Source: Candidatus Woesearchaeota archaeon (GTDB lineage Archaea > Nanobdellota > Nanobdellia > Woesearchaeales > JABMPP01). Taken from it: 54,307 bases of DNA. Below the pieces are notes generated by a model. It was not told the DNA's origin and made no database searches. It saw only the letters and a list, made by a program, of their open reading frames with translations. Positions 1 through 54,307 of this stretch are shown here, in pieces. Position 1 is the stretch's first letter, and the number at the start of each line of letters is the position of its first letter. The stretch covers positions 1 to 54,307 of the forward strand of contig JABMPP010000111.1 in NCBI GenBank assembly GCA_013202955.1. The letters run 5' to 3'. The translations under genes and the position numbers were made by a program.

Positions 1-111
1 AAAAGTTTGTTCATTTATTCGCCCCACAATCTTTTGTTACTCTAAAGTTAATATAATTTAGCTAGAGCAATAAAATAATATATAAAGCTTTTGGTTTTTA
101 CAAGAATTATT

Positions 112-789
112 CTATTTTTTGCTGAAATTAAATGTCTCAGTTAGGTCAATATTTGATTCAGCATACTCTGTTTTAGGCTTTTTTTCCTCTGACTCTTCCG
201 TGTCAATCTCTTCTTCTTTTTCTTCAATATCTTGTTCCTGGTTTTCTGGCTCAGATTGCTCTTGTTTTTCTTCCTCAGGTTGAACATCTTCTCCTACTTC
301 CTCATCATCTTCTATATCAACCTCTTCTTCTTTGGAAGCATGCTCTTCATTATTTCCATATACTTCTTCTTCATCCTGTTTCATCAGCTCAACAACTGTT
401 GACTCTTCTTTTGTCACATCATAATTAGGGTCATCCAATTTTTTCTGCTCAGCTATTTCTGGTTGCGGTTCTGGTTGTATTTTTGGGTCTGGCTCATTGA
501 TTCTTATCTTTTTCTTTTCTTCTGCTTTCTGCTCAGTTTGTTCTTCTGCTTCCACAGGTTCTGGCTCTGGTTCTGATTGGGCTTCTTCAATTGTTTCTTG
601 CTTCTCTTCTTCTTTTTCTTCTGGTTTTTTATAGAATTTTGCCTCTGCTTTTTGATCTAAGCTTTCTCTCATAAGCATGTTTTTTGCAAGCCTTGCTGCA
701 TCTTCCAAGCTTGCAGCCAATCCGCTATTCTTTAAATTCTGAGCTAGCTTGCTTATCTTCTCTTTCCATTCATCTGTTATTTCAACCAT
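112..789 (-). CDS. Hypothetical highly acidic Glu/Lys-rich low-complexity protein
   Basis: Uninterrupted 225-aa ORF. A short helical N-terminus is followed by E/D/K/Q/P-rich low complexity. No recognisable domain. Confidence 0.45.
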   Translation of the reverse strand: MVEITDEWKEKISKLAQNLKNSGLAASLEDAARLAKNMLMRESLDQKAEAKFYKKPEEKEEEKQETIEEAQSEPEPEPVEAEEQTEQKAEEKKKIRINEPDPKIQPEPQPEIAEQKKLDDPNYDVTKEESTVVELMKQDEEEVYGNNEEHASKEEEVDIEDDEEVGEDVQPEEEKQEQSEPENQEQDIEEKEEEIDTEESEEKKPKTEYAESNIDLTETFNFSKK

Positions 790-829
790 AGAATCTAACC
801 TTAAAAGTGGTAATATAAATATTTTGTTA

Positions 830-1324
830 TTAATCTATTGTTGTTGTGAAATCATCTCCTGTTTTATGAAACAATCTTTTTCCTTTATTTTTCAAAACAC
901 TGTTAATTATTTTCCCAACAAAGATCACATGATCTCCTGTCTCTAATTGATTTATTATTTCGCATTCAATATATGCTAATGCCTCTTTAATTCTTGGGCA
1001 GTCTATATTATCAGCATCTTCTTTTGTTAGTTTTGATTCCTTGAACTTATCAATATGCCTTCCTGAGTGTCGTCCGCAGTACAGAATCTCTTTCTCATAT
1101 TCAGGAGACATAAAATTCACAACAAAGCATCCTGATTCTTTTAACAGTTCATAGGAAAATCTTTCCTTTCCAACTGAGATTGCGTATAATCTTGGAGAGA
1201 ATGAAGTGGGCATGTGCCAGTCAATTGTGAATATGTTGTCGTTTTCCTTTTCCTTTCCCATCACAACAGCTTTTGCCCTGGTTGTTATTAATACAACCTG
1301 CCTTGGATTGGTTATCTCAGTCAT
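830..1324 (-). CDS. Flavin reductase-like (FMN-binding split-barrel) protein
   Basis: 164 aa. The length and sequence pattern (VVLITT..., FTIDWHMPTSFSPRLYAISVGKERFSYELLKESGCFVVNF, GDHVIFVGKI) are typical of the flavin reductase-like domain family. Confidence 0.7.
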   Translation of the reverse strand: MTEITNPRQVVLITTRAKAVVMGKEKENDNIFTIDWHMPTSFSPRLYAISVGKERFSYELLKESGCFVVNFMSPEYEKEILYCGRHSGRHIDKFKESKLTKEDADNIDCPRIKEALAYIECEIINQLETGDHVIFVGKIINSVLKNKGKRLFHKTGDDFTTTID

Positions 1325-1349
1325 ACCATATATAATATAGAAGGAATAT

Positions 1350-1823
1350 TTAAGCTTTGCCGAAGAATATAGTATCTTTCTCTTCTTCTATTGTTTTAAT
1401 GCTCTTAAAGTTTTTCTTTATTAGTGATTCTATTATTTCAAAGTTCTTGGAATTCTTCAGGATTGAGAACGCAAACTCATTCCCTACTCTTTTCATCTCT
1501 TTTAGCCCTTTTTCTATATTATGAAAGTTGTGGATTGCTGTTAAGCTTATCACAAAATCAAATTCTTTATCTTTGAAAGGAAGATTCTCTGCTTCTCCTT
1601 TGATAACTGGATGTTTTGATTGTTTTAGAAGCTCTTGACTTGGATCCACTCCAATTTTAGTGCAGTTGAGATAATCCAATGAAAAAGCTGTTCCGCACCC
1701 AACATCCAATAACCTAGAATCCTGTTTAATGTTTAGATTCTCTTTTATTATGCTTAGCTTTTTCAGCTGCTCTTCCTTATACAGTTCGTTGTATCCTTTT
1801 GATATTTCATTATAATATGTCAT
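1350..1823 (-). CDS. Class I SAM-dependent methyltransferase
   Basis: Motif I LLDVGCGTAFSL is followed by an acidic loop and an FDFVISLTAIHNF post-II/III pattern (Methyltransf_11-like). 157 aa. Confidence 0.75.
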   Translation of the reverse strand: MTYYNEISKGYNELYKEEQLKKLSIIKENLNIKQDSRLLDVGCGTAFSLDYLNCTKIGVDPSQELLKQSKHPVIKGEAENLPFKDKEFDFVISLTAIHNFHNIEKGLKEMKRVGNEFAFSILKNSKNFEIIESLIKKNFKSIKTIEEEKDTIFFGKA

Positions 1824-1905
1824 AACGAGCAGAAATATGCTTTGTATTATAAATATTCCTTATTTTTTCCTAAGTTTTATATACAATATACAATGTCTTG
1901 TTGTT

Positions 1906-2655
1906 ATGAAACATGAATGTGTTGAGATGCTTAAACAGCTTACAGGGAAGAAGTATGTAGTGATAACTAAAAGAGGGAACAGATCAATCAAATTATCTTT
2001 GAGGAAAGCAAAAGAGCTTGGGAAGAAAGAGCTATTGATTCAGGATCAAGGAGGATGGATAACATATAGACAGTTTGGTGAAGAGTTAGGATTTAATATA
2101 ACTGAATTGAAAACAAATCATGGCTTAATTGAGAATGTTCCTAAAGCAGATATTTTAATTGTTAATTCTATGACAGGTTATTTTGCAATGCAGGACATGG
2201 AAAAGCTAAGTAAAGAAGATATTTTTTTGATAAATGATGCATCAGGAAGCATTGGAACAGAGCAAGCCAAGTTTGGAGATATTATATTAGGTAGCTTTGG
2301 AAGATGGAAACCAATTAATCTTGAATCTGGTGGATTTATTGCAATGGATAATAAAGAATATCTGCCAGAAGATGAGAATGTTGAGCTGGATTACACTATA
2401 TTATATAATAAGCTAAAAGGATTAGGTGAAAGACTAGAAATGTTTAATGAATTAAATAAAAAAATAAAGAATGAATTAAAAGAGTTTGAGATTATTGATG
2501 GAGAAGGAATAAATGTTGTTGTTAAGTTCAAAAATGATGAAGAAAAGAATAAGATAATTAATTATTGCGAAAGAAATAAATATGAATATGTATTATGTCC
2601 TAAAGAGATAAGAGTTTTAGAGTATGCAATAAGCATTGAGGTAAAAAGAACATGA
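1906..2655 (+). CDS. Hypothetical protein with weak resemblance to fold-type I PLP-dependent (DegT-like) enzymes
   Basis: Start moved to the ATG at 1906, because a TATA-like tttatata lies at about 1877-1884 in the divergent intergenic region. The pattern ILIVNS..G...DM...FLINDASGSIG...GD..LGSFGRWKPI..ESGGFI resembles a PLP-lysine region. The protein is short for that family. Confidence 0.4.
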   Translation: MKHECVEMLKQLTGKKYVVITKRGNRSIKLSLRKAKELGKKELLIQDQGGWITYRQFGEELGFNITELKTNHGLIENVPKADILIVNSMTGYFAMQDMEKLSKEDIFLINDASGSIGTEQAKFGDIILGSFGRWKPINLESGGFIAMDNKEYLPEDENVELDYTILYNKLKGLGERLEMFNELNKKIKNELKEFEIIDGEGINVVVKFKNDEEKNKIINYCERNKYEYVLCPKEIRVLEYAISIEVKRT

Positions 2656-2897
2656 AATTGATGTGGATTGTTATTGTATTCCTTGTTATTGGTGGTTTTA
2701 TTATTGCAAAGAGCAATGATTTGGACCTTGAAGAAGGAGATGACAGAAAAACATTCCTCAAGACATTTGGTGGATGGATTGTTGATACTGGAAAGAATGT
2801 AAAAGGAGTTACTTCTTATGCTGTAAAAGAGTATGACTGGCTGCCAGAAGATAATGAAACTAATTTAAGTGGTGATATTGATGTTGAAGAAACCTGA
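2652..2897 (+). CDS. Small membrane-anchored protein
   Basis: 81 aa with an N-terminal hydrophobic helix (MWIVIVFLVIGGFIIA) and an acidic tail. The start overlaps the upstream stop (ATGA). Confidence 0.45.
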   Translation: MKLMWIVIVFLVIGGFIIAKSNDLDLEEGDDRKTFLKTFGGWIVDTGKNVKGVTSYAVKEYDWLPEDNETNLSGDIDVEET

Positions 2898-2901
2898 GAG
2901 T

Positions 2902-3273
2902 ATGAATGAAGTTGTTTATTTTACAAGAAGAGCTGTTGATGATGGAAAAATAATGGCTTGGGCATTTAAGGATATGTGTCCTGAATGCGGCAAAGGATTA
3001 ATGGGAAAGCCTGTTGAAAAGGGTAAAGTCAAGATAAGGGCAAAAGAATATGTATGCCCTGAGTGCAATCATACTGTTGAAAAAAATGAGTATGAGGAAA
3101 CATTAACATTAAGTGTTGAGTATACATGCCCTAAATGCAGGTTTGAAGGAGAAGCTGAGATACCATTCAAAAGAAAGAGTTTTCAGGGAGTAAAATCATT
3201 TGTGTTTGAATGCGAGAAATGCAGTGAAAAGATTCCCATTACCAAGAAGATGAAAGGCATTAAAGAGAAATAA
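2902..3273 (+). CDS. Multi-zinc-ribbon protein
   Basis: Four CxxC pairs (CPECG, CPECN, CPKC, CEKC) are arranged as two zinc ribbons. The start is ambiguous: GTG 2869, ATG 2881 or ATG 2902. The first ATG after the upstream stop was chosen. Confidence 0.55.
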   Translation: MNEVVYFTRRAVDDGKIMAWAFKDMCPECGKGLMGKPVEKGKVKIRAKEYVCPECNHTVEKNEYEETLTLSVEYTCPKCRFEGEAEIPFKRKSFQGVKSFVFECEKCSEKIPITKKMKGIKEK

Positions 3274-3324
3274 ATTTTTATTTTCTAATTAATTTTTTAT
3301 ACTTGTTGTTATTTTTAAGTGAAA

Positions 3325-3951
3325 ATGGCTTTTAGGCAGCTTCAAGATCTGGTTTTTAATTACACCAAAGAATTTAAACCTCAATATTGGCCTTCATTGG
3401 ATATTTCTGCAAGATTAGAGCAAGAAATGGGTGAATTATCAAAAGTACTTAATATTAAATACGGCCAAAAGAGAGAAAAGCCAGACGAAGAGGTTAACAC
3501 GATTGAAGAAGAGATGGCAGATGTTCTTTTTACATTGTGCTGCTTAGCTGATTCTCATGAATTGTCTATTGATTTGTTCATAAATGAGTTAATGAATAAG
3601 GAGTATAGAACAAAAGGCTATGAGGATTATGGGGATGATGAAACTTTAAAGAGTATAAGAGATCAGATTTACAAATTAAAAAATCCAGAATATGAAAATT
3701 TAAATCAGTTAGAGATTCTTGCAAAATTGAATAAGAATTCAGGAGATTTAGCAGGTGTTATTTTTGATAGAAGAGTTTCAATGCAAAATGGGGATGATGA
3801 TTATTTTAAACCGCTTGGAAATGCAATAGCAAATATTGTTATAACAATGTTTTATCTTGCTGGGATGGAAAATATAAATCTTGAAAAATCATTTGTTGAT
3901 AAAATAGATTATTATAAACAAAGAGGAGATCCAGATACTTATAGGAAATAA
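3325..3951 (+). CDS. MazG-like nucleoside triphosphate pyrophosphohydrolase
   Basis: Has the EQEMGELSK...EEEMADVLFTLCCLA motif pair typical of all-alpha MazG NTP-PPases. A second degenerate MazG-like half is present (NSGDLAGVI...GNAIANIVITMFYLA). Confidence 0.7.
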   Translation: MAFRQLQDLVFNYTKEFKPQYWPSLDISARLEQEMGELSKVLNIKYGQKREKPDEEVNTIEEEMADVLFTLCCLADSHELSIDLFINELMNKEYRTKGYEDYGDDETLKSIRDQIYKLKNPEYENLNQLEILAKLNKNSGDLAGVIFDRRVSMQNGDDDYFKPLGNAIANIVITMFYLAGMENINLEKSFVDKIDYYKQRGDPDTYRK

Positions 3952-3996
3952 TATTGCGTAAACTATATATAGTGTGTTTATTTCTAAACTTAAATC

Positions 3997-5985
3997 ATGA
4001 AAACTAAATATTATGTAACTACGGCAATTGCATACCCAAATTCAACACCACACCTGGGACACGCTTTGGAGATAATCCAGGCTGATGTAGTTGCACGTTT
4101 CAACAGATTGTTAGGTAAGGAAGTAGTTTTCCAAACAGGAACTGATGAACATGGCACAAAGAATTGGGAAACAGCACAAAAAGAAGGAAAAGAGATAAAA
4201 AGTTTTCTAGATCATAATGTTGCTATATTCAAAGACTTATACAAAAAATTGGATATTTCTTATGATTATTTTATTAGAACAAGTGATAAAAAGGTTCATT
4301 ATCCTGGCGCAAAAAAATTATGGTCAGAGTTAGTCAAAGCAGGAGATATTTACAAGAAGAATTACAAAGGATTGTATTGTTCAGGATGCGAAGCATACAA
4401 AACAGAAAAAGAGCTAGAAGATGGAAAATGTCCTAATCATCCAACAAAAGAAATTAATGTTTTTGAGGAAGAAAACTATTTCTTCAAATTATCAAAGTAT
4501 AAAGGTGAAGTGATAAAAAAAATAAAAAAAGATGAATATAAAGTTGTTCCTGACAAAAGGAAAAATGAAATATTATCTTTCTTAAAAGAAGCAAAAGATA
4601 TTTCGTTCTCAAGACCAAAATCTTCACTTCCTTGGGGAGTTCCTGTTCCAGATGATGATGAGCATGTTATGTATGTTTGGTGCGATGCATTATCAAATTA
4701 TATAACTGGAGTTGGTTATGGCACAGATGATAAAAAATTCAAAGAGGTATGGCCTGCTGATGTTCATATTATTGGAAAAGATATTCTTAGATTTCATGCA
4801 GCTTTCTGGCCTGCAATGCTATTGTCTGCAAAAGTCAAGCTTCCTAAAGATCTTTTTGTACATGGTTTTGTGCTAACAAGTGGCGCAAAAATGAGTAAAT
4901 CAACAGGAAATGTTATAGAGCCATTTGAGCAAATAGAAAAATTTGGAGTTGATCAATTCAGATTCAATATCCTAGACTCAATGCCTTATGGAAGTGATGG
5001 TGATTATTCTGAAGAGCTTGTAGTTGAAAGAGTAAACACTGAATTAGTTGGGAACCTTTCAAACTTCTGCTACAGAGCATTGAATTTCTGTAACAAAAAC
5101 TTTGATTCAAAATTAGGAAAAGTGGATAAATCAGATGTTATTAAAAAAATTGAAACAAAGATTAATGATGTTAAAAAAGCCTATGAAAAATATGACTTTA
5201 AAAAAGCAATTGATGAAATATTATCAATCTCAGATCTAGGAAACAAATATTTCCAGAGCTCAGAACCATGGAAACTAATCAAAGAAGATAAGGAAAAAGC
5301 AAGATCAGTTATCACAACTAGTGTTAATATAATAAAGAATCTTGTGGTAATGCTAAAGCCTATTATTCCAGGATTTGCTGAGGCTATTGAAAAGCAATTA
5401 AACTTAAAAGATTTAGGATGGAGAGATATTAACTTTAAGCTTGAGAATCATAAGATAAATAAATCTGAGATAATAGTGAGAAAGGTTGAGAAAATAGATG
5501 TTAAAGAGGAAAGTGAGTTTTCAAAGCTGAATATTAAGGTTGCAAAAGTTCTTGATATTAAAGATCATCCTGATGCTGACAAATTATATGTTATGAATAT
5601 TGATCTTGGAAAAGAGAAAAGACAGTTAGTTGCTGGGCTTAGAGATTTTTATGATAAGAAAGAGATAGATGGCAAAAAGATATGTGTTCTTACTAATCTC
5701 GAGTATGCAAAATTAAGAGGGATTGAAAGCCAGGGAATGCTGTTAGCAGGAGATGATGGCAAGAATGTTGGATTGTTGTTTGCTGATAAATCAAAACCCG
5801 GAGATCAGATTTTTATTGATGGTGTTGAGAAATTTTCTGATAAAAAAATTAGTTTCAAAGAGTTCTTAGAGATAAAAGGATTAGAAGTGAAGAATAAAAA
5901 GCCAACATTCAAATCAAGTGTGCTGAAAACAGAGCAAGAAGAGATTAAAGTAGAGAAGTCCAAAGACGGTGCACGGATAAGATAG
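3997..5985 (+). CDS. metG: Methionyl-tRNA synthetase with C-terminal tRNA-binding (Trbp111/EMAP-like) domain
   Basis: Contains the class I HIGH-type motif (PHLGHALE), KMSKS, and a Cys knuckle (CSGCEA...CPNH). The C-terminal region (VAKVLDIKDHPDADKLYVMNIDLG...) is an OB-fold tRNA-binding domain. Confidence 0.95.
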   Translation: MKTKYYVTTAIAYPNSTPHLGHALEIIQADVVARFNRLLGKEVVFQTGTDEHGTKNWETAQKEGKEIKSFLDHNVAIFKDLYKKLDISYDYFIRTSDKKVHYPGAKKLWSELVKAGDIYKKNYKGLYCSGCEAYKTEKELEDGKCPNHPTKEINVFEEENYFFKLSKYKGEVIKKIKKDEYKVVPDKRKNEILSFLKEAKDISFSRPKSSLPWGVPVPDDDEHVMYVWCDALSNYITGVGYGTDDKKFKEVWPADVHIIGKDILRFHAAFWPAMLLSAKVKLPKDLFVHGFVLTSGAKMSKSTGNVIEPFEQIEKFGVDQFRFNILDSMPYGSDGDYSEELVVERVNTELVGNLSNFCYRALNFCNKNFDSKLGKVDKSDVIKKIETKINDVKKAYEKYDFKKAIDEILSISDLGNKYFQSSEPWKLIKEDKEKARSVITTSVNIIKNLVVMLKPIIPGFAEAIEKQLNLKDLGWRDINFKLENHKINKSEIIVRKVEKIDVKEESEFSKLNIKVAKVLDIKDHPDADKLYVMNIDLGKEKRQLVAGLRDFYDKKEIDGKKICVLTNLEYAKLRGIESQGMLLAGDDGKNVGLLFADKSKPGDQIFIDGVEKFSDKKISFKEFLEIKGLEVKNKKPTFKSSVLKTEQEEIKVEKSKDGARIR

Positions 5986-6086
5986 TTCTTAATAGAAAGC
6001 TTTAAATAGTTCTAATGCATATCATGTGTATATCAAATGCATATGGTGGTAATGTGATTTATAAAAATCATTGGAGGTGATTTTTA

Positions 6087-6341
6087 ATGGTACTAGCAAG
6101 ATTAAATATTAATGAATATACAAATAAAGTGCTTAATGTTATAAAAGCAAAATTTGATTTAAAGGATAAATCTGAAGCACTAAATAAATTCAGTGAGATG
6201 TATGGTGATGAAATGGCTGAAAAAGAAGCAAGTGATGAATACATAAAAAAAATTATAAATATTGATGAAAAACATATGAAGAAATATGGCTATAAGAAAA
6301 TGAGTTTAAAAGAGCTTGATAAGTTATGCGAGGTTGTCTGA
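6087..6341 (+). CDS. Putative antitoxin (archaeal DUF2683-like) of a RelE-type toxin-antitoxin pair
   Basis: 84 aa, preceded by GGAGGTGA. Its stop overlaps the start of the downstream RelE-like ORF (TGATG). The N-terminus (NKVLNVIKAKFDLKDKSEALNKF) is typical of small archaeal antitoxins. Confidence 0.55.
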   Translation: MVLARLNINEYTNKVLNVIKAKFDLKDKSEALNKFSEMYGDEMAEKEASDEYIKKIINIDEKHMKKYGYKKMSLKELDKLCEVV

Positions 6342-6613
6342 TGTTTGATTTTGGGTTATCAGATGAACTAAAGATAAAGATAAGAAAACTTGTAAGAAGA
6401 GATAAGAAAAAAGTTGAGATTATAAATAAAAAGATAAAAGAGATCATAAATAATGATTCTGATTCTATAGAAAGATATAAAAATCTAAAATATGACCTCA
6501 AAAAATTCAAAAGAGTCCATATAGACAAACATTTTGTTTTGATTTTCAAGATTGACAAAGAAAAGAATTTCATCTTATTTGAAGATTTTGAGCATCATGA
6601 CAGAGTTTATTGA
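6341..6613 (+). CDS. RelE/ParE-family toxin
   Basis: About 90 aa and basic. The C-terminal FKRVHIDKHFVLIFKIDKEKNFILFEDFEHHDRVY matches the RelE/YoeB-like beta-sheet core ending in HHD..Y. Start placed at the ATG that overlaps the antitoxin stop. Confidence 0.65.
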   Translation: MFDFGLSDELKIKIRKLVRRDKKKVEIINKKIKEIINNDSDSIERYKNLKYDLKKFKRVHIDKHFVLIFKIDKEKNFILFEDFEHHDRVY

Positions 6614-6641
6614 ATTATTTTTATTTCTTTAAACCAAAAAG

Positions 6642-6743
6642 CTTATATATCAGTTCATCTAGTGAACTAAATAGTTCATAATAAGCACAAACTAGTTCAT
6701 AAAAAGAACTGTTTTGTTCAGAACATGAACAGGTTAGTTCAGG
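6642..6743 (+). promoter_or_regulatory. TATA-like box plus five 21-nt-phased [A/T]GTTCA boxes with interleaved inverted copies (putative operator array)
   Basis: The TATA-like cttatatat lies at 6642-6650. AGTTCA occurs at 6652, 6673, 6694 and 6736, and TGTTCA at 6715, all exactly 21 nt apart. Inverted copies occur at 6663 (TGAACT), 6706 (GAACT) and 6726 (TGAACA). The array ends 3 nt before the ATG of the wHTH gene. Confidence 0.6.
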
Positions 6744-7028
6744 ATGCGAACAGATCTAATATATTTCATATTAAGCTCGGAAAACAGGAAAAAGATAATT
6801 AAAACTATATTTGAATCCTCGAAAAAGCAATGGAGCTGCTCTTTTATTGAAGAAGCAACAAAAATTTCTCACTCAACTGTTTTTAGAACATTGATTAACC
6901 TAAAGGAGCTTAGGATTCTAAAGAGTGTCAGGATAAATAAAAAGGATTCAATATATGAGTTGAGCATTGAGCCGGAATTGCTAAAAGAGCTGGAAAGATT
7001 CACAAAAACAAAAAGAGGTGTTAGATAA
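6744..7028 (+). CDS. Winged-helix (ArsR/MarR-like) transcriptional regulator, first gene of the giant-protein cluster
   Basis: 94 aa. Has an HTH pattern (FIEEATKISHSTVFRTLINLKELRILKS) followed by a wing (RINKKDSIYEL). Its stop overlaps the next ORF's ATG (TAATG). Confidence 0.7.
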   Translation: MRTDLIYFILSSENRKKIIKTIFESSKKQWSCSFIEEATKISHSTVFRTLINLKELRILKSVRINKKDSIYELSIEPELLKELERFTKTKRGVR

Positions 7029-9250
7029 TGTTGTTTACCTCTAAACAAATCAAAAAATATATATATAAACTACACACATATTTTGATTTAAGTGGTTGTG
7101 GGGATAAAAAAGGGGATTTTTTGATAAACAAACATCTAAAAAACAAATGTATTCTACTTGTTTTAGTGTTATTCTTCTCATTTATGCTAAGCATTAGTTC
7201 AGGTTATGCTACTTTTGTTGATGGCTCAAATGGAGGGTTCAGCAAAGTGCCTGCTTTTAGTGTAAAAGAAGACAGACCAGGAACAGGTAATACTGATGGA
7301 GGCAGTTGTAATGTGAATTGGGACTCCGGAAGACCAGAAGATGATTTGAATTATGATAGAGGAGATTGTAGTTATGATAAAGAATTACAAACTGATGGGT
7401 GCTGGGTATTTGCTACTGAATATGATGGAGGATTTAAGGGTAAAGATGATTGTGCATACGGCAGAATTTATATAAATGACCAATGGGCAGGAGGTGGGTC
7501 TAGTTGTAATAAAGAGATTAATAGCTGGGTCAGCGGTCCTTCTGATGATGATGATGCAGAATGTCTTTTAGATTCTGGTAATTTTGCAATACCAAGTAGT
7601 TATTCAGATTATATTGCAACCTCGCAATTATGTGTTCTATATGATGGTGGTGGTAATGATATTGGTGGTTATTGGTATAGATGCGATTTAACTAATGAGG
7701 GATATGGACTGATAAGCAATGATGTGCAGTTCACATGCAAGGGAATTGTAGATGGTGATGATATTGACAGACTTTGCACAGGATACACATTTTTTTATCA
7801 ATGGGAAGAAACTGATAAGTGTGAGGATCTTGTTTCTGATGGTTTTTGCAGTAATGATTATGGGACAGGAACACCCAACACAATGTTTTCTGCTGGAACA
7901 GAGGGATGCAGAGATCTTTATGGGCAAGACACTGATCTGAGATGTGTAAAATCATCGGAGTGTAGAGATGGAACATGCAATGATGGAGAAGATTTTTCTT
8001 GGTGCCCAGATGACTGCCTTGCGGGTTTTATGTGGAGAAAAGTTGCAATAACATCAACTTCTGATTCCGGTTACCCTGGATTTGGCACAGAGCCTGGAGA
8101 TCAGGCTACTTGTGATAATCCAACTGACTGTGTTTTTGGAGGAGATTGCAGATCTCAGGGGGATTATAAAAGCACATCTTTTGGTCGTGTTGCCTGCTTT
8201 GGGGAAGAAATAAATATAATGGAGAATGCAATAATAGAAAATGATGTTGATTATAAGCCTAATTCAATTGGTATAGATTCACAAGGACATCTGCATGTTG
8301 TTTATATGGATGATGGCTATGTAACATATAAAAAATTTGATGGGACATGGTCAACACCAATATCAATAACAACAGAAAATGGTTATAAAAAACCTTCAAT
8401 TGCTGCTGATGGCAATAATATTTATCTTGTGTTCTTTCGTTCTTCCCTATCAAGCATAGTAAGAGGTATGTATTACACAAAATCAACTGATAATGGGGAA
8501 AATTGGCAAGCATTACAGAAGATAGCAGATATAGAATGGACAAACTCCCGACAATTAGAATCATGGTCATCAATAGCCACAAAAGGAAGCAGTGTTCACA
8601 TTACTTATTTTGATTATTATAACCTTACACACATAAAATCAACAAATAATGGAGGATCATGGTCAACACCAATCACAATTGGAGAGTTGTTGATTTCAGA
8701 TTATCCACATTCAATAGTTATTGGTTCTGACAATAAAGTTCATGTTTCATATGTAACCCATGTTCCTTATGGTGATGATTATTTAAAATATAGATATTAT
8801 TATGGAGGATCGTGGACAGCACAAAGAGGAATAGATAATAGTGGAAGAATTGGAGACACATCAATTGCTGTTGATTCAAATAATTTTATACATATAATTT
8901 ATAACACTAAGGATGCTTATGGTTCTAATAGAAAATTGGAATATGCAAATTCAAGTGATAATGGAGTAACATGGGAAAAAATATTATTAATGAATGGTCC
9001 AGATAATTTTAATTCAATTGGAATAGATGATTATAACAACATACATATGAGTTTTTATTCTGGGAGGCTTAGATATATAAAAAGAACAAATGAAGGAATA
9101 ACTTTAGTTAATACAATTGTTGAAGATCATGCAAGTAATGATGTTGGAATGTTTAATTCATTAGCAGTTGATGTTAATGGAAGAGTTCATCTAATTTATT
9201 CAGAAGGTACAACTGGTAATCTAAAATATACAAAATTAAATTTTGAATAG
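7028..9250 (+). CDS. Secreted Cys-rich protein with C-terminal BNR/Asp-box beta-propeller
   Basis: Signal-like segment KCILLVLVLFFSFMLSISSGYA. The N-terminal half is Cys/Asp/Gly-rich. Asp-box repeats are STDNGENW, STNNGGSW and SSDNGVTW, plus degenerate DGTWSTP and GGSWTAQ. An alternative in-frame TTG start at 7121 sits behind AGGGG. Confidence 0.8.
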   Translation: MLFTSKQIKKYIYKLHTYFDLSGCGDKKGDFLINKHLKNKCILLVLVLFFSFMLSISSGYATFVDGSNGGFSKVPAFSVKEDRPGTGNTDGGSCNVNWDSGRPEDDLNYDRGDCSYDKELQTDGCWVFATEYDGGFKGKDDCAYGRIYINDQWAGGGSSCNKEINSWVSGPSDDDDAECLLDSGNFAIPSSYSDYIATSQLCVLYDGGGNDIGGYWYRCDLTNEGYGLISNDVQFTCKGIVDGDDIDRLCTGYTFFYQWEETDKCEDLVSDGFCSNDYGTGTPNTMFSAGTEGCRDLYGQDTDLRCVKSSECRDGTCNDGEDFSWCPDDCLAGFMWRKVAITSTSDSGYPGFGTEPGDQATCDNPTDCVFGGDCRSQGDYKSTSFGRVACFGEEINIMENAIIENDVDYKPNSIGIDSQGHLHVVYMDDGYVTYKKFDGTWSTPISITTENGYKKPSIAADGNNIYLVFFRSSLSSIVRGMYYTKSTDNGENWQALQKIADIEWTNSRQLESWSSIATKGSSVHITYFDYYNLTHIKSTNNGGSWSTPITIGELLISDYPHSIVIGSDNKVHVSYVTHVPYGDDYLKYRYYYGGSWTAQRGIDNSGRIGDTSIAVDSNNFIHIIYNTKDAYGSNRKLEYANSSDNGVTWEKILLMNGPDNFNSIGIDDYNNIHMSFYSGRLRYIKRTNEGITLVNTIVEDHASNDVGMFNSLAVDVNGRVHLIYSEGTTGNLKYTKLNFE

Positions 9251-9258
9251 GTGAAAAA

Positions 9259-9501
9259 ATGAAAAAAATAGCCATAATGGTCATGATGTTGCTGCTAATC
9301 GGAACAGTCATAACAGGAGTGATAATGGCTGCAGGTTCAGGGGAAGATATTGGAGATCCCTGCAAAGAAGATTTATCTAGTTGTGAAAGCTGGTGCGAAG
9401 ATGCAGTAGTAGATGGTGAGATAAAAACCGCAGCTAATTTGCTGACAAATCCAAGCTTTGAGATAATAAGCATAATCTCTAGTACAGCACCAGAGGAATA
9501 A
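9259..9501 (+). CDS. Small secreted protein, paralog of the N-terminus of the following giant protein
   Basis: 80 aa with a signal peptide or TM segment (MKKIAIMVMMLLLIGTVITGVIMAAG). It carries CKEDLSSCESWCED....DGEI, the same C-x6-C-x3-C...GEI spacing as residues about 35-56 of the 9503 ORF. Confidence 0.55.
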   Translation: MKKIAIMVMMLLLIGTVITGVIMAAGSGEDIGDPCKEDLSSCESWCEDAVVDGEIKTAANLLTNPSFEIISIISSTAPEE

Positions 9502-9502
9502 T

Positions 9503-12500
9503 ATGAAAATATTGAATAACAAGCAGTCTGGTATTTTTTTATTAGCTTTAGTTATGCTTATTGCCGGCTCTTATAATGTCCAGCCAATTGGAACATGGTA
9601 TGATTGTGATTATAGTATACAAACCTGTGAAGATTTTTGTGATAATGATTGGGGAATAGCTGGAGAGATTGTTGGAGAATACACAGACACAACAACAGAG
9701 ATGTGCTGTGGTGATGATGCATCTGAAGAATTTTCAAGTTTTGGCAAAAGTATTAGTATTGCATGGGATCATAGTGATGTTGATATTTGTTGTGATGGTA
9801 ATTCATGTGTTGATCCATTCACATCAACATGCGAACCTGTTGGCCAGAAAGAATTTTCCGGTCAAACAGATGATAAGTATGCATATTGCAGTGGTTCAAC
9901 AAATTGGGCAGATTGTGATGGAGGAACAACAGCAACACCAATCTGTTCTATTCCTGATGGCTCATATGTTCCTGCAGGAGAGATTGTTGGAGAATATGAA
10001 GATTTGGAAACAATAGAGTTCTGCGGTGATGATGATGGTGAATATTACAGGCACAATCAAAATGGAGATGATTTTGGTGGGGATGGATGCTGTAACAGTG
10101 ACACTGATTGTGTTTATTATAACACTTCTTGGAATGATGCTGAGGGCGGTCACCCTATGACCTGCTTTTCAACAGGCACTCACCATCTTGGAAAATATTG
10201 TAATATTGGAGAATGGGAAGATCAGGATTACAGCCATGAAGTAACCCAAGATATTTATTCTGTTCCATACTGCAATTTTGAGGCTTCTAATACTACAGAT
10301 TACTTTGAATGTGATGTTTATTGTGACACTTATGATGATGAGGACCCAACAGATGGATTTTGCTGTGGAGATGACGCTGATGAATATTATATAGATGATA
10401 GAAGCACAAATGGTGGAAGAGCATGCTGTAATGATGACAGTTATTGTGTAGATTCTTCTAACGGGTGCAGAATAGGAACAGAGAATTATGAAACAAATAA
10501 TAGAGATGGCACTAATACCTGCACAGATGGTCTTGACAATGACTGTGATGGATCAATAGACAGTGCCCAGGAATTAAGTGACTGTCCATCTTGCGGAAAT
10601 GGTAACTGTAGTATTATGATAGTTGGTAATAATGAAGTGATTGAAAATGCAGCTAACTGTCCTGCAGACTGCATGGGAGAATTTGTTGGATGGGAGTTCA
10701 CTGATGATTCAAAAGTAAATCTTTCCAACACACAAACAAGAAACGGTTCATATTCACTTAATTTATTTGGAACAGGTTCTGTTGTTGCATTCCAAACAAT
10801 AGAGGGTTTAACAGAATATGACGCATATGTTGTATTTGGTCATGTAAAAAAGATTTCTGGTAGTCCGCTTGTTACAATGGTTGTTACTGATGGCCTTGGA
10901 AACACAATTGATATGTATGATTCAATAATAGCACCACCAGAATGGACAAGATTAGAGTTAGTTGTTGCTGTTCCTGTATCTGGAAAATTAAAAATCAAGT
11001 TAGCAAAACAAACAACAGGAAGTGTTGTTTTTGATGATGTTGCTGTTATAAAGAAGGATCATTATGTTGATGACCCTATTCCTTATTTTGATTCAAATTA
11101 TAGATATGGGTGCTGTGAACCAGACCAGTGCTGGACTGGGTTTGGATGCCAGGAGCTAACTGATGAGCATTTAGGATTTAATGAGAGTCCGGTTCCTGTT
11201 TGTGTAGAAGATGGAACAGATGTTTTATGGAAACTGCCTTATAAAAAACAGCATTGGTATTCTAATGTTATAGAAGAAAAAAGATATGCATATTGTCCAT
11301 TAGATAATCAATGCTGGCAATCAAGTGCAGGGGATGGTTTATCAGAAACAGTTGATATGTGTGTAAATAAAGGAGATATTTCAAGAGGAAAAGATATATT
11401 TTGTGATGGATGGACATCAAGAACAAGCTTGTTGGCTGCAAATATACTTAATCTCTCAAAAACATATGATGGGGATTTAACAGATCATGATGATTATACA
11501 TTAGTGTGCGACAGCGCAAGATGCTTTGATTGGCATAACATGGCCTTAGACTTAGATCTGCCAGGTGTGATGGATAATTGCAAAGACAGAGGGCTTGTGT
11601 GCACATACAAATCAGGAGACACTTTAATTGCAGGATTTTTGCTTGATAATAATGTCCCACTTCCTTCAGATCATGGTGATGGTTCATGTAATAAAGGTCC
11701 CAATTATTATCTTGATCCTTTTGAAACAGACCATCCTGACTCAAATCCTAAATGCTATCTGCAGGAAATATTAGGAATGAATTGGGGATACCAAAATGAT
11801 AATGCGCTTGTTATAGATTTTGATTTTGAACCATACTTTACTGATGCAGGAGTATATCAAAGTCCACATCCAAATTCTGTTTATCCTTTTACTGAAAATG
11901 TGCATAAAATACAAAGCATGGGATTCAACAATGCAACAAGAATGGTTATCTTCAGCAATGAAGAGTTATCTTATGAATCTCTTGGTGACGGAATTGATAA
12001 TAGCATATTAGGAGAAGAATTTGAGAGCTGGAAAAAATACAAAGATGGAATACTTGATATCCCAACTAATATTGTTGAGTTAAGTGATTGGTTCTTCCTT
12101 GCTGATGATAATTTTGACACAATAATGATAAACAAGAAAGGAGACAAAAGAGTTGAAGCAATAATAGAGACAAAATATAATCCATATAATTATTTTGGGG
12201 TTTTCTATGAGAATATTACATCAAATGAGATTTGCCAGAATCTTGAAAATACTTATATTGATCCTTTAGTTAGTGGACATTTTCCAGGCGAAATGCAATG
12301 GTATTTTAATTGCACAAACACTAGTGATTCATCTCATAGTTTTATAGGGTGTGGAAGTGCTATCTGGCCATGCTATGAAAATGAAGAGATGATTTATCAA
12401 GAAGATAGTTTATTTGCTGACAAGAAAAGATTTGAATATTATATCTGGAATGATTTAACAAAAAGATTTAGAGGATTTAAGGATTGTATTATGGAAGATG

Positions 12501-13939
12501 GTTATGATGTATCAAGCATTCCTGACTATTATATAGATAGTATGACAAATGAAGAAGACTTTATCTCTTATGAAAACAGGCAGACAGAAGGATGTTGTGA
12601 AACAGCACAATGTTGGGATGGGTTTGGGTGTGTTGATTCTTATTCACTATTTGATTATGATGGGGAAGACCCAACATATATATGTGTTGATGGAGATTGG
12701 GGATTAGGTTATAATAGCTCTGACTGGGAGAATGTTGAGAGTGGATATTGTGCTCATGAATACCAGTGCTATGTTTCAGGAACAGCTTATGATAATGAAT
12801 TTTGGGTTGGAAGTTATGATGAATCAGATTTTACACCTACAGGCTGCACAAAAGAGCCTGGTGCGTTTTATAATGACCATTATTGTCTGAACACAAACTG
12901 GACAACAAGAACTGCAGTGCTTGCAGCTGGATTCCTTAACTTTACAGAGCCTGCTGATGTTGGAGAGTTCACATTATTCTGCGACAACTATTCAAACACG
13001 CTTAATATTTATCAAGACATAAATTATAGTAACATGAACAAGGTATGTGTGTTGAAATATCATGACCTGGTTGAAGATAAAATAAAAGTTGCTGTTGGAA
13101 CATCATTGAATGATGATGTTTCTTTATTCCTTGATAGGATGCCTGATGTAAATGAAAATGCATGTGAGGGCAAGGGAGAGGATGGATTTGAGGCTTGCCT
13201 CTCTGATATATTATGGTGGGATGATAATAAGAAGATTATTGTTTATAATGAAGATGGTATGGAGTTCGGGCAGCAAGGATTCTTGCAAGAATTATGGGAT
13301 TTCTTATTGAACCCAATAGAGTCTGTTATTGACTGGGTAATGAGCTTATTTTCCGAAGAAACAATTACAGCTCCTGAGGACTTTGACAAGTTCTATGCTG
13401 TTAGACAAGAAGGAAGAAACATAAGCGCAGTTGTTGTTGAAAAGCATCAGCCATATGTGTTAATATCATACAGAGGATTTGTCACAAATATTACAAGCAC
13501 AATGCAAAGAAGAGATGAGATGATTGAGGTAAGTGAAACAGGAGATGGATTTGATGTTTCATCAACAGTGTTTGATATCCTGAACAGAGATTGGACATCA
13601 ATCACTGCAAGATTAAGATTAAAGCCAATGAGTCTTATCAATGATCCACCTGTTGTTAATATGCCCGATATACAGCTTAATGAGGATTTGTTTGCAATTA
13701 TTGGTTTGGATAATCGTGTTGATGATCCTGATAACTTAGATTCTGAGATAACATGGACATATTCAGGAAACACACATATAAATATCATTATCACTCCAAC
13801 AACTCGTGTTGTTATATTCTCAAATAGATCCAGTTATGTTGGAGAGCCAGAAATAATCACTTTCACAGCAACAGATCCTGAAGGACTGTCTGATTCAGAT
13901 GACACAACAGTTAGTTCGCCATTATTAATACCAAGATAA
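9503..13939 (+). CDS. Giant (1478 aa) secreted Cys-rich surface protein with CBM-like jelly-roll, duplicated CCE..QCW.GFGC modules and a C-terminal cadherin/Ig-like domain
   Basis: Single uninterrupted ORF with an N-terminal hydrophobic anchor. Contains GEIVGEY...CCGDD repeats, a CTDGLDNDCDGSID motif and a CBM4/9-like segment (GWEFTDD...VFDDVAV). A module of about 495 aa is duplicated internally. The C-terminal segment PPVVN...ITFTATDPEGLSDSD is Ig/cadherin-like. Confidence 0.85.
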   Translation: MKILNNKQSGIFLLALVMLIAGSYNVQPIGTWYDCDYSIQTCEDFCDNDWGIAGEIVGEYTDTTTEMCCGDDASEEFSSFGKSISIAWDHSDVDICCDGNSCVDPFTSTCEPVGQKEFSGQTDDKYAYCSGSTNWADCDGGTTATPICSIPDGSYVPAGEIVGEYEDLETIEFCGDDDGEYYRHNQNGDDFGGDGCCNSDTDCVYYNTSWNDAEGGHPMTCFSTGTHHLGKYCNIGEWEDQDYSHEVTQDIYSVPYCNFEASNTTDYFECDVYCDTYDDEDPTDGFCCGDDADEYYIDDRSTNGGRACCNDDSYCVDSSNGCRIGTENYETNNRDGTNTCTDGLDNDCDGSIDSAQELSDCPSCGNGNCSIMIVGNNEVIENAANCPADCMGEFVGWEFTDDSKVNLSNTQTRNGSYSLNLFGTGSVVAFQTIEGLTEYDAYVVFGHVKKISGSPLVTMVVTDGLGNTIDMYDSIIAPPEWTRLELVVAVPVSGKLKIKLAKQTTGSVVFDDVAVIKKDHYVDDPIPYFDSNYRYGCCEPDQCWTGFGCQELTDEHLGFNESPVPVCVEDGTDVLWKLPYKKQHWYSNVIEEKRYAYCPLDNQCWQSSAGDGLSETVDMCVNKGDISRGKDIFCDGWTSRTSLLAANILNLSKTYDGDLTDHDDYTLVCDSARCFDWHNMALDLDLPGVMDNCKDRGLVCTYKSGDTLIAGFLLDNNVPLPSDHGDGSCNKGPNYYLDPFETDHPDSNPKCYLQEILGMNWGYQNDNALVIDFDFEPYFTDAGVYQSPHPNSVYPFTENVHKIQSMGFNNATRMVIFSNEELSYESLGDGIDNSILGEEFESWKKYKDGILDIPTNIVELSDWFFLADDNFDTIMINKKGDKRVEAIIETKYNPYNYFGVFYENITSNEICQNLENTYIDPLVSGHFPGEMQWYFNCTNTSDSSHSFIGCGSAIWPCYENEEMIYQEDSLFADKKRFEYYIWNDLTKRFRGFKDCIMEDGYDVSSIPDYYIDSMTNEEDFISYENRQTEGCCETAQCWDGFGCVDSYSLFDYDGEDPTYICVDGDWGLGYNSSDWENVESGYCAHEYQCYVSGTAYDNEFWVGSYDESDFTPTGCTKEPGAFYNDHYCLNTNWTTRTAVLAAGFLNFTEPADVGEFTLFCDNYSNTLNIYQDINYSNMNKVCVLKYHDLVEDKIKVAVGTSLNDDVSLFLDRMPDVNENACEGKGEDGFEACLSDILWWDDNKKIIVYNEDGMEFGQQGFLQELWDFLLNPIESVIDWVMSLFSEETITAPEDFDKFYAVRQEGRNISAVVVEKHQPYVLISYRGFVTNITSTMQRRDEMIEVSETGDGFDVSSTVFDILNRDWTSITARLRLKPMSLINDPPVVNMPDIQLNEDLFAIIGLDNRVDDPDNLDSEITWTYSGNTHINIIITPTTRVVIFSNRSSYVGEPEIITFTATDPEGLSDSDDTTVSSPLLIPR

Positions 13940-13972
13940 GGAAATGAATAAAAACATTTATATATATTTAAG

Positions 13973-16900
13973 ATGAAAACAATGAATAAGATGCAAAAAA
14001 GTGGGTTTGTAGCAATCTATCTAATAGTACTTATGATAAGCCTGCCTATTTATTCTTCTGTTGTTTATGGGTTATATGCTAATACTCCTTATGTCTATGG
14101 AAATGATAATATCCGTGATTATAGACGAGAAACTGATGTTCTAAATGTTAAGGTTGAGAACATTGACTTTCAAAATGATTATACTCAAATATTAAAAGAT
14201 TATCTTCTTCTTGTCCCAAGTGGAATAAGCCCTCTTCCTTTCACAACACCAAGTTCGGTATGTTCAGATGGAGTGCCTGCCACATGCACATATGTTGCAA
14301 CAGGCCCAAACACATTCACACCTCAAGCTAAATCAGGATGGCGTGTTGCGTTTTATAATGATACACAAAGAAACAATTATCTTGGAAGCACTGACACATT
14401 CAGCTTTTATATTGACGGAGAAGCTCCTGTTGTAACATTGAATCAACCAGTGGGAACAGTTGATGGATTAAGTGTGCCATTTATGGTGCAGGAATTAAGC
14501 GGTGGAGGTCCAAGTGCTTTATGCTCAGGTATAAGTGAGATTATAATATATGGAGAAGAAACAGACACTAATGATTTTAGAGAACTACGCAGGATAATTA
14601 TTGATGAGGCATGCACCTCAAACACAGACACTGTTGATGAATTAAGTGGATACCCTATAAGCAATAATCTTGTTAAATCAATGCTTGGTCTTGGAAATGA
14701 TGTTTATGATATCACAATCTGTGTTGATGCATATGACAGATTAGGCCAGCCAGATAATAGAGAAGATAACAGGCAATGCAGTGACCCATTTACATATGAC
14801 TTAGAAGCTCCAAGTATTGATTCATTTAATATTGAAACAATGGATGGAAGAGATATCAATACTATATATATAAGTGATGGAGACACTTCACTAAATATAA
14901 TTGTTACTGTTTCCAATGATCCTACCTCAACAATAACAGGAGATTTCTCATATTTCAACCGAAATTATGCTGATCTTACAATAAATTGTGTTAATGGATT
15001 ATGTGAAGAAACAATAACTGTAAGTAATACTGTTGTGACAGGAACTGCCCAAATTACAATAATTGCAACAGATGAGTTTGGAAACACTGATGAATATCCA
15101 GGAACATTCACTGTAAGTGTTGATAGTTTTAATCCTGTGTTGGAGTCAGTAAAGAGTAATATGGTTTTTGATGGTATTAGCTATGTAAAAGCTAATGAAA
15201 ATTCTATGAGTGCTGTTATTAATGAAACAGAAAGCGGATTCTTAACACAAAAGCCATCGCTTACACAAAATCCATCGTTTATGGGTGTTCCTGCTGATAC
15301 TTGCGCAGAACATGCATCTGCTGGTCAATGGACATGCAATTGGGATGGTTTTAATTTCACTGGATTAAGTGATGGAACTATTTACCCCCTTGCGCCAGTC
15401 AGTTTATCAGGAACAGATGATGCAGGGAATGATATTGTTACCTCTTCATGCACTACTGAGTGTAGTGTGACTGCTGATATTGTTGCACCTAATATTTCAT
15501 TAGATGTTAATGGTGGAGCAACTGTCGCTGTTGGTGATGATTTAGCCATAAACGCAACATTCACTGAATCAAGTTCTGGATTTGCTGGAACTTCTGCAGC
15601 TTCTGTTCAAGCAGCATCAAGCTGTGGATTAAATCTTATATCATGTTCTTCACCAGAGACTAGAGGGAATCTATGGTGTTATTGGGAGGGAAACGTTGCT
15701 GACATAACATGCATGACAAATGAAATTACCTTTTCAATAGAAGATAGAGTGGGAAATGTTGGAGAATATATTGAAAAACTCCAGGATGATATAGCTCCTA
15801 AAATTGTAAGCCTAACAAGCTATGGAGATTTTGTTGGAAAAGCGAATGATTTTATGGCAGTAATAAATGAAGTTGGAGCTGGGATAAGCAAAGAAAACAT
15901 TAAAATGACCAGCACTGAGTTAGATGTTTCAGCAAAAGAAGCAGATAGCTGTGATGGAGCAACTGGAGATGTAAACTGCTATTGGTATAATATTACTTAT
16001 GACGGAAATGCAGGAAGTGTAACTGTTAGTTTGGATGTTGCAGATAATGTAGACCCAGTACCAAACACAAACAGCTCTTCAAAAACATTTAATGTTGATG
16101 TTACAGCACCAACTGGTGGAGATGTTTTTATACAGGAGATAGAAGACCTTAGAACAGAATATTTCCAATCAGGGGATAAATTATCAATAAAAGTGAGTGG
16201 GATTGAAGATTCTCAATCAAGTTCTATAAAAGGAATGTTAAATGCTTCAGAGATAGGACTTTCTGATAATTATGAAATAACCTGCATTAATACAACACCT
16301 TCTGAAGATACATTTGAGTGTGAATGGTATTGGGATGAATTAACCCCAAATCTTGAAATCCCTGCTAGTGTGATTGGAAGAGATAAAACATTAAGATTTA
16401 AGTTTTTGGACCACACTGATAATGTAAATGAGGGAATTAATGCTGTTATTGATGTGTTGGAATCAGAAGACGCTACAGAACAAAGATATGTGATGGTTGT
16501 TAGTGAACCTTCACCTGTTGAAAGATTAGACAGACAAGTATTAGCCACAACAGGAAATGTTCCAATATTCTTCCCTGTCAGTTTTACCAAAAAATTAGAA
16601 ACACAGCAAACAATATTATTTGAAAAATCTGCAGACTGTTCTTCAGGATTGGATGTTGTGCAACAAAGCCTATTTATGACAGAAAGATTAAGATCAAGTA
16701 GTACCAGAGTAAGAGATAATCTAAAATTATTAATTGGGACATATGGAGGACAACCATTGCAACCAGAAGACACCTTAGTTGATTCATTTGAAGTTGATTG
16801 CACAATTACAATAATATATGATGATGAGAATGATGACAAGATATACACAGAGACTCATGAGGTTTCTAGTTTAGAGATTCCTCTTTATAGAAGTCCTGTT

Positions 16901-18154
16901 GATGATGCACCATTAAAGATTCTAAGAGATATTAATGAAACAAAAGACACTTTATTTGCAACATGGGATTGGATAACAAAAGCAGATGGAATATTCAAAA
17001 ATATGCAAAATGCCTGTTTGGCATTTGGAGGATACACAAGACTTTATGAAACACTTGAGTATCTAAAAATACCAATATATGCAGCTTCACAAGCATTTGG
17101 ACTTGAAACAGTATGGAAAGTTTATTCTGAAGTAATGAAAGGACTAGAAAAGATAAAAGACTTTGTTTGGGGGAAATGGGCTTCTTTTGACAACTTAATA
17201 GGAAATTTTGGTTCATCTGATATTGAAGGAGGGCCAATATTAGAAGGAGTAGATCAGATTCTTGGTGGAAGCGCTAAGGCTGGAGAAGAGGTTGGAATAT
17301 TAAAAAGAATGTGTGCTTTCTCAACATGTGCACAATGCTTTGACAAAAATTTCAGAGGTATTTTTTATGAAAAATTAGGAGAGGTAACTGACACACTTCC
17401 TGACTGGTATACAGGAGCAAATCAATGGCTTTCAGATAATTTTATTCAGGATCAATTAGGAGTAGATGAGGATGAAGATGTTTATGGCTTCCCTTTCAGT
17501 ATGTTAGGTGATCTTTCAGATCCAGATAAAGTAACCCCTTATTTAGAATCCTCATTATCACCAGATAAAAGCTTTATAACTGCTGTTTCGTGTGCATGTG
17601 TTCCTGCAATTATTTCTCATATGCAAAGATGGAGAGGAATACAATGTGAATATATAGATTGTTTGAAAGATTCTGCAGTTACATTATATAATACTGAAGG
17701 ATGTGCAAATGTAAGGGAGTGGAATGAATGCTTATATGTTACTGGCTCTATAACTAATTTCATCCCTTTAACAGATGCTGTTGAAAAAGCAGTAAATGTA
17801 TTAGCAAGCCTTATCAATGATGCTCCTGCCAGAGCAATAACCGCAACAAGAAACACACTTTGTGAATCATTGGATAAGATAGATCCTGCGAAAGATAATG
17901 TTTTAGGTGCAATTGAGATTCCTCCTTTACAATCAATTTCGTGTGGTATTTTGGATGCAGTTATTTTGGGTTATGATTTTGGAGAGTGGGAAGATTATAT
18001 GTTTTGGACAAATTGGGATGTTCCATGGACAGAAGCAAATGTTAAGGATCCATGTACAGGAATTTATTGTGATGATGATAATGATTGTAGTAATAATGAA
18101 AAATGTTTTGATGGAGTGTGCTTTGATTTAGGAGAAGCAGATATACTTGTATAA
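13973..18154 (+). CDS. Giant (1393 aa) secreted protein: tandem Ig-like domains plus Cys-rich C-terminal core
   Basis: Uninterrupted ORF with an N-terminal anchor (MQKSGFVAIYLIVLMISL). Six D-x-x-[AN]-P-x-[IV] domain boundaries occur about 100-130 aa apart. The C-terminal region is Cys-rich (CACVPA..., CDDDNDCSNNEKC). Confidence 0.85.
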   Translation: MKTMNKMQKSGFVAIYLIVLMISLPIYSSVVYGLYANTPYVYGNDNIRDYRRETDVLNVKVENIDFQNDYTQILKDYLLLVPSGISPLPFTTPSSVCSDGVPATCTYVATGPNTFTPQAKSGWRVAFYNDTQRNNYLGSTDTFSFYIDGEAPVVTLNQPVGTVDGLSVPFMVQELSGGGPSALCSGISEIIIYGEETDTNDFRELRRIIIDEACTSNTDTVDELSGYPISNNLVKSMLGLGNDVYDITICVDAYDRLGQPDNREDNRQCSDPFTYDLEAPSIDSFNIETMDGRDINTIYISDGDTSLNIIVTVSNDPTSTITGDFSYFNRNYADLTINCVNGLCEETITVSNTVVTGTAQITIIATDEFGNTDEYPGTFTVSVDSFNPVLESVKSNMVFDGISYVKANENSMSAVINETESGFLTQKPSLTQNPSFMGVPADTCAEHASAGQWTCNWDGFNFTGLSDGTIYPLAPVSLSGTDDAGNDIVTSSCTTECSVTADIVAPNISLDVNGGATVAVGDDLAINATFTESSSGFAGTSAASVQAASSCGLNLISCSSPETRGNLWCYWEGNVADITCMTNEITFSIEDRVGNVGEYIEKLQDDIAPKIVSLTSYGDFVGKANDFMAVINEVGAGISKENIKMTSTELDVSAKEADSCDGATGDVNCYWYNITYDGNAGSVTVSLDVADNVDPVPNTNSSSKTFNVDVTAPTGGDVFIQEIEDLRTEYFQSGDKLSIKVSGIEDSQSSSIKGMLNASEIGLSDNYEITCINTTPSEDTFECEWYWDELTPNLEIPASVIGRDKTLRFKFLDHTDNVNEGINAVIDVLESEDATEQRYVMVVSEPSPVERLDRQVLATTGNVPIFFPVSFTKKLETQQTILFEKSADCSSGLDVVQQSLFMTERLRSSSTRVRDNLKLLIGTYGGQPLQPEDTLVDSFEVDCTITIIYDDENDDKIYTETHEVSSLEIPLYRSPVDDAPLKILRDINETKDTLFATWDWITKADGIFKNMQNACLAFGGYTRLYETLEYLKIPIYAASQAFGLETVWKVYSEVMKGLEKIKDFVWGKWASFDNLIGNFGSSDIEGGPILEGVDQILGGSAKAGEEVGILKRMCAFSTCAQCFDKNFRGIFYEKLGEVTDTLPDWYTGANQWLSDNFIQDQLGVDEDEDVYGFPFSMLGDLSDPDKVTPYLESSLSPDKSFITAVSCACVPAIISHMQRWRGIQCEYIDCLKDSAVTLYNTEGCANVREWNECLYVTGSITNFIPLTDAVEKAVNVLASLINDAPARAITATRNTLCESLDKIDPAKDNVLGAIEIPPLQSISCGILDAVILGYDFGEWEDYMFWTNWDVPWTEANVKDPCTGIYCDDDNDCSNNEKCFDGVCFDLGEADILV

Positions 18155-18155
18155 A

Positions 18156-21100
18156 ATGAACAAGAAGATTGGAATAATTAGTGTAATGATTTTAGTAGTT
18201 ATGTTTTTAGTTAGTGCTAATAGTGCTCCAACTTCAAGTGCAACTCCACCAACATCAAATGGACCATTCACTCCATCAGTGAGTGTTACATTGTCTGGCA
18301 TAGATTTAGATGGTGATGAGTTTACAATATTTTATACAACAGATGGGTCAGACCCTGTATCAAGTGTCACAGCACTGCCTTATAATGATCCTATACAGAT
18401 AGATACAACAACAACCTTAAAGTATTACGCAATGGATGATCTTGGAAATGAAGAAGCCGTTCATACAGAGAATTATATTATCAATCAACCACCAACTGTA
18501 ACATTAAGTGCTAATCCAACAAGCGGAACTTCTCCATTATCAGTTACATTTACAGGAGGATGTTCTGATGATAATATTTATACTTGCACACTTTATCTTG
18601 GTAATGGCACTGAGGTAGATTTTTCTGATGGAATGGGGATAATATTCAGTGAAGGAACATATAATGTTATATTGGAAGCAGTAGATGATGAAGGGGAATC
18701 TGCTGAAGACACAACAACAATAACAGTTGCTGCTCCTGCTCCAAATAATCCACCTGTATTTGATCAAATACCTATTCAAACTGGATATTTTGGTGAAGAG
18801 ATTTCTTTTACTGTTTCAGCAACTGATTCTGACAATGATCCTTTGACATATTCTGTAACAAGTCTTCCAGATAATCCAACAATTGACGATCAAACAGGAG
18901 TATTCACATGGACTCCGCAAAATGCTCAACCACCAATTGACTCAAGCACATATTATGCATCATTCACAGTTAATGATGGTATTGTTGATACTCAAATGTC
19001 AGTTAGGATAGATGTTGAAGCACGACATTATGAATTGGAAGTAATAGTGTATGAGCAAGGCACCACAACTGGAATAAGTGGTGCTACTGTTACAATAACT
19101 CAGGGAGGATCTGGCCAATGTGTGGTTTCAGGTAGTGTGTGCACAATTGATATTGGAATAGCATATCCTGGAACTGTTCAGTTTAAAGTTGAAGCATCAG
19201 ATTATCAAACCCAGGAAAACATAGAATCCCAGTTTACGCAAGGAGATTATAATTTACAATCTCTTCCAGTAGAATTGTTTCCTTTTCACCCAATCTCCCT
19301 GAATGTATTTGTAAAAGATTCAGATAATGATCCAGTAGGTGGTGCAGATGTAACTATAGAAGGCACATCATTTACTTGCACAACAGCAAGATGGGGAGGT
19401 AATAAAGGCACATGTACAATCTCTGGTGATCTTACTGAAGGGGATTATAATGTTATTGCAGAAAAATCCGGTCTTCTTGGAATGGGTGATTATTACGCTG
19501 ATACTAAGCAGGTAAATGTAAACAATAATGGTGGTACAACCCCCAATCCTTTGGAATTTAATTTAGCAAATGTTAATCTTATAACAGTCACATTTAATGT
19601 TGATGTAAAAAGAACTGGAACAACGAATCCAATTCAATCTGTAAATGTACAGATAGATGATTATTATGATAATAATAATGTTCATATGACTGATGGTGAT
19701 TTATGCACAACAGACCCTCAAGGAGTTTGCACAAGAGAGATAACAATAGAAGAGGGAGGATTAATAGAATTAACTGCTTCACATGATTTATATTCAGAGC
19801 AAAGTTCTGGAGCTACTTACAACACTGATGGAGCAACCATACCAATTAATTTTTTAATGGATCCAAAAACAGTTTCAATAAACGGAGTTGTTGTGCAACA
19901 GGGAACAAATCCTACTTTACCAATTGCTGGTGCTACTGTTAATCTTGATGGAAGCACAACATTAACAGCAACAACAGGTACTGATGGCAGTTTTACAATT
20001 CCAAATATTCCTGCACCTGAAATAATACCAGGAACCCATCATTTAGAGATATCACATTCTGATTTTGTAGATAATAATAATGTTCCTATATCAGATCAGC
20101 AGAACACATATGTTGGTTCTATAGATGTTGGGAATATTGAGTTAGCAAGAACAGGAGTTGATTATATTCTTAATTTAGATGTTAAAGACAGTGTTACAGA
20201 TGATCCAGTAGATAATCTTAATGTATTCCTGAATGATCAACAAATTGCTTCTAATGCTGCCCATGATTTTTTTATAGTAACACAGATGATGGCAAACACA
20301 GATTATATATTGGTAATTAAGAAAGATAATTATAATGATTATACTCAAAGTATAAGTACTACTACACCAAGCCCAATAAATATAATAATTGTTAATGTTG
20401 CACCAGAATATGAATTAACTGTTACAACCATTGATGGAAACACTCAACAAGGTATGGATAGTGTAATTGTCACAACAACAACTGGTCAAACATGCACTGT
20501 TCAAACAGGAGATATGGCATGCCAGATTAATTTTGGAGCAACAAATCCTGGAGGTGTTGAAGTTAGTCTTAGTAAACCAGGATATGAAACATTGGAAGAA
20601 TATGTCCTGTTTTTGGATGGAGAGTATTTACAATCATTTACTGAGGAGCTATTTCCTCTTCAAACTATTTCCTTGCCTGTGACTGTAAAAGAGGAAGATG
20701 ATACAACACCAATAAAAAACGCAGAGGTAAGAATAAGTGGCACAACACTTTCTTGTGAAACATCTGACCAAGGAACATGCACAATCTCTGGTGATCTTAC
20801 TGAAGGATATTATGTTGTTACTGCACAAAAGCCTGGCATTTTTGGCTGGGGAAGTTATGAACCACAACCCAAGGACATAAATGTAGATGACACTGGTGTG
20901 GTGAATCCAGCTTCATTGGAATTCAATCTTGTAAGAGGAGGCACTAATCTTATTACTATAATACTTAACATTAATGTTTTGGGTGGTGCAATAACACCAG
21001 CAGAAATTGTTGAAAACGCTATACTAAGAATAAGTAAGTTCTTTGATGATAATAATATAGTGTATACTGATTATCTCTTTTGTACAACAGATTCTAATGG

Positions 21101-24100
21101 AGCTTGTTCAGAAATAGCTTTTAATGTTGAAATAGATGAACCTGTTATCTTAACTGCAACACATGAGTTATATGATACTGGAACATATGAAAAAAGTTAT
21201 AGTTGGAGTGGGGTGGAGATTGAAGATGATATTGAAATAACTTTAGAATCAAAGAAGACCACAGTAAAAGGAAAGATTGTGCAACAGGGAACTCCTGCTT
21301 TACCAGTTGTTGATGCTACTGTAACAGTTTGGGGAGAAACAGAACATTCTATTATTACTGATAATAATGGAGATTTTAGTATTCCAAATGTTGAAGCCTA
21401 TGTGTTTTTTGATGGAGACTCCAATATAATAGAAGTGACACATAATGATTATGAGTCAAAAGATACTTCTTTTGATGGTACAACTGTTTATTCTGAAACT
21501 TATCAATTATCTTCAAATATAGAAGTAAGAAGAGCAGGACAACCAGTAACATTTAAAGTTCATGCAACTGATAAAGGCTCAACAGATGTGTTAAATGATC
21601 TTGATATATTTTTAAATAATCAGCCAATAATTGGAGATTTAGATTCTGACGTCGATATATATACTAATTTAGTAGCAGGAACTGATTATAACCTAGTTAT
21701 CAGAAGAACTGATTATACTGAAGTTACTGAAACAATAACAACAGATACAGATGGTTTAACAATAAATGTTGAGATGGATCCAGCAAGTCAGCACCAATGT
21801 GAAGCAGAAGGATATACTTGCCATGACCCTGCTAAATACAGATGTGGTGAAGATGAGAATGGTTTTGAGACTGTTGAAGCATATGGTGGTTGTTCCACCA
21901 TTATAGGTTCAAAGCTTTGCTGTAAAAGCGCTGGCACAGCCCCTAAAAAAGTATATGCAAGAGATGGTGAAAAATGTGGTGAAAGCTATGAAGTACATAC
22001 ACTTGGTGTTAAATGTATAGATGAATTAAACAATGAATGTAAAGAACAGATTATATTCCATAGATGTGAAGAAGATGACAGCCCTTATACTAAAATAATG
22101 CTAGTTGATGAAACTGGAGCAGAGATAACTGCTAATGTTGAAATGAAAAATGATCCTTTTGTATTTACTATTTATTGCGAAGCTAAAGTCACAAATGACA
22201 GAGTTTTCTGTGATGATTTAAGTTATGTTACTTCACCTAGCGGATCTGTAACAGGACCATTTAATGATGTAACAACAGGTGCAGAACAAGGAAGAACCTT
22301 TACTATATCATTGACAGATTCTTTTAAAATCAGTGATCCTCCGATTGAAACAACAACAATGACATTTACTTCCAAAGGAAAGAATAAGAATCTTATTATT
22401 GAATACACAGCTGTTATTTTAGAAAGCATTGAAGTATTAAATCAACTCTTGGAGTTTTCTATAACACAAGATGATGGAGAAGCAACCATAACCACAAAAT
22501 GCACTTATAAAGATGGACTCACAGATGATGATTGTGAGTTTGACAGCATTGTGGCTAACCCAAACATTGTTTCAAAAAAGGATGGAAAAACAATTGAAAG
22601 AAATGTAGAGAGATGGATAGCAATGTATGATACTGCTTCAGACGCAGACAAAACAATTTATGAGTCTACAGGTATTGAAACTGAGGTAACATTCAAAAAG
22701 AAAGATAAAGAGTATGTTTATCCAGAAAAACTAATAATCGAAAAACCAGCTGATTTCTGTCAAATAACTGATGAAGAAACAGGGAAAACTAATGAAGATC
22801 ATGATGATTGTATTTGTCCTTCTGGAGAGGGTGTTAGTCCTTCAATGAAATATAAAAAACCAGAAATAGGAGATGGAGATGGTAATTACTATTGTAAAAC
22901 ATTAAGTTGTGATGATGGATATGTTTGTGTTGATAGTGAAGATCCAAGAGATTTTGAAAGCAGATGTTATCTGGACACAGATGATAACCCAACCTATATT
23001 GATCAAAGAGGTTGCACAAGAAGTGGATTTTTATCAGAAGAAGGCTGGAATCCCGGTACAGGGGAATTAAAATGCTGTGTTGTGGCAGATGAACCAGAAG
23101 AATGTGATGATTGTTATGTTAGTGGATCCTCATTAAACGAGCCATCATGCAAATGTAAGAGTACTTGTGAAAATGCAGGAGATATTATTTACAGCAACAG
23201 CTTTTACACATCAATGACATGTGGTGGTTTAAAAGAATCAGATAATGAATTTATTTATACCCTAAATAAATGTGATGCCTGTCTTACAGAAGAAAAACTT
23301 AAAAAAGAGGCTAAGAAAACAATAAGATTTAGGGGTTTAAATCCAGAGGGCTTAAATCAGTTAACTTATTCATGCCAGTGTGGGGTTTCCTGTGAAAACT
23401 CAAACAGATATCTTGACCCAGAAGAGGATAATTGTGGACAACGGGTAAAATATCAAGGAGGGGGTTGTGGTAGTAAATGTGATATAACTACTAAAGATAC
23501 AGAAAAAGAAATAGAAAGATGTTTATGTCCTGCATATTGCACAAAAGGGGGAGATCTTGTTAGGAATAATCAGGATTGTGGAGAAACAAGACCATGGGAT
23601 ATTGATTTAAGCTTAAGAGGATGGTTAGAAGGTTATGCAGGCCCAATTGACCCAAGAGCATCTAATATGGCCCAAAGATTTGGATGGGCAGACAAGTGGA
23701 CAAACATGTTAAAAAGAAATGATTTGTATATTGATGAATTCTCAATAACTCCATTAGAACAGCATGTTTGTGCAATGATAATAGGAGAACCAATGGGAGA
23801 AGATGATAATTTCACAAGATATCCTAATTATGAATTAAAAGAAAAAGCAACATTGAGTTATCAAGGCTCAAGATCACCTGTAAGTGTTGAATTCCCAGAT
23901 GTATTATTCCAGTTATCATCTGAAAAAACAGATGTGCTTCCTGACAACACAACAACAATTAAAGTTGAATGGGGTATATCTTTTACAGAACAGGAAGGCA
24001 TATTTGGAGTATCATACCATGAATGCACGTTAGATGATTGTGGTGGCAAAAAACCAAATGATGACGAAATGAAACTAATGGCATTTGTAACAGACCCTGA

Positions 24101-24377
24101 AACAGAAGAATTTGTAAATGGAAGCCTTGTTTATGAACCAGGATCAACTATTCAGGGATTCTCAGCAATAAACACATTAAATGATTGGGATTATGTTTGC
24201 ATAGTATATCAAACAAGAGAAAGCGAAACAGAATATAATAACCCAAAATATAAATGCTTACCAATATTACCAGAAAATTATGAAGAAGAAGGAGAAGGAA
24301 GCGGAAGTAGTGGAAGTCAGGCAACAGGTGAAGGTTGGAATCTTTATGGAGATGGTGTTGTAATTATTGAAGCTTAG
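18156..24377 (+). CDS. Giant (about 2073 aa) secreted protein: Fn3-assoc/PKD/cadherin-like domains, tandemly duplicated CarboxypepD_reg-like beta-sandwich array, Cys-rich C-terminal region
   Basis: The first ATG is at 18156; the ORF track used TTG at 18147. Sec-type signal KKIGIISVMILVVMFLVSANSA. PKD-like segment SANPTSGTSPLSVTFTG...DDEGESAEDTTTITV. Cadherin-like segment NNPPVFDQIP...ATDSDNDPLTYSV. Repeated [AG]ATV..-G......TD..G.F.IPN motifs are present, and a unit of about 455-460 aa is duplicated. Confidence 0.85.
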   Translation: MNKKIGIISVMILVVMFLVSANSAPTSSATPPTSNGPFTPSVSVTLSGIDLDGDEFTIFYTTDGSDPVSSVTALPYNDPIQIDTTTTLKYYAMDDLGNEEAVHTENYIINQPPTVTLSANPTSGTSPLSVTFTGGCSDDNIYTCTLYLGNGTEVDFSDGMGIIFSEGTYNVILEAVDDEGESAEDTTTITVAAPAPNNPPVFDQIPIQTGYFGEEISFTVSATDSDNDPLTYSVTSLPDNPTIDDQTGVFTWTPQNAQPPIDSSTYYASFTVNDGIVDTQMSVRIDVEARHYELEVIVYEQGTTTGISGATVTITQGGSGQCVVSGSVCTIDIGIAYPGTVQFKVEASDYQTQENIESQFTQGDYNLQSLPVELFPFHPISLNVFVKDSDNDPVGGADVTIEGTSFTCTTARWGGNKGTCTISGDLTEGDYNVIAEKSGLLGMGDYYADTKQVNVNNNGGTTPNPLEFNLANVNLITVTFNVDVKRTGTTNPIQSVNVQIDDYYDNNNVHMTDGDLCTTDPQGVCTREITIEEGGLIELTASHDLYSEQSSGATYNTDGATIPINFLMDPKTVSINGVVVQQGTNPTLPIAGATVNLDGSTTLTATTGTDGSFTIPNIPAPEIIPGTHHLEISHSDFVDNNNVPISDQQNTYVGSIDVGNIELARTGVDYILNLDVKDSVTDDPVDNLNVFLNDQQIASNAAHDFFIVTQMMANTDYILVIKKDNYNDYTQSISTTTPSPINIIIVNVAPEYELTVTTIDGNTQQGMDSVIVTTTTGQTCTVQTGDMACQINFGATNPGGVEVSLSKPGYETLEEYVLFLDGEYLQSFTEELFPLQTISLPVTVKEEDDTTPIKNAEVRISGTTLSCETSDQGTCTISGDLTEGYYVVTAQKPGIFGWGSYEPQPKDINVDDTGVVNPASLEFNLVRGGTNLITIILNINVLGGAITPAEIVENAILRISKFFDDNNIVYTDYLFCTTDSNGACSEIAFNVEIDEPVILTATHELYDTGTYEKSYSWSGVEIEDDIEITLESKKTTVKGKIVQQGTPALPVVDATVTVWGETEHSIITDNNGDFSIPNVEAYVFFDGDSNIIEVTHNDYESKDTSFDGTTVYSETYQLSSNIEVRRAGQPVTFKVHATDKGSTDVLNDLDIFLNNQPIIGDLDSDVDIYTNLVAGTDYNLVIRRTDYTEVTETITTDTDGLTINVEMDPASQHQCEAEGYTCHDPAKYRCGEDENGFETVEAYGGCSTIIGSKLCCKSAGTAPKKVYARDGEKCGESYEVHTLGVKCIDELNNECKEQIIFHRCEEDDSPYTKIMLVDETGAEITANVEMKNDPFVFTIYCEAKVTNDRVFCDDLSYVTSPSGSVTGPFNDVTTGAEQGRTFTISLTDSFKISDPPIETTTMTFTSKGKNKNLIIEYTAVILESIEVLNQLLEFSITQDDGEATITTKCTYKDGLTDDDCEFDSIVANPNIVSKKDGKTIERNVERWIAMYDTASDADKTIYESTGIETEVTFKKKDKEYVYPEKLIIEKPADFCQITDEETGKTNEDHDDCICPSGEGVSPSMKYKKPEIGDGDGNYYCKTLSCDDGYVCVDSEDPRDFESRCYLDTDDNPTYIDQRGCTRSGFLSEEGWNPGTGELKCCVVADEPEECDDCYVSGSSLNEPSCKCKSTCENAGDIIYSNSFYTSMTCGGLKESDNEFIYTLNKCDACLTEEKLKKEAKKTIRFRGLNPEGLNQLTYSCQCGVSCENSNRYLDPEEDNCGQRVKYQGGGCGSKCDITTKDTEKEIERCLCPAYCTKGGDLVRNNQDCGETRPWDIDLSLRGWLEGYAGPIDPRASNMAQRFGWADKWTNMLKRNDLYIDEFSITPLEQHVCAMIIGEPMGEDDNFTRYPNYELKEKATLSYQGSRSPVSVEFPDVLFQLSSEKTDVLPDNTTTIKVEWGISFTEQEGIFGVSYHECTLDDCGGKKPNDDEMKLMAFVTDPETEEFVNGSLVYEPGSTIQGFSAINTLNDWDYVCIVYQTRESETEYNNPKYKCLPILPENYEEEGEGSGSSGSQATGEGWNLYGDGVVIIEA

Positions 24378-24387
24378 GTGTATAATC

Positions 24388-26589
24388 ATGAAAAAAAGAG
24401 GTGTAAAGACGAAAAAGGCACAGGTTACACTATTTATATTAATAGGAGTAGTAATACTTTTTGCATCAGCTATTTATTTCTATGTTCAGAATAAAGAACA
24501 AGTTGATAAGTTAGGATTAGAGCTGGTTAGAGTTCAAGAAGCAATAGAACAACAAGCACCTGTTGATTATTATGTTGAACAATGTGTGAAAAAGATAGGA
24601 ACAGAAGCTTTTGAATTGGCTGGTTATCAAGGAGGACATGTTTATATTAATGAGAATGAATTTAACACCAATTGTTATGACCCAACAGAATGTGACCTTT
24701 TCATGCATGATGAGCTAAAAGTGCCTTATTGGAATTATTTAAGGTCAAGGAATACTGACCCAAATATAGTATTTTCCTCAAAAAGACCTAGTTTGCTTGA
24801 GACAGAAGAACAAGTAAGTGATTATGTTGAAACTGAGCTAAATAGGTGCTTAGATGACTTCAAAGTACTAGAAGGAAGAGGTTATAACTTTGAAATTCTG
24901 GGACAACCAAAAATAAGAACAAAAGTCAGATCCAATGATATCATACTTGAATTAAATTATCCATTCACAACAAGAAAAGGAGGAGAAGAAAAAGAATATG
25001 AGTTGTTTTATTCCACCTTAAACATTAATTTCAAAGATATTTATAATCTTGCCACAGAAATAACAGAAGCTGAGATAAATTATGTTTTCTTAGAGAGATT
25101 TACAAACACTGTTTTATCAAGTTTAGGAAGCCTTGATACTAATCTTGGAATTCCACCAAGATATATTTCCTCATTTGGTGCAACAGCAGGAATATGGATA
25201 CAACATCAAGTAAAGCAAAGAATACAGGAATCATTAACAATTCATTTTCCTTATATTAGAATACCATATACCTCAAATGATGTTCCCATAGAAATTGAGG
25301 TTGTTGATCCTTATACTGCAATAACCCAGGCAATGGTAAACAGCATGGTTTTCAATATACTTGAGAGTGATTATAATGATGTTTCAGTTGAGCTTTATTA
25401 TCTAAACTGGCCATCTTATATCAAAATAAATGATGGAGAAGCTGTTTTAGAACCTTCTTCACTTTTTTCCACACCAAGATTATTAAGAACAATTGGATTA
25501 GGTCAAATTTTCCAAGAATATGATTTTTCATTTGATGTAAGTTATCCTGTTCTTTTGGTTCTAAGAAATGAGGATTCATTATTTGGAAAAGGATATTCAT
25601 TTTATTTTGCATTAGAGTCTAATATTAGAGACAACCACCCATTAACAAACAACAGCCAGATTGTTAGATTTGAGACAGGAAGGGAATCCACCATTGCATG
25701 CAGGCCTTCACAAATGAGGAGTGGAGAGGTTACAGTAATAACCAAGGATAAGATAACCGGTGAATCTTTAGAAGATGTACAAATAGAATATTCTTGTGCT
25801 AATTTATTTACCTGCTTTAGTGGATCAACTGAGCTAATCAATGATTCAGCAATGTTCAAAGGAAAATTAAATATTAATTGTGTTGAAGGTGGTGGTTATT
25901 TAACAGCCACCAAACCAGGATATCAACCATTTTCTGTTTCATATACTGCTACACCAGAGGACTCTGATACAATTGAGATAGAAATTTATCCATTAAAAGA
26001 GGTTGAGATCAGAGTGATGAAAAGAACAAAGGATGATTTATATAATTTAAAGCATTGGACTAGTTATATGGGTTCATCAACCCAATCAGCGCGTTTACAG
26101 GCTTTAGAGGAGCTACAAACAGAATTAGGAGAGTATGATGAAACATATTTATCCTTACAAAGACATGCTCAGGAAACAGGAGAGCATGAATTTGAAACCT
26201 TTATGATGTTTGAAGCAAATTCAAGTGAAACCAAAACAATAAGCCTGATTCCAGGAACATATAGCCTATCTTCACAATTAATTTATCTTCAGCCAATGAA
26301 TGTAACAACAACTATTCCCGCCATAGAGTGTTCATGGTGGCAAGAATGGGTTGGTGGTTGTGAAGAAAGAGATGAAGAAGTTATAACTATGGAGCTTGAT
26401 TCAGCACCAATAGGTGGAGCTGAATTGAATGTTACAATAACTGATGACCTAAATGAAGCAGATAATATTACTTTCTATATAATGACCCCTGAAGACATAC
26501 CTTCTACTTCTGAAGAATTAAGTGATGCCTTGAATCTTGGAGAGCTATCAGAAGAACATGAATCATCCTTAAGGCCTGTTTTAAGATAA
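24388..26589 (+). CDS. Large (733 aa) protein with class III (archaeal type IV pilin-like) signal peptide and CarboxypepD_reg-like domain
   Basis: ATG at 24388 sits 7 nt after AGGTG; the track's 24367 start is TTG inside the upstream gene. The N-terminus MKKRGVKTKKA/QVTLFILIGVVILFASAIYF has a charged leader, then A-Q, then a hydrophobic helix. Paralogous to the 27653 ORF. Confidence 0.8.
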   Translation: MKKRGVKTKKAQVTLFILIGVVILFASAIYFYVQNKEQVDKLGLELVRVQEAIEQQAPVDYYVEQCVKKIGTEAFELAGYQGGHVYINENEFNTNCYDPTECDLFMHDELKVPYWNYLRSRNTDPNIVFSSKRPSLLETEEQVSDYVETELNRCLDDFKVLEGRGYNFEILGQPKIRTKVRSNDIILELNYPFTTRKGGEEKEYELFYSTLNINFKDIYNLATEITEAEINYVFLERFTNTVLSSLGSLDTNLGIPPRYISSFGATAGIWIQHQVKQRIQESLTIHFPYIRIPYTSNDVPIEIEVVDPYTAITQAMVNSMVFNILESDYNDVSVELYYLNWPSYIKINDGEAVLEPSSLFSTPRLLRTIGLGQIFQEYDFSFDVSYPVLLVLRNEDSLFGKGYSFYFALESNIRDNHPLTNNSQIVRFETGRESTIACRPSQMRSGEVTVITKDKITGESLEDVQIEYSCANLFTCFSGSTELINDSAMFKGKLNINCVEGGGYLTATKPGYQPFSVSYTATPEDSDTIEIEIYPLKEVEIRVMKRTKDDLYNLKHWTSYMGSSTQSARLQALEELQTELGEYDETYLSLQRHAQETGEHEFETFMMFEANSSETKTISLIPGTYSLSSQLIYLQPMNVTTTIPAIECSWWQEWVGGCEERDEEVITMELDSAPIGGAELNVTITDDLNEADNITFYIMTPEDIPSTSEELSDALNLGELSEEHESSLRPVLR

Positions 26590-26590
26590 A

Positions 26591-27361
26591 ATGAAATCAT
26601 ACTTTAAGAAACAAAAGAAGGTATTTATAGAATCAATAAAAGACTGTTTAAAAATAAAAAAAACATTTAAAATTGCCGGAGTTGATTTTTTAGGCTATTC
26701 TTTAATAATATTTATCTCTTTAGTCATCACAGGTTATTTGAATTATTTAATGAGTAAAGTGTTGTTTTTTGGAGCCTTGGAAAAAGAGGAGCTAATAGGA
26801 AGTATTGCTCTGATGGATTCTTTTTTGTTTGCCTATACAAAATTTAAAGTATTGACAATTTTCCTAACAATATTACTTTTACTGATAACTTATTTTATAA
26901 TCGCAGTATTTAAGGGTGGAATTTATTCAAGCATCTTAAAGAAAAAACTTTATTGGGGGCATATTTGGAAGAAATTTTTATTAAATATTATTTGGTTTAC
27001 ATGCTGGATTGTAATTTTATTGGTTACTATCCTTATTTTAAGAAACACAGTGATGGTTTATGTATTTTGGATATTGGTATTACTTATTTTTCATCTAACA
27101 CCAATTCTATATCTTAAGTTCACCCAGAAAGATAAAATATTTAATTCTATAAAAGAAGCATTAAAAACAGGTTTTAAAAAGATACATCATTTTATAATTC
27201 CTTATTTAGTCATATTACTTTATTTTATTTTAATCTCATTTATTGGTTATTTTGTTTCTCTTGCATCAGAAACATTATCTGTGATCATTATTGTCTTATT
27301 ATTATTTGATTTAGTTACCTGGTCAAGATATTATATTATTAGGGTTATAAAGTACTACTAG
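26591..27361 (+). CDS. Polytopic membrane protein (about 5-6 TM helices), function unknown
   Basis: 256 aa with repeated long hydrophobic stretches separated by K-rich loops. It starts 1 nt after the upstream stop. Confidence 0.65.
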   Translation: MKSYFKKQKKVFIESIKDCLKIKKTFKIAGVDFLGYSLIIFISLVITGYLNYLMSKVLFFGALEKEELIGSIALMDSFLFAYTKFKVLTIFLTILLLLITYFIIAVFKGGIYSSILKKKLYWGHIWKKFLLNIIWFTCWIVILLVTILILRNTVMVYVFWILVLLIFHLTPILYLKFTQKDKIFNSIKEALKTGFKKIHHFIIPYLVILLYFILISFIGYFVSLASETLSVIIIVLLLFDLVTWSRYYIIRVIKYY

Positions 27362-27450
27362 TAGGAAAAGTAATACTTTAATGGGGTGAAAAACGTAAGT
27401 TACGGAAAACAAAGTTTTTCTATGTTAGAAAATCTTCGATTTTCGAAACC

Positions 27451-27459
27451 TTTATATAT
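27451..27459 (+). promoter_or_regulatory. TATA-box-like element for the second transcription unit of the cluster
   Basis: tttatatat lies about 50 nt upstream of the ATG at 27510, in the only sizeable intergenic gap of the cluster. It is preceded by short inverted repeats. Confidence 0.4.
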
Positions 27460-27509
27460 CATTAAAGTAAGAATAGTACTATTAGTATGAAAAGTATGAC
27501 TTTAAAACA

Positions 27510-27656
27510 ATGAAAAAAGGAGTAACAAAGGACAAGATTAGCATTTCTCTTGATAAAGAACTACATGAAAAGCTAAAAGAGCATTGTGAAAAAAACATGG
27601 TTAAGCTCTCAACATATATAGAGCATCTTATAAAAAAAGGACATAAAGGAAAATGA
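27510..27656 (+). CDS. Small ribbon-helix-helix (CopG/Arc/MetJ-like) protein, absent from the ORF track
   Basis: Hand translation gives MKKGVTKDKISISLDKELHEKLKEHCEKNMVKLSTYIEHLIKKGHKGK (48 aa). It shows a beta-strand, helix, helix RHH pattern. The stop TGA at 27654-27656 overlaps the ATG at 27653 of the next gene (ATGA). Confidence 0.6.
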   Translation: MKKGVTKDKISISLDKELHEKLKEHCEKNMVKLSTYIEHLIKKGHKGK

Positions 27657-29545
27657 AAAAAAAGAGAGGTCAAATTACAACGTTTATTGTAATGGGAATG
27701 ATAATAATACTATTGCTTTCTATATTTATCTACTTAAGGCAGTCAACAACATTTTTTAATCCAGAGAAAGTGCTGCCTGCTGAGTTTGTGCCTGTGAAAA
27801 GATATGTAGAGCAGTGTGTTGAAACAACAGCAAAGGATGCTGTTTTCCTTGCAAGTATGCAGGGAGGTTATGTAGAATTGCCTCTTTGGATAGAAAGTGA
27901 TCCAGACAGCTATGTTGGAGAAGGGCTAAAGATTCCTTTGTGGTTTTATAATGGTCAGAATAGAATGCCAGAATTAGGAGATATTGAAGATGGCATAGCA
28001 GAGCATGTAAACTCAAATCTAAAAAATTGTTTAGGAAATTTTGAAGGGTTCAGTGAGCAGTTTGATATAATGGAAATAGCTGAACCAGTCACAACAGTTT
28101 CTATAAGTGATGATAATATATTCATAAGAACAGAATACCCATTAAAGATAGCAAACAAGCAAGGCACTGAAACAACTGATTGGGAGGATTTTGTTTCTAC
28201 ATTTGAAGACAGCTTAGGAAAGAAATACAGACTTGCATCCTTAATAATGAACCATGAGAATGAAAATTCTTTCCTTGAAGCGCTCACAATGGAGATGATT
28301 GCTACATCTGATTTCCCAAATGAAGGATTAGAGTTAACATGCGGAAAAAGAGAGTATGATATTGATGAGGACCTTGTTCCATCATTAAAACTAATGCTTC
28401 TGGCAAATTTAAGGTATCTGACATTTGAAAATACCCAGACAAGAGAGCTTCCAACAGAATATCATGAAAATCTCTACAGATTCACTGTTACAAGGAAGGA
28501 TTTCTCTGATTTGAGAGTTGATGCAATGTTTGACAGAGATTCTGATATTATAATGGATGTTTATCCACAGGAAAACAGAATTGTAGAGCCAGTAAACCTT
28601 AATGTGCCTTTTATAAACACCTGCTTTAAGATATATAATCACAAATATGATATTTATTATCCATTAACATTCCAGATAATTGACCAGGGAGAAGAACCAA
28701 GTTATTTCTTGTTCTCAACTCCTGTTGTAATTGATAATAGTGCACCAAACAGAGTTTATGGTATTAGGGAACCATTAATAGAAGACACAATAAACCAAGG
28801 AGATTATTGTGAAGACAAACAGTTTATGTTAAATGTGTATGCTATAGATGAATACACAAATGAGTTTATTCCTAATGCTGATATAAAATTTCAATGCGTA
28901 AGATTCATGTGTGATATGGGCACAACCTCAATAAGAACAATTGATGATGGATTGGTTCCAGATGCTTCTGATTTTGTGCTTGAAACAGAATTCCCAGCAT
29001 GTGGGGGGGGATTCTTAATAGCAGAAAAAGAAGGTTATATGAGGGGATTCACCGAGGACATATTAACAGGAGAGGTAACAATAACAGGAGAAACACATGT
29101 GTATGAAGGAGAGCAACATAATATTTACATGACACCATTAAAAACTCTTGATTATAGAGTGCTGGTTGTTGAATTTGAAGGGAATGAAACAATCCCAAAT
29201 ATTAGGGAGCTAGAGGATGATGAGATTGCAATAATAAAACTCACAAATGAGGATAAGGATTATAGTGAAACCCTTATTTATCCATTTGAATATAATTTAT
29301 ACAGCAACATAACGCTTATAGTTGGTGATTATACATATGGGATTGATATAACTCTGATGCAAAATGAAACATACACAGGTGGGTTAATAGGAGATTGGGA
29401 CACAACCGGAAACAGCATTTATAGTGCAGAGAGAATTGATTTTTATGTTTTAAAGAAAACAGAGGATCCTGTTGAAACAAATTATGTTGGATTGGCTGAA
29501 CTTATAGATTTAGCTTCACTAGATTATACCCCAAGAATAAGATGA
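27653..29545 (+). CDS. Large (630 aa) protein with class III (pilin-like) signal peptide, paralog of 24388..26589
   Basis: N-terminus MKKKRG/QITTFIVMGMIIILLLSIFIYL. Shared blocks are PV..YVEQCV......F.LA..QGG.V, LK[IV]P.W.Y and N..L..CL..F. A CarboxypepD_reg-like segment is also present. Confidence 0.8.
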   Translation: MKKKRGQITTFIVMGMIIILLLSIFIYLRQSTTFFNPEKVLPAEFVPVKRYVEQCVETTAKDAVFLASMQGGYVELPLWIESDPDSYVGEGLKIPLWFYNGQNRMPELGDIEDGIAEHVNSNLKNCLGNFEGFSEQFDIMEIAEPVTTVSISDDNIFIRTEYPLKIANKQGTETTDWEDFVSTFEDSLGKKYRLASLIMNHENENSFLEALTMEMIATSDFPNEGLELTCGKREYDIDEDLVPSLKLMLLANLRYLTFENTQTRELPTEYHENLYRFTVTRKDFSDLRVDAMFDRDSDIIMDVYPQENRIVEPVNLNVPFINTCFKIYNHKYDIYYPLTFQIIDQGEEPSYFLFSTPVVIDNSAPNRVYGIREPLIEDTINQGDYCEDKQFMLNVYAIDEYTNEFIPNADIKFQCVRFMCDMGTTSIRTIDDGLVPDASDFVLETEFPACGGGFLIAEKEGYMRGFTEDILTGEVTITGETHVYEGEQHNIYMTPLKTLDYRVLVVEFEGNETIPNIRELEDDEIAIIKLTNEDKDYSETLIYPFEYNLYSNITLIVGDYTYGIDITLMQNETYTGGLIGDWDTTGNSIYSAERIDFYVLKKTEDPVETNYVGLAELIDLASLDYTPRIR

Positions 29546-32500
29546 AAAACAACAAATTACCAATAATTGTATTGTTTTTGATAGTTTTACTTCCAACCTC
29601 GTATGCTCTTGTTATTGAATTTATTAGTGTGACAACTTTTGAAGATTATGCATTAGTTGAATGGAGCACTGATGTTGATGCTAATTCCGAAATTGAATAT
29701 GGAACAAATGAATCACTTGGGATATTTGTTGAGAACGACGAATACTTAACAGAACATTTAATGAATATATCTGAATTAGAACAAAACACTGATTATTTCT
29801 TTGTTGTAACATCATGCACAAATGAAAGTGTGTGTGAATCATCTGATATGGAGAGCTTTTCTCTTTTAGGTGATAATCCTGTGTTTAACCTAACAATAAC
29901 AATGGATGAGCTTCCAGATAAGGTAAACACAACAAGATATATTTTATCAGGTGTGACAGAAGGAAATGTTCTTATTAGAGCTTATATTGATATAGATGAA
30001 AACCCAGATCCCATTCTTATAACTCATGTTGATGGCACATCCAATCATGCAATCACAACTGATAATGTTACAGGTATTTTTGAGGGCATAATATCTCTTA
30101 ATCCAGGATTTAACAACATAACATTAAAAGGAAGGAAACAAGGTAGAATAAGCAGTATAGACCTGCTTGTTTATGCTGATGTTGTAATACCCAGAGTTTC
30201 TTTAAATCCTATTCCTGAGGCAGTAAGAAGCGAAATGATTTATATCTCAGGCACTGTAACTGAGGAGGCACTTATAGAAATATTTTCTGATAATAACATT
30301 GTTTATGTGTTTAATGTTCCTATGGGACCATTTAATAGATCAAATATTTCAATTGGAGAGGTAAATGATGGGAATGAAGAGTTCTTTAATATTAGCTTAA
30401 GAGCAACAGATGATGTTGGTAATTCAGATACTTCAAACACATATAATATAAAAGTGGACAAAAAAGCACCTGAAATAGATTTTATAACAGATTTTAACCT
30501 AGCAACACATTCAACAATACTCAAAATAGAGGGAAACACAGAACCCTATGCAAATGTAAAGATAACAAACATAGGAAATTTCACAGATATATTTAGATTC
30601 AGAGAAGAAAGTGCTGTTAGCTTAATACAAATGGATCCAACCGGGCGTATATTAGGAAATGAAAGAGAGGCAACAGCAGATTCAGATGGTTATTTTAGTG
30701 TTAGTGTAAGTTTATTTCTTGGTTTTAATAACTTTTACATCAATGTTAGTGATAAGGTTGGAAACAGCATAGGTGAACATGAGAGCATCAGCTCGATTCC
30801 TGGTTCTGTTAATTGGTATGCATCGCAGGTTGAAGGTTACCCAACAAATATTTATTTTGAGGATATGGGGCCTGGATTTGATGCAACAGCATTTGTTGTT
30901 TTAGATTGGGTTGGTGGATTGGATGCACCTGTTGAAGCTGATGTAAAAAATGCAAGAATAGATGACAGAAGCAGAGGAGACAACCAGCTTATAAGTGATG
31001 TATCAGAGATAAAATCATATTATGACAGCACAAACAAGAGATTATATTCATTATTATCAGTCAAGGTAAAGCCATGGGCAGGAACAGCTGATGAATTGTT
31101 TGATCATCTTACTGATTCTATTCCAAAAGTTGATTTTGAAAAGCAACTTATAGCTCATTTTGAGCTTAGTGTGCAGGAAAAATATGCTGATGGATCATCA
31201 ACAACAGTAAAAAAATATGATAAAGTGGCTTATGCTGTTCAAAAGCCAGAGAATCTTGCCAAATGGCTTCCTCCTGAGATGATAAATGCAACATTGAAGA
31301 ACTTTATCAACCCTGCCATTAATATATTAGAAAAAGCAAAAGAATACACATTGTATCTAACAGGAGGATTTTTAGTGGGATGTGGTGCATCTATTGCTGC
31401 AAATTATATTGCTGCATTACTGCCAGATGCAGACACTGAGAAGTTTAAAAAAGCAATGTATTGGACATGTGACAGAGTTCTGTGTCCGACTGTTCCACCA
31501 ATGTGTGATGAAGAGTTTAAGGGTGGAGGGAATTCATGGACATTAGAAGAAGGAAAAGATAGGATAGATGTTGTGTATATGAATTATGATAATCTTGATC
31601 CAGATGAAAGAAGAAAACATAGATGTCCTAATGGAACAAAAGTTCTTATTCAAATCAATAAATTCAAAAAAGTGTCAAATCTTTTTGGATTAGGAAATGA
31701 TATAACTGAGACAAGAGAGCCTGAGTATTACTGCAGTGATAATAGCCCAACAGAATTAGGACAACCACGTGGACAGACTTTCCTTGGTTGCTTTAATAAG
31801 GAAGCTCCTGACTATGATGGTACAAAATGCTGGCTGGATGACAGCACATCAAAAGGAATAAACCCAAGAGCAGGGTTTTTCAGCTCATTCAAATGTGGAT
31901 GTACACCAGCAATGTATGGTTATTCAGCAAATACCTTAAAGGTCTTTGAAGGACTTGAGAAATGCATGCAACAGGCAATGATAGGAGAGGTTGCATCTGG
32001 GTTCTGCGAAAGAATGCTTTTAATGTATGGATGTGATGTTGCAACTGATTTGTTTAAATATGCTTTTGGTGAGGTGTTTGCTGAAGGTGTTGGAAAAGGA
32101 GACAGAGGGGCTGTTGGTGGATATAAGGAAAGAGCTGAGGAAATAAAAAGCTCATTAGTTGGAAGATATGGTGACAGCATACATGAAACAATGGGATTAT
32201 CACCTGAAAAGCTTGTTAATGATGCATGTTTGTTTGCGTTTACAGGAGATTTACAATTATTTGAGGGTGCGCTTGAGCAGTTTATTCCAACAGTGCCAAT
32301 AGCACCTTATGCGTTGGTTATGGCAAGCTCAAGACAGAATGGGTATGACCCATTTATAGGACAAATGAATGTTGATTATAATATTTATGTTGGAATTGTG
32401 CCAGGAGGGCCAACAGAGGTTGAGCTAAAGCTTGTGTGTGACAAAAGCAGAGATGGTGGAGAATATTGCCCTGCACAAAGAGAAGAAGTTCTTGTAACTC

Positions 32501-33960
32501 AGAATCTGCCAAGATTCCTTGACAGAGATGATTTTATTGACAAGAATATATTATATCAAGCAAATCCTGCAAGATTCTGGTATAATGAAGTTGTGCTTAC
32601 ATTGAGATACAGCTTAGGTAATGTGTCAGATGTAAAAACAATCAGACAATCAATAAAAAGACATGATGATCTTGCTTATGGGTGTTCATTTTCCTTACCT
32701 TATGGGATAAGTTGTAGTTCTATTTCAATAGATCCATCTGGATTTGCTGAGCTAATGCCTACAATGGGTGGGGTTGTTGGAACACATGTGTCACCATCAG
32801 ACACAATAACATATTATCCTGACAATAAGTTTGGATTATTAACAAAGATACACAATAATTATGGTGAAGAGTTTTATGTTAATATAGAACTAGAAGAGCC
32901 AAACGGCTGGAATGAATCAATACAATACAAAATAAACCCAAGCTTTGCTCCAAATGGAGAAACACAGTTTTATAATTTTCTTGTGGGAATACTTGGAAAT
33001 GATGTTGGTGCAGAAGGTGTTATTTATACTGGAGATGTAAATATTGATGGTAATTTGGTTACTGAACATGAGGGAGAGGGAAATGATGCAAAAGGAGTTG
33101 TTTACCTGAAATCCAACTTGGTTGATAAAACACAAGCTGTTAAAAATGGTCAAAGTTGGTGTGATGCCGCAACAAGTGTTGATGAACCAAATAGATGTGT
33201 GCTTGAATCTAGTATTCTAGAGGTTGTGAACGCAAATGAGCTACATAGGATTGATATATACAATGACACAAATGAAACATTGTTAATAAGCAGCATAAAT
33301 ATTATAACTGAGACAAGAGCATATTCTTCAGGAAACTATAGATTAAATATAGATATAATGAGAGATGTGAGCGGTGATGGAAGAGGAGATACTCAGATAC
33401 CATATGACACAAATTCCCAGGAATTAATGTTTGGATTTGGGGCTGAGAACAGAATACCTGAAAACTGTAACAGAAAACCAACTGTTGATTTAATAGAACC
33501 TATTGGGGATTATTTACCAAGAGGACCAAATCAGGAATTTATGATAGGCGCAAACATAGTTGATGACTGCAACATGATTGAATCAATCATAGTTAGTGTT
33601 GAGGAGAATAACAATGTGTTGTGTGAAATAACAAAAACATTAACCCCAGAGGATATTACAGATTCAAACAATAACTTTAATGATTGTGCATTAACTGTTG
33701 GAAGCTTGCCAGATGATAAGAGTGTGAATGAGGGAGGAACCCCACCTTATTATTCATTTAACTTAAATACAATGGATTTAACAGTTGGACATACAGATTC
33801 AAGTAATCCAAAATATTATGACATAAGATTCAAGGTAATAGATACTTCTGGCCAGGAAAATGAAGTCACAAAAACATTTGAAGTTGGAAATGTAACTATT
33901 AGTGAAATATCATTAAAACAAGTAACTGAAGATATGAAAATAGAAAAAATAAATATTTAA
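29542..33960 (+). CDS. Giant (1472 aa) secreted protein: FN3-like N-terminal domain, Ig-like domains, Cys-rich core
   Basis: ATGA overlap with the upstream gene. Sec signal MKNNKLPIIVLFLIVLLPTSYA. FN3/purple-acid-phosphatase-N-like segment (ALVEWSTDVDANSEIEYGTNESLG...TDYFFVV). Ig-boundary motifs DVVIPRVSL and DKKAPEIDF. Core motif CGCTPAMYGY...C...C. Confidence 0.85.
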   Translation: MKNNKLPIIVLFLIVLLPTSYALVIEFISVTTFEDYALVEWSTDVDANSEIEYGTNESLGIFVENDEYLTEHLMNISELEQNTDYFFVVTSCTNESVCESSDMESFSLLGDNPVFNLTITMDELPDKVNTTRYILSGVTEGNVLIRAYIDIDENPDPILITHVDGTSNHAITTDNVTGIFEGIISLNPGFNNITLKGRKQGRISSIDLLVYADVVIPRVSLNPIPEAVRSEMIYISGTVTEEALIEIFSDNNIVYVFNVPMGPFNRSNISIGEVNDGNEEFFNISLRATDDVGNSDTSNTYNIKVDKKAPEIDFITDFNLATHSTILKIEGNTEPYANVKITNIGNFTDIFRFREESAVSLIQMDPTGRILGNEREATADSDGYFSVSVSLFLGFNNFYINVSDKVGNSIGEHESISSIPGSVNWYASQVEGYPTNIYFEDMGPGFDATAFVVLDWVGGLDAPVEADVKNARIDDRSRGDNQLISDVSEIKSYYDSTNKRLYSLLSVKVKPWAGTADELFDHLTDSIPKVDFEKQLIAHFELSVQEKYADGSSTTVKKYDKVAYAVQKPENLAKWLPPEMINATLKNFINPAINILEKAKEYTLYLTGGFLVGCGASIAANYIAALLPDADTEKFKKAMYWTCDRVLCPTVPPMCDEEFKGGGNSWTLEEGKDRIDVVYMNYDNLDPDERRKHRCPNGTKVLIQINKFKKVSNLFGLGNDITETREPEYYCSDNSPTELGQPRGQTFLGCFNKEAPDYDGTKCWLDDSTSKGINPRAGFFSSFKCGCTPAMYGYSANTLKVFEGLEKCMQQAMIGEVASGFCERMLLMYGCDVATDLFKYAFGEVFAEGVGKGDRGAVGGYKERAEEIKSSLVGRYGDSIHETMGLSPEKLVNDACLFAFTGDLQLFEGALEQFIPTVPIAPYALVMASSRQNGYDPFIGQMNVDYNIYVGIVPGGPTEVELKLVCDKSRDGGEYCPAQREEVLVTQNLPRFLDRDDFIDKNILYQANPARFWYNEVVLTLRYSLGNVSDVKTIRQSIKRHDDLAYGCSFSLPYGISCSSISIDPSGFAELMPTMGGVVGTHVSPSDTITYYPDNKFGLLTKIHNNYGEEFYVNIELEEPNGWNESIQYKINPSFAPNGETQFYNFLVGILGNDVGAEGVIYTGDVNIDGNLVTEHEGEGNDAKGVVYLKSNLVDKTQAVKNGQSWCDAATSVDEPNRCVLESSILEVVNANELHRIDIYNDTNETLLISSINIITETRAYSSGNYRLNIDIMRDVSGDGRGDTQIPYDTNSQELMFGFGAENRIPENCNRKPTVDLIEPIGDYLPRGPNQEFMIGANIVDDCNMIESIIVSVEENNNVLCEITKTLTPEDITDSNNNFNDCALTVGSLPDDKSVNEGGTPPYYSFNLNTMDLTVGHTDSSNPKYYDIRFKVIDTSGQENEVTKTFEVGNVTISEISLKQVTEDMKIEKINI

Positions 33961-34727
33961 TATTTCTGCTGTTGTTGATATCCTGGATCTGATGTTGTTT
34001 TATGCAATGCTTTATTCTTTTTCTGTGTTTCCATTTTGTTATGAATTGCATCCCATCCTGATACAACAGGTTTTCCAAGTGCATGTAAATGCTCTGCTTT
34101 AAGTTTTGTGCTGGATTCATCAACATTCAATTCATCATCATATGCACCAGGCTGATTAATGTATGTTTGAATAGCAGCAATAGCATGATCCAATTGATAA
34201 TTATCTCCGTCTGCAAATTCAAAGCCAGCTCTTCTTTCAACATGACCTCTTAATTTTGATTTTTTATCTGCGTCCTGCCAATGCTGTTGCAATGATATCT
34301 GGCCTCTGCTCTGCCAGTATTGTTTCTGGCTATCAGATAGCTCTGAAACAAATGAATCCAATTGTTTTAAATCATCAACATTTAGGGTCTGGAGTCTTCT
34401 TCTTAAGTCCTGCACCCTTATTCCTTTGTCTTCCAGTAATTTCTTGGCGTCTTCTAATGAGTAATCTCCCTTTGTTCCACCAGGAAGTGAGAGAACAGCT
34501 TCAGCTAATCTGTCCATTAAAGCGTCTGCAGCCCCCTTGTAATCAACAAAACGACCATTCTTTAATGTGTAGCTGCTCTTAAGATCACCCATTATACCTG
34601 TAAGATCTTCAGTGAATTGAGCATAAGTTCCTTCATGGAAAACACGCTCGATTTGTTCGAGACTCATTTCTCCCCATTTGGATTCTCCTCCAAGCTTTTG
34701 TTCTAAGTCTTCACCCTTTTCAGCCAT
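33957..34727 (-). CDS. Hypothetical protein (Q/G/A/D-rich, compositionally atypical)
   Basis: 256-aa ORF. GGTGAT lies 5 nt upstream of the ATG. It converges on the cluster end and shares a TTAA stop overlap with it. Confidence 0.6.
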   Translation of the reverse strand: MAEKGEDLEQKLGGESKWGEMSLEQIERVFHEGTYAQFTEDLTGIMGDLKSSYTLKNGRFVDYKGAADALMDRLAEAVLSLPGGTKGDYSLEDAKKLLEDKGIRVQDLRRRLQTLNVDDLKQLDSFVSELSDSQKQYWQSRGQISLQQHWQDADKKSKLRGHVERRAGFEFADGDNYQLDHAIAAIQTYINQPGAYDDELNVDESSTKLKAEHLHALGKPVVSGWDAIHNKMETQKKNKALHKTTSDPGYQQQQKY

Positions 34728-34800
34728 TTTTTATCACCATGAATATTAATTTTACTCTTAAGTAACAATTAGAATAAGTTACTTATATAATTTTCTATTT

Positions 34801-35457
34801 TTATATGTATGTACTGCCTAATATATTAAGTACCATATCATCTGCTAAAAAAGAATAATACAGAGCACCAACATCATTAATAAAGTCTGGTTTTTTGTTT
34901 TTCAAAGAAACATATTTAGAATCAATCTGCTCTGTATAACCTTGTTCATTTATGTGCAAGATTAATATTGTGTGATCCTCGTCTGCTATACCAACTCTAA
35001 GAACCATTTCATCATCTGTTAATTTATCTTTTAAGGAACCTTTATCCATATGTCCAAGAAATATTCTGTATTTATTATTATCCTCAACAAACACAAGATT
35101 GTCCATTCTTCTTTGATTTGAGGAAATCATTTTATCATACTTTCTAACAGTTCTTGTTTTGTATAAATAATCTGGAGTCTCAAAAACCATTTGGTCAGAC
35201 TCCTCAATGGCATAATTAGATTTTGGAGCATTTGGAGTTGTTTTTACAACATCTTCAAGCCCTGAATTATTAGGAGCAGCTTCTACAATCTGCTCTACAG
35301 TTTCCTTTACAACAGGCTCTTCTTCATTATTGTGCTCAAAAACATATTTTCCTGCATTATAAGATGAATAAGCTATCAAAGCAGTCATTGTAACAGTTTT
35401 GGCTAATTTAAAATAACTTCTGTTATAATAACCATTAGTTCTCAAAAGCTTCTTCAT
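34801..35457 (-). CDS. Hypothetical N-terminally membrane-anchored protein
   Basis: 218 aa with one hydrophobic helix (TVTMTALIAYSSYNAGKYV) near the N-terminus. No recognisable domain. Confidence 0.55.
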   Translation of the reverse strand: MKKLLRTNGYYNRSYFKLAKTVTMTALIAYSSYNAGKYVFEHNNEEEPVVKETVEQIVEAAPNNSGLEDVVKTTPNAPKSNYAIEESDQMVFETPDYLYKTRTVRKYDKMISSNQRRMDNLVFVEDNNKYRIFLGHMDKGSLKDKLTDDEMVLRVGIADEDHTILILHINEQGYTEQIDSKYVSLKNKKPDFINDVGALYYSFLADDMVLNILGSTYI

Positions 35458-35475
35458 CTCAGAAACATAGTCATG

Positions 35476-36504
35476 TTAACCACCCCTGGTAGAAAAGTTT
35501 TGTAATACATTATTACTGAGTTTTTGAGATTCAGAGAGATTTTTAGAGTATCCTAAAAAAGCATCTGCACTTCTTCCATACACTGTTTCAGGATTCATCT
35601 GCTCTTTTATCTGGTTTATGTTCTGAACACTCAGCCCTATATTCCTATATATATTCACTGTGTTCTTTGCAAGACCATCAAGTTGTGCTTTCACAACACT
35701 CATCAGCTCCCCCCTCTTTATGTGCATATATATTGCGTCTTTTGTTTCTGTTAATGAATTAACCTGATGATCTATTGCAAGCACTATTTTCTCAACCTCA
35801 TTTGTTGATTTTTCAGTAAAAGATTTCAGCTCATTTATCATAGGAATTTCATTTGCAAGATAAGTTACTTTATCTTGAACAAGTGCTTTATACTGCTTCC
35901 TGTCATTAAACATATCAATCAATTCATCTGCATAAGCTCTCATCAAAAGAAAATCATCAGAATTCTCATTATTCTGAAGCTCTGCTGATATCTCATCAAC
36001 AAATAATTTATTATTTTCAAGAGTTTCTTCAATTGTTTTCAGATGATTCTTGTATTGATGCAATGCAACATAGCTCTGTTTTCTGTAATTTCCTACTCTA
36101 GTAAGTTGATGCTTGGAATAATTTACCATATGATAAAGAAGGTTATTTAATCCAGCAAGATTATCAATCTGATCATCAAACACATTTTCAATTGTTATTG
36201 GCCTTTTTGATAATAATCCTCTTGAAAAGTTTACTAAGTTTAGAATTTTCTTGTGAATATCAGAATTCTTGGCTTTTAGAAGTTTTGATTGTTCTATTTG
36301 TAGCCCAAGCATTAAATTTGATCTTTCAGCTAATTCCATATAATAATCATCATCAAGAGAACCCACACCCATACCTAATGGTGCTGGAATAAGTGATCCT
36401 GGAACACCATCATATGTAATATCTGTTGAATCTGGCATAACTATTGGATCCTGACCTGTTCTCATAAATTCATCAACACGCTCAATAAGGGTTTGTTCAG
36501 ACAT
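35476..36504 (-). CDS. Hypothetical coiled-coil protein
   Basis: Start placed at the ATG at 36504 (MSEQTL...), 5 nt downstream of GAGGTGA; the track start at 36513 is GTG. Long helical, heptad-like sequence with no recognised domain. Confidence 0.6.
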   Translation of the reverse strand: MSEQTLIERVDEFMRTGQDPIVMPDSTDITYDGVPGSLIPAPLGMGVGSLDDDYYMELAERSNLMLGLQIEQSKLLKAKNSDIHKKILNLVNFSRGLLSKRPITIENVFDDQIDNLAGLNNLLYHMVNYSKHQLTRVGNYRKQSYVALHQYKNHLKTIEETLENNKLFVDEISAELQNNENSDDFLLMRAYADELIDMFNDRKQYKALVQDKVTYLANEIPMINELKSFTEKSTNEVEKIVLAIDHQVNSLTETKDAIYMHIKRGELMSVVKAQLDGLAKNTVNIYRNIGLSVQNINQIKEQMNPETVYGRSADAFLGYSKNLSESQKLSNNVLQNFSTRGG

Positions 36505-36550
36505 TATAATCACCTCATTAATAACTAAGTGGTTAGTTTTAAAGTGATTT

Positions 36551-36651
36551 TTTCAGAGAAACCCGGATATGTTTCAGAAAGCTCGGAGAATCATGTATAA
36601 ATTTCGGATAATTTTCAGAAATAGTTCAAAAAAGAGAAGAATTTTCAGAAA
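36551..36651. repeat. Helically phased TTTCAGA[A/G]A motif array in an intergenic region
   Basis: Copies lie at 36551 (tttcagaga), 36572, 36613 and 36643 (tttcagaaa), with a variant tttcggata at 36602. Offsets are 0, 21, 51, 62 and 92 nt, about 10.3-nt multiples. The array is upstream of the 35476..36504 gene. Confidence 0.5.
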
Positions 36652-36721
36652 CACTGAAAAATTTCTTTGAAATTTTTGGTGTCTCAAAAATTCCTGAGAA
36701 TTTTTAGAGATCACGAAAATA

Positions 36722-37285
36722 TCACAGTTTAAAATCATCAGTGTCAGTGCTTGGTTCTTCACTCTCTCCTTCTGCCTCAGGCATTGCTTTTTTCAGCAAT
36801 GTGAATAATCCCAAGAACACCCCAAACAAGAGTATTAAATCAAGAAGCACCCACCATGTCAATATCAACACACCAAACCCCCATAAAACAGTTACAGCAG
36901 ACAAATAATAAACAGGAGTAGGAGAAGCTAACAGATACTCTATTTTCCCAGGCACTTTATGGTTGAATGCTAAGAAGAATATTACCAAACCATATAATAT
37001 TATTAATGATATAACAATAAATCTAAGCCAAAATGGATCTGGCTTGTTACTGAACAGAAATCTCATTGACTCAACACCGATCCAACTCAGACTTATTCCG
37101 TTTGCCAGGGAAGTATTCCACCCAAGCTTTTCTTTTTTGAACTTTCCAAAATAAAGCTCCATAAATATCCATAAAATAAAAACAGGTGCAAGTAACCACC
37201 ATATGCTCCAATCCTTGAATGGTGAAGCCAGTATTGCTTTTAATGCTTCCCACATACCAATTCCAATAACTGCGAAACTAACCAT
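36722..37285 (-). CDS. Integral membrane protein (about 5 TM), acidic C-terminal tail
   Basis: 187 aa with multiple hydrophobic helices rich in W/F/L. No recognised family. Confidence 0.6.
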   Translation of the reverse strand: MVSFAVIGIGMWEALKAILASPFKDWSIWWLLAPVFILWIFMELYFGKFKKEKLGWNTSLANGISLSWIGVESMRFLFSNKPDPFWLRFIVISLIILYGLVIFFLAFNHKVPGKIEYLLASPTPVYYLSAVTVLWGFGVLILTWWVLLDLILLFGVFLGLFTLLKKAMPEAEGESEEPSTDTDDFKL

Positions 37286-37310
37286 AACATGATTTTAGAA
37301 ATAAGCCTAT

Positions 37311-37952
37311 TTATTCTTTTCGGTTTAATTTTTCTATTTTGTTAATAGTAAGAGATTTAACAACAAGATCTGCTTTTGAGAAATCCTGATCCATTGTGCT
37401 TTCATTTGGGATTGCTATGCATTTCATTCCTGCGTTTTTAGCAGACTCAACACCTGTGCTTGAATCCTCTATTGCAATACATTCCTTTGGCTTTAACTCT
37501 AATCTCTCTGCAGCCAGAAGATAGATATCAGGAGCTGGTTTTCTGTTAGGAACTTCATCCTCTCCTGAAACAACAGCATCAAAATAATCAAAATCCTCTT
37601 TCATGTGTTTTTTTATTATTATCATATTTGTTGAGGCAGCCAATCCAAGTTTGTATTTGTCTTTTAAAGATTTCATGAATTTGAAAGCTTTGTCTATTAA
37701 TTTTACTTTTTCGCATGTTTGAAGATATGTTTTTATTTTTTGTCCTGAAAGTTCAGCCACATCTATTGGAAGAGAGAATTCTTCTATTGCTTTTCTGGAT
37801 AATTCAGGCCTTGGTAATCCTATATTCTTTTTGTACCATTCACCACCATTCTTAACCCCATAATCACCCAGAAGATTGTTCCACACAGCCACTTTTAAGT
37901 TTTCAGAATCAACAAGAACTCCATCCATATCAAATATAATACCCTTAATCAT
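37311..37952 (-). CDS. HAD-superfamily hydrolase (beta-phosphoglucomutase-like subfamily IA)
   Basis: Motif I IIFDMDGVLVDSE, motif II LAASTN, and motif III/IV K....IAIEDSSTGVESAKNAGM. Confidence 0.85.
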   Translation of the reverse strand: MIKGIIFDMDGVLVDSENLKVAVWNNLLGDYGVKNGGEWYKKNIGLPRPELSRKAIEEFSLPIDVAELSGQKIKTYLQTCEKVKLIDKAFKFMKSLKDKYKLGLAASTNMIIIKKHMKEDFDYFDAVVSGEDEVPNRKPAPDIYLLAAERLELKPKECIAIEDSSTGVESAKNAGMKCIAIPNESTMDQDFSKADLVVKSLTINKIEKLNRKE

Positions 37953-38037
37953 AAAATAACTAATGAGTTATCATTAATAAAGTTGTCTGTTTTATCAAAA
38001 GTTATTTATATTATAAACACTTAAAAGTTTTAAGCAA

Positions 38038-38499
38038 ATGAAAACAAAAGACACACCATTGAGTGAGGTTACATTCAGAAGATATGAAAAGCCTTATGAC
38101 CTGAAAGGCAGGGAATTAGTTAGAAAATTATGCTTGAGCACTGGTCTTTTGCAACCTGGGGATTCAAGAGATGTTATTATTGATATTTTTCTTGTTCTTT
38201 TGGAGGCAATGAAGAAAGAAAAAGCTTTATCATCAGAAGATGTTAAGAAAAAGGTTGAGGAGAAAAGAGCTCAGCTAAAACTTCCAATGCTTGGGATTGC
38301 ATCTTCTAACATAAGAAGACAATTGAAAAGGTTAAGAGGGTTGTTTTTTATTGAGAAAGTGAAGAATAAATACAGAATAACTGAATTTTCTAATCTTGAG
38401 GAAACATTTGATGAAAAAGTGGATAAATTTCTTTTGCCATCTATAATAAAAAGAGTAAAAGAATATGTTAAAGCAGTTAATGATGAGTTTACCTCTTAA
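38038..38499 (+). CDS. Hypothetical protein, possible winged-helix DNA-binding protein
   Basis: 153 aa. The segment SSNIRRQLKRLRGLFFIEKVKNKYRI looks like a recognition helix plus wing. Confidence 0.4.
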   Translation: MKTKDTPLSEVTFRRYEKPYDLKGRELVRKLCLSTGLLQPGDSRDVIIDIFLVLLEAMKKEKALSSEDVKKKVEEKRAQLKLPMLGIASSNIRRQLKRLRGLFFIEKVKNKYRITEFSNLEETFDEKVDKFLLPSIIKRVKEYVKAVNDEFTS

Positions 38500-38728
38500 C
38501 CCCTAATGATCTTCTTAGCGCAACAATCTTTTTTCTTTTGCACTCCTTTTTTTTGCCAATATTTAAAGAATAAGTCTCTTTTCCTCTATAAGGACACTCA
38601 AATTCTTCTTTATTGCACAAGTCTACTACTATGCCTATCATAAACTGACAGTTATCCTTGTCAGGAAGCTGTCTTATATATTTGTCAAACTCTTTTTGAT
38701 TTCTTATTTCCTCCATTTTGTTGTGCAA
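38489..38728 (-). CDS. Small hypothetical basic protein
   Basis: 79-aa ORF with several Cys residues and a K/R-rich tail. It converges on and overlaps the 38038 gene by 11 nt. Coding status is uncertain. Confidence 0.3.
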   Translation of the reverse strand: MHNKMEEIRNQKEFDKYIRQLPDKDNCQFMIGIVVDLCNKEEFECPYRGKETYSLNIGKKKECKRKKIVALRRSLGVKR

Positions 38729-38779
38729 TCTTATAATGGATAGTTAGGTTTATTAATATTGTGTTTTTCAATGTTTATT

Positions 38780-39298
38780 ATGGAAATATATGAACCAAGA
38801 GAGGATTCGTTTCTTATTTTAAAGCAAATAGGAAAATATGCAACAGGGACTGTGCTAGATATGGGAACAGGCTCTGGAATATTAGCTAAAGAAGCTTCTA
38901 AAACAGCAAATGTTACAGCAATTGATATTAATCCAGAAGCAAAAAAATATTGTAAAGGAATCAAGTTTATTGTTTCTGATTTGTTTTCTAATGTTAAAGG
39001 GAAGTTTGATTTAATAATATTTAATCCTCCTTACCTTCCAAATGACCCAAGAGTGGAGGATGTTGCATTGGATGGAGGGGAAAAAGGGTATGAAATTATA
39101 GAAAAATTTTTAAAAAATGCTCACGAATATTTATCAAATCAAGGAAAAATATTATTGCTTTTCTCGTCTTTGACAGGAAAAGAAAAGGTTGAGGATATAA
39201 TTAAAAAAAAGAGGTTCTATTACAAGGAGTTGAGCAGACAGAAGCTACATTATGAAGAGCTTTACGTTTACCTTATTGATAAAAATGAACCAAAATAG
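38780..39298 (+). CDS. HemK/Mtq2-like N5-glutamine (release-factor type) SAM methyltransferase
   Basis: MEIYEPREDSFLI N-terminus, motif I VLDMGTGSGILA, and the catalytic NPPY (IIFNPPYLP). Start moved from the track's TTG at 38759 to the ATG at 38780. Confidence 0.8.
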   Translation: MEIYEPREDSFLILKQIGKYATGTVLDMGTGSGILAKEASKTANVTAIDINPEAKKYCKGIKFIVSDLFSNVKGKFDLIIFNPPYLPNDPRVEDVALDGGEKGYEIIEKFLKNAHEYLSNQGKILLLFSSLTGKEKVEDIIKKKRFYYKELSRQKLHYEELYVYLIDKNEPK

Positions 39299-40349
39299 AA
39301 GAGATCTTTTAAGATTAATAACTGCATCACTGACAACACCTTTACTTTCTAAAGTAGAAAAAGCAGCTAATTATGTTGCATCTTTAACAGGTGCTGAACC
39401 AGAACCTCTTCCTACACCATCTAATGATTATGATCCTGATATAGAAGAGAGATTAAAAGAATTTGACAAAAGAGCGTTAAGAGCTGCAAGTGATTTAGAA
39501 GAAAACAAATTAAGAGAAAATCCCTTAGAAGATTTAGAGCAATTATATTTAGAATTTGAGTTGAATGGTGATTTTCTTAACCTAAAAAATACTGATACAA
39601 AATTAGAAGTATATTTAGAAAAAGTTGAACCAGGAGATAATTTATACAGGACAAGATTGGTTGTTAATGAATTTGGATGGTATGTTCAAGATCTTTCCAA
39701 TCTTTATAGAAACATAAGAAGAGTTTTTTTTGATGATCACAGCATTCCGAATCTTTCATATGAAACTAATTTTGAGTCTTATATGAAATTAGAAGATGGT
39801 AGATTTAGATCAGTGAGTCATAGAAGAGTTCCTCCAAAAAGTGCTGGCCAAATTACAACTGAAGTAGATCAAGATAAATATGGATGTTTTTATGAAATGG
39901 AGTTTAATGATGGTGTAATAACCTATAAAGATAATGTTGGAAGCCAAGAGTCAGAATCATATATTGATGAAGATGCAAATGATTTTCTTACAGAAGCATT
40001 TAATGCTATAATTGGGAAGGATGATACATTAAAAATTGGCAATAAAAATGGTTATGATTGGGAAGGACAGAAAAAAATACCATTATCTTCATTTAATATT
40101 AACATTAATCCGCATGACCCTAATTTTTATGGTGATTATAAATTATCCAGTAGCGCTAATATGGATCAGGTGATAGCTGAGGTGTTTGGAAAAGAAGGTT
40201 TACAGTTAAGCTTGAGTAACAGTAAAATAAGAATCCCATATATGATTTGGTTGGGGAATAGCATAAATCACTTTGGAAATACCATAATAGCATTAGCTGA
40301 TGCTGACGCAAAATATAAAAAGATTGATAAACCATTTTGGAAATGGTAG
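39285..40349 (+). CDS. Hypothetical exported protein with twin-arginine-like N-terminus
   Basis: MNQNRRDLLRLITASLTTPLLSKVEKAA resembles a Tat signal (RR-x-[FL]-L). The rest has no recognised domain. Start chosen at 39285 to limit the overlap with the upstream gene. Confidence 0.5.
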   Translation: MNQNRRDLLRLITASLTTPLLSKVEKAANYVASLTGAEPEPLPTPSNDYDPDIEERLKEFDKRALRAASDLEENKLRENPLEDLEQLYLEFELNGDFLNLKNTDTKLEVYLEKVEPGDNLYRTRLVVNEFGWYVQDLSNLYRNIRRVFFDDHSIPNLSYETNFESYMKLEDGRFRSVSHRRVPPKSAGQITTEVDQDKYGCFYEMEFNDGVITYKDNVGSQESESYIDEDANDFLTEAFNAIIGKDDTLKIGNKNGYDWEGQKKIPLSSFNININPHDPNFYGDYKLSSSANMDQVIAEVFGKEGLQLSLSNSKIRIPYMIWLGNSINHFGNTIIALADADAKYKKIDKPFWKW

Positions 40350-40355
40350 AATAAT

Positions 40356-40940
40356 ATGATAAAAAATAGAGAATTCTTTGCAAGAGGAAAAAGAGGGATC
40401 ATCTACATTGCTTTTATTGGAAAGAAGAAAGTGGGTATTAAAACAAAAAGGTCAGGTAGTAAGGCAATTGGAAGAATAGAAAATGAAGCAAAATGGATGA
40501 AGATTCTGAATAAGAAAGGAATTGGTCCTAAATTTGTTTCTTTTGAGAATAATGAGTTGATTTATGAGTTTGTTGAGGGTGAATTTATTATTGATTATTT
40601 TGAGAAATCAGAGAAAAAAGATATTTTGAGAGTTCTAAAAGATTTAATGAAACAGATGAGAGAGATGGACAAGTTAAAAGTGAATAAATTAGAGATGCAC
40701 CACCCTATAAAGCATGTTGTTGTTGGGAAGAATGTTGTATTACTAGATTTTGAGCGCTGTCATATAACAAACAAGCCCAAAAATGTAACACAGTTATGCC
40801 AGTTTATTGTTTCAGGACACCTAACCAAATTATTAGGATCAAAAGGGATTAAGATTAATAGAAAAGAGATATTAGATGCAGCAAAAGAGTATAAGAAGAA
40901 TCATAAAGGATTCAATAAGATATTTAAATTGATAAAATGA
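40356..40940 (+). CDS. Small atypical protein-kinase-fold protein (RIO/Bud32-like)
   Basis: 194 aa. Has a G-rich loop (RGKRGIIY), an invariant-Lys context (VGIKTKR), NEAKWMKIL, and an LLDFERC (DFG-like) segment. Confidence 0.5.
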   Translation: MIKNREFFARGKRGIIYIAFIGKKKVGIKTKRSGSKAIGRIENEAKWMKILNKKGIGPKFVSFENNELIYEFVEGEFIIDYFEKSEKKDILRVLKDLMKQMREMDKLKVNKLEMHHPIKHVVVGKNVVLLDFERCHITNKPKNVTQLCQFIVSGHLTKLLGSKGIKINRKEILDAAKEYKKNHKGFNKIFKLIK

Positions 40941-40943
40941 GAA

Positions 40944-41870
40944 TTAATTCTTTCCTTTGTTCTTGACTTTCTTCATGTCTTTTTCCAAATCCAATTCTTC
41001 AAGAAGTTCTTTATATCTATTTCTGATTGTGACTTCTGTTACACCTGCAACATCTGCTACTTCTCTTTGTGTTCTTTTTTCACCATGTATTAAAGCGCTT
41101 ACATAAAGAGCAGCTGCTGCAATTCCTGTTGGCCCTCTGCCTGATGTTAATTCTGCTTTTTGTGCTTTCTCTAATATTTCAACACTTTTTGATTGTGTTT
41201 CTGCGCTTAAATTCAATGATGAGCTGAATCTTGCAATATAATCAGCAGGATTGCTTGGCAATATTGTTATTCCTAGCTCTCTTGTCACAAATCTGTATGT
41301 TCTTCCGATTTCTTTTTTCTCTATTCCAGATGCTTCTGACAATTCATCCAATGTTCTTGGCACATCATGTCTTCTGCATGCTGCGTATAATGCGCCTGCA
41401 ACAACACTCTCCATTGATCGTCCTCTAACTAACCCTCTTTGAACAGCCAATGTGTATATTCTTGCAGATTCCTCTTCAACAGATTTTGGTAATTTAAGAT
41501 AAGAAGAAACTCTTTTTAATTCTGCTAATGCTAATTTAAGATTTCTTTCAATGGCAGTTGAGATTCTGTATTGCCATTTTCTTAGTCTGAAAAATTTGTT
41601 CTTTCCTTTGTCACCTAATGAATAAAGGTCTGCTTTTCTTCCGACTTCAGTTCCCAAACCTTGATCATATTGGGTATAAGTCATTGGGGCGCCGCTTCTT
41701 CTTTTTGTTGCAGCATCACTAGCATCAAATTCTCTCCATTCCTGGTCAAAGTCTACCATCTTCTCTTCAACAACAAGACCACAGTCTTTACAAATAATCT
41801 CTCCTTTTTCTTTATTCAAGAATAAGTTTATGCCAGCGCACTCTGGACACTTTTTAACGTATTTTTCCAA
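40944..41870 (-). CDS. tfb: Transcription initiation factor IIB (TFB)
   Basis: N-terminal zinc ribbon (CPECAG...CKDCG), B-finger/linker, and two cyclin-fold repeats (RGRS.ESVVAGALYAACR; GRGPTGIAAAALYVSAL). Confidence 0.95.
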   Translation of the reverse strand: MEKYVKKCPECAGINLFLNKEKGEIICKDCGLVVEEKMVDFDQEWREFDASDAATKRRSGAPMTYTQYDQGLGTEVGRKADLYSLGDKGKNKFFRLRKWQYRISTAIERNLKLALAELKRVSSYLKLPKSVEEESARIYTLAVQRGLVRGRSMESVVAGALYAACRRHDVPRTLDELSEASGIEKKEIGRTYRFVTRELGITILPSNPADYIARFSSSLNLSAETQSKSVEILEKAQKAELTSGRGPTGIAAAALYVSALIHGEKRTQREVADVAGVTEVTIRNRYKELLEELDLEKDMKKVKNKGKN

Positions 41871-41907
41871 GTTTTAGCCCCCCTATGATAAAAACTGTGA
41901 ATATAGT

Positions 41908-41978
41908 AATATTTAAAAAGAGGAAACGAAAGTCATATTTAAAGCTTACTATTTTTCAGAAATATTTAAAAAGAGGAA
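41908..41978. promoter_or_regulatory. Two identical 18-nt TATA-containing elements (AATATTTAAAAAGAGGAA) between tfb and tRNA-Ser
   Basis: Perfect copies lie at 41908-41925 and 41961-41978. The second is centred about 30 nt upstream of the tRNA-Ser 5' end (41997). Confidence 0.5.
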
Positions 41979-41996
41979 TCTTCTTCAGAATCCTAT

Positions 41997-42080
41997 GCCA
42001 GCGTGGCACAATCTGGTACTGCGCGAGACTGGAAATCTCGTTCCCTCACGGGTATCCCGGTTCAAATCCGGGCGCTGGCG
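41997..42080 (+). tRNA. tRNA-Ser (anticodon GGA)
   Basis: Hand-folded. Acceptor GCCAGCG/CGCTGGC; anticodon stem CGAGA/TCTCG with loop CTGGAAA. The long variable arm is TTCCCTCACGGGTAT. T arm CCCGG-TTCAAAT-CCGGG; discriminator G. 84 nt, no encoded CCA. Confidence 0.9.
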
Positions 42081-42102
42081 TATTATTAAACGGGGTGAGA
42101 AC

Positions 42103-42645
42103 ATGAAATACATATTAACTTTTATTGCAGTGTTTGCATTGGTAATTTCTGGATGCACTACTGGACAAGGTGATGAAAAAATGAATACTGAAGTAATATT
42201 TGAGACAAGCATGGGAAATATCAAAATACAGCTTTATGATGATATTGTTCCAATAACAACAGACAATTTTAAGAAGTTAGTTGGGGAAGGGTTCTATGAT
42301 GGAGTTATTTTCCACAGAGTTATTGATGGGTTCATGCTACAAGGCGGAGACCCAACAGGAACAGGTACAGGCGGACCTGGCTACACAATAAAAGATGAGT
42401 TTGATCCTTCATTAAGACATAATAAAAAAGGATTATTGTCAATGGCAAATGCAGGCCCTAACACTGGTGGCTCACAGTTCTTTATTACACTGGTTCCAAC
42501 ACCACACTTAGATGACCATCATGCAATCTTCGGTGAAGTTACAGAAGGAATCGAAGTTGTGGATGTTATTGGAAAGGTCCAGACAAATGCTATGGACAGA
42601 CCATTAGAAGATGTTGTAATAAAGAAAGCATATATTGTGGAATAA
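42103..42645 (+). CDS. Cyclophilin-type peptidyl-prolyl cis-trans isomerase with lipoprotein-like signal
   Basis: Cyclophilin motifs are FHRVIDGFMLQGGDP, GGPGY, LSMANAGPNTGGSQFFIT and HAIFGEV. The N-terminus MKYILTFIAVFALVISGC is lipobox-like. The track ORF's upstream extension overlaps tRNA-Ser and was trimmed. Confidence 0.9.
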   Translation: MKYILTFIAVFALVISGCTTGQGDEKMNTEVIFETSMGNIKIQLYDDIVPITTDNFKKLVGEGFYDGVIFHRVIDGFMLQGGDPTGTGTGGPGYTIKDEFDPSLRHNKKGLLSMANAGPNTGGSQFFITLVPTPHLDDHHAIFGEVTEGIEVVDVIGKVQTNAMDRPLEDVVIKKAYIVE

Positions 42646-42651
42646 TTTTTT

Positions 42652-43134
42652 TTATTCTTTATATTCTATTTCAACAATATCATTTAATTTTAATTCTGTT
42701 TTAGCATCTTTAACAGGAAACTCAAGATAATCCTTATTAGACATTACAAAATAATAAACTCTCCCATCTCTCCCCATCAAAATCTCTGGGTCATCTTTAT
42801 ACAGGCTAATAGCTCTGTAGGTATGGATATGAAAATCAGGGTCTGACTCAAAATAACCATTTCCAAGGAATCTTGAGAATGCAAATGTTCCGCCTTCAGA
42901 TATTTCCTTAATCTCCCCTCCAAAAGTTTTGTAAATTTCAGGTGAAAACATGTACTCAACCCACATATCTCTACTATTATTTTTAACAGGCTTTGGTTTT
43001 CTGATTCTCCATCTAGACCTATCCATATGTTTTTCAGCCACATCATGCTCAAAGTCAAACATCCATGTAGGATATTTTCTTGACTCATGAAGACGATAAG
43101 GATGATATGTTTTCAATAATTCAGTTATGCTCAT
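42652..43134 (-). CDS. Hypothetical protein
   Basis: 160-aa ORF with normal amino-acid composition. No recognised domain. Confidence 0.5.
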   Translation of the reverse strand: MSITELLKTYHPYRLHESRKYPTWMFDFEHDVAEKHMDRSRWRIRKPKPVKNNSRDMWVEYMFSPEIYKTFGGEIKEISEGGTFAFSRFLGNGYFESDPDFHIHTYRAISLYKDDPEILMGRDGRVYYFVMSNKDYLEFPVKDAKTELKLNDIVEIEYKE

Positions 43135-43182
43135 TTTAACCTCGGAACCATTTGGTCTTTCAAAATTCTTTAAAAAACTATC

Positions 43183-44967
43183 TTATTCCCACTCAATTGT
43201 TGCTGGTGGTTTATTAGTAATATCATAGAAAACAGCATTTATTCCAAATATTTTCAAAAGTGAATCTACAATTCTTTTCAGCACTTTTGGTTTTAGTTTT
43301 GCGAATTCAGCTGTCATTGCCTCTTTTGAATAAACAGGTCTTAATATAATGCTCTCACCCCTAACACCATAAGGAATAAGCACAACAGGGAACTGCCATA
43401 TCTGAAATTTTGATTTTGGGTCTAATTTTTCCATAACAATCTCATCTGCATCTCTTAACAGCTCAATCCTTGGTCTTGTTACTGAGAATTGTTTTACTCT
43501 TCCTTCAAAATTCGAGAAATGCAATAACCAAACAACTCTGTTTACTTCAGGAATATTGTTTGTTATTTCAGTAGATAACTCTCCAAGTTTTGACCAGTTT
43601 GATTTTCCCATCACAACAGCAGCATAACTGTAAGTTCTTGAATCACCCTGAACACCAACACTTTTTATTGGGAGTAATTTTCCATTCATGGTGTATTTTT
43701 CAGCTATTTCATTTATTCTCTTGTTAATTCCTGCTTCATTTTTTATTTTTTCAGGCTCTTCAACACATAAACATCTTATTCCAAGCCCAGGACCCGGAAA
43801 TGGGTGCCTGTAGATAAGAGATTTAGGCAGTTTTAGCTCTAAAGCTAGTTTTCTAACCTCATCCTTATACAGCTCTGAAATAGGTTCTATAACCTTTCCC
43901 TCATCAATAAGCTTTTGAACAGCTTCTACCCTATTATGATGGGTTTTTATCAAGTCAGAGTGCTTTGTTCCCTTTGATTCAATAGTATCTGGATAAATTG
44001 TGCCTTGGCCTAAAAGCCATTTATTATTATCTAACTCTAATTTATCAACAACCTTTTGCTGAACCTCAATAAACTTCTCTCCAATTATCTTTCTTTTTTC
44101 TTCTGGGTCATACACACCTGCAAGAGGGTTAAGGAAATCATCCTCTGCTTTCACAACATGAAGCTTGAATCCAAGCTCTGTTAACCCTTTTTTCACAGAT
44201 CTGCTTTCATTCTTTCTCATCAATCCATTATTAACATGCAACCCATACACTCTTTTGGATCCTAATGCTTTTTCAAGCAGAGCAAAACAGACAGTTGAGT
44301 CAATCCCACCAGAAACAAGAAGAAACACACCCTTATCTCCAACTTGTTCTTTGATCTCTTCAATCTTTTTCTCCAAAAAATTATGCATATTCCATTCTTG
44401 CTTGCATTCACATATTTTAAGCACAAAATTCTCAATTATCTTCATTCCATTTGGAGTATGAGTGACTTCTGGATGAAACTGCAATCCATAATATTGTTTT
44501 TTTTCATTCCCAACAGCAGCTGTTTTGCAGTCATCTGTTGAGCCGAATATCTCAAAACCATCAGGAAGTTTTTCAACAACATCACCATGGCTCATCCATA
44601 CTGTTTCAAGGGTTGATAACCCAGCAAGCACTCCTTCATCTATTTTTACTTTCAGAGTTGCACTTCCGTATTCTTGGCTTTCTCCTTTCTTAACCTCTCC
44701 ACCAAGAGCTGAAGCCATTAATTGGTGACCATAGCACAATCCAAGAATAGGAATATTTAATGAAAACAATTTTTCATCATATTTAGGAGCATCCTCACCA
44801 TATACTGAATTTGGTCCTCCTGAAATTATTATTCCTTTAGCATCTTTTAATTCATCAATATTAACATCAGAGTTTTTTATTTCAGAATAAACATTAAGCT
44901 GTCTAACTCTTCTTGCAAGCAGATGACAGTACTGACCTCCCATATCTAAGATAATTATTTTGTCCAT
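43183..44967 (-). CDS. guaA: GMP synthase (glutamine-hydrolysing), fused GATase plus ATP-pyrophosphatase
   Basis: GATase motifs GLCYGHQLM and H.E. PP-loop SGGIDS. C-terminal dimerisation domain ends in PPATIEWE. Confidence 0.93.
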   Translation of the reverse strand: MDKIIILDMGGQYCHLLARRVRQLNVYSEIKNSDVNIDELKDAKGIIISGGPNSVYGEDAPKYDEKLFSLNIPILGLCYGHQLMASALGGEVKKGESQEYGSATLKVKIDEGVLAGLSTLETVWMSHGDVVEKLPDGFEIFGSTDDCKTAAVGNEKKQYYGLQFHPEVTHTPNGMKIIENFVLKICECKQEWNMHNFLEKKIEEIKEQVGDKGVFLLVSGGIDSTVCFALLEKALGSKRVYGLHVNNGLMRKNESRSVKKGLTELGFKLHVVKAEDDFLNPLAGVYDPEEKRKIIGEKFIEVQQKVVDKLELDNNKWLLGQGTIYPDTIESKGTKHSDLIKTHHNRVEAVQKLIDEGKVIEPISELYKDEVRKLALELKLPKSLIYRHPFPGPGLGIRCLCVEEPEKIKNEAGINKRINEIAEKYTMNGKLLPIKSVGVQGDSRTYSYAAVVMGKSNWSKLGELSTEITNNIPEVNRVVWLLHFSNFEGRVKQFSVTRPRIELLRDADEIVMEKLDPKSKFQIWQFPVVLIPYGVRGESIILRPVYSKEAMTAEFAKLKPKVLKRIVDSLLKIFGINAVFYDITNKPPATIEWE

Positions 44968-45066
44968 TAAAAATTCCCTCTGGTAATTTTTATGGATGCT
45001 AAAAAACGTGTAAACAAGTTTTTGGCATCCATAAAATCAAAACAGATAATTTATATTTAAATTATT

Positions 45067-46551
45067 CTATTTGATGATAAAAGAATTCTTGACCTCTTTT
45101 GAGAAGTTTAATCTTTGTTTATTATTTGAATAAACAGTAAATAGAACTTCATTTTTCTTAACAGCATCACCAACATGCTTGTTAAGATATATTCCTGCAT
45201 ATTTGTCATTTGGAGCACCAGCAACTCTTGCTATTTTTGATATGTTATTATTATCCATACTCTTTACTTTTCCTGATCTCCCTGCTTTTACTTCATAAGA
45301 AAAGTTTCCAGGTTTTATTTTTTCAGGATTTATCTTCTTTTTTCCTTGTTCTGTTACCATATCAATGAATTTCTTATAGGCTTCACCAGAATTCAGAATA
45401 TCTAATGCTTTTTTTCTTCCATTTCCTTTCTTGCTTTTTCCAGCCATTTCCAATATCAATCCTGCCATATTGACTGATCTGGTTTTCAGATCTTGTGGTG
45501 CTTTTGGGTCATTCTTCAACAGCCATAGAATATCTCTTGCTTCAAGAGCAGGACCAAGCCCATTCCCTATTGGCTGTGAGCCATTTGTGATTATTACCTT
45601 TACTTTCATACCTACATGATTTCCTATCTGTTCAAACTGTCTTTTCAACATTAAAGCTTGTTTTTTGTTTTCTATCTTTGCTCCTTTTCCTATTGGAATA
45701 TCCACAAGAACATGTGTTGCAGATACTGAAGCTTTTTTTGCCATTATGCTTGCCAATAGCTGGCTTCTAGAATCAATGCTCAATGGATGCTCTACTCTAA
45801 TTATTCTGTCATCTGCTGGTGCAAGATTCATTGAGCCACCCCAAACAAGGCATGCACCTGTCTTTGCCAAAACCTTCTTAATTTTCTCTATAGGCAGAGT
45901 AACATTTGTCATAACCTCCATTGTGTCAGCTGTTCCAGCAGGACTTGTTATAGATCTTGAGGATGTTTTTGGGACTGTAAGACCTGCTGCAGCAAGTATT
46001 GAAACAACAATAGGAGTTGTTCTGTTGCCAGGAACTCCTCCTACACAATGCTTGTCAATAACAGGGTATTTTTTTAATCTTAACACATCACCAAATGTTA
46101 CCATTGCTTTTGTTAATGAGATTGTTTCTTTCATACTCATTATGTTTGTATGACATGCTGAAACAAAATAAGTTACTTCAATATCACTAAGCTTGTTTTC
46201 GGTTATATCTCTTACTATCTCATTAATCTCAAAATCACTCAATGTAAACCCATTAAGTTTTTTCTTTATGTATTGCACTGAATCAGGTTTTTTATCTAAG
46301 CTTATATCAACAATATAATTATTTTTAATTTTTAATTTTCTTAGAACTTCTTCATACATCCCAATATGATTTTTTTTAATAGCTTTTTCTGATTGAGCTA
46401 TATTCACAATAGATGTTGTGAATCTACTTCTATATTTGATATTAATCCTGTCACCATGATAAATATTAAGAAACTCTGCATCCTCATTATTTAATGTTAC
46501 AACCTGAGGACCACCTGTAGCTATATCCATATCCTTTACTCTAAACTTCAT
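45067..46551 (-). CDS. deoA: AMP phosphorylase (archaeal thymidine-phosphorylase family)
   Basis: Has the archaeal-specific N-terminal domain (MKFRVKDMDIATGG...). The glycosyl-transferase family 3 core includes DKHCVGGVPGNRTT and TSSRSITSPAGTADTME. Confidence 0.85.
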   Translation of the reverse strand: MKFRVKDMDIATGGPQVVTLNNEDAEFLNIYHGDRINIKYRSRFTTSIVNIAQSEKAIKKNHIGMYEEVLRKLKIKNNYIVDISLDKKPDSVQYIKKKLNGFTLSDFEINEIVRDITENKLSDIEVTYFVSACHTNIMSMKETISLTKAMVTFGDVLRLKKYPVIDKHCVGGVPGNRTTPIVVSILAAAGLTVPKTSSRSITSPAGTADTMEVMTNVTLPIEKIKKVLAKTGACLVWGGSMNLAPADDRIIRVEHPLSIDSRSQLLASIMAKKASVSATHVLVDIPIGKGAKIENKKQALMLKRQFEQIGNHVGMKVKVIITNGSQPIGNGLGPALEARDILWLLKNDPKAPQDLKTRSVNMAGLILEMAGKSKKGNGRKKALDILNSGEAYKKFIDMVTEQGKKKINPEKIKPGNFSYEVKAGRSGKVKSMDNNNISKIARVAGAPNDKYAGIYLNKHVGDAVKKNEVLFTVYSNNKQRLNFSKEVKNSFIIK

Positions 46552-46553
46552 AT

Positions 46554-47612
46554 TTAGCCCTCTCCTTGGTAAATTTCCATAAATGTGGTTAATAATACAA
46601 GGATAAGAGGTCCTAAAAGAATTCCTATAAATCCAAAAGCAACTAATCCTCCTAAAACACCAATTAGCACAATAGCAGGATGAACTTTTGATTTCCCACC
46701 TATAAGTTTTGGTCTTACAATATTGTCAATGCCACTGATAATAATTATTCCATAAATAAAAAGACCAACTCCTTTTCCCATCATCAATGGACTTGAGCTT
46801 AATAAACCATTAATAAAAATATAAACTGATATTGGAAACCAGACAATTGCTGAACCAAAGAATGGAAGCAATGCCACAAGAGCAGTCATTATAGTCCAAA
46901 GAAGAGGAGATGAAAGTCCAACAACAAAATAACCTATTCCTGCAACAGCACCTTGTAATAAAGCTGTTAATATATATCCATATATAACTGCATAAGTAAT
47001 ATTACTGACTTTTTTTGCAATATTTTCCTTATGTGAAGACTTAATTGGTAGAAAGGCCCATGCCTTTTTCATAAAGTATTCTCCATCTACAAATAAATAA
47101 TATAACACAAATAACAGCACAAATAACTCTAAGAATCTTCCTGGAATAGAGAATAAAAAGTTGGATGTTGAGTTTATAATATATGAGCTTCCTTTTTGAA
47201 CTATTTCTGTTAAGTAACTTGAAAACCCAGAATCAGTAAACATGTATGATGATAATGTACATATAAGGGATGGATTCTCACAGTCCAGTTTCAAAGAACC
47301 ATCATCACCAAATCTCTCCTTTATCATAACATATGATGAATATGCTTCTTTTGTTAGCATGTTTGTGACAAAAACAAAAGGAACCAATATCAACAATAAG
47401 ATTATTAGTGTCATGATAATTGAGGATATTCTCTTTTTTCCTGTTTTTGCAACTAATTTTTCATAAAGAGGGTAAAACACATAAGCAAGCAAACCTGAAG
47501 ATATAATTGTGACAACAAATGGTTTTAATACCAACCATGAAATATAAGCAAGGAATAAGAATAAAGCAATAGTAAGATACCTTGATCCTTTGAACTTAAT
47601 TATGTCTGCCAT
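46554..47612 (-). CDS. AI-2E family (PerM/UPF0118) transporter
   Basis: 352 aa, about 8 TM helices. The conserved core is LLQGAVAGIGYFVVGLSSPLLWTIMTALVALLPFFGSAIVWFP. Confidence 0.8.
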   Translation of the reverse strand: MADIIKFKGSRYLTIALFLFLAYISWLVLKPFVVTIISSGLLAYVFYPLYEKLVAKTGKKRISSIIMTLIILLLILVPFVFVTNMLTKEAYSSYVMIKERFGDDGSLKLDCENPSLICTLSSYMFTDSGFSSYLTEIVQKGSSYIINSTSNFLFSIPGRFLELFVLLFVLYYLFVDGEYFMKKAWAFLPIKSSHKENIAKKVSNITYAVIYGYILTALLQGAVAGIGYFVVGLSSPLLWTIMTALVALLPFFGSAIVWFPISVYIFINGLLSSSPLMMGKGVGLFIYGIIIISGIDNIVRPKLIGGKSKVHPAIVLIGVLGGLVAFGFIGILLGPLILVLLTTFMEIYQGEG

Positions 47613-47648
47613 GATTTTATCCTGTGTTTTATTCTATTTAAATTTTTG

Positions 47649-48080
47649 CTAATTTGAAGATTGAACCAGACTTCTTATATAATTATGAATTTGTTTTGAA
47701 TAAGGAACATATTTTAATTTGTATTTGCCTAGAACTATTGTAGATGTTCCAAAGATTTTATCTAATGGGTTTCTTTTTACCTCAAAGCTAGGAATTGTAA
47801 CATATGGGTGCCACATATTATTTGCGTACATTCTATCAGCATAGAAATAATATGCTGCTTTCATGTATTTTGAATATGTTTCAAGAAATGCAAATCCTGC
47901 AAGAATAATTGAAATAACAATTGCACCAAGACTGTAATATACTCCCATATTTATCTTCAGAAATTTAAGGTTTAGGAAAATACCGTAATAAATAAGAACA
48001 GCCAAGAAGATAACCATAATTATTCTAGGAACAAAATAGCTTCTCTTGTCCGGCATTAAAACATACTGCGGATTTTCCAT
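47649..48080 (-). CDS. Membrane protein with bacterial-PH (YdbS/DUF304-like) domain
   Basis: Two N-terminal TM helices are followed by a short beta-rich segment (...VKRNPLDKIFGTSTIVLG...). Confidence 0.45.
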   Translation of the reverse strand: MENPQYVLMPDKRSYFVPRIIMVIFLAVLIYYGIFLNLKFLKINMGVYYSLGAIVISIILAGFAFLETYSKYMKAAYYFYADRMYANNMWHPYVTIPSFEVKRNPLDKIFGTSTIVLGKYKLKYVPYSKQIHNYIRSLVQSSN

Positions 48081-48105
48081 ATTTACCTCTTTTTAATGTA
48101 TTTAA

Positions 48106-48178
48106 TGGGCCCACCCAGGATCGAACTGGGGATCCCCGCCATGTCGAGGCGATGTCATAACCACTAGACCATAGGCCC
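48106..48178 (-). tRNA. tRNA-Val (anticodon GAC) with unusual C at position 33
   Basis: Hand-folded, 73 nt. Acceptor GGGCCTA/TGGGCCC; D arm GTCT-AGTGGTTA-TGAC. Anticodon stem TCGCC/GGCGG with loop TCGACAT. T arm CCCAG-TTCGATC-CTGGG; discriminator A. Confidence 0.8.
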
Positions 48179-48229
48179 GTTGACAGTGATTAATCTAGGT
48201 TTATATATAAGTTTTACTGAAAATAGAAT

Positions 48230-48436
48230 TTATTTTTTGAACTTATACTCAAACACTTTCCTATTGGAGGCATTTCTTTTATTAACCTTATATAGAACCT
48301 GTTTGCTTTCTCTTAATCTTCTTAAGCTATTTGTAACTGAGCCTACAGAGACTTTTAATTTCTTTGCAATCTCTTTAGAACTAAACCACTTTAGCTTATT
48401 TTTCCTTAAAAAATCGTAAACTTCTTGTTGACCCAT
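48230..48436 (-). CDS. Small winged-helix DNA-binding protein
   Basis: 68 aa. Typical wHTH sequence: VYDFLRKNKLKWFSSKEIAKKLKVSVGSVTNSLRRLRESKQVLYK. Confidence 0.65.
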   Translation of the reverse strand: MGQQEVYDFLRKNKLKWFSSKEIAKKLKVSVGSVTNSLRRLRESKQVLYKVNKRNASNRKVFEYKFKK

Positions 48437-48560
48437 ATTAACCCCCTAATTTAAATTGTTTGTATTACCTATATATAAACCTTTCTTTATTTGATAACAA
48501 TATTTATATAAAATACTTTATTACCACTCTAAAAAAGGGGTTCTTTTATGAAGGGTTTTA

Positions 48561-49061
48561 ATGAAGAAAATTGGTTTTGTTTTAATTGGGGTTATGATTG
48601 TATTTGTTCTAGGTTCTAATGCACATGACGAGTATGAAATTGATGAAAATATCAAGTTCTTTTTAATAAATGATGATGAGAATCCTAATATTAAGTTCAA
48701 TAAAATAGCAGAGAAGAAAGATTTTAGTATTACATATAAAAAGTTAAAATATAAAATAACTCCTTTGATTAAAAATAAGAAGGTGAATTTAGATAGTTGG
48801 CCAGATGACAACGGAGAGGTTACAGAGCTCTCAAGATTCCTGCAGAACAAAAAAATAAACCTAAGCAGAAGATATCAAAATTATGAGGAGATAGAAAGAT
48901 ATATTCCAGAAGATTGTGATAAGGGATACTGGAATGATCATCATATAAGGCATTATTGTGATTGGTTTAAGGTTGGCGGAAAACCCTGGAAAGACCAGGA
49001 AACATTCCAGAGATATTATTTATATTGGGAGAATCAGTATAACCATCAAACAAGTGATTGA
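48561..49061 (+). CDS. Hypothetical secreted protein
   Basis: 166 aa with signal peptide MKKIGFVLIGVMIVFVLGSNA. The C-terminus is W/Y/H-rich. Confidence 0.5.
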   Translation: MKKIGFVLIGVMIVFVLGSNAHDEYEIDENIKFFLINDDENPNIKFNKIAEKKDFSITYKKLKYKITPLIKNKKVNLDSWPDDNGEVTELSRFLQNKKINLSRRYQNYEEIERYIPEDCDKGYWNDHHIRHYCDWFKVGGKPWKDQETFQRYYLYWENQYNHQTSD

Positions 49062-49108
49062 GTTCTAATCAAAAAACATAAAAAGATTAATTATAGGTTG
49101 TTATTCTG

Positions 49109-50506
49109 ATGAAGATAAATAAGAATCAGTTAATATGGGGATTGATTGGAGTTATTCTGATTATTTTTCTTTTTACTGTTAAAGATAAGATAACAAATTA
49201 TTCATTAAACACTGATGAGAATTCATATTTTTACATGGGAAAAGCTATTTCTGAAGGAAGATTCCCTTATGGAGATTTCTTTTTTGCGCATCCTCCTGTT
49301 CATGCCTATATTTCAGGAATAGTGTTTAAGATATTTGGGTTTAATTTTACAGCATTAAAACTTGTTCCTGTTATTGCTGTGTTAATATCAGCGTTTTTTA
49401 TATTCAGAATTGTGGGCGAAAAGTTTGATAAAACAAAAGCAATACTTGCTGTTATACTGTTTTTATTTCAGTATAATCTTTTAAGAGTAAGCACTCAGTC
49501 AGCTGGAATAAACTTAACTGTTATGTTTCTTGTTATCTCAACATATTATTTGTTTAAAGAAAAATACATTTTAAGTGGAGTGTTTGCTGGATTCGCCGGG
49601 ATAACTGGGTTGTATTCACTTGTTTTTCCTGTTGTTATTGGTTTATATCTTTTATTTTCCAAGAACAAAAAGGATATTTTTAGGTTTGGTTTGGGTTTTT
49701 GTTTGATATTTGTGCTGGTTAACTTGTTCTTCCTTATTTCTTACAAAGCAGATTATTTTGAATCAGTTTATGAGTTCCATCTTAAAAAGCCAAAGTCAGA
49801 ATTATCTCCTTTTTATAGATTTAGCATATTATCAGTTGCTTTTCAGTTGAACATATTTTTGTTTTTATCTGCAATAACAATATTTTTTACAAAGCATTGG
49901 AAAAAACTAAAGCATTTGATATTTGTCTCAACTGGATTTATTTTATTTCTTGTAGCACTTCCAAGAGCATTTCTGTTTTATTATGTGCTTATTTTCCCAT
50001 TCCTAGCCATCTTAGGAAGCATTGGATTCACTGAAGTGATAAAGAAGAAGCCATTACAGAAATATAGAAAAGTGTTGATTGGTTTGTTTATGATAATTAT
50101 TATTTTGTTTTCTGTAACAAAATTCAACAGGGATTATGTAGAGTATGATCAGACAATGATACAAGAAATGGCAGATTATATAGAGGTTAATTCAGCTGAA
50201 GATGATTTAATTTTTGGTGATTATTATGTTGTTCCTTTGTTAGCTTTGATAGCAGACAGAGATCTTGCGTTTGACATGGCTGACACTAATTATATGAGAT
50301 TCAAGTCAGGAATAACAAATATTAATGATACAATAAAAGAGTTAAAGCAAGAAGAGAGATTAAAGTTTGTGGTAATAGAGCCAAAAAGAGATCTTGCTTA
50401 TCTTGAGGACTTTGTTGCTGGGTTTCTGAAAACAAACTGCGAACTCCTAAAAATATTTAAAGCAGATAACTTTGGAGAGTATTATGTTTTTGATTGTAAA
50501 ATATAG
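49109..50506 (+). CDS. ArnT/PMT-like (GT39/GT83-type) membrane glycosyltransferase
   Basis: 465 aa and polytopic. The first loop carries DENSYFYMGKAISEG..PYGDFFFAHPP, typical of dolichyl/undecaprenyl-phosphate-sugar-dependent GT-C enzymes. Confidence 0.6.
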   Translation: MKINKNQLIWGLIGVILIIFLFTVKDKITNYSLNTDENSYFYMGKAISEGRFPYGDFFFAHPPVHAYISGIVFKIFGFNFTALKLVPVIAVLISAFFIFRIVGEKFDKTKAILAVILFLFQYNLLRVSTQSAGINLTVMFLVISTYYLFKEKYILSGVFAGFAGITGLYSLVFPVVIGLYLLFSKNKKDIFRFGLGFCLIFVLVNLFFLISYKADYFESVYEFHLKKPKSELSPFYRFSILSVAFQLNIFLFLSAITIFFTKHWKKLKHLIFVSTGFILFLVALPRAFLFYYVLIFPFLAILGSIGFTEVIKKKPLQKYRKVLIGLFMIIIILFSVTKFNRDYVEYDQTMIQEMADYIEVNSAEDDLIFGDYYVVPLLALIADRDLAFDMADTNYMRFKSGITNINDTIKELKQEERLKFVVIEPKRDLAYLEDFVAGFLKTNCELLKIFKADNFGEYYVFDCKI

Positions 50507-50511
50507 TATAG

Positions 50512-50739
50512 GTGATTATTATGAAATTTATTATGAAATTAAAACAACTGGCACTCAAACCAATAAAAATGAAACATATTGAGTTAAATTTTATTATTGC
50601 TGTTACTCTTTTATCCACAGCATTTCTAATAAAAGTATGGCCCAGATTCAGAAATGACGCAATGGAGTTTCCTTTGTATGGATATTTGATTCTAATAGCC
50701 TTCTTCTCAATTATGTGGTATATGGTAAGAAAAAGTTAA
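50512..50739 (+). CDS. Small two-TM membrane protein
   Basis: 75-aa ORF with two hydrophobic helices. The real start may be an internal Met. Confidence 0.35.
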   Translation: MIIMKFIMKLKQLALKPIKMKHIELNFIIAVTLLSTAFLIKVWPRFRNDAMEFPLYGYLILIAFFSIMWYMVRKS

Positions 50740-50810
50740 GCCTCCGCCGAGAATCGAACTCGGGACCTCGGCATTACCAATGCCGCGCTATGCCGCTAAG
50801 CCACGGAGGC
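50739..50810 (-). tRNA. tRNA-Thr (anticodon GGU)
   Basis: Hand-folded. Acceptor GCCTCCG/CGGAGGC; anticodon stem CGGCA/TGCCG with loop TTGGTAA. T arm CCGAG-TTCGATT-CTCGG; discriminator U. Confidence 0.9.
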
Positions 50811-50865
50811 ATGATTATGATTGTTTTTCTTGTTTTGTGTGCTTGACTGACCGAAGGGAAGGAAA

Positions 50866-50921
50866 CACACTTCAGTGTGAACTGACGAAACAGTTCCGCT
50901 ATTCCGCTAAGCCACGGAGGC
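50866..50921 (-). pseudogene. tRNA-Thr-derived 5' fragment (acceptor-5' strand plus D arm copy) followed by two hairpins
   Basis: The 25 nt at 50897-50921 match 50786-50810 of the intact tRNA-Thr with one mismatch. This is followed by GAACTG-TTTCGT-CAGTTC and CACAC-TGAA-GTGTG hairpins. No T arm or 3' acceptor strand is present. Confidence 0.6.
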
Positions 50922-51048
50922 GTGTTTTAATTGAAATTTAGTCTAGTTTTTAAGCTTTTTTAAAATAAAGAATATAATTAATCATAATGTGATTGTCTGT
51001 AATACTCCAAAAATCCAAAATATGGTGTTTTTGTTTTTCATTTTAATC

Positions 51049-52677
51049 TTAGTCACCAACTGTTCCATGTTCACTGGGATTTTCATCTTCATCCACCACA
51101 TTTACAAAATCATCAACAGGTGGAGATACATCCTCCTTATCTTTTGGTGGCTTATCTATTTGATTTTCACCACCTTCTTTAATTATATCATTAATCCCAT
51201 CTTCAACTATCATTCCTTCATCAACAACATTATTATTTCCCTCATTACTCCCTCCAGCCACATCAGTTTCAATCTCAGGGGTTAAACCATCATCTCCATT
51301 ATTATTTCCAACATCCATTTCATTCTTAATTTCAAGAGTTAAACCTCCAGTTCCTTCCCCATCTTTTGCTATCTCTGTTTTAATCTCCCAGGTTAAATCA
51401 TCATCACCCCCCTCATTCCCAACTGGGTGATCTACAACCCAACCTTTAATATTTTCTTCAACTTCTCCAATTTCTCCTTTTACTTCCAAAATCTTAGTTT
51501 GTTCTAAACTTCCATTAATATCAATTTGATGTTGTTCAGAACTATTTTCAAATTCATTTATAATATTATCAATCTCTTTTCCAATAAGATAATTTATTAA
51601 CCCTTCTTCATTCCAAACAATAGTAATTTCTCCGCATTTTTCTTCTAAAAAATTATTGTTTTCATCATAGCATTGAGGAATGGATTCTTGCATTGTTGGT
51701 TCCTTATCTTTAGGTTCTCCGCATTTTTCTTCTAAAAAATTACCATCTTTATCCCAACATTTCGAACTCGTTTCTTTCATATGCCTATATTGTTCACACT
51801 CAGGCTTGTTATTTTCATTATAACAACCTGGAGGAACATCTGATTTTTTTATATTATAATCAATCATATAAGATTTTTTTCTAAATAAATTAATCAAAAA
51901 ATCAGGAACAAAACTTTCTGCAAAATCATCTCCTTTAACTGGTCCCATGGATTTTAATTCACTGCAAGCATTTTCATCATCTTTGTATTCGCATTTAACA
52001 GCAAGTGCAACCATTTTTTCACATTTTGCCTTTTGCCCAATATCAACATTATCCTCACAATTACATGTTCCTGGATCATCTATACAACTTCGAATATCTA
52101 ACATTAATTGAACAAATAATTCTTCTTGAAGATTTTTTAACTCTTTTAATTCTTCTTCAAGTCCTGAAATAGCAGTATCTGGGTTACATTGTTCTTCTTG
52201 TAACATTAAAGTATAATCTTCACTTGCAAGTTCTTTACACCATTCAAATGTTTTTTTAATAAGTTCTGCTGTAAGCTGTGTTTTTTCCTCCTCTAAAACA
52301 TAAACTTCAAAATTATCTGAAAGATCTTCTTTATCTTTTATTTTATTGACAATCTCATCAACACTTTCTTTAACTTCATCAGCAACATCTAACGAAATTT
52401 TTTCTCTCACAACTTGAAGTTTTTTATGTGCTCTCTCAAGATTTTTAATCGCATCTTTTTCGTTCTGATTTTGAGAATTACTTATTGCTGAATCTATTTC
52501 TTTTTCTCTAATCTCTAAAGCTAACTTAACTTTATTATTCCCAGAAGCAAAAAACATTTTGACATCATTTGTAAACCTATTAAACCCAGAATAAGTTTGA
52601 GCTTGTTCCTTAGCTAAGATTAAAGGAGAAACTAAAAGAATTCCTAATAAAAGTAAAATTATCACACTCTTTTTCAT
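51049..52677 (-). CDS. Secreted acidic coiled-coil/Cys-rich repeat protein
   Basis: Signal peptide MKKSVIILLLLGILLVSPLILA. Contains an internal NFLEEKCGE repeat (28-nt identical DNA copies). Also has three [DG][DG]LT.EI.[TN][ED] repeats and a D/E/N/G-rich tail. Confidence 0.7.
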   Translation of the reverse strand: MKKSVIILLLLGILLVSPLILAKEQAQTYSGFNRFTNDVKMFFASGNNKVKLALEIREKEIDSAISNSQNQNEKDAIKNLERAHKKLQVVREKISLDVADEVKESVDEIVNKIKDKEDLSDNFEVYVLEEEKTQLTAELIKKTFEWCKELASEDYTLMLQEEQCNPDTAISGLEEELKELKNLQEELFVQLMLDIRSCIDDPGTCNCEDNVDIGQKAKCEKMVALAVKCEYKDDENACSELKSMGPVKGDDFAESFVPDFLINLFRKKSYMIDYNIKKSDVPPGCYNENNKPECEQYRHMKETSSKCWDKDGNFLEEKCGEPKDKEPTMQESIPQCYDENNNFLEEKCGEITIVWNEEGLINYLIGKEIDNIINEFENSSEQHQIDINGSLEQTKILEVKGEIGEVEENIKGWVVDHPVGNEGGDDDLTWEIKTEIAKDGEGTGGLTLEIKNEMDVGNNNGDDGLTPEIETDVAGGSNEGNNNVVDEGMIVEDGINDIIKEGGENQIDKPPKDKEDVSPPVDDFVNVVDEDENPSEHGTVGD

Positions 52678-52854
52678 AATGTTTGTTATAAATAAAACAC
52701 ATATATAAATTTATCTTTTAGGTGTGATAGCTGTAATAAAAGGGAATAAAATAGGAGCATTTAAAAAGGGGGCATTTATACTACATATATCAGAACTTTG
52801 ACTTACAAATTTGTTAGGCTATTTCTGAGAATAAATAAGATGGAGGTAAAAAAA

Positions 52855-53046
52855 ATGAATGGAACAGTAAAATTTTTCAATGAAATGAAAGGATTTGGAT
52901 TTATTGCTGCTGACGATGGAAAAGAAGTTTTCGTACACAAGTCATCCCTAGATGAAGGAATAACTTTAAATGAAAACGACGCAGTTACATTTGATGTAGA
53001 AGAAGGAGATAGAGGTCCAAAAGCAGTTAATGTGAAAAAGGCATAA
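52855..53046 (+). CDS. Cold-shock-domain (CspA-family) protein
   Basis: [17 protein letters not shown] (RNP1 KGFGFI) and VFVHKSS (RNP2). GGAGGT lies 7 nt upstream of the ATG at 52855. The track start at 52798 is an upstream TTG. Confidence 0.9.
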
Positions 53047-53204
53047 TTAAAGCTTGTTGAGTTGAAAACTAACTAGAATCACAATGCACTTGCTAAACAA
53101 AAGTTTTTTTGAGTTTAATTCTTTTTTCTAAACTTTATTTAACATGTATTACACTTAAGTAGAATTAAATATGTAAAGAAGAATTTATTACAGATTAGTG
53201 TCTC

Positions 53205-53633
53205 TTAATCAAAATAATCTTCATACGAGAAATTAGTCTTTCTTCCTTCAAAAGTGCAATTTCCTTGTTCATCAATTATATTCCCATACAAAAATTCTCT
53301 AAATTCATTCCTTAATGAAGCACAATCAGTACACCTTCTAAAATCAGTTCCAATCTCAACTTCAAATTCTTTATCATTAATTTTTGTTAATTTGTTTGGC
53401 ACTGCTGCCCTATTCTTGAAATAACCATAAATAGTATCTATAAACCTAGAATCATTGTTGAATGCATCTGACAAAGTAATTCTTAAAACACATTTTTTAG
53501 GAGCTGTAAAACTTACTATTTCTCTTCTTATCTTCATGCATCTCTGAGACTGCATCTTTTTTTTATTTTCTTCATTTATAACAGCTAGTTGCTCAGGAAG
53601 TTTTATACTACCATCTGGATTGAATTTTACCAT
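53205..53633 (-). CDS. Hypothetical protein
   Basis: 142-aa ORF with ordinary composition and a few Cys residues (CTDC). No recognised domain. Confidence 0.5.
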   Translation of the reverse strand: MVKFNPDGSIKLPEQLAVINEENKKKMQSQRCMKIRREIVSFTAPKKCVLRITLSDAFNNDSRFIDTIYGYFKNRAAVPNKLTKINDKEFEVEIGTDFRRCTDCASLRNEFREFLYGNIIDEQGNCTFEGRKTNFSYEDYFD

Positions 53634-53769
53634 TTAGAAATGTCGAGTCTGTTTGTTAATAAAATTATTTGTTTTTTTAGAAAGTGTGAGGGAGAGGACT
53701 TTTGAACTGTGGATCACTTTAACAATAAAATAATAAAGATTTATAAGTAAAAGTATATTCTCAAAAAAT

Positions 53770-54135
53770 ATGGAACTTACTGAGTTAGAAGAGATTTTCA
53801 AAGGAAAAGAAGGATGTCCTATCGAAGTTAAACATACTAATGAAGAAGAGTTTCTCCAAGGAATATATTATGGAAGAAAAGAAGAGTGTTTTACAGTTGC
53901 TTGGAGAGAAAACAATAAATTGATTGTTGGAGTTAATGCTCAACTTGACGATGGATTTTCTATTGTTAATGTTGAAAATGATAATATTTATGTACAATAT
54001 TATGTACAAAGAGGTGGCCTTCATCTTACACCAAAAGTCAATAATAACCGTAAGCTTCTTACAGCTTCAGCAATAAAATTGTTAGAAGAAAAATATATTG
54101 AATTGGACACAATGTTTAAAAAACATAGTAGATAA
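53770..54135 (+). CDS. Hypothetical protein
   Basis: 121-aa ORF with no recognised domain. Confidence 0.45.
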   Translation: MELTELEEIFKGKEGCPIEVKHTNEEEFLQGIYYGRKEECFTVAWRENNKLIVGVNAQLDDGFSIVNVENDNIYVQYYVQRGGLHLTPKVNNNRKLLTASAIKLLEEKYIELDTMFKKHSR

Positions 54136-54186
54136 TGAAATTATAGATATATTTCTAGTTAAAAAGATTTTTAGAAAAATATAAAA

Positions 54187-54303
54187 TGCGAGGGAAGGGA
54201 TTTGAACCCCCGGACCCACTAAGGGACAGGATATCTTAGCCAAGCTTCAAGCAAGGCTGTCCTCTTAAGTCCTGCGCGTTTGACCAGACTTCGCTACCCT
54301 CGC
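54187..54303 (-). tRNA. tRNA-Leu (anticodon UAA) with 31-nt intron at the canonical 37/38 position
   Basis: Hand-folded. Acceptor GCGAGGG/CCCTCGC; D region GCGAAGTCTGGTCAAACGC. Anticodon stem CAGGA...TCCTG with loop CTTAAG|intron|A. The intron at 54233-54263 contains an AGCC...GGCT helix. Long variable arm; T loop TTCAAAT; discriminator A. The mature length is 86 nt. Confidence 0.85.
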
Positions 54304-54307
54304 AATT

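Follow-up and report, generated by a model that had tools for sequence, protein, structure and literature searches.

Prepilin-type anchors paired with giant cysteine-rich secreted proteins in a recurrent Woesearchaeota gene cassette, a candidate surface-contact module

In archaeal type IV filament (TFF) loci of systems 1 and 2 (subsystems 4A/4B/4G), large cysteine-rich proteins resembling adhesins or S-layer proteins are reported beside products whose signal is of class III (prepilin-type) (Makarova et al. 2016, PMC4858521; bioRxiv 10.64898/2026.04.22.720090). In these loci the signal is found on large non-canonical proteins, and the adjoining very large secreted proteins have Ig-like folds, many conserved cysteines and a presumed role in adhesion. 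Three further systems resemble this arrangement. In the bacterial priming complex of PilY1/PilC and minor pilins, a large non-pilin protein is encoded beside prepilin-signal proteins and works with them. The substrate-binding proteins of the Sulfolobus bindosome have a class III signal, are cleaved by PibD and are retained at the surface; they are large and globular, with a linker after the hydrophobic helix, and do not act as ordinary filament subunits. SlaA and SlaB of the Sulfolobales are encoded by adjacent genes, and combine a smaller, sandwich-rich membrane-anchored protein with a many-sandwich protein of at least about 1400 residues.

The window analysed here, a 54,307-nt stretch of DNA from a Woesearchaeota archaeon, contains a variant of the known pairing of a class III signal protein with a large adhesin-like protein. 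The original prediction that no described system has such a composition does not hold, as the archaeal type IV filament loci provide a precedent (PMC4858521; bioRxiv 10.64898/2026.04.22.720090); for the cassette itself and its family of class III signal proteins, here called PIL, no description was found in the literature searched. Eleven genes (g01–g11), all on the plus strand like every feature given below, are tightly packed between positions 6744 and 33960 according to the open reading frame calls, and occupy 50.1% of the window. Their junctions are overlaps or gaps of at most 33 nt, with the sole exception of a 148-nt gap at 27362–27509. Because the window encodes TFIIB and the named relatives are Woesearchaeota, the locus is assigned to an archaeal chromosome. 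Hydropathy analysis places an N-terminal hydrophobic segment in each large product, and cysteine makes up 2.77% of the secreted products versus 1.09% of the remaining window proteins; N-glycosylation sequons show no consistent enrichment. Almost all products lack a match in Pfam, NCBIfam, PHROG or the PDB, and no enzyme, ATPase, secretin, integrase or phage family was found in the array with Pfam, NCBIfam and PHROGs. The packed same-strand layout with its single exception, the share of the window, the export signals, the exported cysteine-rich giants and the lack of enzyme, ATPase, secretin, integrase and phage genes all agree with what had been predicted. The beta-sandwich domains expected in the giants were recovered in part: they exceed Pfam thresholds only in g06, whereas g04 and g11 give sub-threshold hints (Big_9, E 0.014; Glucodextran_B, Big_13 and Pur_ac_phosph_N).

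Judged by gene order, g05–g11 (13973–33960) form a conserved cassette that comprises PIL-A, giant-A, a variable secreted protein, the membrane protein g08, PIL-B and giant-B. This conservation exceeds chance: the same gene order persists where orthologs share just 25–55% identity between genomes. A g11-like giant directly follows PIL-B in 13 of the 14 informative lineages, and in the exception, UBA583 (L011/L019), no giant resembling g11 lies within 10 kb of the two PIL-like genes. The start and stop codons of PIL-B and giant-B overlap by 4 nt in the window, L004, L006, L013 and L016. Seven lineages display the two-module form, fully or in part (the window, L004, L006, L010, L016, L022 and L023); the contig end truncates the upstream giant of L006 and L016, for which similarity to g05 is weak or undetected. 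PIL-A and PIL-B fall into separate orthologous groups and are thus ancient paralogs whose duplication predates the lineages sampled, and the PIL and the giant of each pair were duplicated together. Two checks attached to the original prediction came out in its favour, as homologs of g05–g11 are clustered in a cassette that recurs across distant lineages rather than scattered, and nothing in the array matched a characterised virus, adhesin operon or S-layer. Small toxin-antitoxin-like and nucleotidyltransferase genes interrupt the cassette in several lineages.

The upstream module begins with g05 (giant-A, 1393 aa; 13973–18154), which has a Sec-type signal and a C-terminal cysteine-rich region homologous to part of the g11 core (hhalign of the core against the g05-family C-terminus, probability 86.9%, E 4.1e-6). 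Orthologs of g05 are present in L004, L010, L022 and L023, with a weaker and partial match in L006. The secreted protein g06 (2073 aa; 18156–24377, alternative start 18147) consists of sandwiches followed by a cysteine-rich C-terminal half. Its domains above Pfam thresholds are CHB_HEX_C_1, Fn3_assoc, PKD, He_PIG and three copies of CarboxypepD_reg, and it contains an internal tandem duplication of 460 aa (289–737 and 749–1198). A homolog was found only in the close relative L004, and L010, L022 and L023 have unrelated proteins there; the third slot of the cassette, occupied by g06, is thus variable. Next comes g07 (PIL-A, 733 aa; 24388–26589, alternative start 24367), with the class III signal KTKKA|QVTLFILIG, a paralog of g10 with 24% identity across 573 aa (E 4e-20). 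The conserved protein g08 (256 aa; 26591–27361), a polytopic membrane protein with five to six transmembrane segments by hydropathy, lies between the two modules and has homologs in L004, L006, L010, L016 and L020–L023. In their alignment Asp32 in the first transmembrane segment is the sole invariant residue and Trp244 is nearly invariant; no peptidase motif is present, and the two-Asp/GxGD signature is absent.

The second module is preceded by a region (27351–27517) with two 43-nt direct repeats (27351–27393 and 27475–27517) around a TATA-like TTTATATAT (27451–27459). L004 retains the TATA box as well as the two repeat copies, even though the adjacent proteins share only about 50% identity, and the region probably acts as a promoter/operator. 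The gene g09 (27510–27656), which overlaps the start of g10 by 4 nt, encodes a 48-aa ribbon-helix-helix-like protein that is 77% identical to the product of a 47-aa gene at the same position in L004. The original assignment to this fold finds an RHH_3 match (E 3.6e-4), but the score is borderline and falls below the cut-off (20.9 versus 21.6 bits). Together, g09 and the conserved repeat-flanked promoter would allow separate control of g10 and g11. The product of g10 (PIL-B, 630 aa; 27653–29545) has the class III signal KKKRG|QITTFIVMG, followed by a proline-rich linker, a cysteine-containing alpha/beta domain, CarboxypepD_reg-like beta-sandwiches and the motif [YF]xPx[LI], which is conserved at the extreme C-terminus of the PIL proteins. 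The last gene, g11 (giant-B, 1472 aa; 29542–33960), encodes a protein with a Sec signal, N-terminal FN3/Ig-like domains (weak matches), a cysteine-rich core and a variable C-terminus. Giants of this type span 1472–2100 aa, with a conserved core and variable termini. In the alignments the core comprises about 540 aa (residues 590–1130; 31309–32931) with 67 invariant positions, 16 of them cysteines, and includes the motifs YWxCDRvLCPxxPP, CGCxPG, KCxQQAxIGxVxxGxCERxxxxxxCD, SRxxGYDPFxG..YNxYxGxVPGG and LxCDRxxxGGExC, preceded by a hydrophobic helix (residues 609–627). The core has no sequence match in Pfam or the PDB, and its AF2 model has a pLDDT of 38.7.

Four genes of the array lie upstream of the cassette. 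A putative promoter/operator (6643–6743) contains a TATA-like TTATATAT (6643–6650) and five AGTTCA half-sites (6652–6741); the window has 29 AGTTCA matches in all, 5 of them within 90 nt before g01, and inverted repeats were detected in the region. The 94-aa product of g01 (6744–7028) passes the Pfam FUR cut-off (E 3.4e-7, 30.9 versus 23.1 bits) and has a weak ArsR/SmtB match in NCBIfam, in line with its original identification as a winged-helix regulator, here FUR/ArsR-like. The 740-aa protein g02 (7028–9250) has an N-terminal anchor or signal, a cysteine-rich region (24 cysteines in the protein) and a C-terminal half resembling a BNR (Asp-box) beta-propeller with an internal repeat (411–496 and 560–652). 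Its translation includes two canonical Asp-box-like motifs (STDNGENW and SSDNGVTW) and a variant with N for D (STNNGGSW), as expected of the predicted BNR propeller, but the BNR_2 score of 29.2 bits is just under the Pfam cut-off of 31.4. The 80-aa protein g03 (9259–9501) has a single hydrophobic segment at its N-terminus and an acidic tail with three cysteines; Pfam and other family searches gave no match above cut-off. The giant g04 (1478 aa; 9503–13939) has the highest cysteine content (67 residues, 4.5%), an internally duplicated cysteine-rich module (512–585 and 1002–1075), a weak C-terminal Ig-like domain (the Big_9 match) and no PDB match. No homologs of g01–g04 were found among the fetched loci of relatives, and the L010 cassette begins straight at PIL-A. 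These genes are likely add-ons specific to the lineage of the window, under a winged-helix regulator with an AGTTCA operator array. The 27-kb array had been taken for a single unit; the comparison supports recurrence as a cassette for g05–g11 but does not extend it to g01–g04, and g09–g11 have a conserved promoter/operator region of their own.

Archaeal class III signals consist of a short basic leader, Gly, Ala or Ser at position −1 and a hydrophobic stretch of about 20 residues from +1, and g07 and g10 carry genuine motifs of this class. Pfam PF04021, the archaeal pilin signal motif of the QxSxExxxL type, gave no score at E ≤ 0.01. The PIL family comprises 8387 full-length representative clusters at 50% identity, 1557 of them at E ≤ 1e-30, and all named members are hypothetical proteins of Woesearchaeota/Nanoarchaeota. 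The signal has the near-invariant form K-[KR]-[GAS]|Q-[IV]-T-x-F-I-I-x-G. The slightly broader pattern K-[KR]-[GAS]|Q-[IVL]-[TS]-x-F-I-I-x-G is matched by 146 of 166 sampled members, a degree of conservation that exceeds the need of a plain membrane anchor, and cleavage by a prepilin peptidase is anticipated. Alignments reveal conserved cysteine positions in the extracellular domains. A pilin fold has a long N-terminal helix that runs into a four-stranded antiparallel sheet and packs against it. The AF2 model of g10 (pLDDT 78.8) has a helix at 4–31, a low-confidence proline-rich linker at 28–37, helices at 43–70 and 108–133, and a four-stranded sheet at 137–185. Foldseek returned generic sandwich matches whose TM-scores, normalised to query length, did not exceed 0.17, and no type IV pilin was among the 50 PDB matches listed. 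The label pilin-like is therefore justified by the class III signal motif, but not by the model, by linked machinery or by a small pilin.

No type IV filament ATPase, platform protein (PilC/FlaJ/TadC), prepilin peptidase or small major pilin was found in the 54-kb window, nor were these genes found within 10 kb to either side of the locus in about 15 lineages; at the locus level, the linked ATPase, platform protein and small pilin of a type IV filament are absent. The class III motif is carried in these loci by PIL members and g05 only (g05 being read as Sec-type), and by no small pilin. The cassette shares with the archaeal TFF loci the prepilin-type signal on large non-canonical proteins and the adjoining giants, but differs in having no linked ATPase, platform, peptidase or small pilin in the neighbourhoods examined, in its PIL proteins of 630–770 aa with a novel alpha/beta domain and the novel conserved cysteine-rich core of its giants, and in its duplicated pair of anchor and giant with its own small polytopic membrane protein. 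The likeness to PilY1/PilC extends to the propeller-like domain of g02. It is mechanistic only, with homology undetected: no PilY1 C-terminal propeller or DUF2341 domain was found in any giant (Pfam, NCBIfam), and the partners are not small minor pilins. The PIL proteins resemble the bindosome proteins in architecture, but differ in having a giant partner and in lacking Bas assembly genes and any match to a substrate-binding-protein fold or family. The arrangement of an anchored protein adjacent to a larger one recalls SlaA/SlaB; SlaB, however, is anchored by a C-terminal helix with a coiled coil, whereas PIL proteins have an N-terminal prepilin-type helix, and the cassette is cysteine-rich, has a duplicated pair and shares no sequence similarity with it. 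None of the array proteins has a Pfam, NCBIfam or PDB sequence match to SlaA/SlaB or other archaeal S-layer families and structures.

We favour, with roughly even confidence, a surface module specific to Woesearchaeota/Nanoarchaeota in which prepilin-type anchors hold and display Sec-exported giants for contact or adhesion. It would consist of two anciently duplicated pairs, PIL-A with giant-A and PIL-B with giant-B, with g08 and the variable g06 completing the set. The short basic leader of PIL would be removed by a prepilin peptidase encoded elsewhere, and the conserved hydrophobic N-terminal helix would stay in the membrane, or else form part of the base or the tip of a short type IV filament. 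Outside the cell, the alpha/beta and sandwich domains would then grip the partner giant through its conserved cysteine-rich core, and the variable Ig/FN3-like ends of the giant would thus be displayed toward other cells or surfaces. The physical pairing of PIL and giant, the role in adhesion and the stalk or tip display role are all presumptive. The tight layout, the 4-nt overlaps, the adjacency in 13 of 14 lineages, the paralogous pairs, the conserved class III motif, the conserved cysteines of the extracellular PIL domains, the variable ends of the g11-like giants and the precedent in archaeal TFF loci argue for this reading; the lack of linked filament genes, the linker in the g10 model and its lack of a type IV pilin match in Foldseek, the UBA583 lineage without a g11-like giant and the inconsistent sequons argue against it. 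A bolder version, which we hold to be decidedly unlikely, sees a self-contained, Woesearchaeales-wide surface machine without a type IV filament motor, in which g08 would organise two PIL–giant heterodimers and the cysteine-rich core, together with the hydrophobic helix before it, would adopt a new fold able to engage the envelope of the partner cell or even insert into it, making it the host-contact device of the clade.

The same proteins could instead belong to a true pilus-tip complex, with PIL-A and PIL-B as minor or tip subunits, filament machinery encoded elsewhere and the giants at the tip like PilY1/PilC. The strong conservation of the signal includes positions +3, +5 and +9 of the mature helix, which suggests helix-helix packing with other pilins, and the C-terminal [YF]xPx[LI] could be a docking strand. 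PilY-like and large adhesin-like proteins in archaeal filament loci, and beta-strand addition as the link within tip complexes, are also reported (PMC4858521; 10.64898/2026.04.22.720090; PMC13533445). Filament core genes and small pilins occur, however, in none of the approximately 15 neighbourhoods, the PilY1/DUF2341 domain is undetected, and the helix of the g10 model is discontinuous with the globular domain; this explanation is unlikely. A rather unlikely alternative is an envelope scaffold, a two-component S-layer-like lattice of PIL stalk and giant canopy analogous to SlaB/SlaA, in which the proteins would not be adhesins. The very wide spread of the PIL family, whose number of 50%-identity clusters is, on a rough estimate, of the order of species diversity, is consistent with a scaffold, as are the minimal genomes that retain exactly one PIL-B and giant pair, the overlapping genes, which are compatible with a fixed stoichiometry, and the acidic, beta-sandwich-rich products. 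Against it, the products lack similarity to S-layer families or structures, a high cysteine content is unusual in S-layer proteins, and the conserved prepilin-type motif would be superfluous for a plain stalk. Separately annotated S-layer genes are, in addition, among the top transcripts in Woesearchaeota metatranscriptomes (PMC11606122).

It is very unlikely that the locus is an island of co-located, fast-evolving secreted proteins that share no function and do not interact. The majority of the products are orphans, unrelated proteins fill the g06 slot across lineages, g01–g04 were seen only in the lineage of the window, and several lineages have the toxin-antitoxin-like and nucleotidyltransferase insertions; yet PIL-B and giant-B stay side by side in the same order even where identity drops to about 25%, in many cases overlapping by 4 nt, and both members of the pair duplicated jointly. 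An origin as a provirus or similar mobile element encoding receptor-binding or fusion proteins is extremely improbable. The giants are beta-sandwich-rich orphans, Foldseek against viral models returned tail and baseplate proteins, though through generic sandwich domains only, and a YafQ/RelE toxin-antitoxin pair lies just upstream. By contrast, there are no integrase, capsid, terminase or replication genes, the PIL family and the g11 core have no relatives in IMG/VR, the GC content is flat across the borders of the locus, and two related lineages have the pair beside similar housekeeping genes (TFIIB 89% identical). None of the products tested (g02, g04, g05, g07, g08, g10 and g11) has a PHROG match; the sole match, weak and to a family of unknown function, is that of a downstream gene (35476–36513).

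Woesearchaeota/Nanoarchaeota account for much of the diversity of uncultured archaea and are generally regarded as living attached to other cells, and we know of no protein that mediates this contact. The conserved core of two related pairs is a good candidate for contact with cells or surfaces because it recurs across the group. It brings together the PIL family, which is very large (more than 8000 clusters at 50% identity), unannotated and marked by a prepilin-type signal, and a giant partner that nearly always follows it, with a conserved cysteine-rich core of novel type. The PIL family, the giant core and the duplicated-pair architecture provide markers for annotating thousands of hypothetical DPANN genes. 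If the motor-free surface machine proved true, it would be the long-sought host-contact device of a large uncultured DPANN clade.

The array comprises eleven plus-strand genes, g01 to g11, between 6744 and 33960, and takes up 50.1% of the window. Consecutive genes overlap or are separated by no more than 33 nt, with the sole exception of a 148-nt gap at 27362-27509. All of the large products carry a hydrophobic N-terminal segment, and the polytopic membrane protein g08 displays at least five transmembrane segments in the hydropathy analysis. Cysteine accounts for 2.77% of the residues in the exported array products versus 1.09% in the other proteins of the window, and reaches 4.5% in the giant protein g04. 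The GC content of the window is flat (~0.30-0.37) and GC skew tracks the coding strand. The tight co-directional packing, export signals and high cysteine content of the original prediction are thus confirmed by the ORF listing, hydropathy and composition, and neither Pfam, NCBIfam nor PHROGs detected an enzyme, an ATPase, a secretin, an integrase or any phage protein. The domain assignments held only in part. The beta-sandwich domains attributed to the giants exceed curated thresholds in the variable secreted protein g06 alone, with sub-threshold hints in g04 and g11. Likewise, the BNR assignment of g02 and the RHH assignment of g09 fall slightly under the cut-off, although g02 contains two canonical Asp-box motifs, one variant with N replacing D, and an internal repeat.

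The two proteins described as pilin-like, g07 (PIL-A) and g10 (PIL-B), are paralogs that share 24% identity over 573 aa and define a family, here called PIL. At E <= 1e-3, a HMMER profile search of 1.84 billion representatives retrieved 8387 clusters, and tightening the threshold to E <= 1e-10 left 5851 of them and to E <= 1e-30 1557; most members are full-length, with ~620-700 aa. The named relatives of g10 are hypothetical proteins from Candidatus Woesearchaeota or Nanoarchaeota. An early impression that PIL is rare, derived from a word-indexed protein search, is rejected by these counts. That search returned 11 matches for g10 and 3 true homologs for the downstream giant g11, failed to match the conserved core of g11 even to itself (zero matches), and undercounted the PIL family by nearly three orders of magnitude; the sequences are of low complexity and fast-evolving. 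PIL members showed nothing beyond single chance-level matches in Pfam, and the family profile had no significant match in the PDB.

At the N-terminus, 146 of 166 sampled PIL members contain the motif K-[KR]-[GAS]|Q-[IVL]-[TS]-x-F-I-I-x-G ahead of a hydrophobic stretch, with a spacing that we take to be that of the QxSxExxxL motif of Pfam PF04021. As judged from the sequences, this organization is that of an archaeal class III (prepilin-type) signal, which is well supported. The AF2 model of g10 (pLDDT 78.8) starts with an N-terminal helix and a Pro-rich linker, which is modeled with low confidence but is conserved, and continues with an alpha/beta domain containing conserved cysteines and two or three CarboxypepD_reg-like sandwiches. 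It ends in a helix and a short strand that terminates in a conserved [YF]xPx[LI] motif (g10 residues 623-630; 29519-29542). This motif closes almost all PIL members, and its Pro627 is invariant in the closer PIL set and almost so in 60 diverse members; the C-terminus could be a docking strand. Foldseek comparison of the model with PDB and BFVD revealed only generic matches of the Ig/FN3/CarboxypepD_reg type, with TM-scores of at most 0.17 on query length. The matches to sortase-type Gram-positive pilins or phage baseplate proteins were dismissed as sandwich-domain resemblance. Because the motif is conserved and the structural matches are generic sandwiches, the pilin-like designation stands for the predicted signal, but a pilin fold is not supported by the model.

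In the giant protein g11 (giant-B), a Sec-type signal and weak FN3/Ig-like domains at the N-terminus are followed by a Cys-rich core of ~540 aa (residues 590-1130), with a moderately hydrophobic helix before the core. Across seven lineages the core retains 67 invariant positions, 16 of them cysteines, and several long motifs. No match to the core was found in Pfam or PDB, and the AF2 model built from a three-sequence input reached a pLDDT of only 38.7 and was discarded. The termini of the family vary in sequence and length, for totals of 1472-2100 aa. Part of the core is also present in the family of g05 (giant-A), to which the CxCxPG...C...C...C segment aligns (hhalign probability 86.9%, E 4.1e-6). 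The global comparison of full-length g11 with the g05 family is weak (probability 37%), and the focused core comparison is the informative one.

The neighborhoods of PIL-B homologs (24-66% identical to g10) were collected from ~15 lineages with flanks of up to 10 kb and annotated with BLAST and HMMs. The clustering across lineages is borne out: in 13 of the 14 informative lineages a g11-like giant directly follows PIL-B, often with a 4-nt overlap. The pair stands alone in a minimal form of the locus (L001/L014, L007/L017, L009 and L013). A full form, whole or partial, occurs in seven lineages (the window, L004, L006, L010, L016, L022 and L023), and adds PIL-A, a g05-like giant, one extra secreted protein, and g08 just upstream of PIL-B. 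The order is PIL-A, giant-A, extra protein, g08, PIL-B, giant-B in L010, L022 and L023, and giant-A, extra protein, PIL-A, g08, PIL-B, giant-B in the window, L004 and L006; L016 follows the latter, starting from a truncated upstream giant. In both L006 and L016 the contig ends within this giant, which could not be assigned to the g05-like group with confidence. The extra protein, at the position of g06, is unrelated between lineages. PIL-A and PIL-B form separate orthologous groups, each nearer to the corresponding proteins of other genomes than to the paralog in the same genome, and the duplication therefore predates these lineages.

Departures from this arrangement were found in three cases. 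UBA583 (L011/L019; regions 6991-12016 and 12515-14814) encodes two PIL-like proteins of 775 and 678 aa without a g11-like giant within 10 kb; the usual place of the giant is occupied by two opposite-strand ORFs (384 and 375 aa) with Cys-rich N-termini that resemble radical-SAM proteins on visual inspection. In L012, a divergent PIL precedes a giant that is at least 2626 aa long and in which no core was detectable, and in L020 the giant is divided into two genes. In the latter (HN419 Woesearchaeota, 1-9109), the cassette adjoins a glycan-synthesis cluster containing Wzy_C, several glycosyltransferases, a UDP-glucose dehydrogenase and an epimerase; in the window, a PMT_2/GT87-type glycosyltransferase is encoded at 49109-50506, ~15 kb from the cassette. 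Small nucleotidyltransferase genes (NTP_transf_2/Polbeta/DUF6932), probably toxin-antitoxin-like, recur inside or beside the cassette (L006 7989-8826; L021 7956-8796; L022 8684-9915 and 19132-20159; L023 20168-22054), often between g08 and PIL-B, the slot of g09 in the window.

No counterparts of g01-g04 were found within the fetched flanks (at most 10 kb), and the L010 cassette begins directly at PIL-A. The observation of the array is confirmed, and its interpretation as a surface apparatus is partly supported: a real conserved surface module exists, but it is narrower than the 27 kb claimed, corresponding to the cassette g05-g11.

Two array proteins contain internal duplications that were masked in a BLAST self-comparison and revealed after the proteins were cut into fragments. 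In g06 (18156-24377), ~460 aa are duplicated in tandem (residues 289-737 and 749-1198, 30-45% identity), and in g04 (9503-13939) a Cys-rich module is repeated (residues 512-585 and 1002-1075). The density of N-glycosylation sequons (observed/expected 0.18-1.37) was uninformative as a marker of surface exposure. Homologs of g08 were found in eight lineages; Asp32 in TM1 is the only invariant position of their alignment, and Trp244 is nearly invariant. With a single conserved Asp, no Peptidase_A24 match and no peptidase signature, g08 is ruled out as a missing prepilin peptidase. In a relative, the protein equivalent to the RHH-like g09 shows 77% identity, against only ~50% for the neighboring proteins.

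Upstream of g01, a winged-helix regulator, lies a TATA-like box, after which five AGTTCA half-sites are crowded into 90 nt; the whole window has only 29 matches to this sequence, these five included. Copies of a 43-nt direct repeat lie on both sides of the TATA-like TTTATATAT of the 148-nt gap, and this box and the two copies are retained in the close relative L004. From these sequence signals, the array is probably transcribed as two units, g01-g08 controlled by the winged-helix protein and g09-g11 by the RHH protein.

Beyond g11, three convergent minus-strand genes (g12-g14; 33957-36513; 256, 218 and 345 aa) overlap g11 by 4 nt at the stops. They have no family match above cut-off. Membership in the system was rejected because they contain no cysteine and no transmembrane segment in the hydropathy scan, and are conserved in the closest relative (L005) only. 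Just upstream of the array lies a likely type II toxin-antitoxin pair (6087-6613), in which a 95-aa ORF at 6326-6613, similar to YafQ/RelE toxins (TIGR00053, E 2.4e-16, under the curated cut-off), overlaps an 84-aa ORF without family match (6087-6341). Elsewhere, a tRNA-Ser (GGA) at 41996-42081 overlaps the first 86 nt of a cyclophilin ORF (41995-42645), which probably starts downstream of the tRNA because the Pfam match begins at residue 67. A 117-nt minus-strand tRNA at 54187-54303, was detected by Rfam (45.8 bits) and not called by ARAGORN; its length points to an archaeal tRNA with an intron.

Of the possible readings, an anchor-and-display module of PIL anchors and Sec-exported giants has the best support, which draws on gene order, coupling, export signals, paralogy and conservation. 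The prepilin-type anchors PIL-A and PIL-B, presumably after leader cleavage, would pair in a complex with g05 and g11 through the conserved core of the giants; g08 would be a membrane partner, and the variable outer domains would touch other cells or surfaces and may mediate adhesion. A rival explanation takes the cassette for a true pilus-tip complex with machinery encoded elsewhere. The closest described kind is the group of archaeal type IV filament loci in which proteins with a class III signal occur together with large, Cys-rich proteins resembling adhesins or S-layer proteins (PMC4858521; bioRxiv 10.64898/2026.04.22.720090). The cassette would work in a similar way, but it does not qualify as such a locus, since linked genes for an ATPase, a platform protein or a pilin are lacking: none of the fetched neighborhoods encodes a type IV filament ATPase, a platform protein or a prepilin peptidase, or a small pilin with the motif.

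Alternatively, the proteins may form an S-layer-like envelope of stalk and canopy; SlaA/SlaB, like PilY1 with minor pilins and the Sulfolobus bindosome, are analogies to the cassette in mechanism only. A mere island of secreted proteins would fit the unrelated proteins at the g06 position, but the recurrent pairing of PIL-B with its giant speaks against it. A mobile element, for which the toxin-antitoxin pair upstream of the array might speak, is essentially excluded. The window encodes archaeal TFIIB, MetRS, GMP synthase and tRNAs, and the locus is chromosomal, since the window at 38-47 kb shows synteny with the sequence beside the homologous pair of a different Woesearchaeota lineage, where TFIIB is 89% identical; no relative of PIL or the g11 core was found in IMG/VR viral contigs.

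No description of the cassette protein families was found in the searched literature. Of two Woesearchaeota-focused studies, one is silent on pili, adhesins and S-layers, and the second goes no further than naming archaellin (flaB) and S-layer genes as top transcripts. A survey of DPANN protein families found most lineage-specific families to be without function prediction, with many predicted to be membrane-bound or extracellular (PMC8204110). The analysis defines a very large, unannotated, clade-specific family and, with a function that we infer, provides a candidate, open to testing, for how cells of a major uncultured group of archaea make contact.

Follow-up and report, generated by a model that had tools for sequence, protein, structure and literature searches.

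The window, i.e. the whole stretch of 54,307 nucleotides analysed here, contains two related genes, encoding proteins A and B, which lie among genes for giant secreted proteins (Table 1). Both open reading frames are present with the positions and lengths given in the original prediction, and the N-termini and internal motifs quoted there are found in the translations. That the two proteins are paralogs was confirmed by BLASTP (A versus B, E = 2e-21, 24% identity over 573 columns). A and B, which carry a pilin-type export signal and otherwise do not look like pilins, belong to the surface of a tiny archaeon of the Woesearchaeota type. The start codon of A is preceded by a Shine-Dalgarno-like AGGTG located 7 nt 5' of the ATG.

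Table 1. Features of the A/B locus, with coordinates in the window and the basis of each assignment.
Feature	Coordinates	Strand	Basis and remarks
Giant, 1393 aa	13973..18154	+	BLASTP
Giant, 2076 aa, directly upstream of A	18147..24377	+	Four CarboxypepD_reg, PKD, CHB_HEX_C (Pfam)
Protein A, 733 aa	24388..26589	+	ORF; A-type paralog; homologs P0013-P0016
A leader MKKRGVKTKKA, 11 aa, basic	24388-24420	+	Pattern scan, family statistics
A predicted class III cleavage site A↓Q, then 22-aa uncharged helix QVTLFILIGVVILFASAIYFYV	24421-24486	+	Whole element 24388..24486
Multi-pass membrane protein, 256 aa, between A and B	26591..27361	+	Hydropathy
48-codon ORF, stop overlapping B start (ATGA)	27510..27656	+	Sequence, translation
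Protein B, 630 aa	27653..29545	+	ORF; B-type paralog; homologs P0002-P0011
B leader MKKKRG, 6 aa	27653-27670	+	Pattern scan, family statistics, alignments
B predicted cleavage site G↓Q, then 22-aa helix QITTFIVMGMIIILLLSIFIYL	27671-27736	+	Whole element 27653..27736
B orphan alpha/beta ectodomain, residues 43-384	27779..28804	+	AlphaFold N-domain model, pLDDT 80.8, pTM 0.79
B two beta-sandwich domains, ~residues 388-603, then C-terminal helix	28814..29461	+	Model secondary structure
Giant C, 1472 aa	29542..33960	+	Partner of B; start overlaps B stop (ATGA)

The order of a 2076-aa giant followed by A is repeated in two related loci (L022 and L003), and this giant carries a Sec-type signal, while its hydropathy profile gives no anchor. 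Relatives of the 1393-aa giant also adjoin members of the class III-signal family, since BLASTP located one directly after such a gene in L010 (L010_b after L010_a) and another downstream of the A-type gene P0015 in L021. The 256-aa membrane protein encoded between A and B had no Pfam match; its position is conserved in extended clusters, with BLASTP matches in L004, L007, L010 and L015, and alignment A6 revealed an invariant D32, an FIIPYL motif and W244. Conservation of the 48-codon ORF does not extend beyond L003 and L004, two close relatives; a TTTATATA box is located near it at about position 27451, and by eye alone its product looks like a ribbon-helix-helix protein.

The A/B family is large. 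In an exhaustive profile search, 9,133 sequences were recovered, each representing a cluster at 50% identity, and for 2,006 of these the E value was 1e-30 or lower; as far as sampled the family is restricted to Woesearchaeota/Nanobdellota. The family is unannotated and has no Pfam or NCBIfam match. Its members are extracytoplasmic and typically 620-790 aa long (approximate range), and searches of both collections with protein A itself were likewise negative. The sole pilin-like element of the family is a predicted class III signal of Epd/EppA flavour, [KR][KR][G/A/S]↓Q[IVL]-T-x-F-I-I-x-G, where the arrow marks the putative cleavage site.

All six frames of the window were scanned with a FlaFind-like pattern ([KRDE][GA][ALIFQMVED][ILMVTAS]x3 and then a hydrophobic 20-mer), and A and B were the sole matching ORFs; across some 200 kb of related loci, matches to the same pattern were essentially limited to members of the A/B family. 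The neighbouring giants, unlike A and B, all carry ordinary Sec-type signals. Motif statistics were calculated for 160 family representatives that were pairwise less than 50% identical, using only Q.[TS].[FYW] as anchor, and an N-terminus of the form [KR][KR][G/A/S]↓Q[IVL]T.F... was found in 146/160. Among these 146 anchored representatives, position −1 was G/A/S without exception, K/R occupied position −2 in 142 and position −3 in 138, the leader was 4-12 aa long in 132, and the uncharged span had its typical length of 22 aa in 83. Residues Q7, T9 and F11 of B were invariant in alignment A1 (15 sequences, mean column identity 33%); in alignment A3 their conservation was 90% or more. The class III N-terminal architecture is complete in both proteins, as had been proposed. 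The more specific claim, that the signals are of the EppA/DUF361 type, held for the putative cleavage site: KA↓QV in A and RG↓QI in B are EppA-type tetrapeptides and match the substrate sites listed for EppA of Methanococcus, i.e. RAQI, KGQV, KGQL and KGQI (PMC4371748). Membership in DUF361 (PF04021) was not supported, given that the invariant residue at +5 is Phe and not Glu and that no HMM match was obtained even at E≤10. The other models of archaeal class III or pilin N-termini, PF07790 and TIGR02537, also gave no match to the N-termini of A and B at this threshold.

Structure prediction of the part following the helix, which had been proposed as a check, was performed with AlphaFold and Foldseek (whole B model, pLDDT 83.7) and returned an orphan alpha/beta domain with no pilin match. 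This ectodomain contains four conserved cysteines (Cys55, Cys126, Cys230 and Cys324) and the motifs QGGY, KIPxW, ENxxxFLE and YNHKY, and it is joined to the N-terminal helix by a low-confidence linker of variable length (residues 32-42; AlphaFold and alignment). Foldseek against the PDB gave nothing significant, predicted viral structures (BFVD) yielded a TM of 0.13 at best, and no sequence match was present in the PDB; the ectodomain fold of B offers no clue to function. A CarboxypepD_reg-like beta-sandwich had also been suggested. The model does contain two beta-sandwich domains, for which Foldseek listed SdrD B domains, teneurin, SpaA and BcpA (CnaB, Ig and teneurin-type), but PF13620 was detected neither by Pfam nor by hhalign against the PF13620 domain of a neighbouring protein.

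A C ortholog lies directly downstream of every B-type gene, an arrangement recorded in roughly ten separate lineages (the window, L001, L004, L005, L007, L009, L010, L012, L015 and L019). The order was kept even for a homolog of only 30% identity (P0016), and also in L001, L005 and L009, where no other giant is present; stop and start codons of the two genes overlap in the window, L004 and L007. L011 has a more distant family member that shares the N-terminal module; the giant encoded after it, of 2,191 aa, could not be clearly assigned as a C ortholog. In giant C, a Sec-type signal peptide and an N-terminal fn3/Ig-like array precede a conserved Cys-rich core (~residues 570-1150), and Pfam identified fn3, Pur_ac_phosph_N and Big_13 in the C orthologs. 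In the giants, C included, the signal peptide is the only hydrophobic segment, and hence they have no membrane anchor (hydropathy). A, B and the giants are all very acidic and Cys-rich. Because genes of the A/B family always adjoin a gene for a giant secreted adhesin-like protein, the family proteins probably hold the giants on the cell surface.

We consider the best explanation, to which we give about an even chance, to be that A and B, with their class III signals, serve the secreted giants as membrane anchors or adaptors. [quoted passage not shown] The helix would then stay in the membrane as an N-terminal anchor or pack into a short bindosome-like stalk, and the flexible linker would display the disulfide-bonded orphan alpha/beta domain and the two beta-sandwich domains. 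This ectodomain may bind the anchorless, fn3/Ig-rich giant encoded next to it, C in the case of B and the upstream giants in the case of A, a pairing suggested by synteny. The outcome would be an adhesin-like complex on the cell surface with a possible role in adhesion or host contact, and translational coupling of the genes would suit a fixed stoichiometry. Against this reading stand the negative searches for class III signal peptidase, ATPase and platform genes described below, the failure of the curated class III models to match the N-termini and an ectodomain fold that gives no hint of function.

The original prediction had offered two interpretations. That of a pilin-anchored scaffold dedicated to the locus agrees with the deep and tight linkage to the giant genes. 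That of a minor or tip pilin subunit found no support: no pilin-like fold follows the signal and first helix, and a low-confidence linker leads into an orphan ectodomain. If A and B nevertheless belonged to a type IV filament as genuine minor or tip subunits, an ATPase and platform of Epd-like type (system 1), with genes at another site, would pull the cleaved Gln+1 helix out of the membrane and build it into the tip or base of the pilus, and the giant would ride on it as the adhesin, similar to PilY1 on the minor-pilin tip complex. The class III-type signal and EppA-like site are compatible with this, system 1 (Epd type) TFF clusters are reported in DPANN archaea, and SPIII binding proteins are argued to be able to insert into the pilus (bioRxiv 10.64898/2026.04.22.720090); large modular pilins and tip adhesins are also known, e.g. 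S. sanguinis PilB (PMC8179133) and DUF2341 proteins in archaeal T4P loci (PMC4858521). We regard such a role as unlikely, however. Pilus ATPase, platform and class III signal peptidase genes, already noted to be missing nearby, were absent by Pfam from the whole 54 kb window; in about 20 loci none of these and no small pilin was seen, and pilus machinery was absent from the 25 most frequent of 73 Pfam families in 79 neighbouring proteins from 11 loci, which leaves room for a weak single match among the rarer families. Furthermore, AlphaFold places a linker where a pilin would have a continuous alpha-1 helix packed on its head, the Foldseek matches listed for B, none of them significant, include no pilin, pseudopilin or archaellin, and a head of 600-700 aa per subunit is hard to place except at a tip.

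The lack of a nearby peptidase, together with the failure of the curated class III HMMs, could also mean that A and B keep their N-terminus as a type II signal-anchor and are not cleaved. The hydrophobic segment, at 22 aa, is as long as a transmembrane span, and the conserved T, F and G along one face of the helix (Q-x-T-x-F-I-I-x-G) would suit packing, for example in homo-oligomers or with the multi-pass protein, which is conserved and adjoins A in extended clusters. This alternative seems improbable to us, since packing leaves unexplained the restriction of position −1 to G/A/S, the preceding K/R-K/R and the fixed Gln that follows, which together make up a prepilin-peptidase site, and the B-type genes in L001, L005 and L009 lack the membrane protein altogether. 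Less probable still is that A and B make up, together with the giants, an S-layer-like coat of two components and not a device for adhesion or host contact, with the family protein as membrane-bound stalk, like SlaB of Sulfolobales, and the giant as outer canopy, like SlaA. Adjacent co-oriented genes for a medium-sized anchor protein and a protein of 1,400-2,000 aa, giants without an anchor of their own, acidic and Cys-rich sequences as expected extracellularly, and the occurrence of the pair in each lineage sampled would all fit a coat. However, no S-layer protein was matched by sequence or fold, and the anchor is N-terminal here, whereas SlaB is anchored C-terminally. The several paralogous modules per locus, the very different giants and the variable N-terminal Ig/fn3 arrays resemble diversifying adhesins more than a lattice, and other Nanobdellota proteins have been proposed as S-layer proteins (PMC11420986).

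As putative anchors or adaptors for giants, A and B can be compared with several known systems. The Sulfolobales SlaB/SlaA pair likewise combines a medium-sized membrane-anchored protein with a very large anchorless surface protein; the A/B locus differs from it in showing no homology (Pfam, PDB sequence and fold search), in having the anchor at the opposite end and in containing several paralogous modules. S. sanguinis PilB (PMC8179133) and the PilY1/DUF2341 proteins of archaeal T4P loci (PMC4858521) illustrate that a pilin-type N-terminus or a pilus tip can bear a large adhesive module, but these proteins keep a recognisable pilin module or sit inside pilus clusters, and A and B do neither. 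The Epd pilins of M. maripaludis, which are processed by EppA and belong to DUF361 (PF04021, Class_IIIsignal), share with A and B the short basic leader and the Gln fixed at +1, in a [KR][GA]↓Q[IVL] site identical to the four Methanococcus tetrapeptides (PMC4371748). Their QxSxExxxL motif is not kept in A and B, which have Q-x-T-x-F-x-x-x-G, are 3-10 times larger than pilins, possess an unrelated ectodomain and have no Epd genes nearby. The size of A and B had been considered unusual for class III-signal proteins, but there are precedents in the binding proteins of the Sulfolobus bindosome, non-pilin class III-signal proteins encoded away from TFF loci (PMC3047682), and in 4,364 predicted SPIII binding proteins that are also encoded away from such loci (bioRxiv 10.64898/2026.04.22.720090). 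A and B differ from the bindosome in having no substrate-binding-protein domain and no adjoining ABC transporter, in having a giant secreted fn3/Ig protein as partner, in an EppA-like site with Q+1 instead of the PibD-type A/G↓L/I-S, and in their DPANN lineage. What they have in common with these proteins is a large non-pilin ectodomain behind a class III signal and hydrophobic N-terminal helix, encoded beside the functional partner and away from the type IV filament machinery.

Open reading frames A and B were recovered with the coordinates and lengths of the original prediction, and their quoted N-termini and every quoted internal motif were found in the translations. The two proteins were confirmed as paralogs by BLASTP (E=2e-21, 24% identity over 573 columns, which is most of both proteins). 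The window has a GC content of about 33% and is a segment of an archaeal chromosome that encodes TFIIB, MetRS and GMP synthase together with three tRNAs, and the closest named relatives of its proteins were from Candidatus Woesearchaeota and Nanobdellota. A predicted tRNA-Ser (GGA) overlapped the initial 29 codons of a cyclophilin ORF; given that the cyclophilin Pfam domain begins only at residue 67, the true start of this gene is probably downstream of the tRNA.

All six reading frames were scanned for class III signal peptides with a rule that reportedly follows the FlaFind rule of Szabo et al. 2007: the pattern [KRDE][GA][ALIFQMVED][ILMVTAS]x3 had to lie in the N-terminal 45 residues and to precede a hydrophobic 20-mer. 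A and B were the only matches in the 54 kb window, in agreement with the prepilin-peptidase-type N-termini that had been proposed for them, and across ~200 kb of related loci (designated L001 to L022) the matches were essentially family members only and no small class III-signal ORF was found. The neighbouring giants (four to five) start with Sec-type signal peptides of the usual kind, in which an n-region and a short h-region precede an AxA-like site. Leaders of 11 aa in A and 6 aa in B, both positively charged, were located at the extreme N-terminus. Motif statistics were anchored only on Q.[TS].[FYW] to avoid circularity, and this motif was present in 146 of 160 family representatives (see table). 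Residues Q7, T9 and F11 (B numbering) were invariant in a 15-sequence alignment with a mean column identity of 33%, and together with G15 they were conserved to at least 90% in a 60-sequence alignment with a mean identity of 23%; no fewer than 90% of these 60 diverse members have Gln as residue +1. With a short basic leader, G/A/S at -1 and directly after it a hydrophobic helix of ~20 uncharged residues, as in rule-based definitions of the FlaFind type, the N-termini of A and B have every sequence element that a class III signal peptide comprises, and cleavage is predicted.

The signals had originally been likened to those of the EppA-type (DUF361) archaeal pilins, and this comparison held in part. 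Gln is found at +1 after [KR][GA], and the site tetrapeptides (KA/QV in A and RG/QI in B, with the slash marking the predicted site) coincide with those of the EppA-processed Epd pilins of Methanococcus maripaludis, RAQI, KGQV, KGQL and KGQI, where Gln at +1 is needed by EppA (PMC4371748). Unlike DUF361/PF04021 (QxSxExxxL, with Glu at +5), however, the family has Phe at +5 in nearly all members (124/125) and Gly at +9, and neither five N-terminal peptides searched at E<=10 nor the full proteins matched PF04021, PF07790 or TIGR02537. The matches of the N-terminal peptides to Pfam and NCBIfam at E<=10 were only noise, e.g. LPXTG-like anchors, and the relative in locus L011 gave a single sub-threshold TadE/G-like match (PF13400, E=0.0017). 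The most fitting description of the signal of A and B is a Q+1 class III type in a Q-x-T-x-F variant.

Full-length A and B matched no Pfam or NCBIfam model. A word-indexed homolog search returned only 11 and 5 relatives, to which a 60-sequence alignment used as query added none. An exhaustive HMMER profile search of 1.84 billion cluster representatives gave 9,133 family representatives at E<=1e-3, 6,815 at E<=1e-10 and 2,006 at E<=1e-30, and nearly all of the best 150 of the 9,133 were full-length matches of 600-790 aa. The handful of members with taxon names were all annotated as 'hypothetical protein' and all came from Woesearchaeota or Nanobdellota, and because of this the A/B family is, judged by its homologs, a very large and unannotated family of DPANN archaea. 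Two MAG records titled 'uncultured Methanosarcinales archaeon' (L009, CAZSAD010000003.1, and L010, CAYVNO010000022.1) both contain B together with the gene for giant C that follows it, a module found elsewhere only in records of Woesearchaeota and Nanobdellota; either the taxonomy given in these records may be in error, or the family may extend beyond DPANN archaea. The class III N-terminus and the first ~130 ectodomain residues (C55...QGGY...KIPxW...C126) were also found fused to other C-terminal parts, namely in the 358-aa homolog P0011, which has Ig-like repeats, in L011:10004-12226 and in L010:1256-3571, so that the N-terminal piece behaves as a portable module. In the literature we found neither a prior description of the A/B family nor a description of a Woesearchaeota prepilin peptidase.

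The structure of B was predicted with AlphaFold2 using 15 homologs (mean pLDDT 83.7), and the order of the predicted segments is given in the table. When the full model was compared with the PDB using Foldseek, only generic tandem beta-sandwich proteins were obtained and all TM-scores were low; the matches to the beta-sandwiches were SdrD B domains, teneurin, SpaA and BcpA, with CnaB, teneurin and transthyretin-like domains. A CarboxypepD_reg-like beta-sandwich had been proposed for both proteins, and the model of B does contain two beta-sandwiches, in support of a beta-sandwich as such but not of CarboxypepD_reg in particular; PF13620 itself was not detected in A or B by Pfam at E<=0.1 or by hhalign, where the comparison with the PF13620 domain of a neighbouring giant gave a probability of 0.1. 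A separate model of B residues 38-384 (pLDDT 80.8, pTM 0.79) gave nothing better than E=0.018 against the PDB and no pilin was listed, and the family profile had no match among PDB sequences. Among predicted viral structures (BFVD) this N-domain had a single match, a weak one to a tail protein (TM 0.13), which was disregarded. Eight Cys are conserved in B (55, 126, 230, 324, 386, 415, 420 and 450) and the A/B proteins are strongly acidic, which fits an extracellular, disulfide-bonded domain.

A C ortholog was located directly after every B-type gene in about ten distinct lineages with readable context (the window, L001, L004, L005, L007, L009, L010, L012, L015 and L019), and the invariant pairing extends to the homolog P0016, which shares only 30% identity with B. 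The two genes often overlap, with an ATGA shared by the B stop and the C start in the window and overlapping coordinates also in L004 and L007. A more distant member, L011_b, lies ahead of a giant of 2,191 aa whose orthology to C is not clear. Given that the B-C pair is found alone among housekeeping genes in L001, L005 and L009, the minimal module is B plus C. The extended cluster has the order giant(s), A, ~250-aa membrane protein, B, C (the window, L003, L007, L015 and L022). Relatives of the giant at 13973 follow both the A-type homolog P0015 and the family member L010_a, so that the paralogs seem to be matched with giants of different families; within the window no paralogy between giants was found at the BLASTP level. 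Scanning genome contigs with the B-type alignment gave 3 loci and a metagenome scan gave 7, numbers too small for a statistical phylogenetic profile.

The C orthologs share a Sec-type signal, an N-terminal array of fn3, Pur_ac_phosph_N and Big domains and a Cys-rich core of ~600 aa for which no Pfam or PDB relative was found. This core (approximately residues 570-1150 of C) is rich in invariant Cys, carries the motifs CDRVLCP, GYDPFxG, VPGGP and GGEYCP, and is conserved in the orthologs of L001, L004, L005, L007, L009 and L010; the fn3/Ig array ahead of it differs in length between lineages. In the giants the signal peptide is the only hydrophobic segment, and once the signal had been cleaved they would be left with no membrane anchor of their own.

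Features of the window, of the B model and of the family signal (146 motif-bearing representatives)
Feature	Location	Observation or basis
BNR-like protein, 740 aa	7028-9250 (+)	first cluster gene
Giant	13973-18154	
Giant, 2076 aa	18147-24377 (+)	
A, 733 aa	24388-26589 (+)	class III-type N-terminus
Membrane protein, 256 aa	26591-27361 (+)	between A and B; ~five hydrophobic segments
48-codon ORF	27510-27656 (+)	ATGA overlap with B start
B, 630 aa	27653-29545 (+)	class III-type N-terminus
Giant C, 1472 aa	29542-33960 (+)	directly after B
Minus-strand genes	33957-37285 (-)	downstream of C
Cyclophilin ORF	41995-42645	
tRNA-Ser (GGA)	41996-42081 (+)	predicted
Helix	residues 4-31 of B	AlphaFold2 model
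Low-confidence linker	residues 32-42 of B	AlphaFold2 model and alignment; length variable across family
Alpha/beta region	residues 43 to ~380 of B	AlphaFold2 model
Two beta-sandwiches (a C-terminal helix lies beyond them)	~390-600 of B	AlphaFold2 model
Small residue	position -1	G 96, A 38, S 12 of 146; no other residue
Basic residue	position -2	K/R in 142/146
Basic residue	position -3	K/R in 138/146
Leader length		4-12 residues in 132/146
Gln to first charged residue		22 residues in 83/146

The membrane protein between A and B is conserved in this place in L004, L007, L010, L015 and L022, and its alignment contains an invariant Asp32, an HHFIIPYL-like motif and Trp244. The idea that it is a divergent prepilin peptidase was dropped as unsupported, since the protein has only one invariant Asp, no GxGD and no Pfam match. 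In L007 a nucleotidyltransferase gene (NTP_transf_2/Polbeta, MNT-like; L007:8287-8823 (+)) separates the 251-aa membrane protein from the B-type gene, and a second one is found at the end of the locus. By eye, the 48-codon ORF ahead of B, MKKGVTKDKISISLDKELHEKLKEHCEKNMVKLSTYIEHLIKKGHKGK, looks like a ribbon-helix-helix regulator heading the B-C operon; a TTTATATA box is located ~60 nt upstream of it, and no relatives but the closest ones (L003:9861-10004 and L004:1861-2004) have kept the ORF. The minus-strand genes downstream of C were rejected as module members, since just one relative, the closest, shares them. In the 740-aa protein that opens the cluster, the N-terminal half is Cys-rich and the C-terminal half resembles a BNR/sialidase beta-propeller (PF13088, E=7.7e-07, under the gathering score), and its hydrophobic segment at residues 41-59 suggests that the annotated start may lie too far upstream. 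Compared with shuffled sequences of its own composition, the 2076-aa giant had 4 N-x-S/T sequons where ~22 were expected; the BNR-like protein had 2 where 8 were expected, and the other giants were near expectation. Sequon density was considered uninformative as a marker of surface location, and a bacterial promoter/terminator scan was set aside as not meaningful for an archaeon.

A type IV filament (TFF) of system 1 (Epd type) has been reported in DPANN archaea in a 2026 preprint (10.64898/2026.04.22.720090), and A and B could be true tip or minor pilins whose filament machinery is encoded elsewhere, an explanation that we consider unlikely. As originally stated for the neighbourhood, no gene for a T2SSE ATPase, a T2SSF/TadC platform or a Peptidase_A24 came up when every ORF of the window was searched with Pfam. 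TFF genes were also absent from the 25 most frequent of 73 Pfam families among 79 neighbour proteins of 11 related loci, a selection in which a strong T2SSE match would show and a weak single peptidase match might not. No pilin, pseudopilin or archaellin fold was recognized in the B model by AlphaFold and Foldseek against the PDB, and the helix of B neither continues into nor packs against a globular head (alpha-beta roll or Ig-like beta-sandwich) as expected of a pilin, being followed by a low-confidence linker and a separate alpha/beta domain. The N-terminus could instead be an uncleaved signal-anchor with a conserved helix face that packs in the membrane. A prepilin-peptidase site demands a small residue at -1 and a plain signal-anchor does not, and the exclusive occurrence of G/A/S at this position therefore favours the former; the signal-anchor explanation is further weakened by the B-C pairs that occur without the 256-aa membrane protein, and its probability is similarly low.

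The invariant gene pair would also be compatible with a SlaB/SlaA-like two-component coat formed by A/B and the giants, which we regard as very improbable. The best-supported reading, in which we have moderate confidence, is that A and B are class III-signal anchors that dock the neighbouring giants as an adhesin complex. The leader would be removed and the N-terminal helix would anchor the large orphan ectodomain to the membrane, unless a short bindosome-like assembly serves as the anchor, and the ectodomain would then dock the anchorless giant encoded alongside to give a surface adhesin complex; we infer this interaction purely from synteny. According to a more elaborate proposal, A and B would be processed by an EppA-like peptidase and built by an Epd-type (system 1) machine into a short pseudopilus or stalk with the giant fn3/Ig proteins as host-specific adhesins, constituting a host-contact apparatus of Nanobdellota/Woesearchaeales. 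We find this proposal quite doubtful; if true, it would represent a functionalised type IV filament that serves to attach symbiont to host, in place of motility or nutrient binding.

Woesearchaeota and other DPANN archaea are thought to live attached to a host, and the A/B-giant modules are reasonable, if speculative, candidates for components of this attachment. For the Nanobdellota attachment organelle the components have explicitly been described as unidentified (PMC11420986). With docking of giants as the preferred reading, the A/B family provides candidates for holding anchorless giant surface proteins on DPANN cells, and the idea of 'functionalised' class III-signal proteins would be extended beyond those that bind nutrients. 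The defining properties of the family are the prepilin-type signal, the linkage to giants over deep divergence and an ectodomain without a known fold, and with the signature [KR][KR][GAS]/Q[IVL]TxFIIxG it could become possible to annotate hypothetical proteins by the thousand.

Class III signals are already established for large proteins other than pilins, and large FlaFind-positive proteins and tip adhesins have been discussed for archaeal type IV pilus loci (PMC4858521; PMC4371748). Unlike bindosome proteins, A and B are without a substrate-binding protein domain in Pfam and NCBIfam, and no ABC transporter was found in the Pfam results for the window or among the 25 families listed for the related loci. 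The A/B family differs from the known class III-signal proteins in its Q-x-T-x-F variant of the signal, its orphan ectodomain and its apparent restriction to DPANN archaea, and also in being obligatorily paired, in the loci compared, with giant secreted fn3/Ig proteins.
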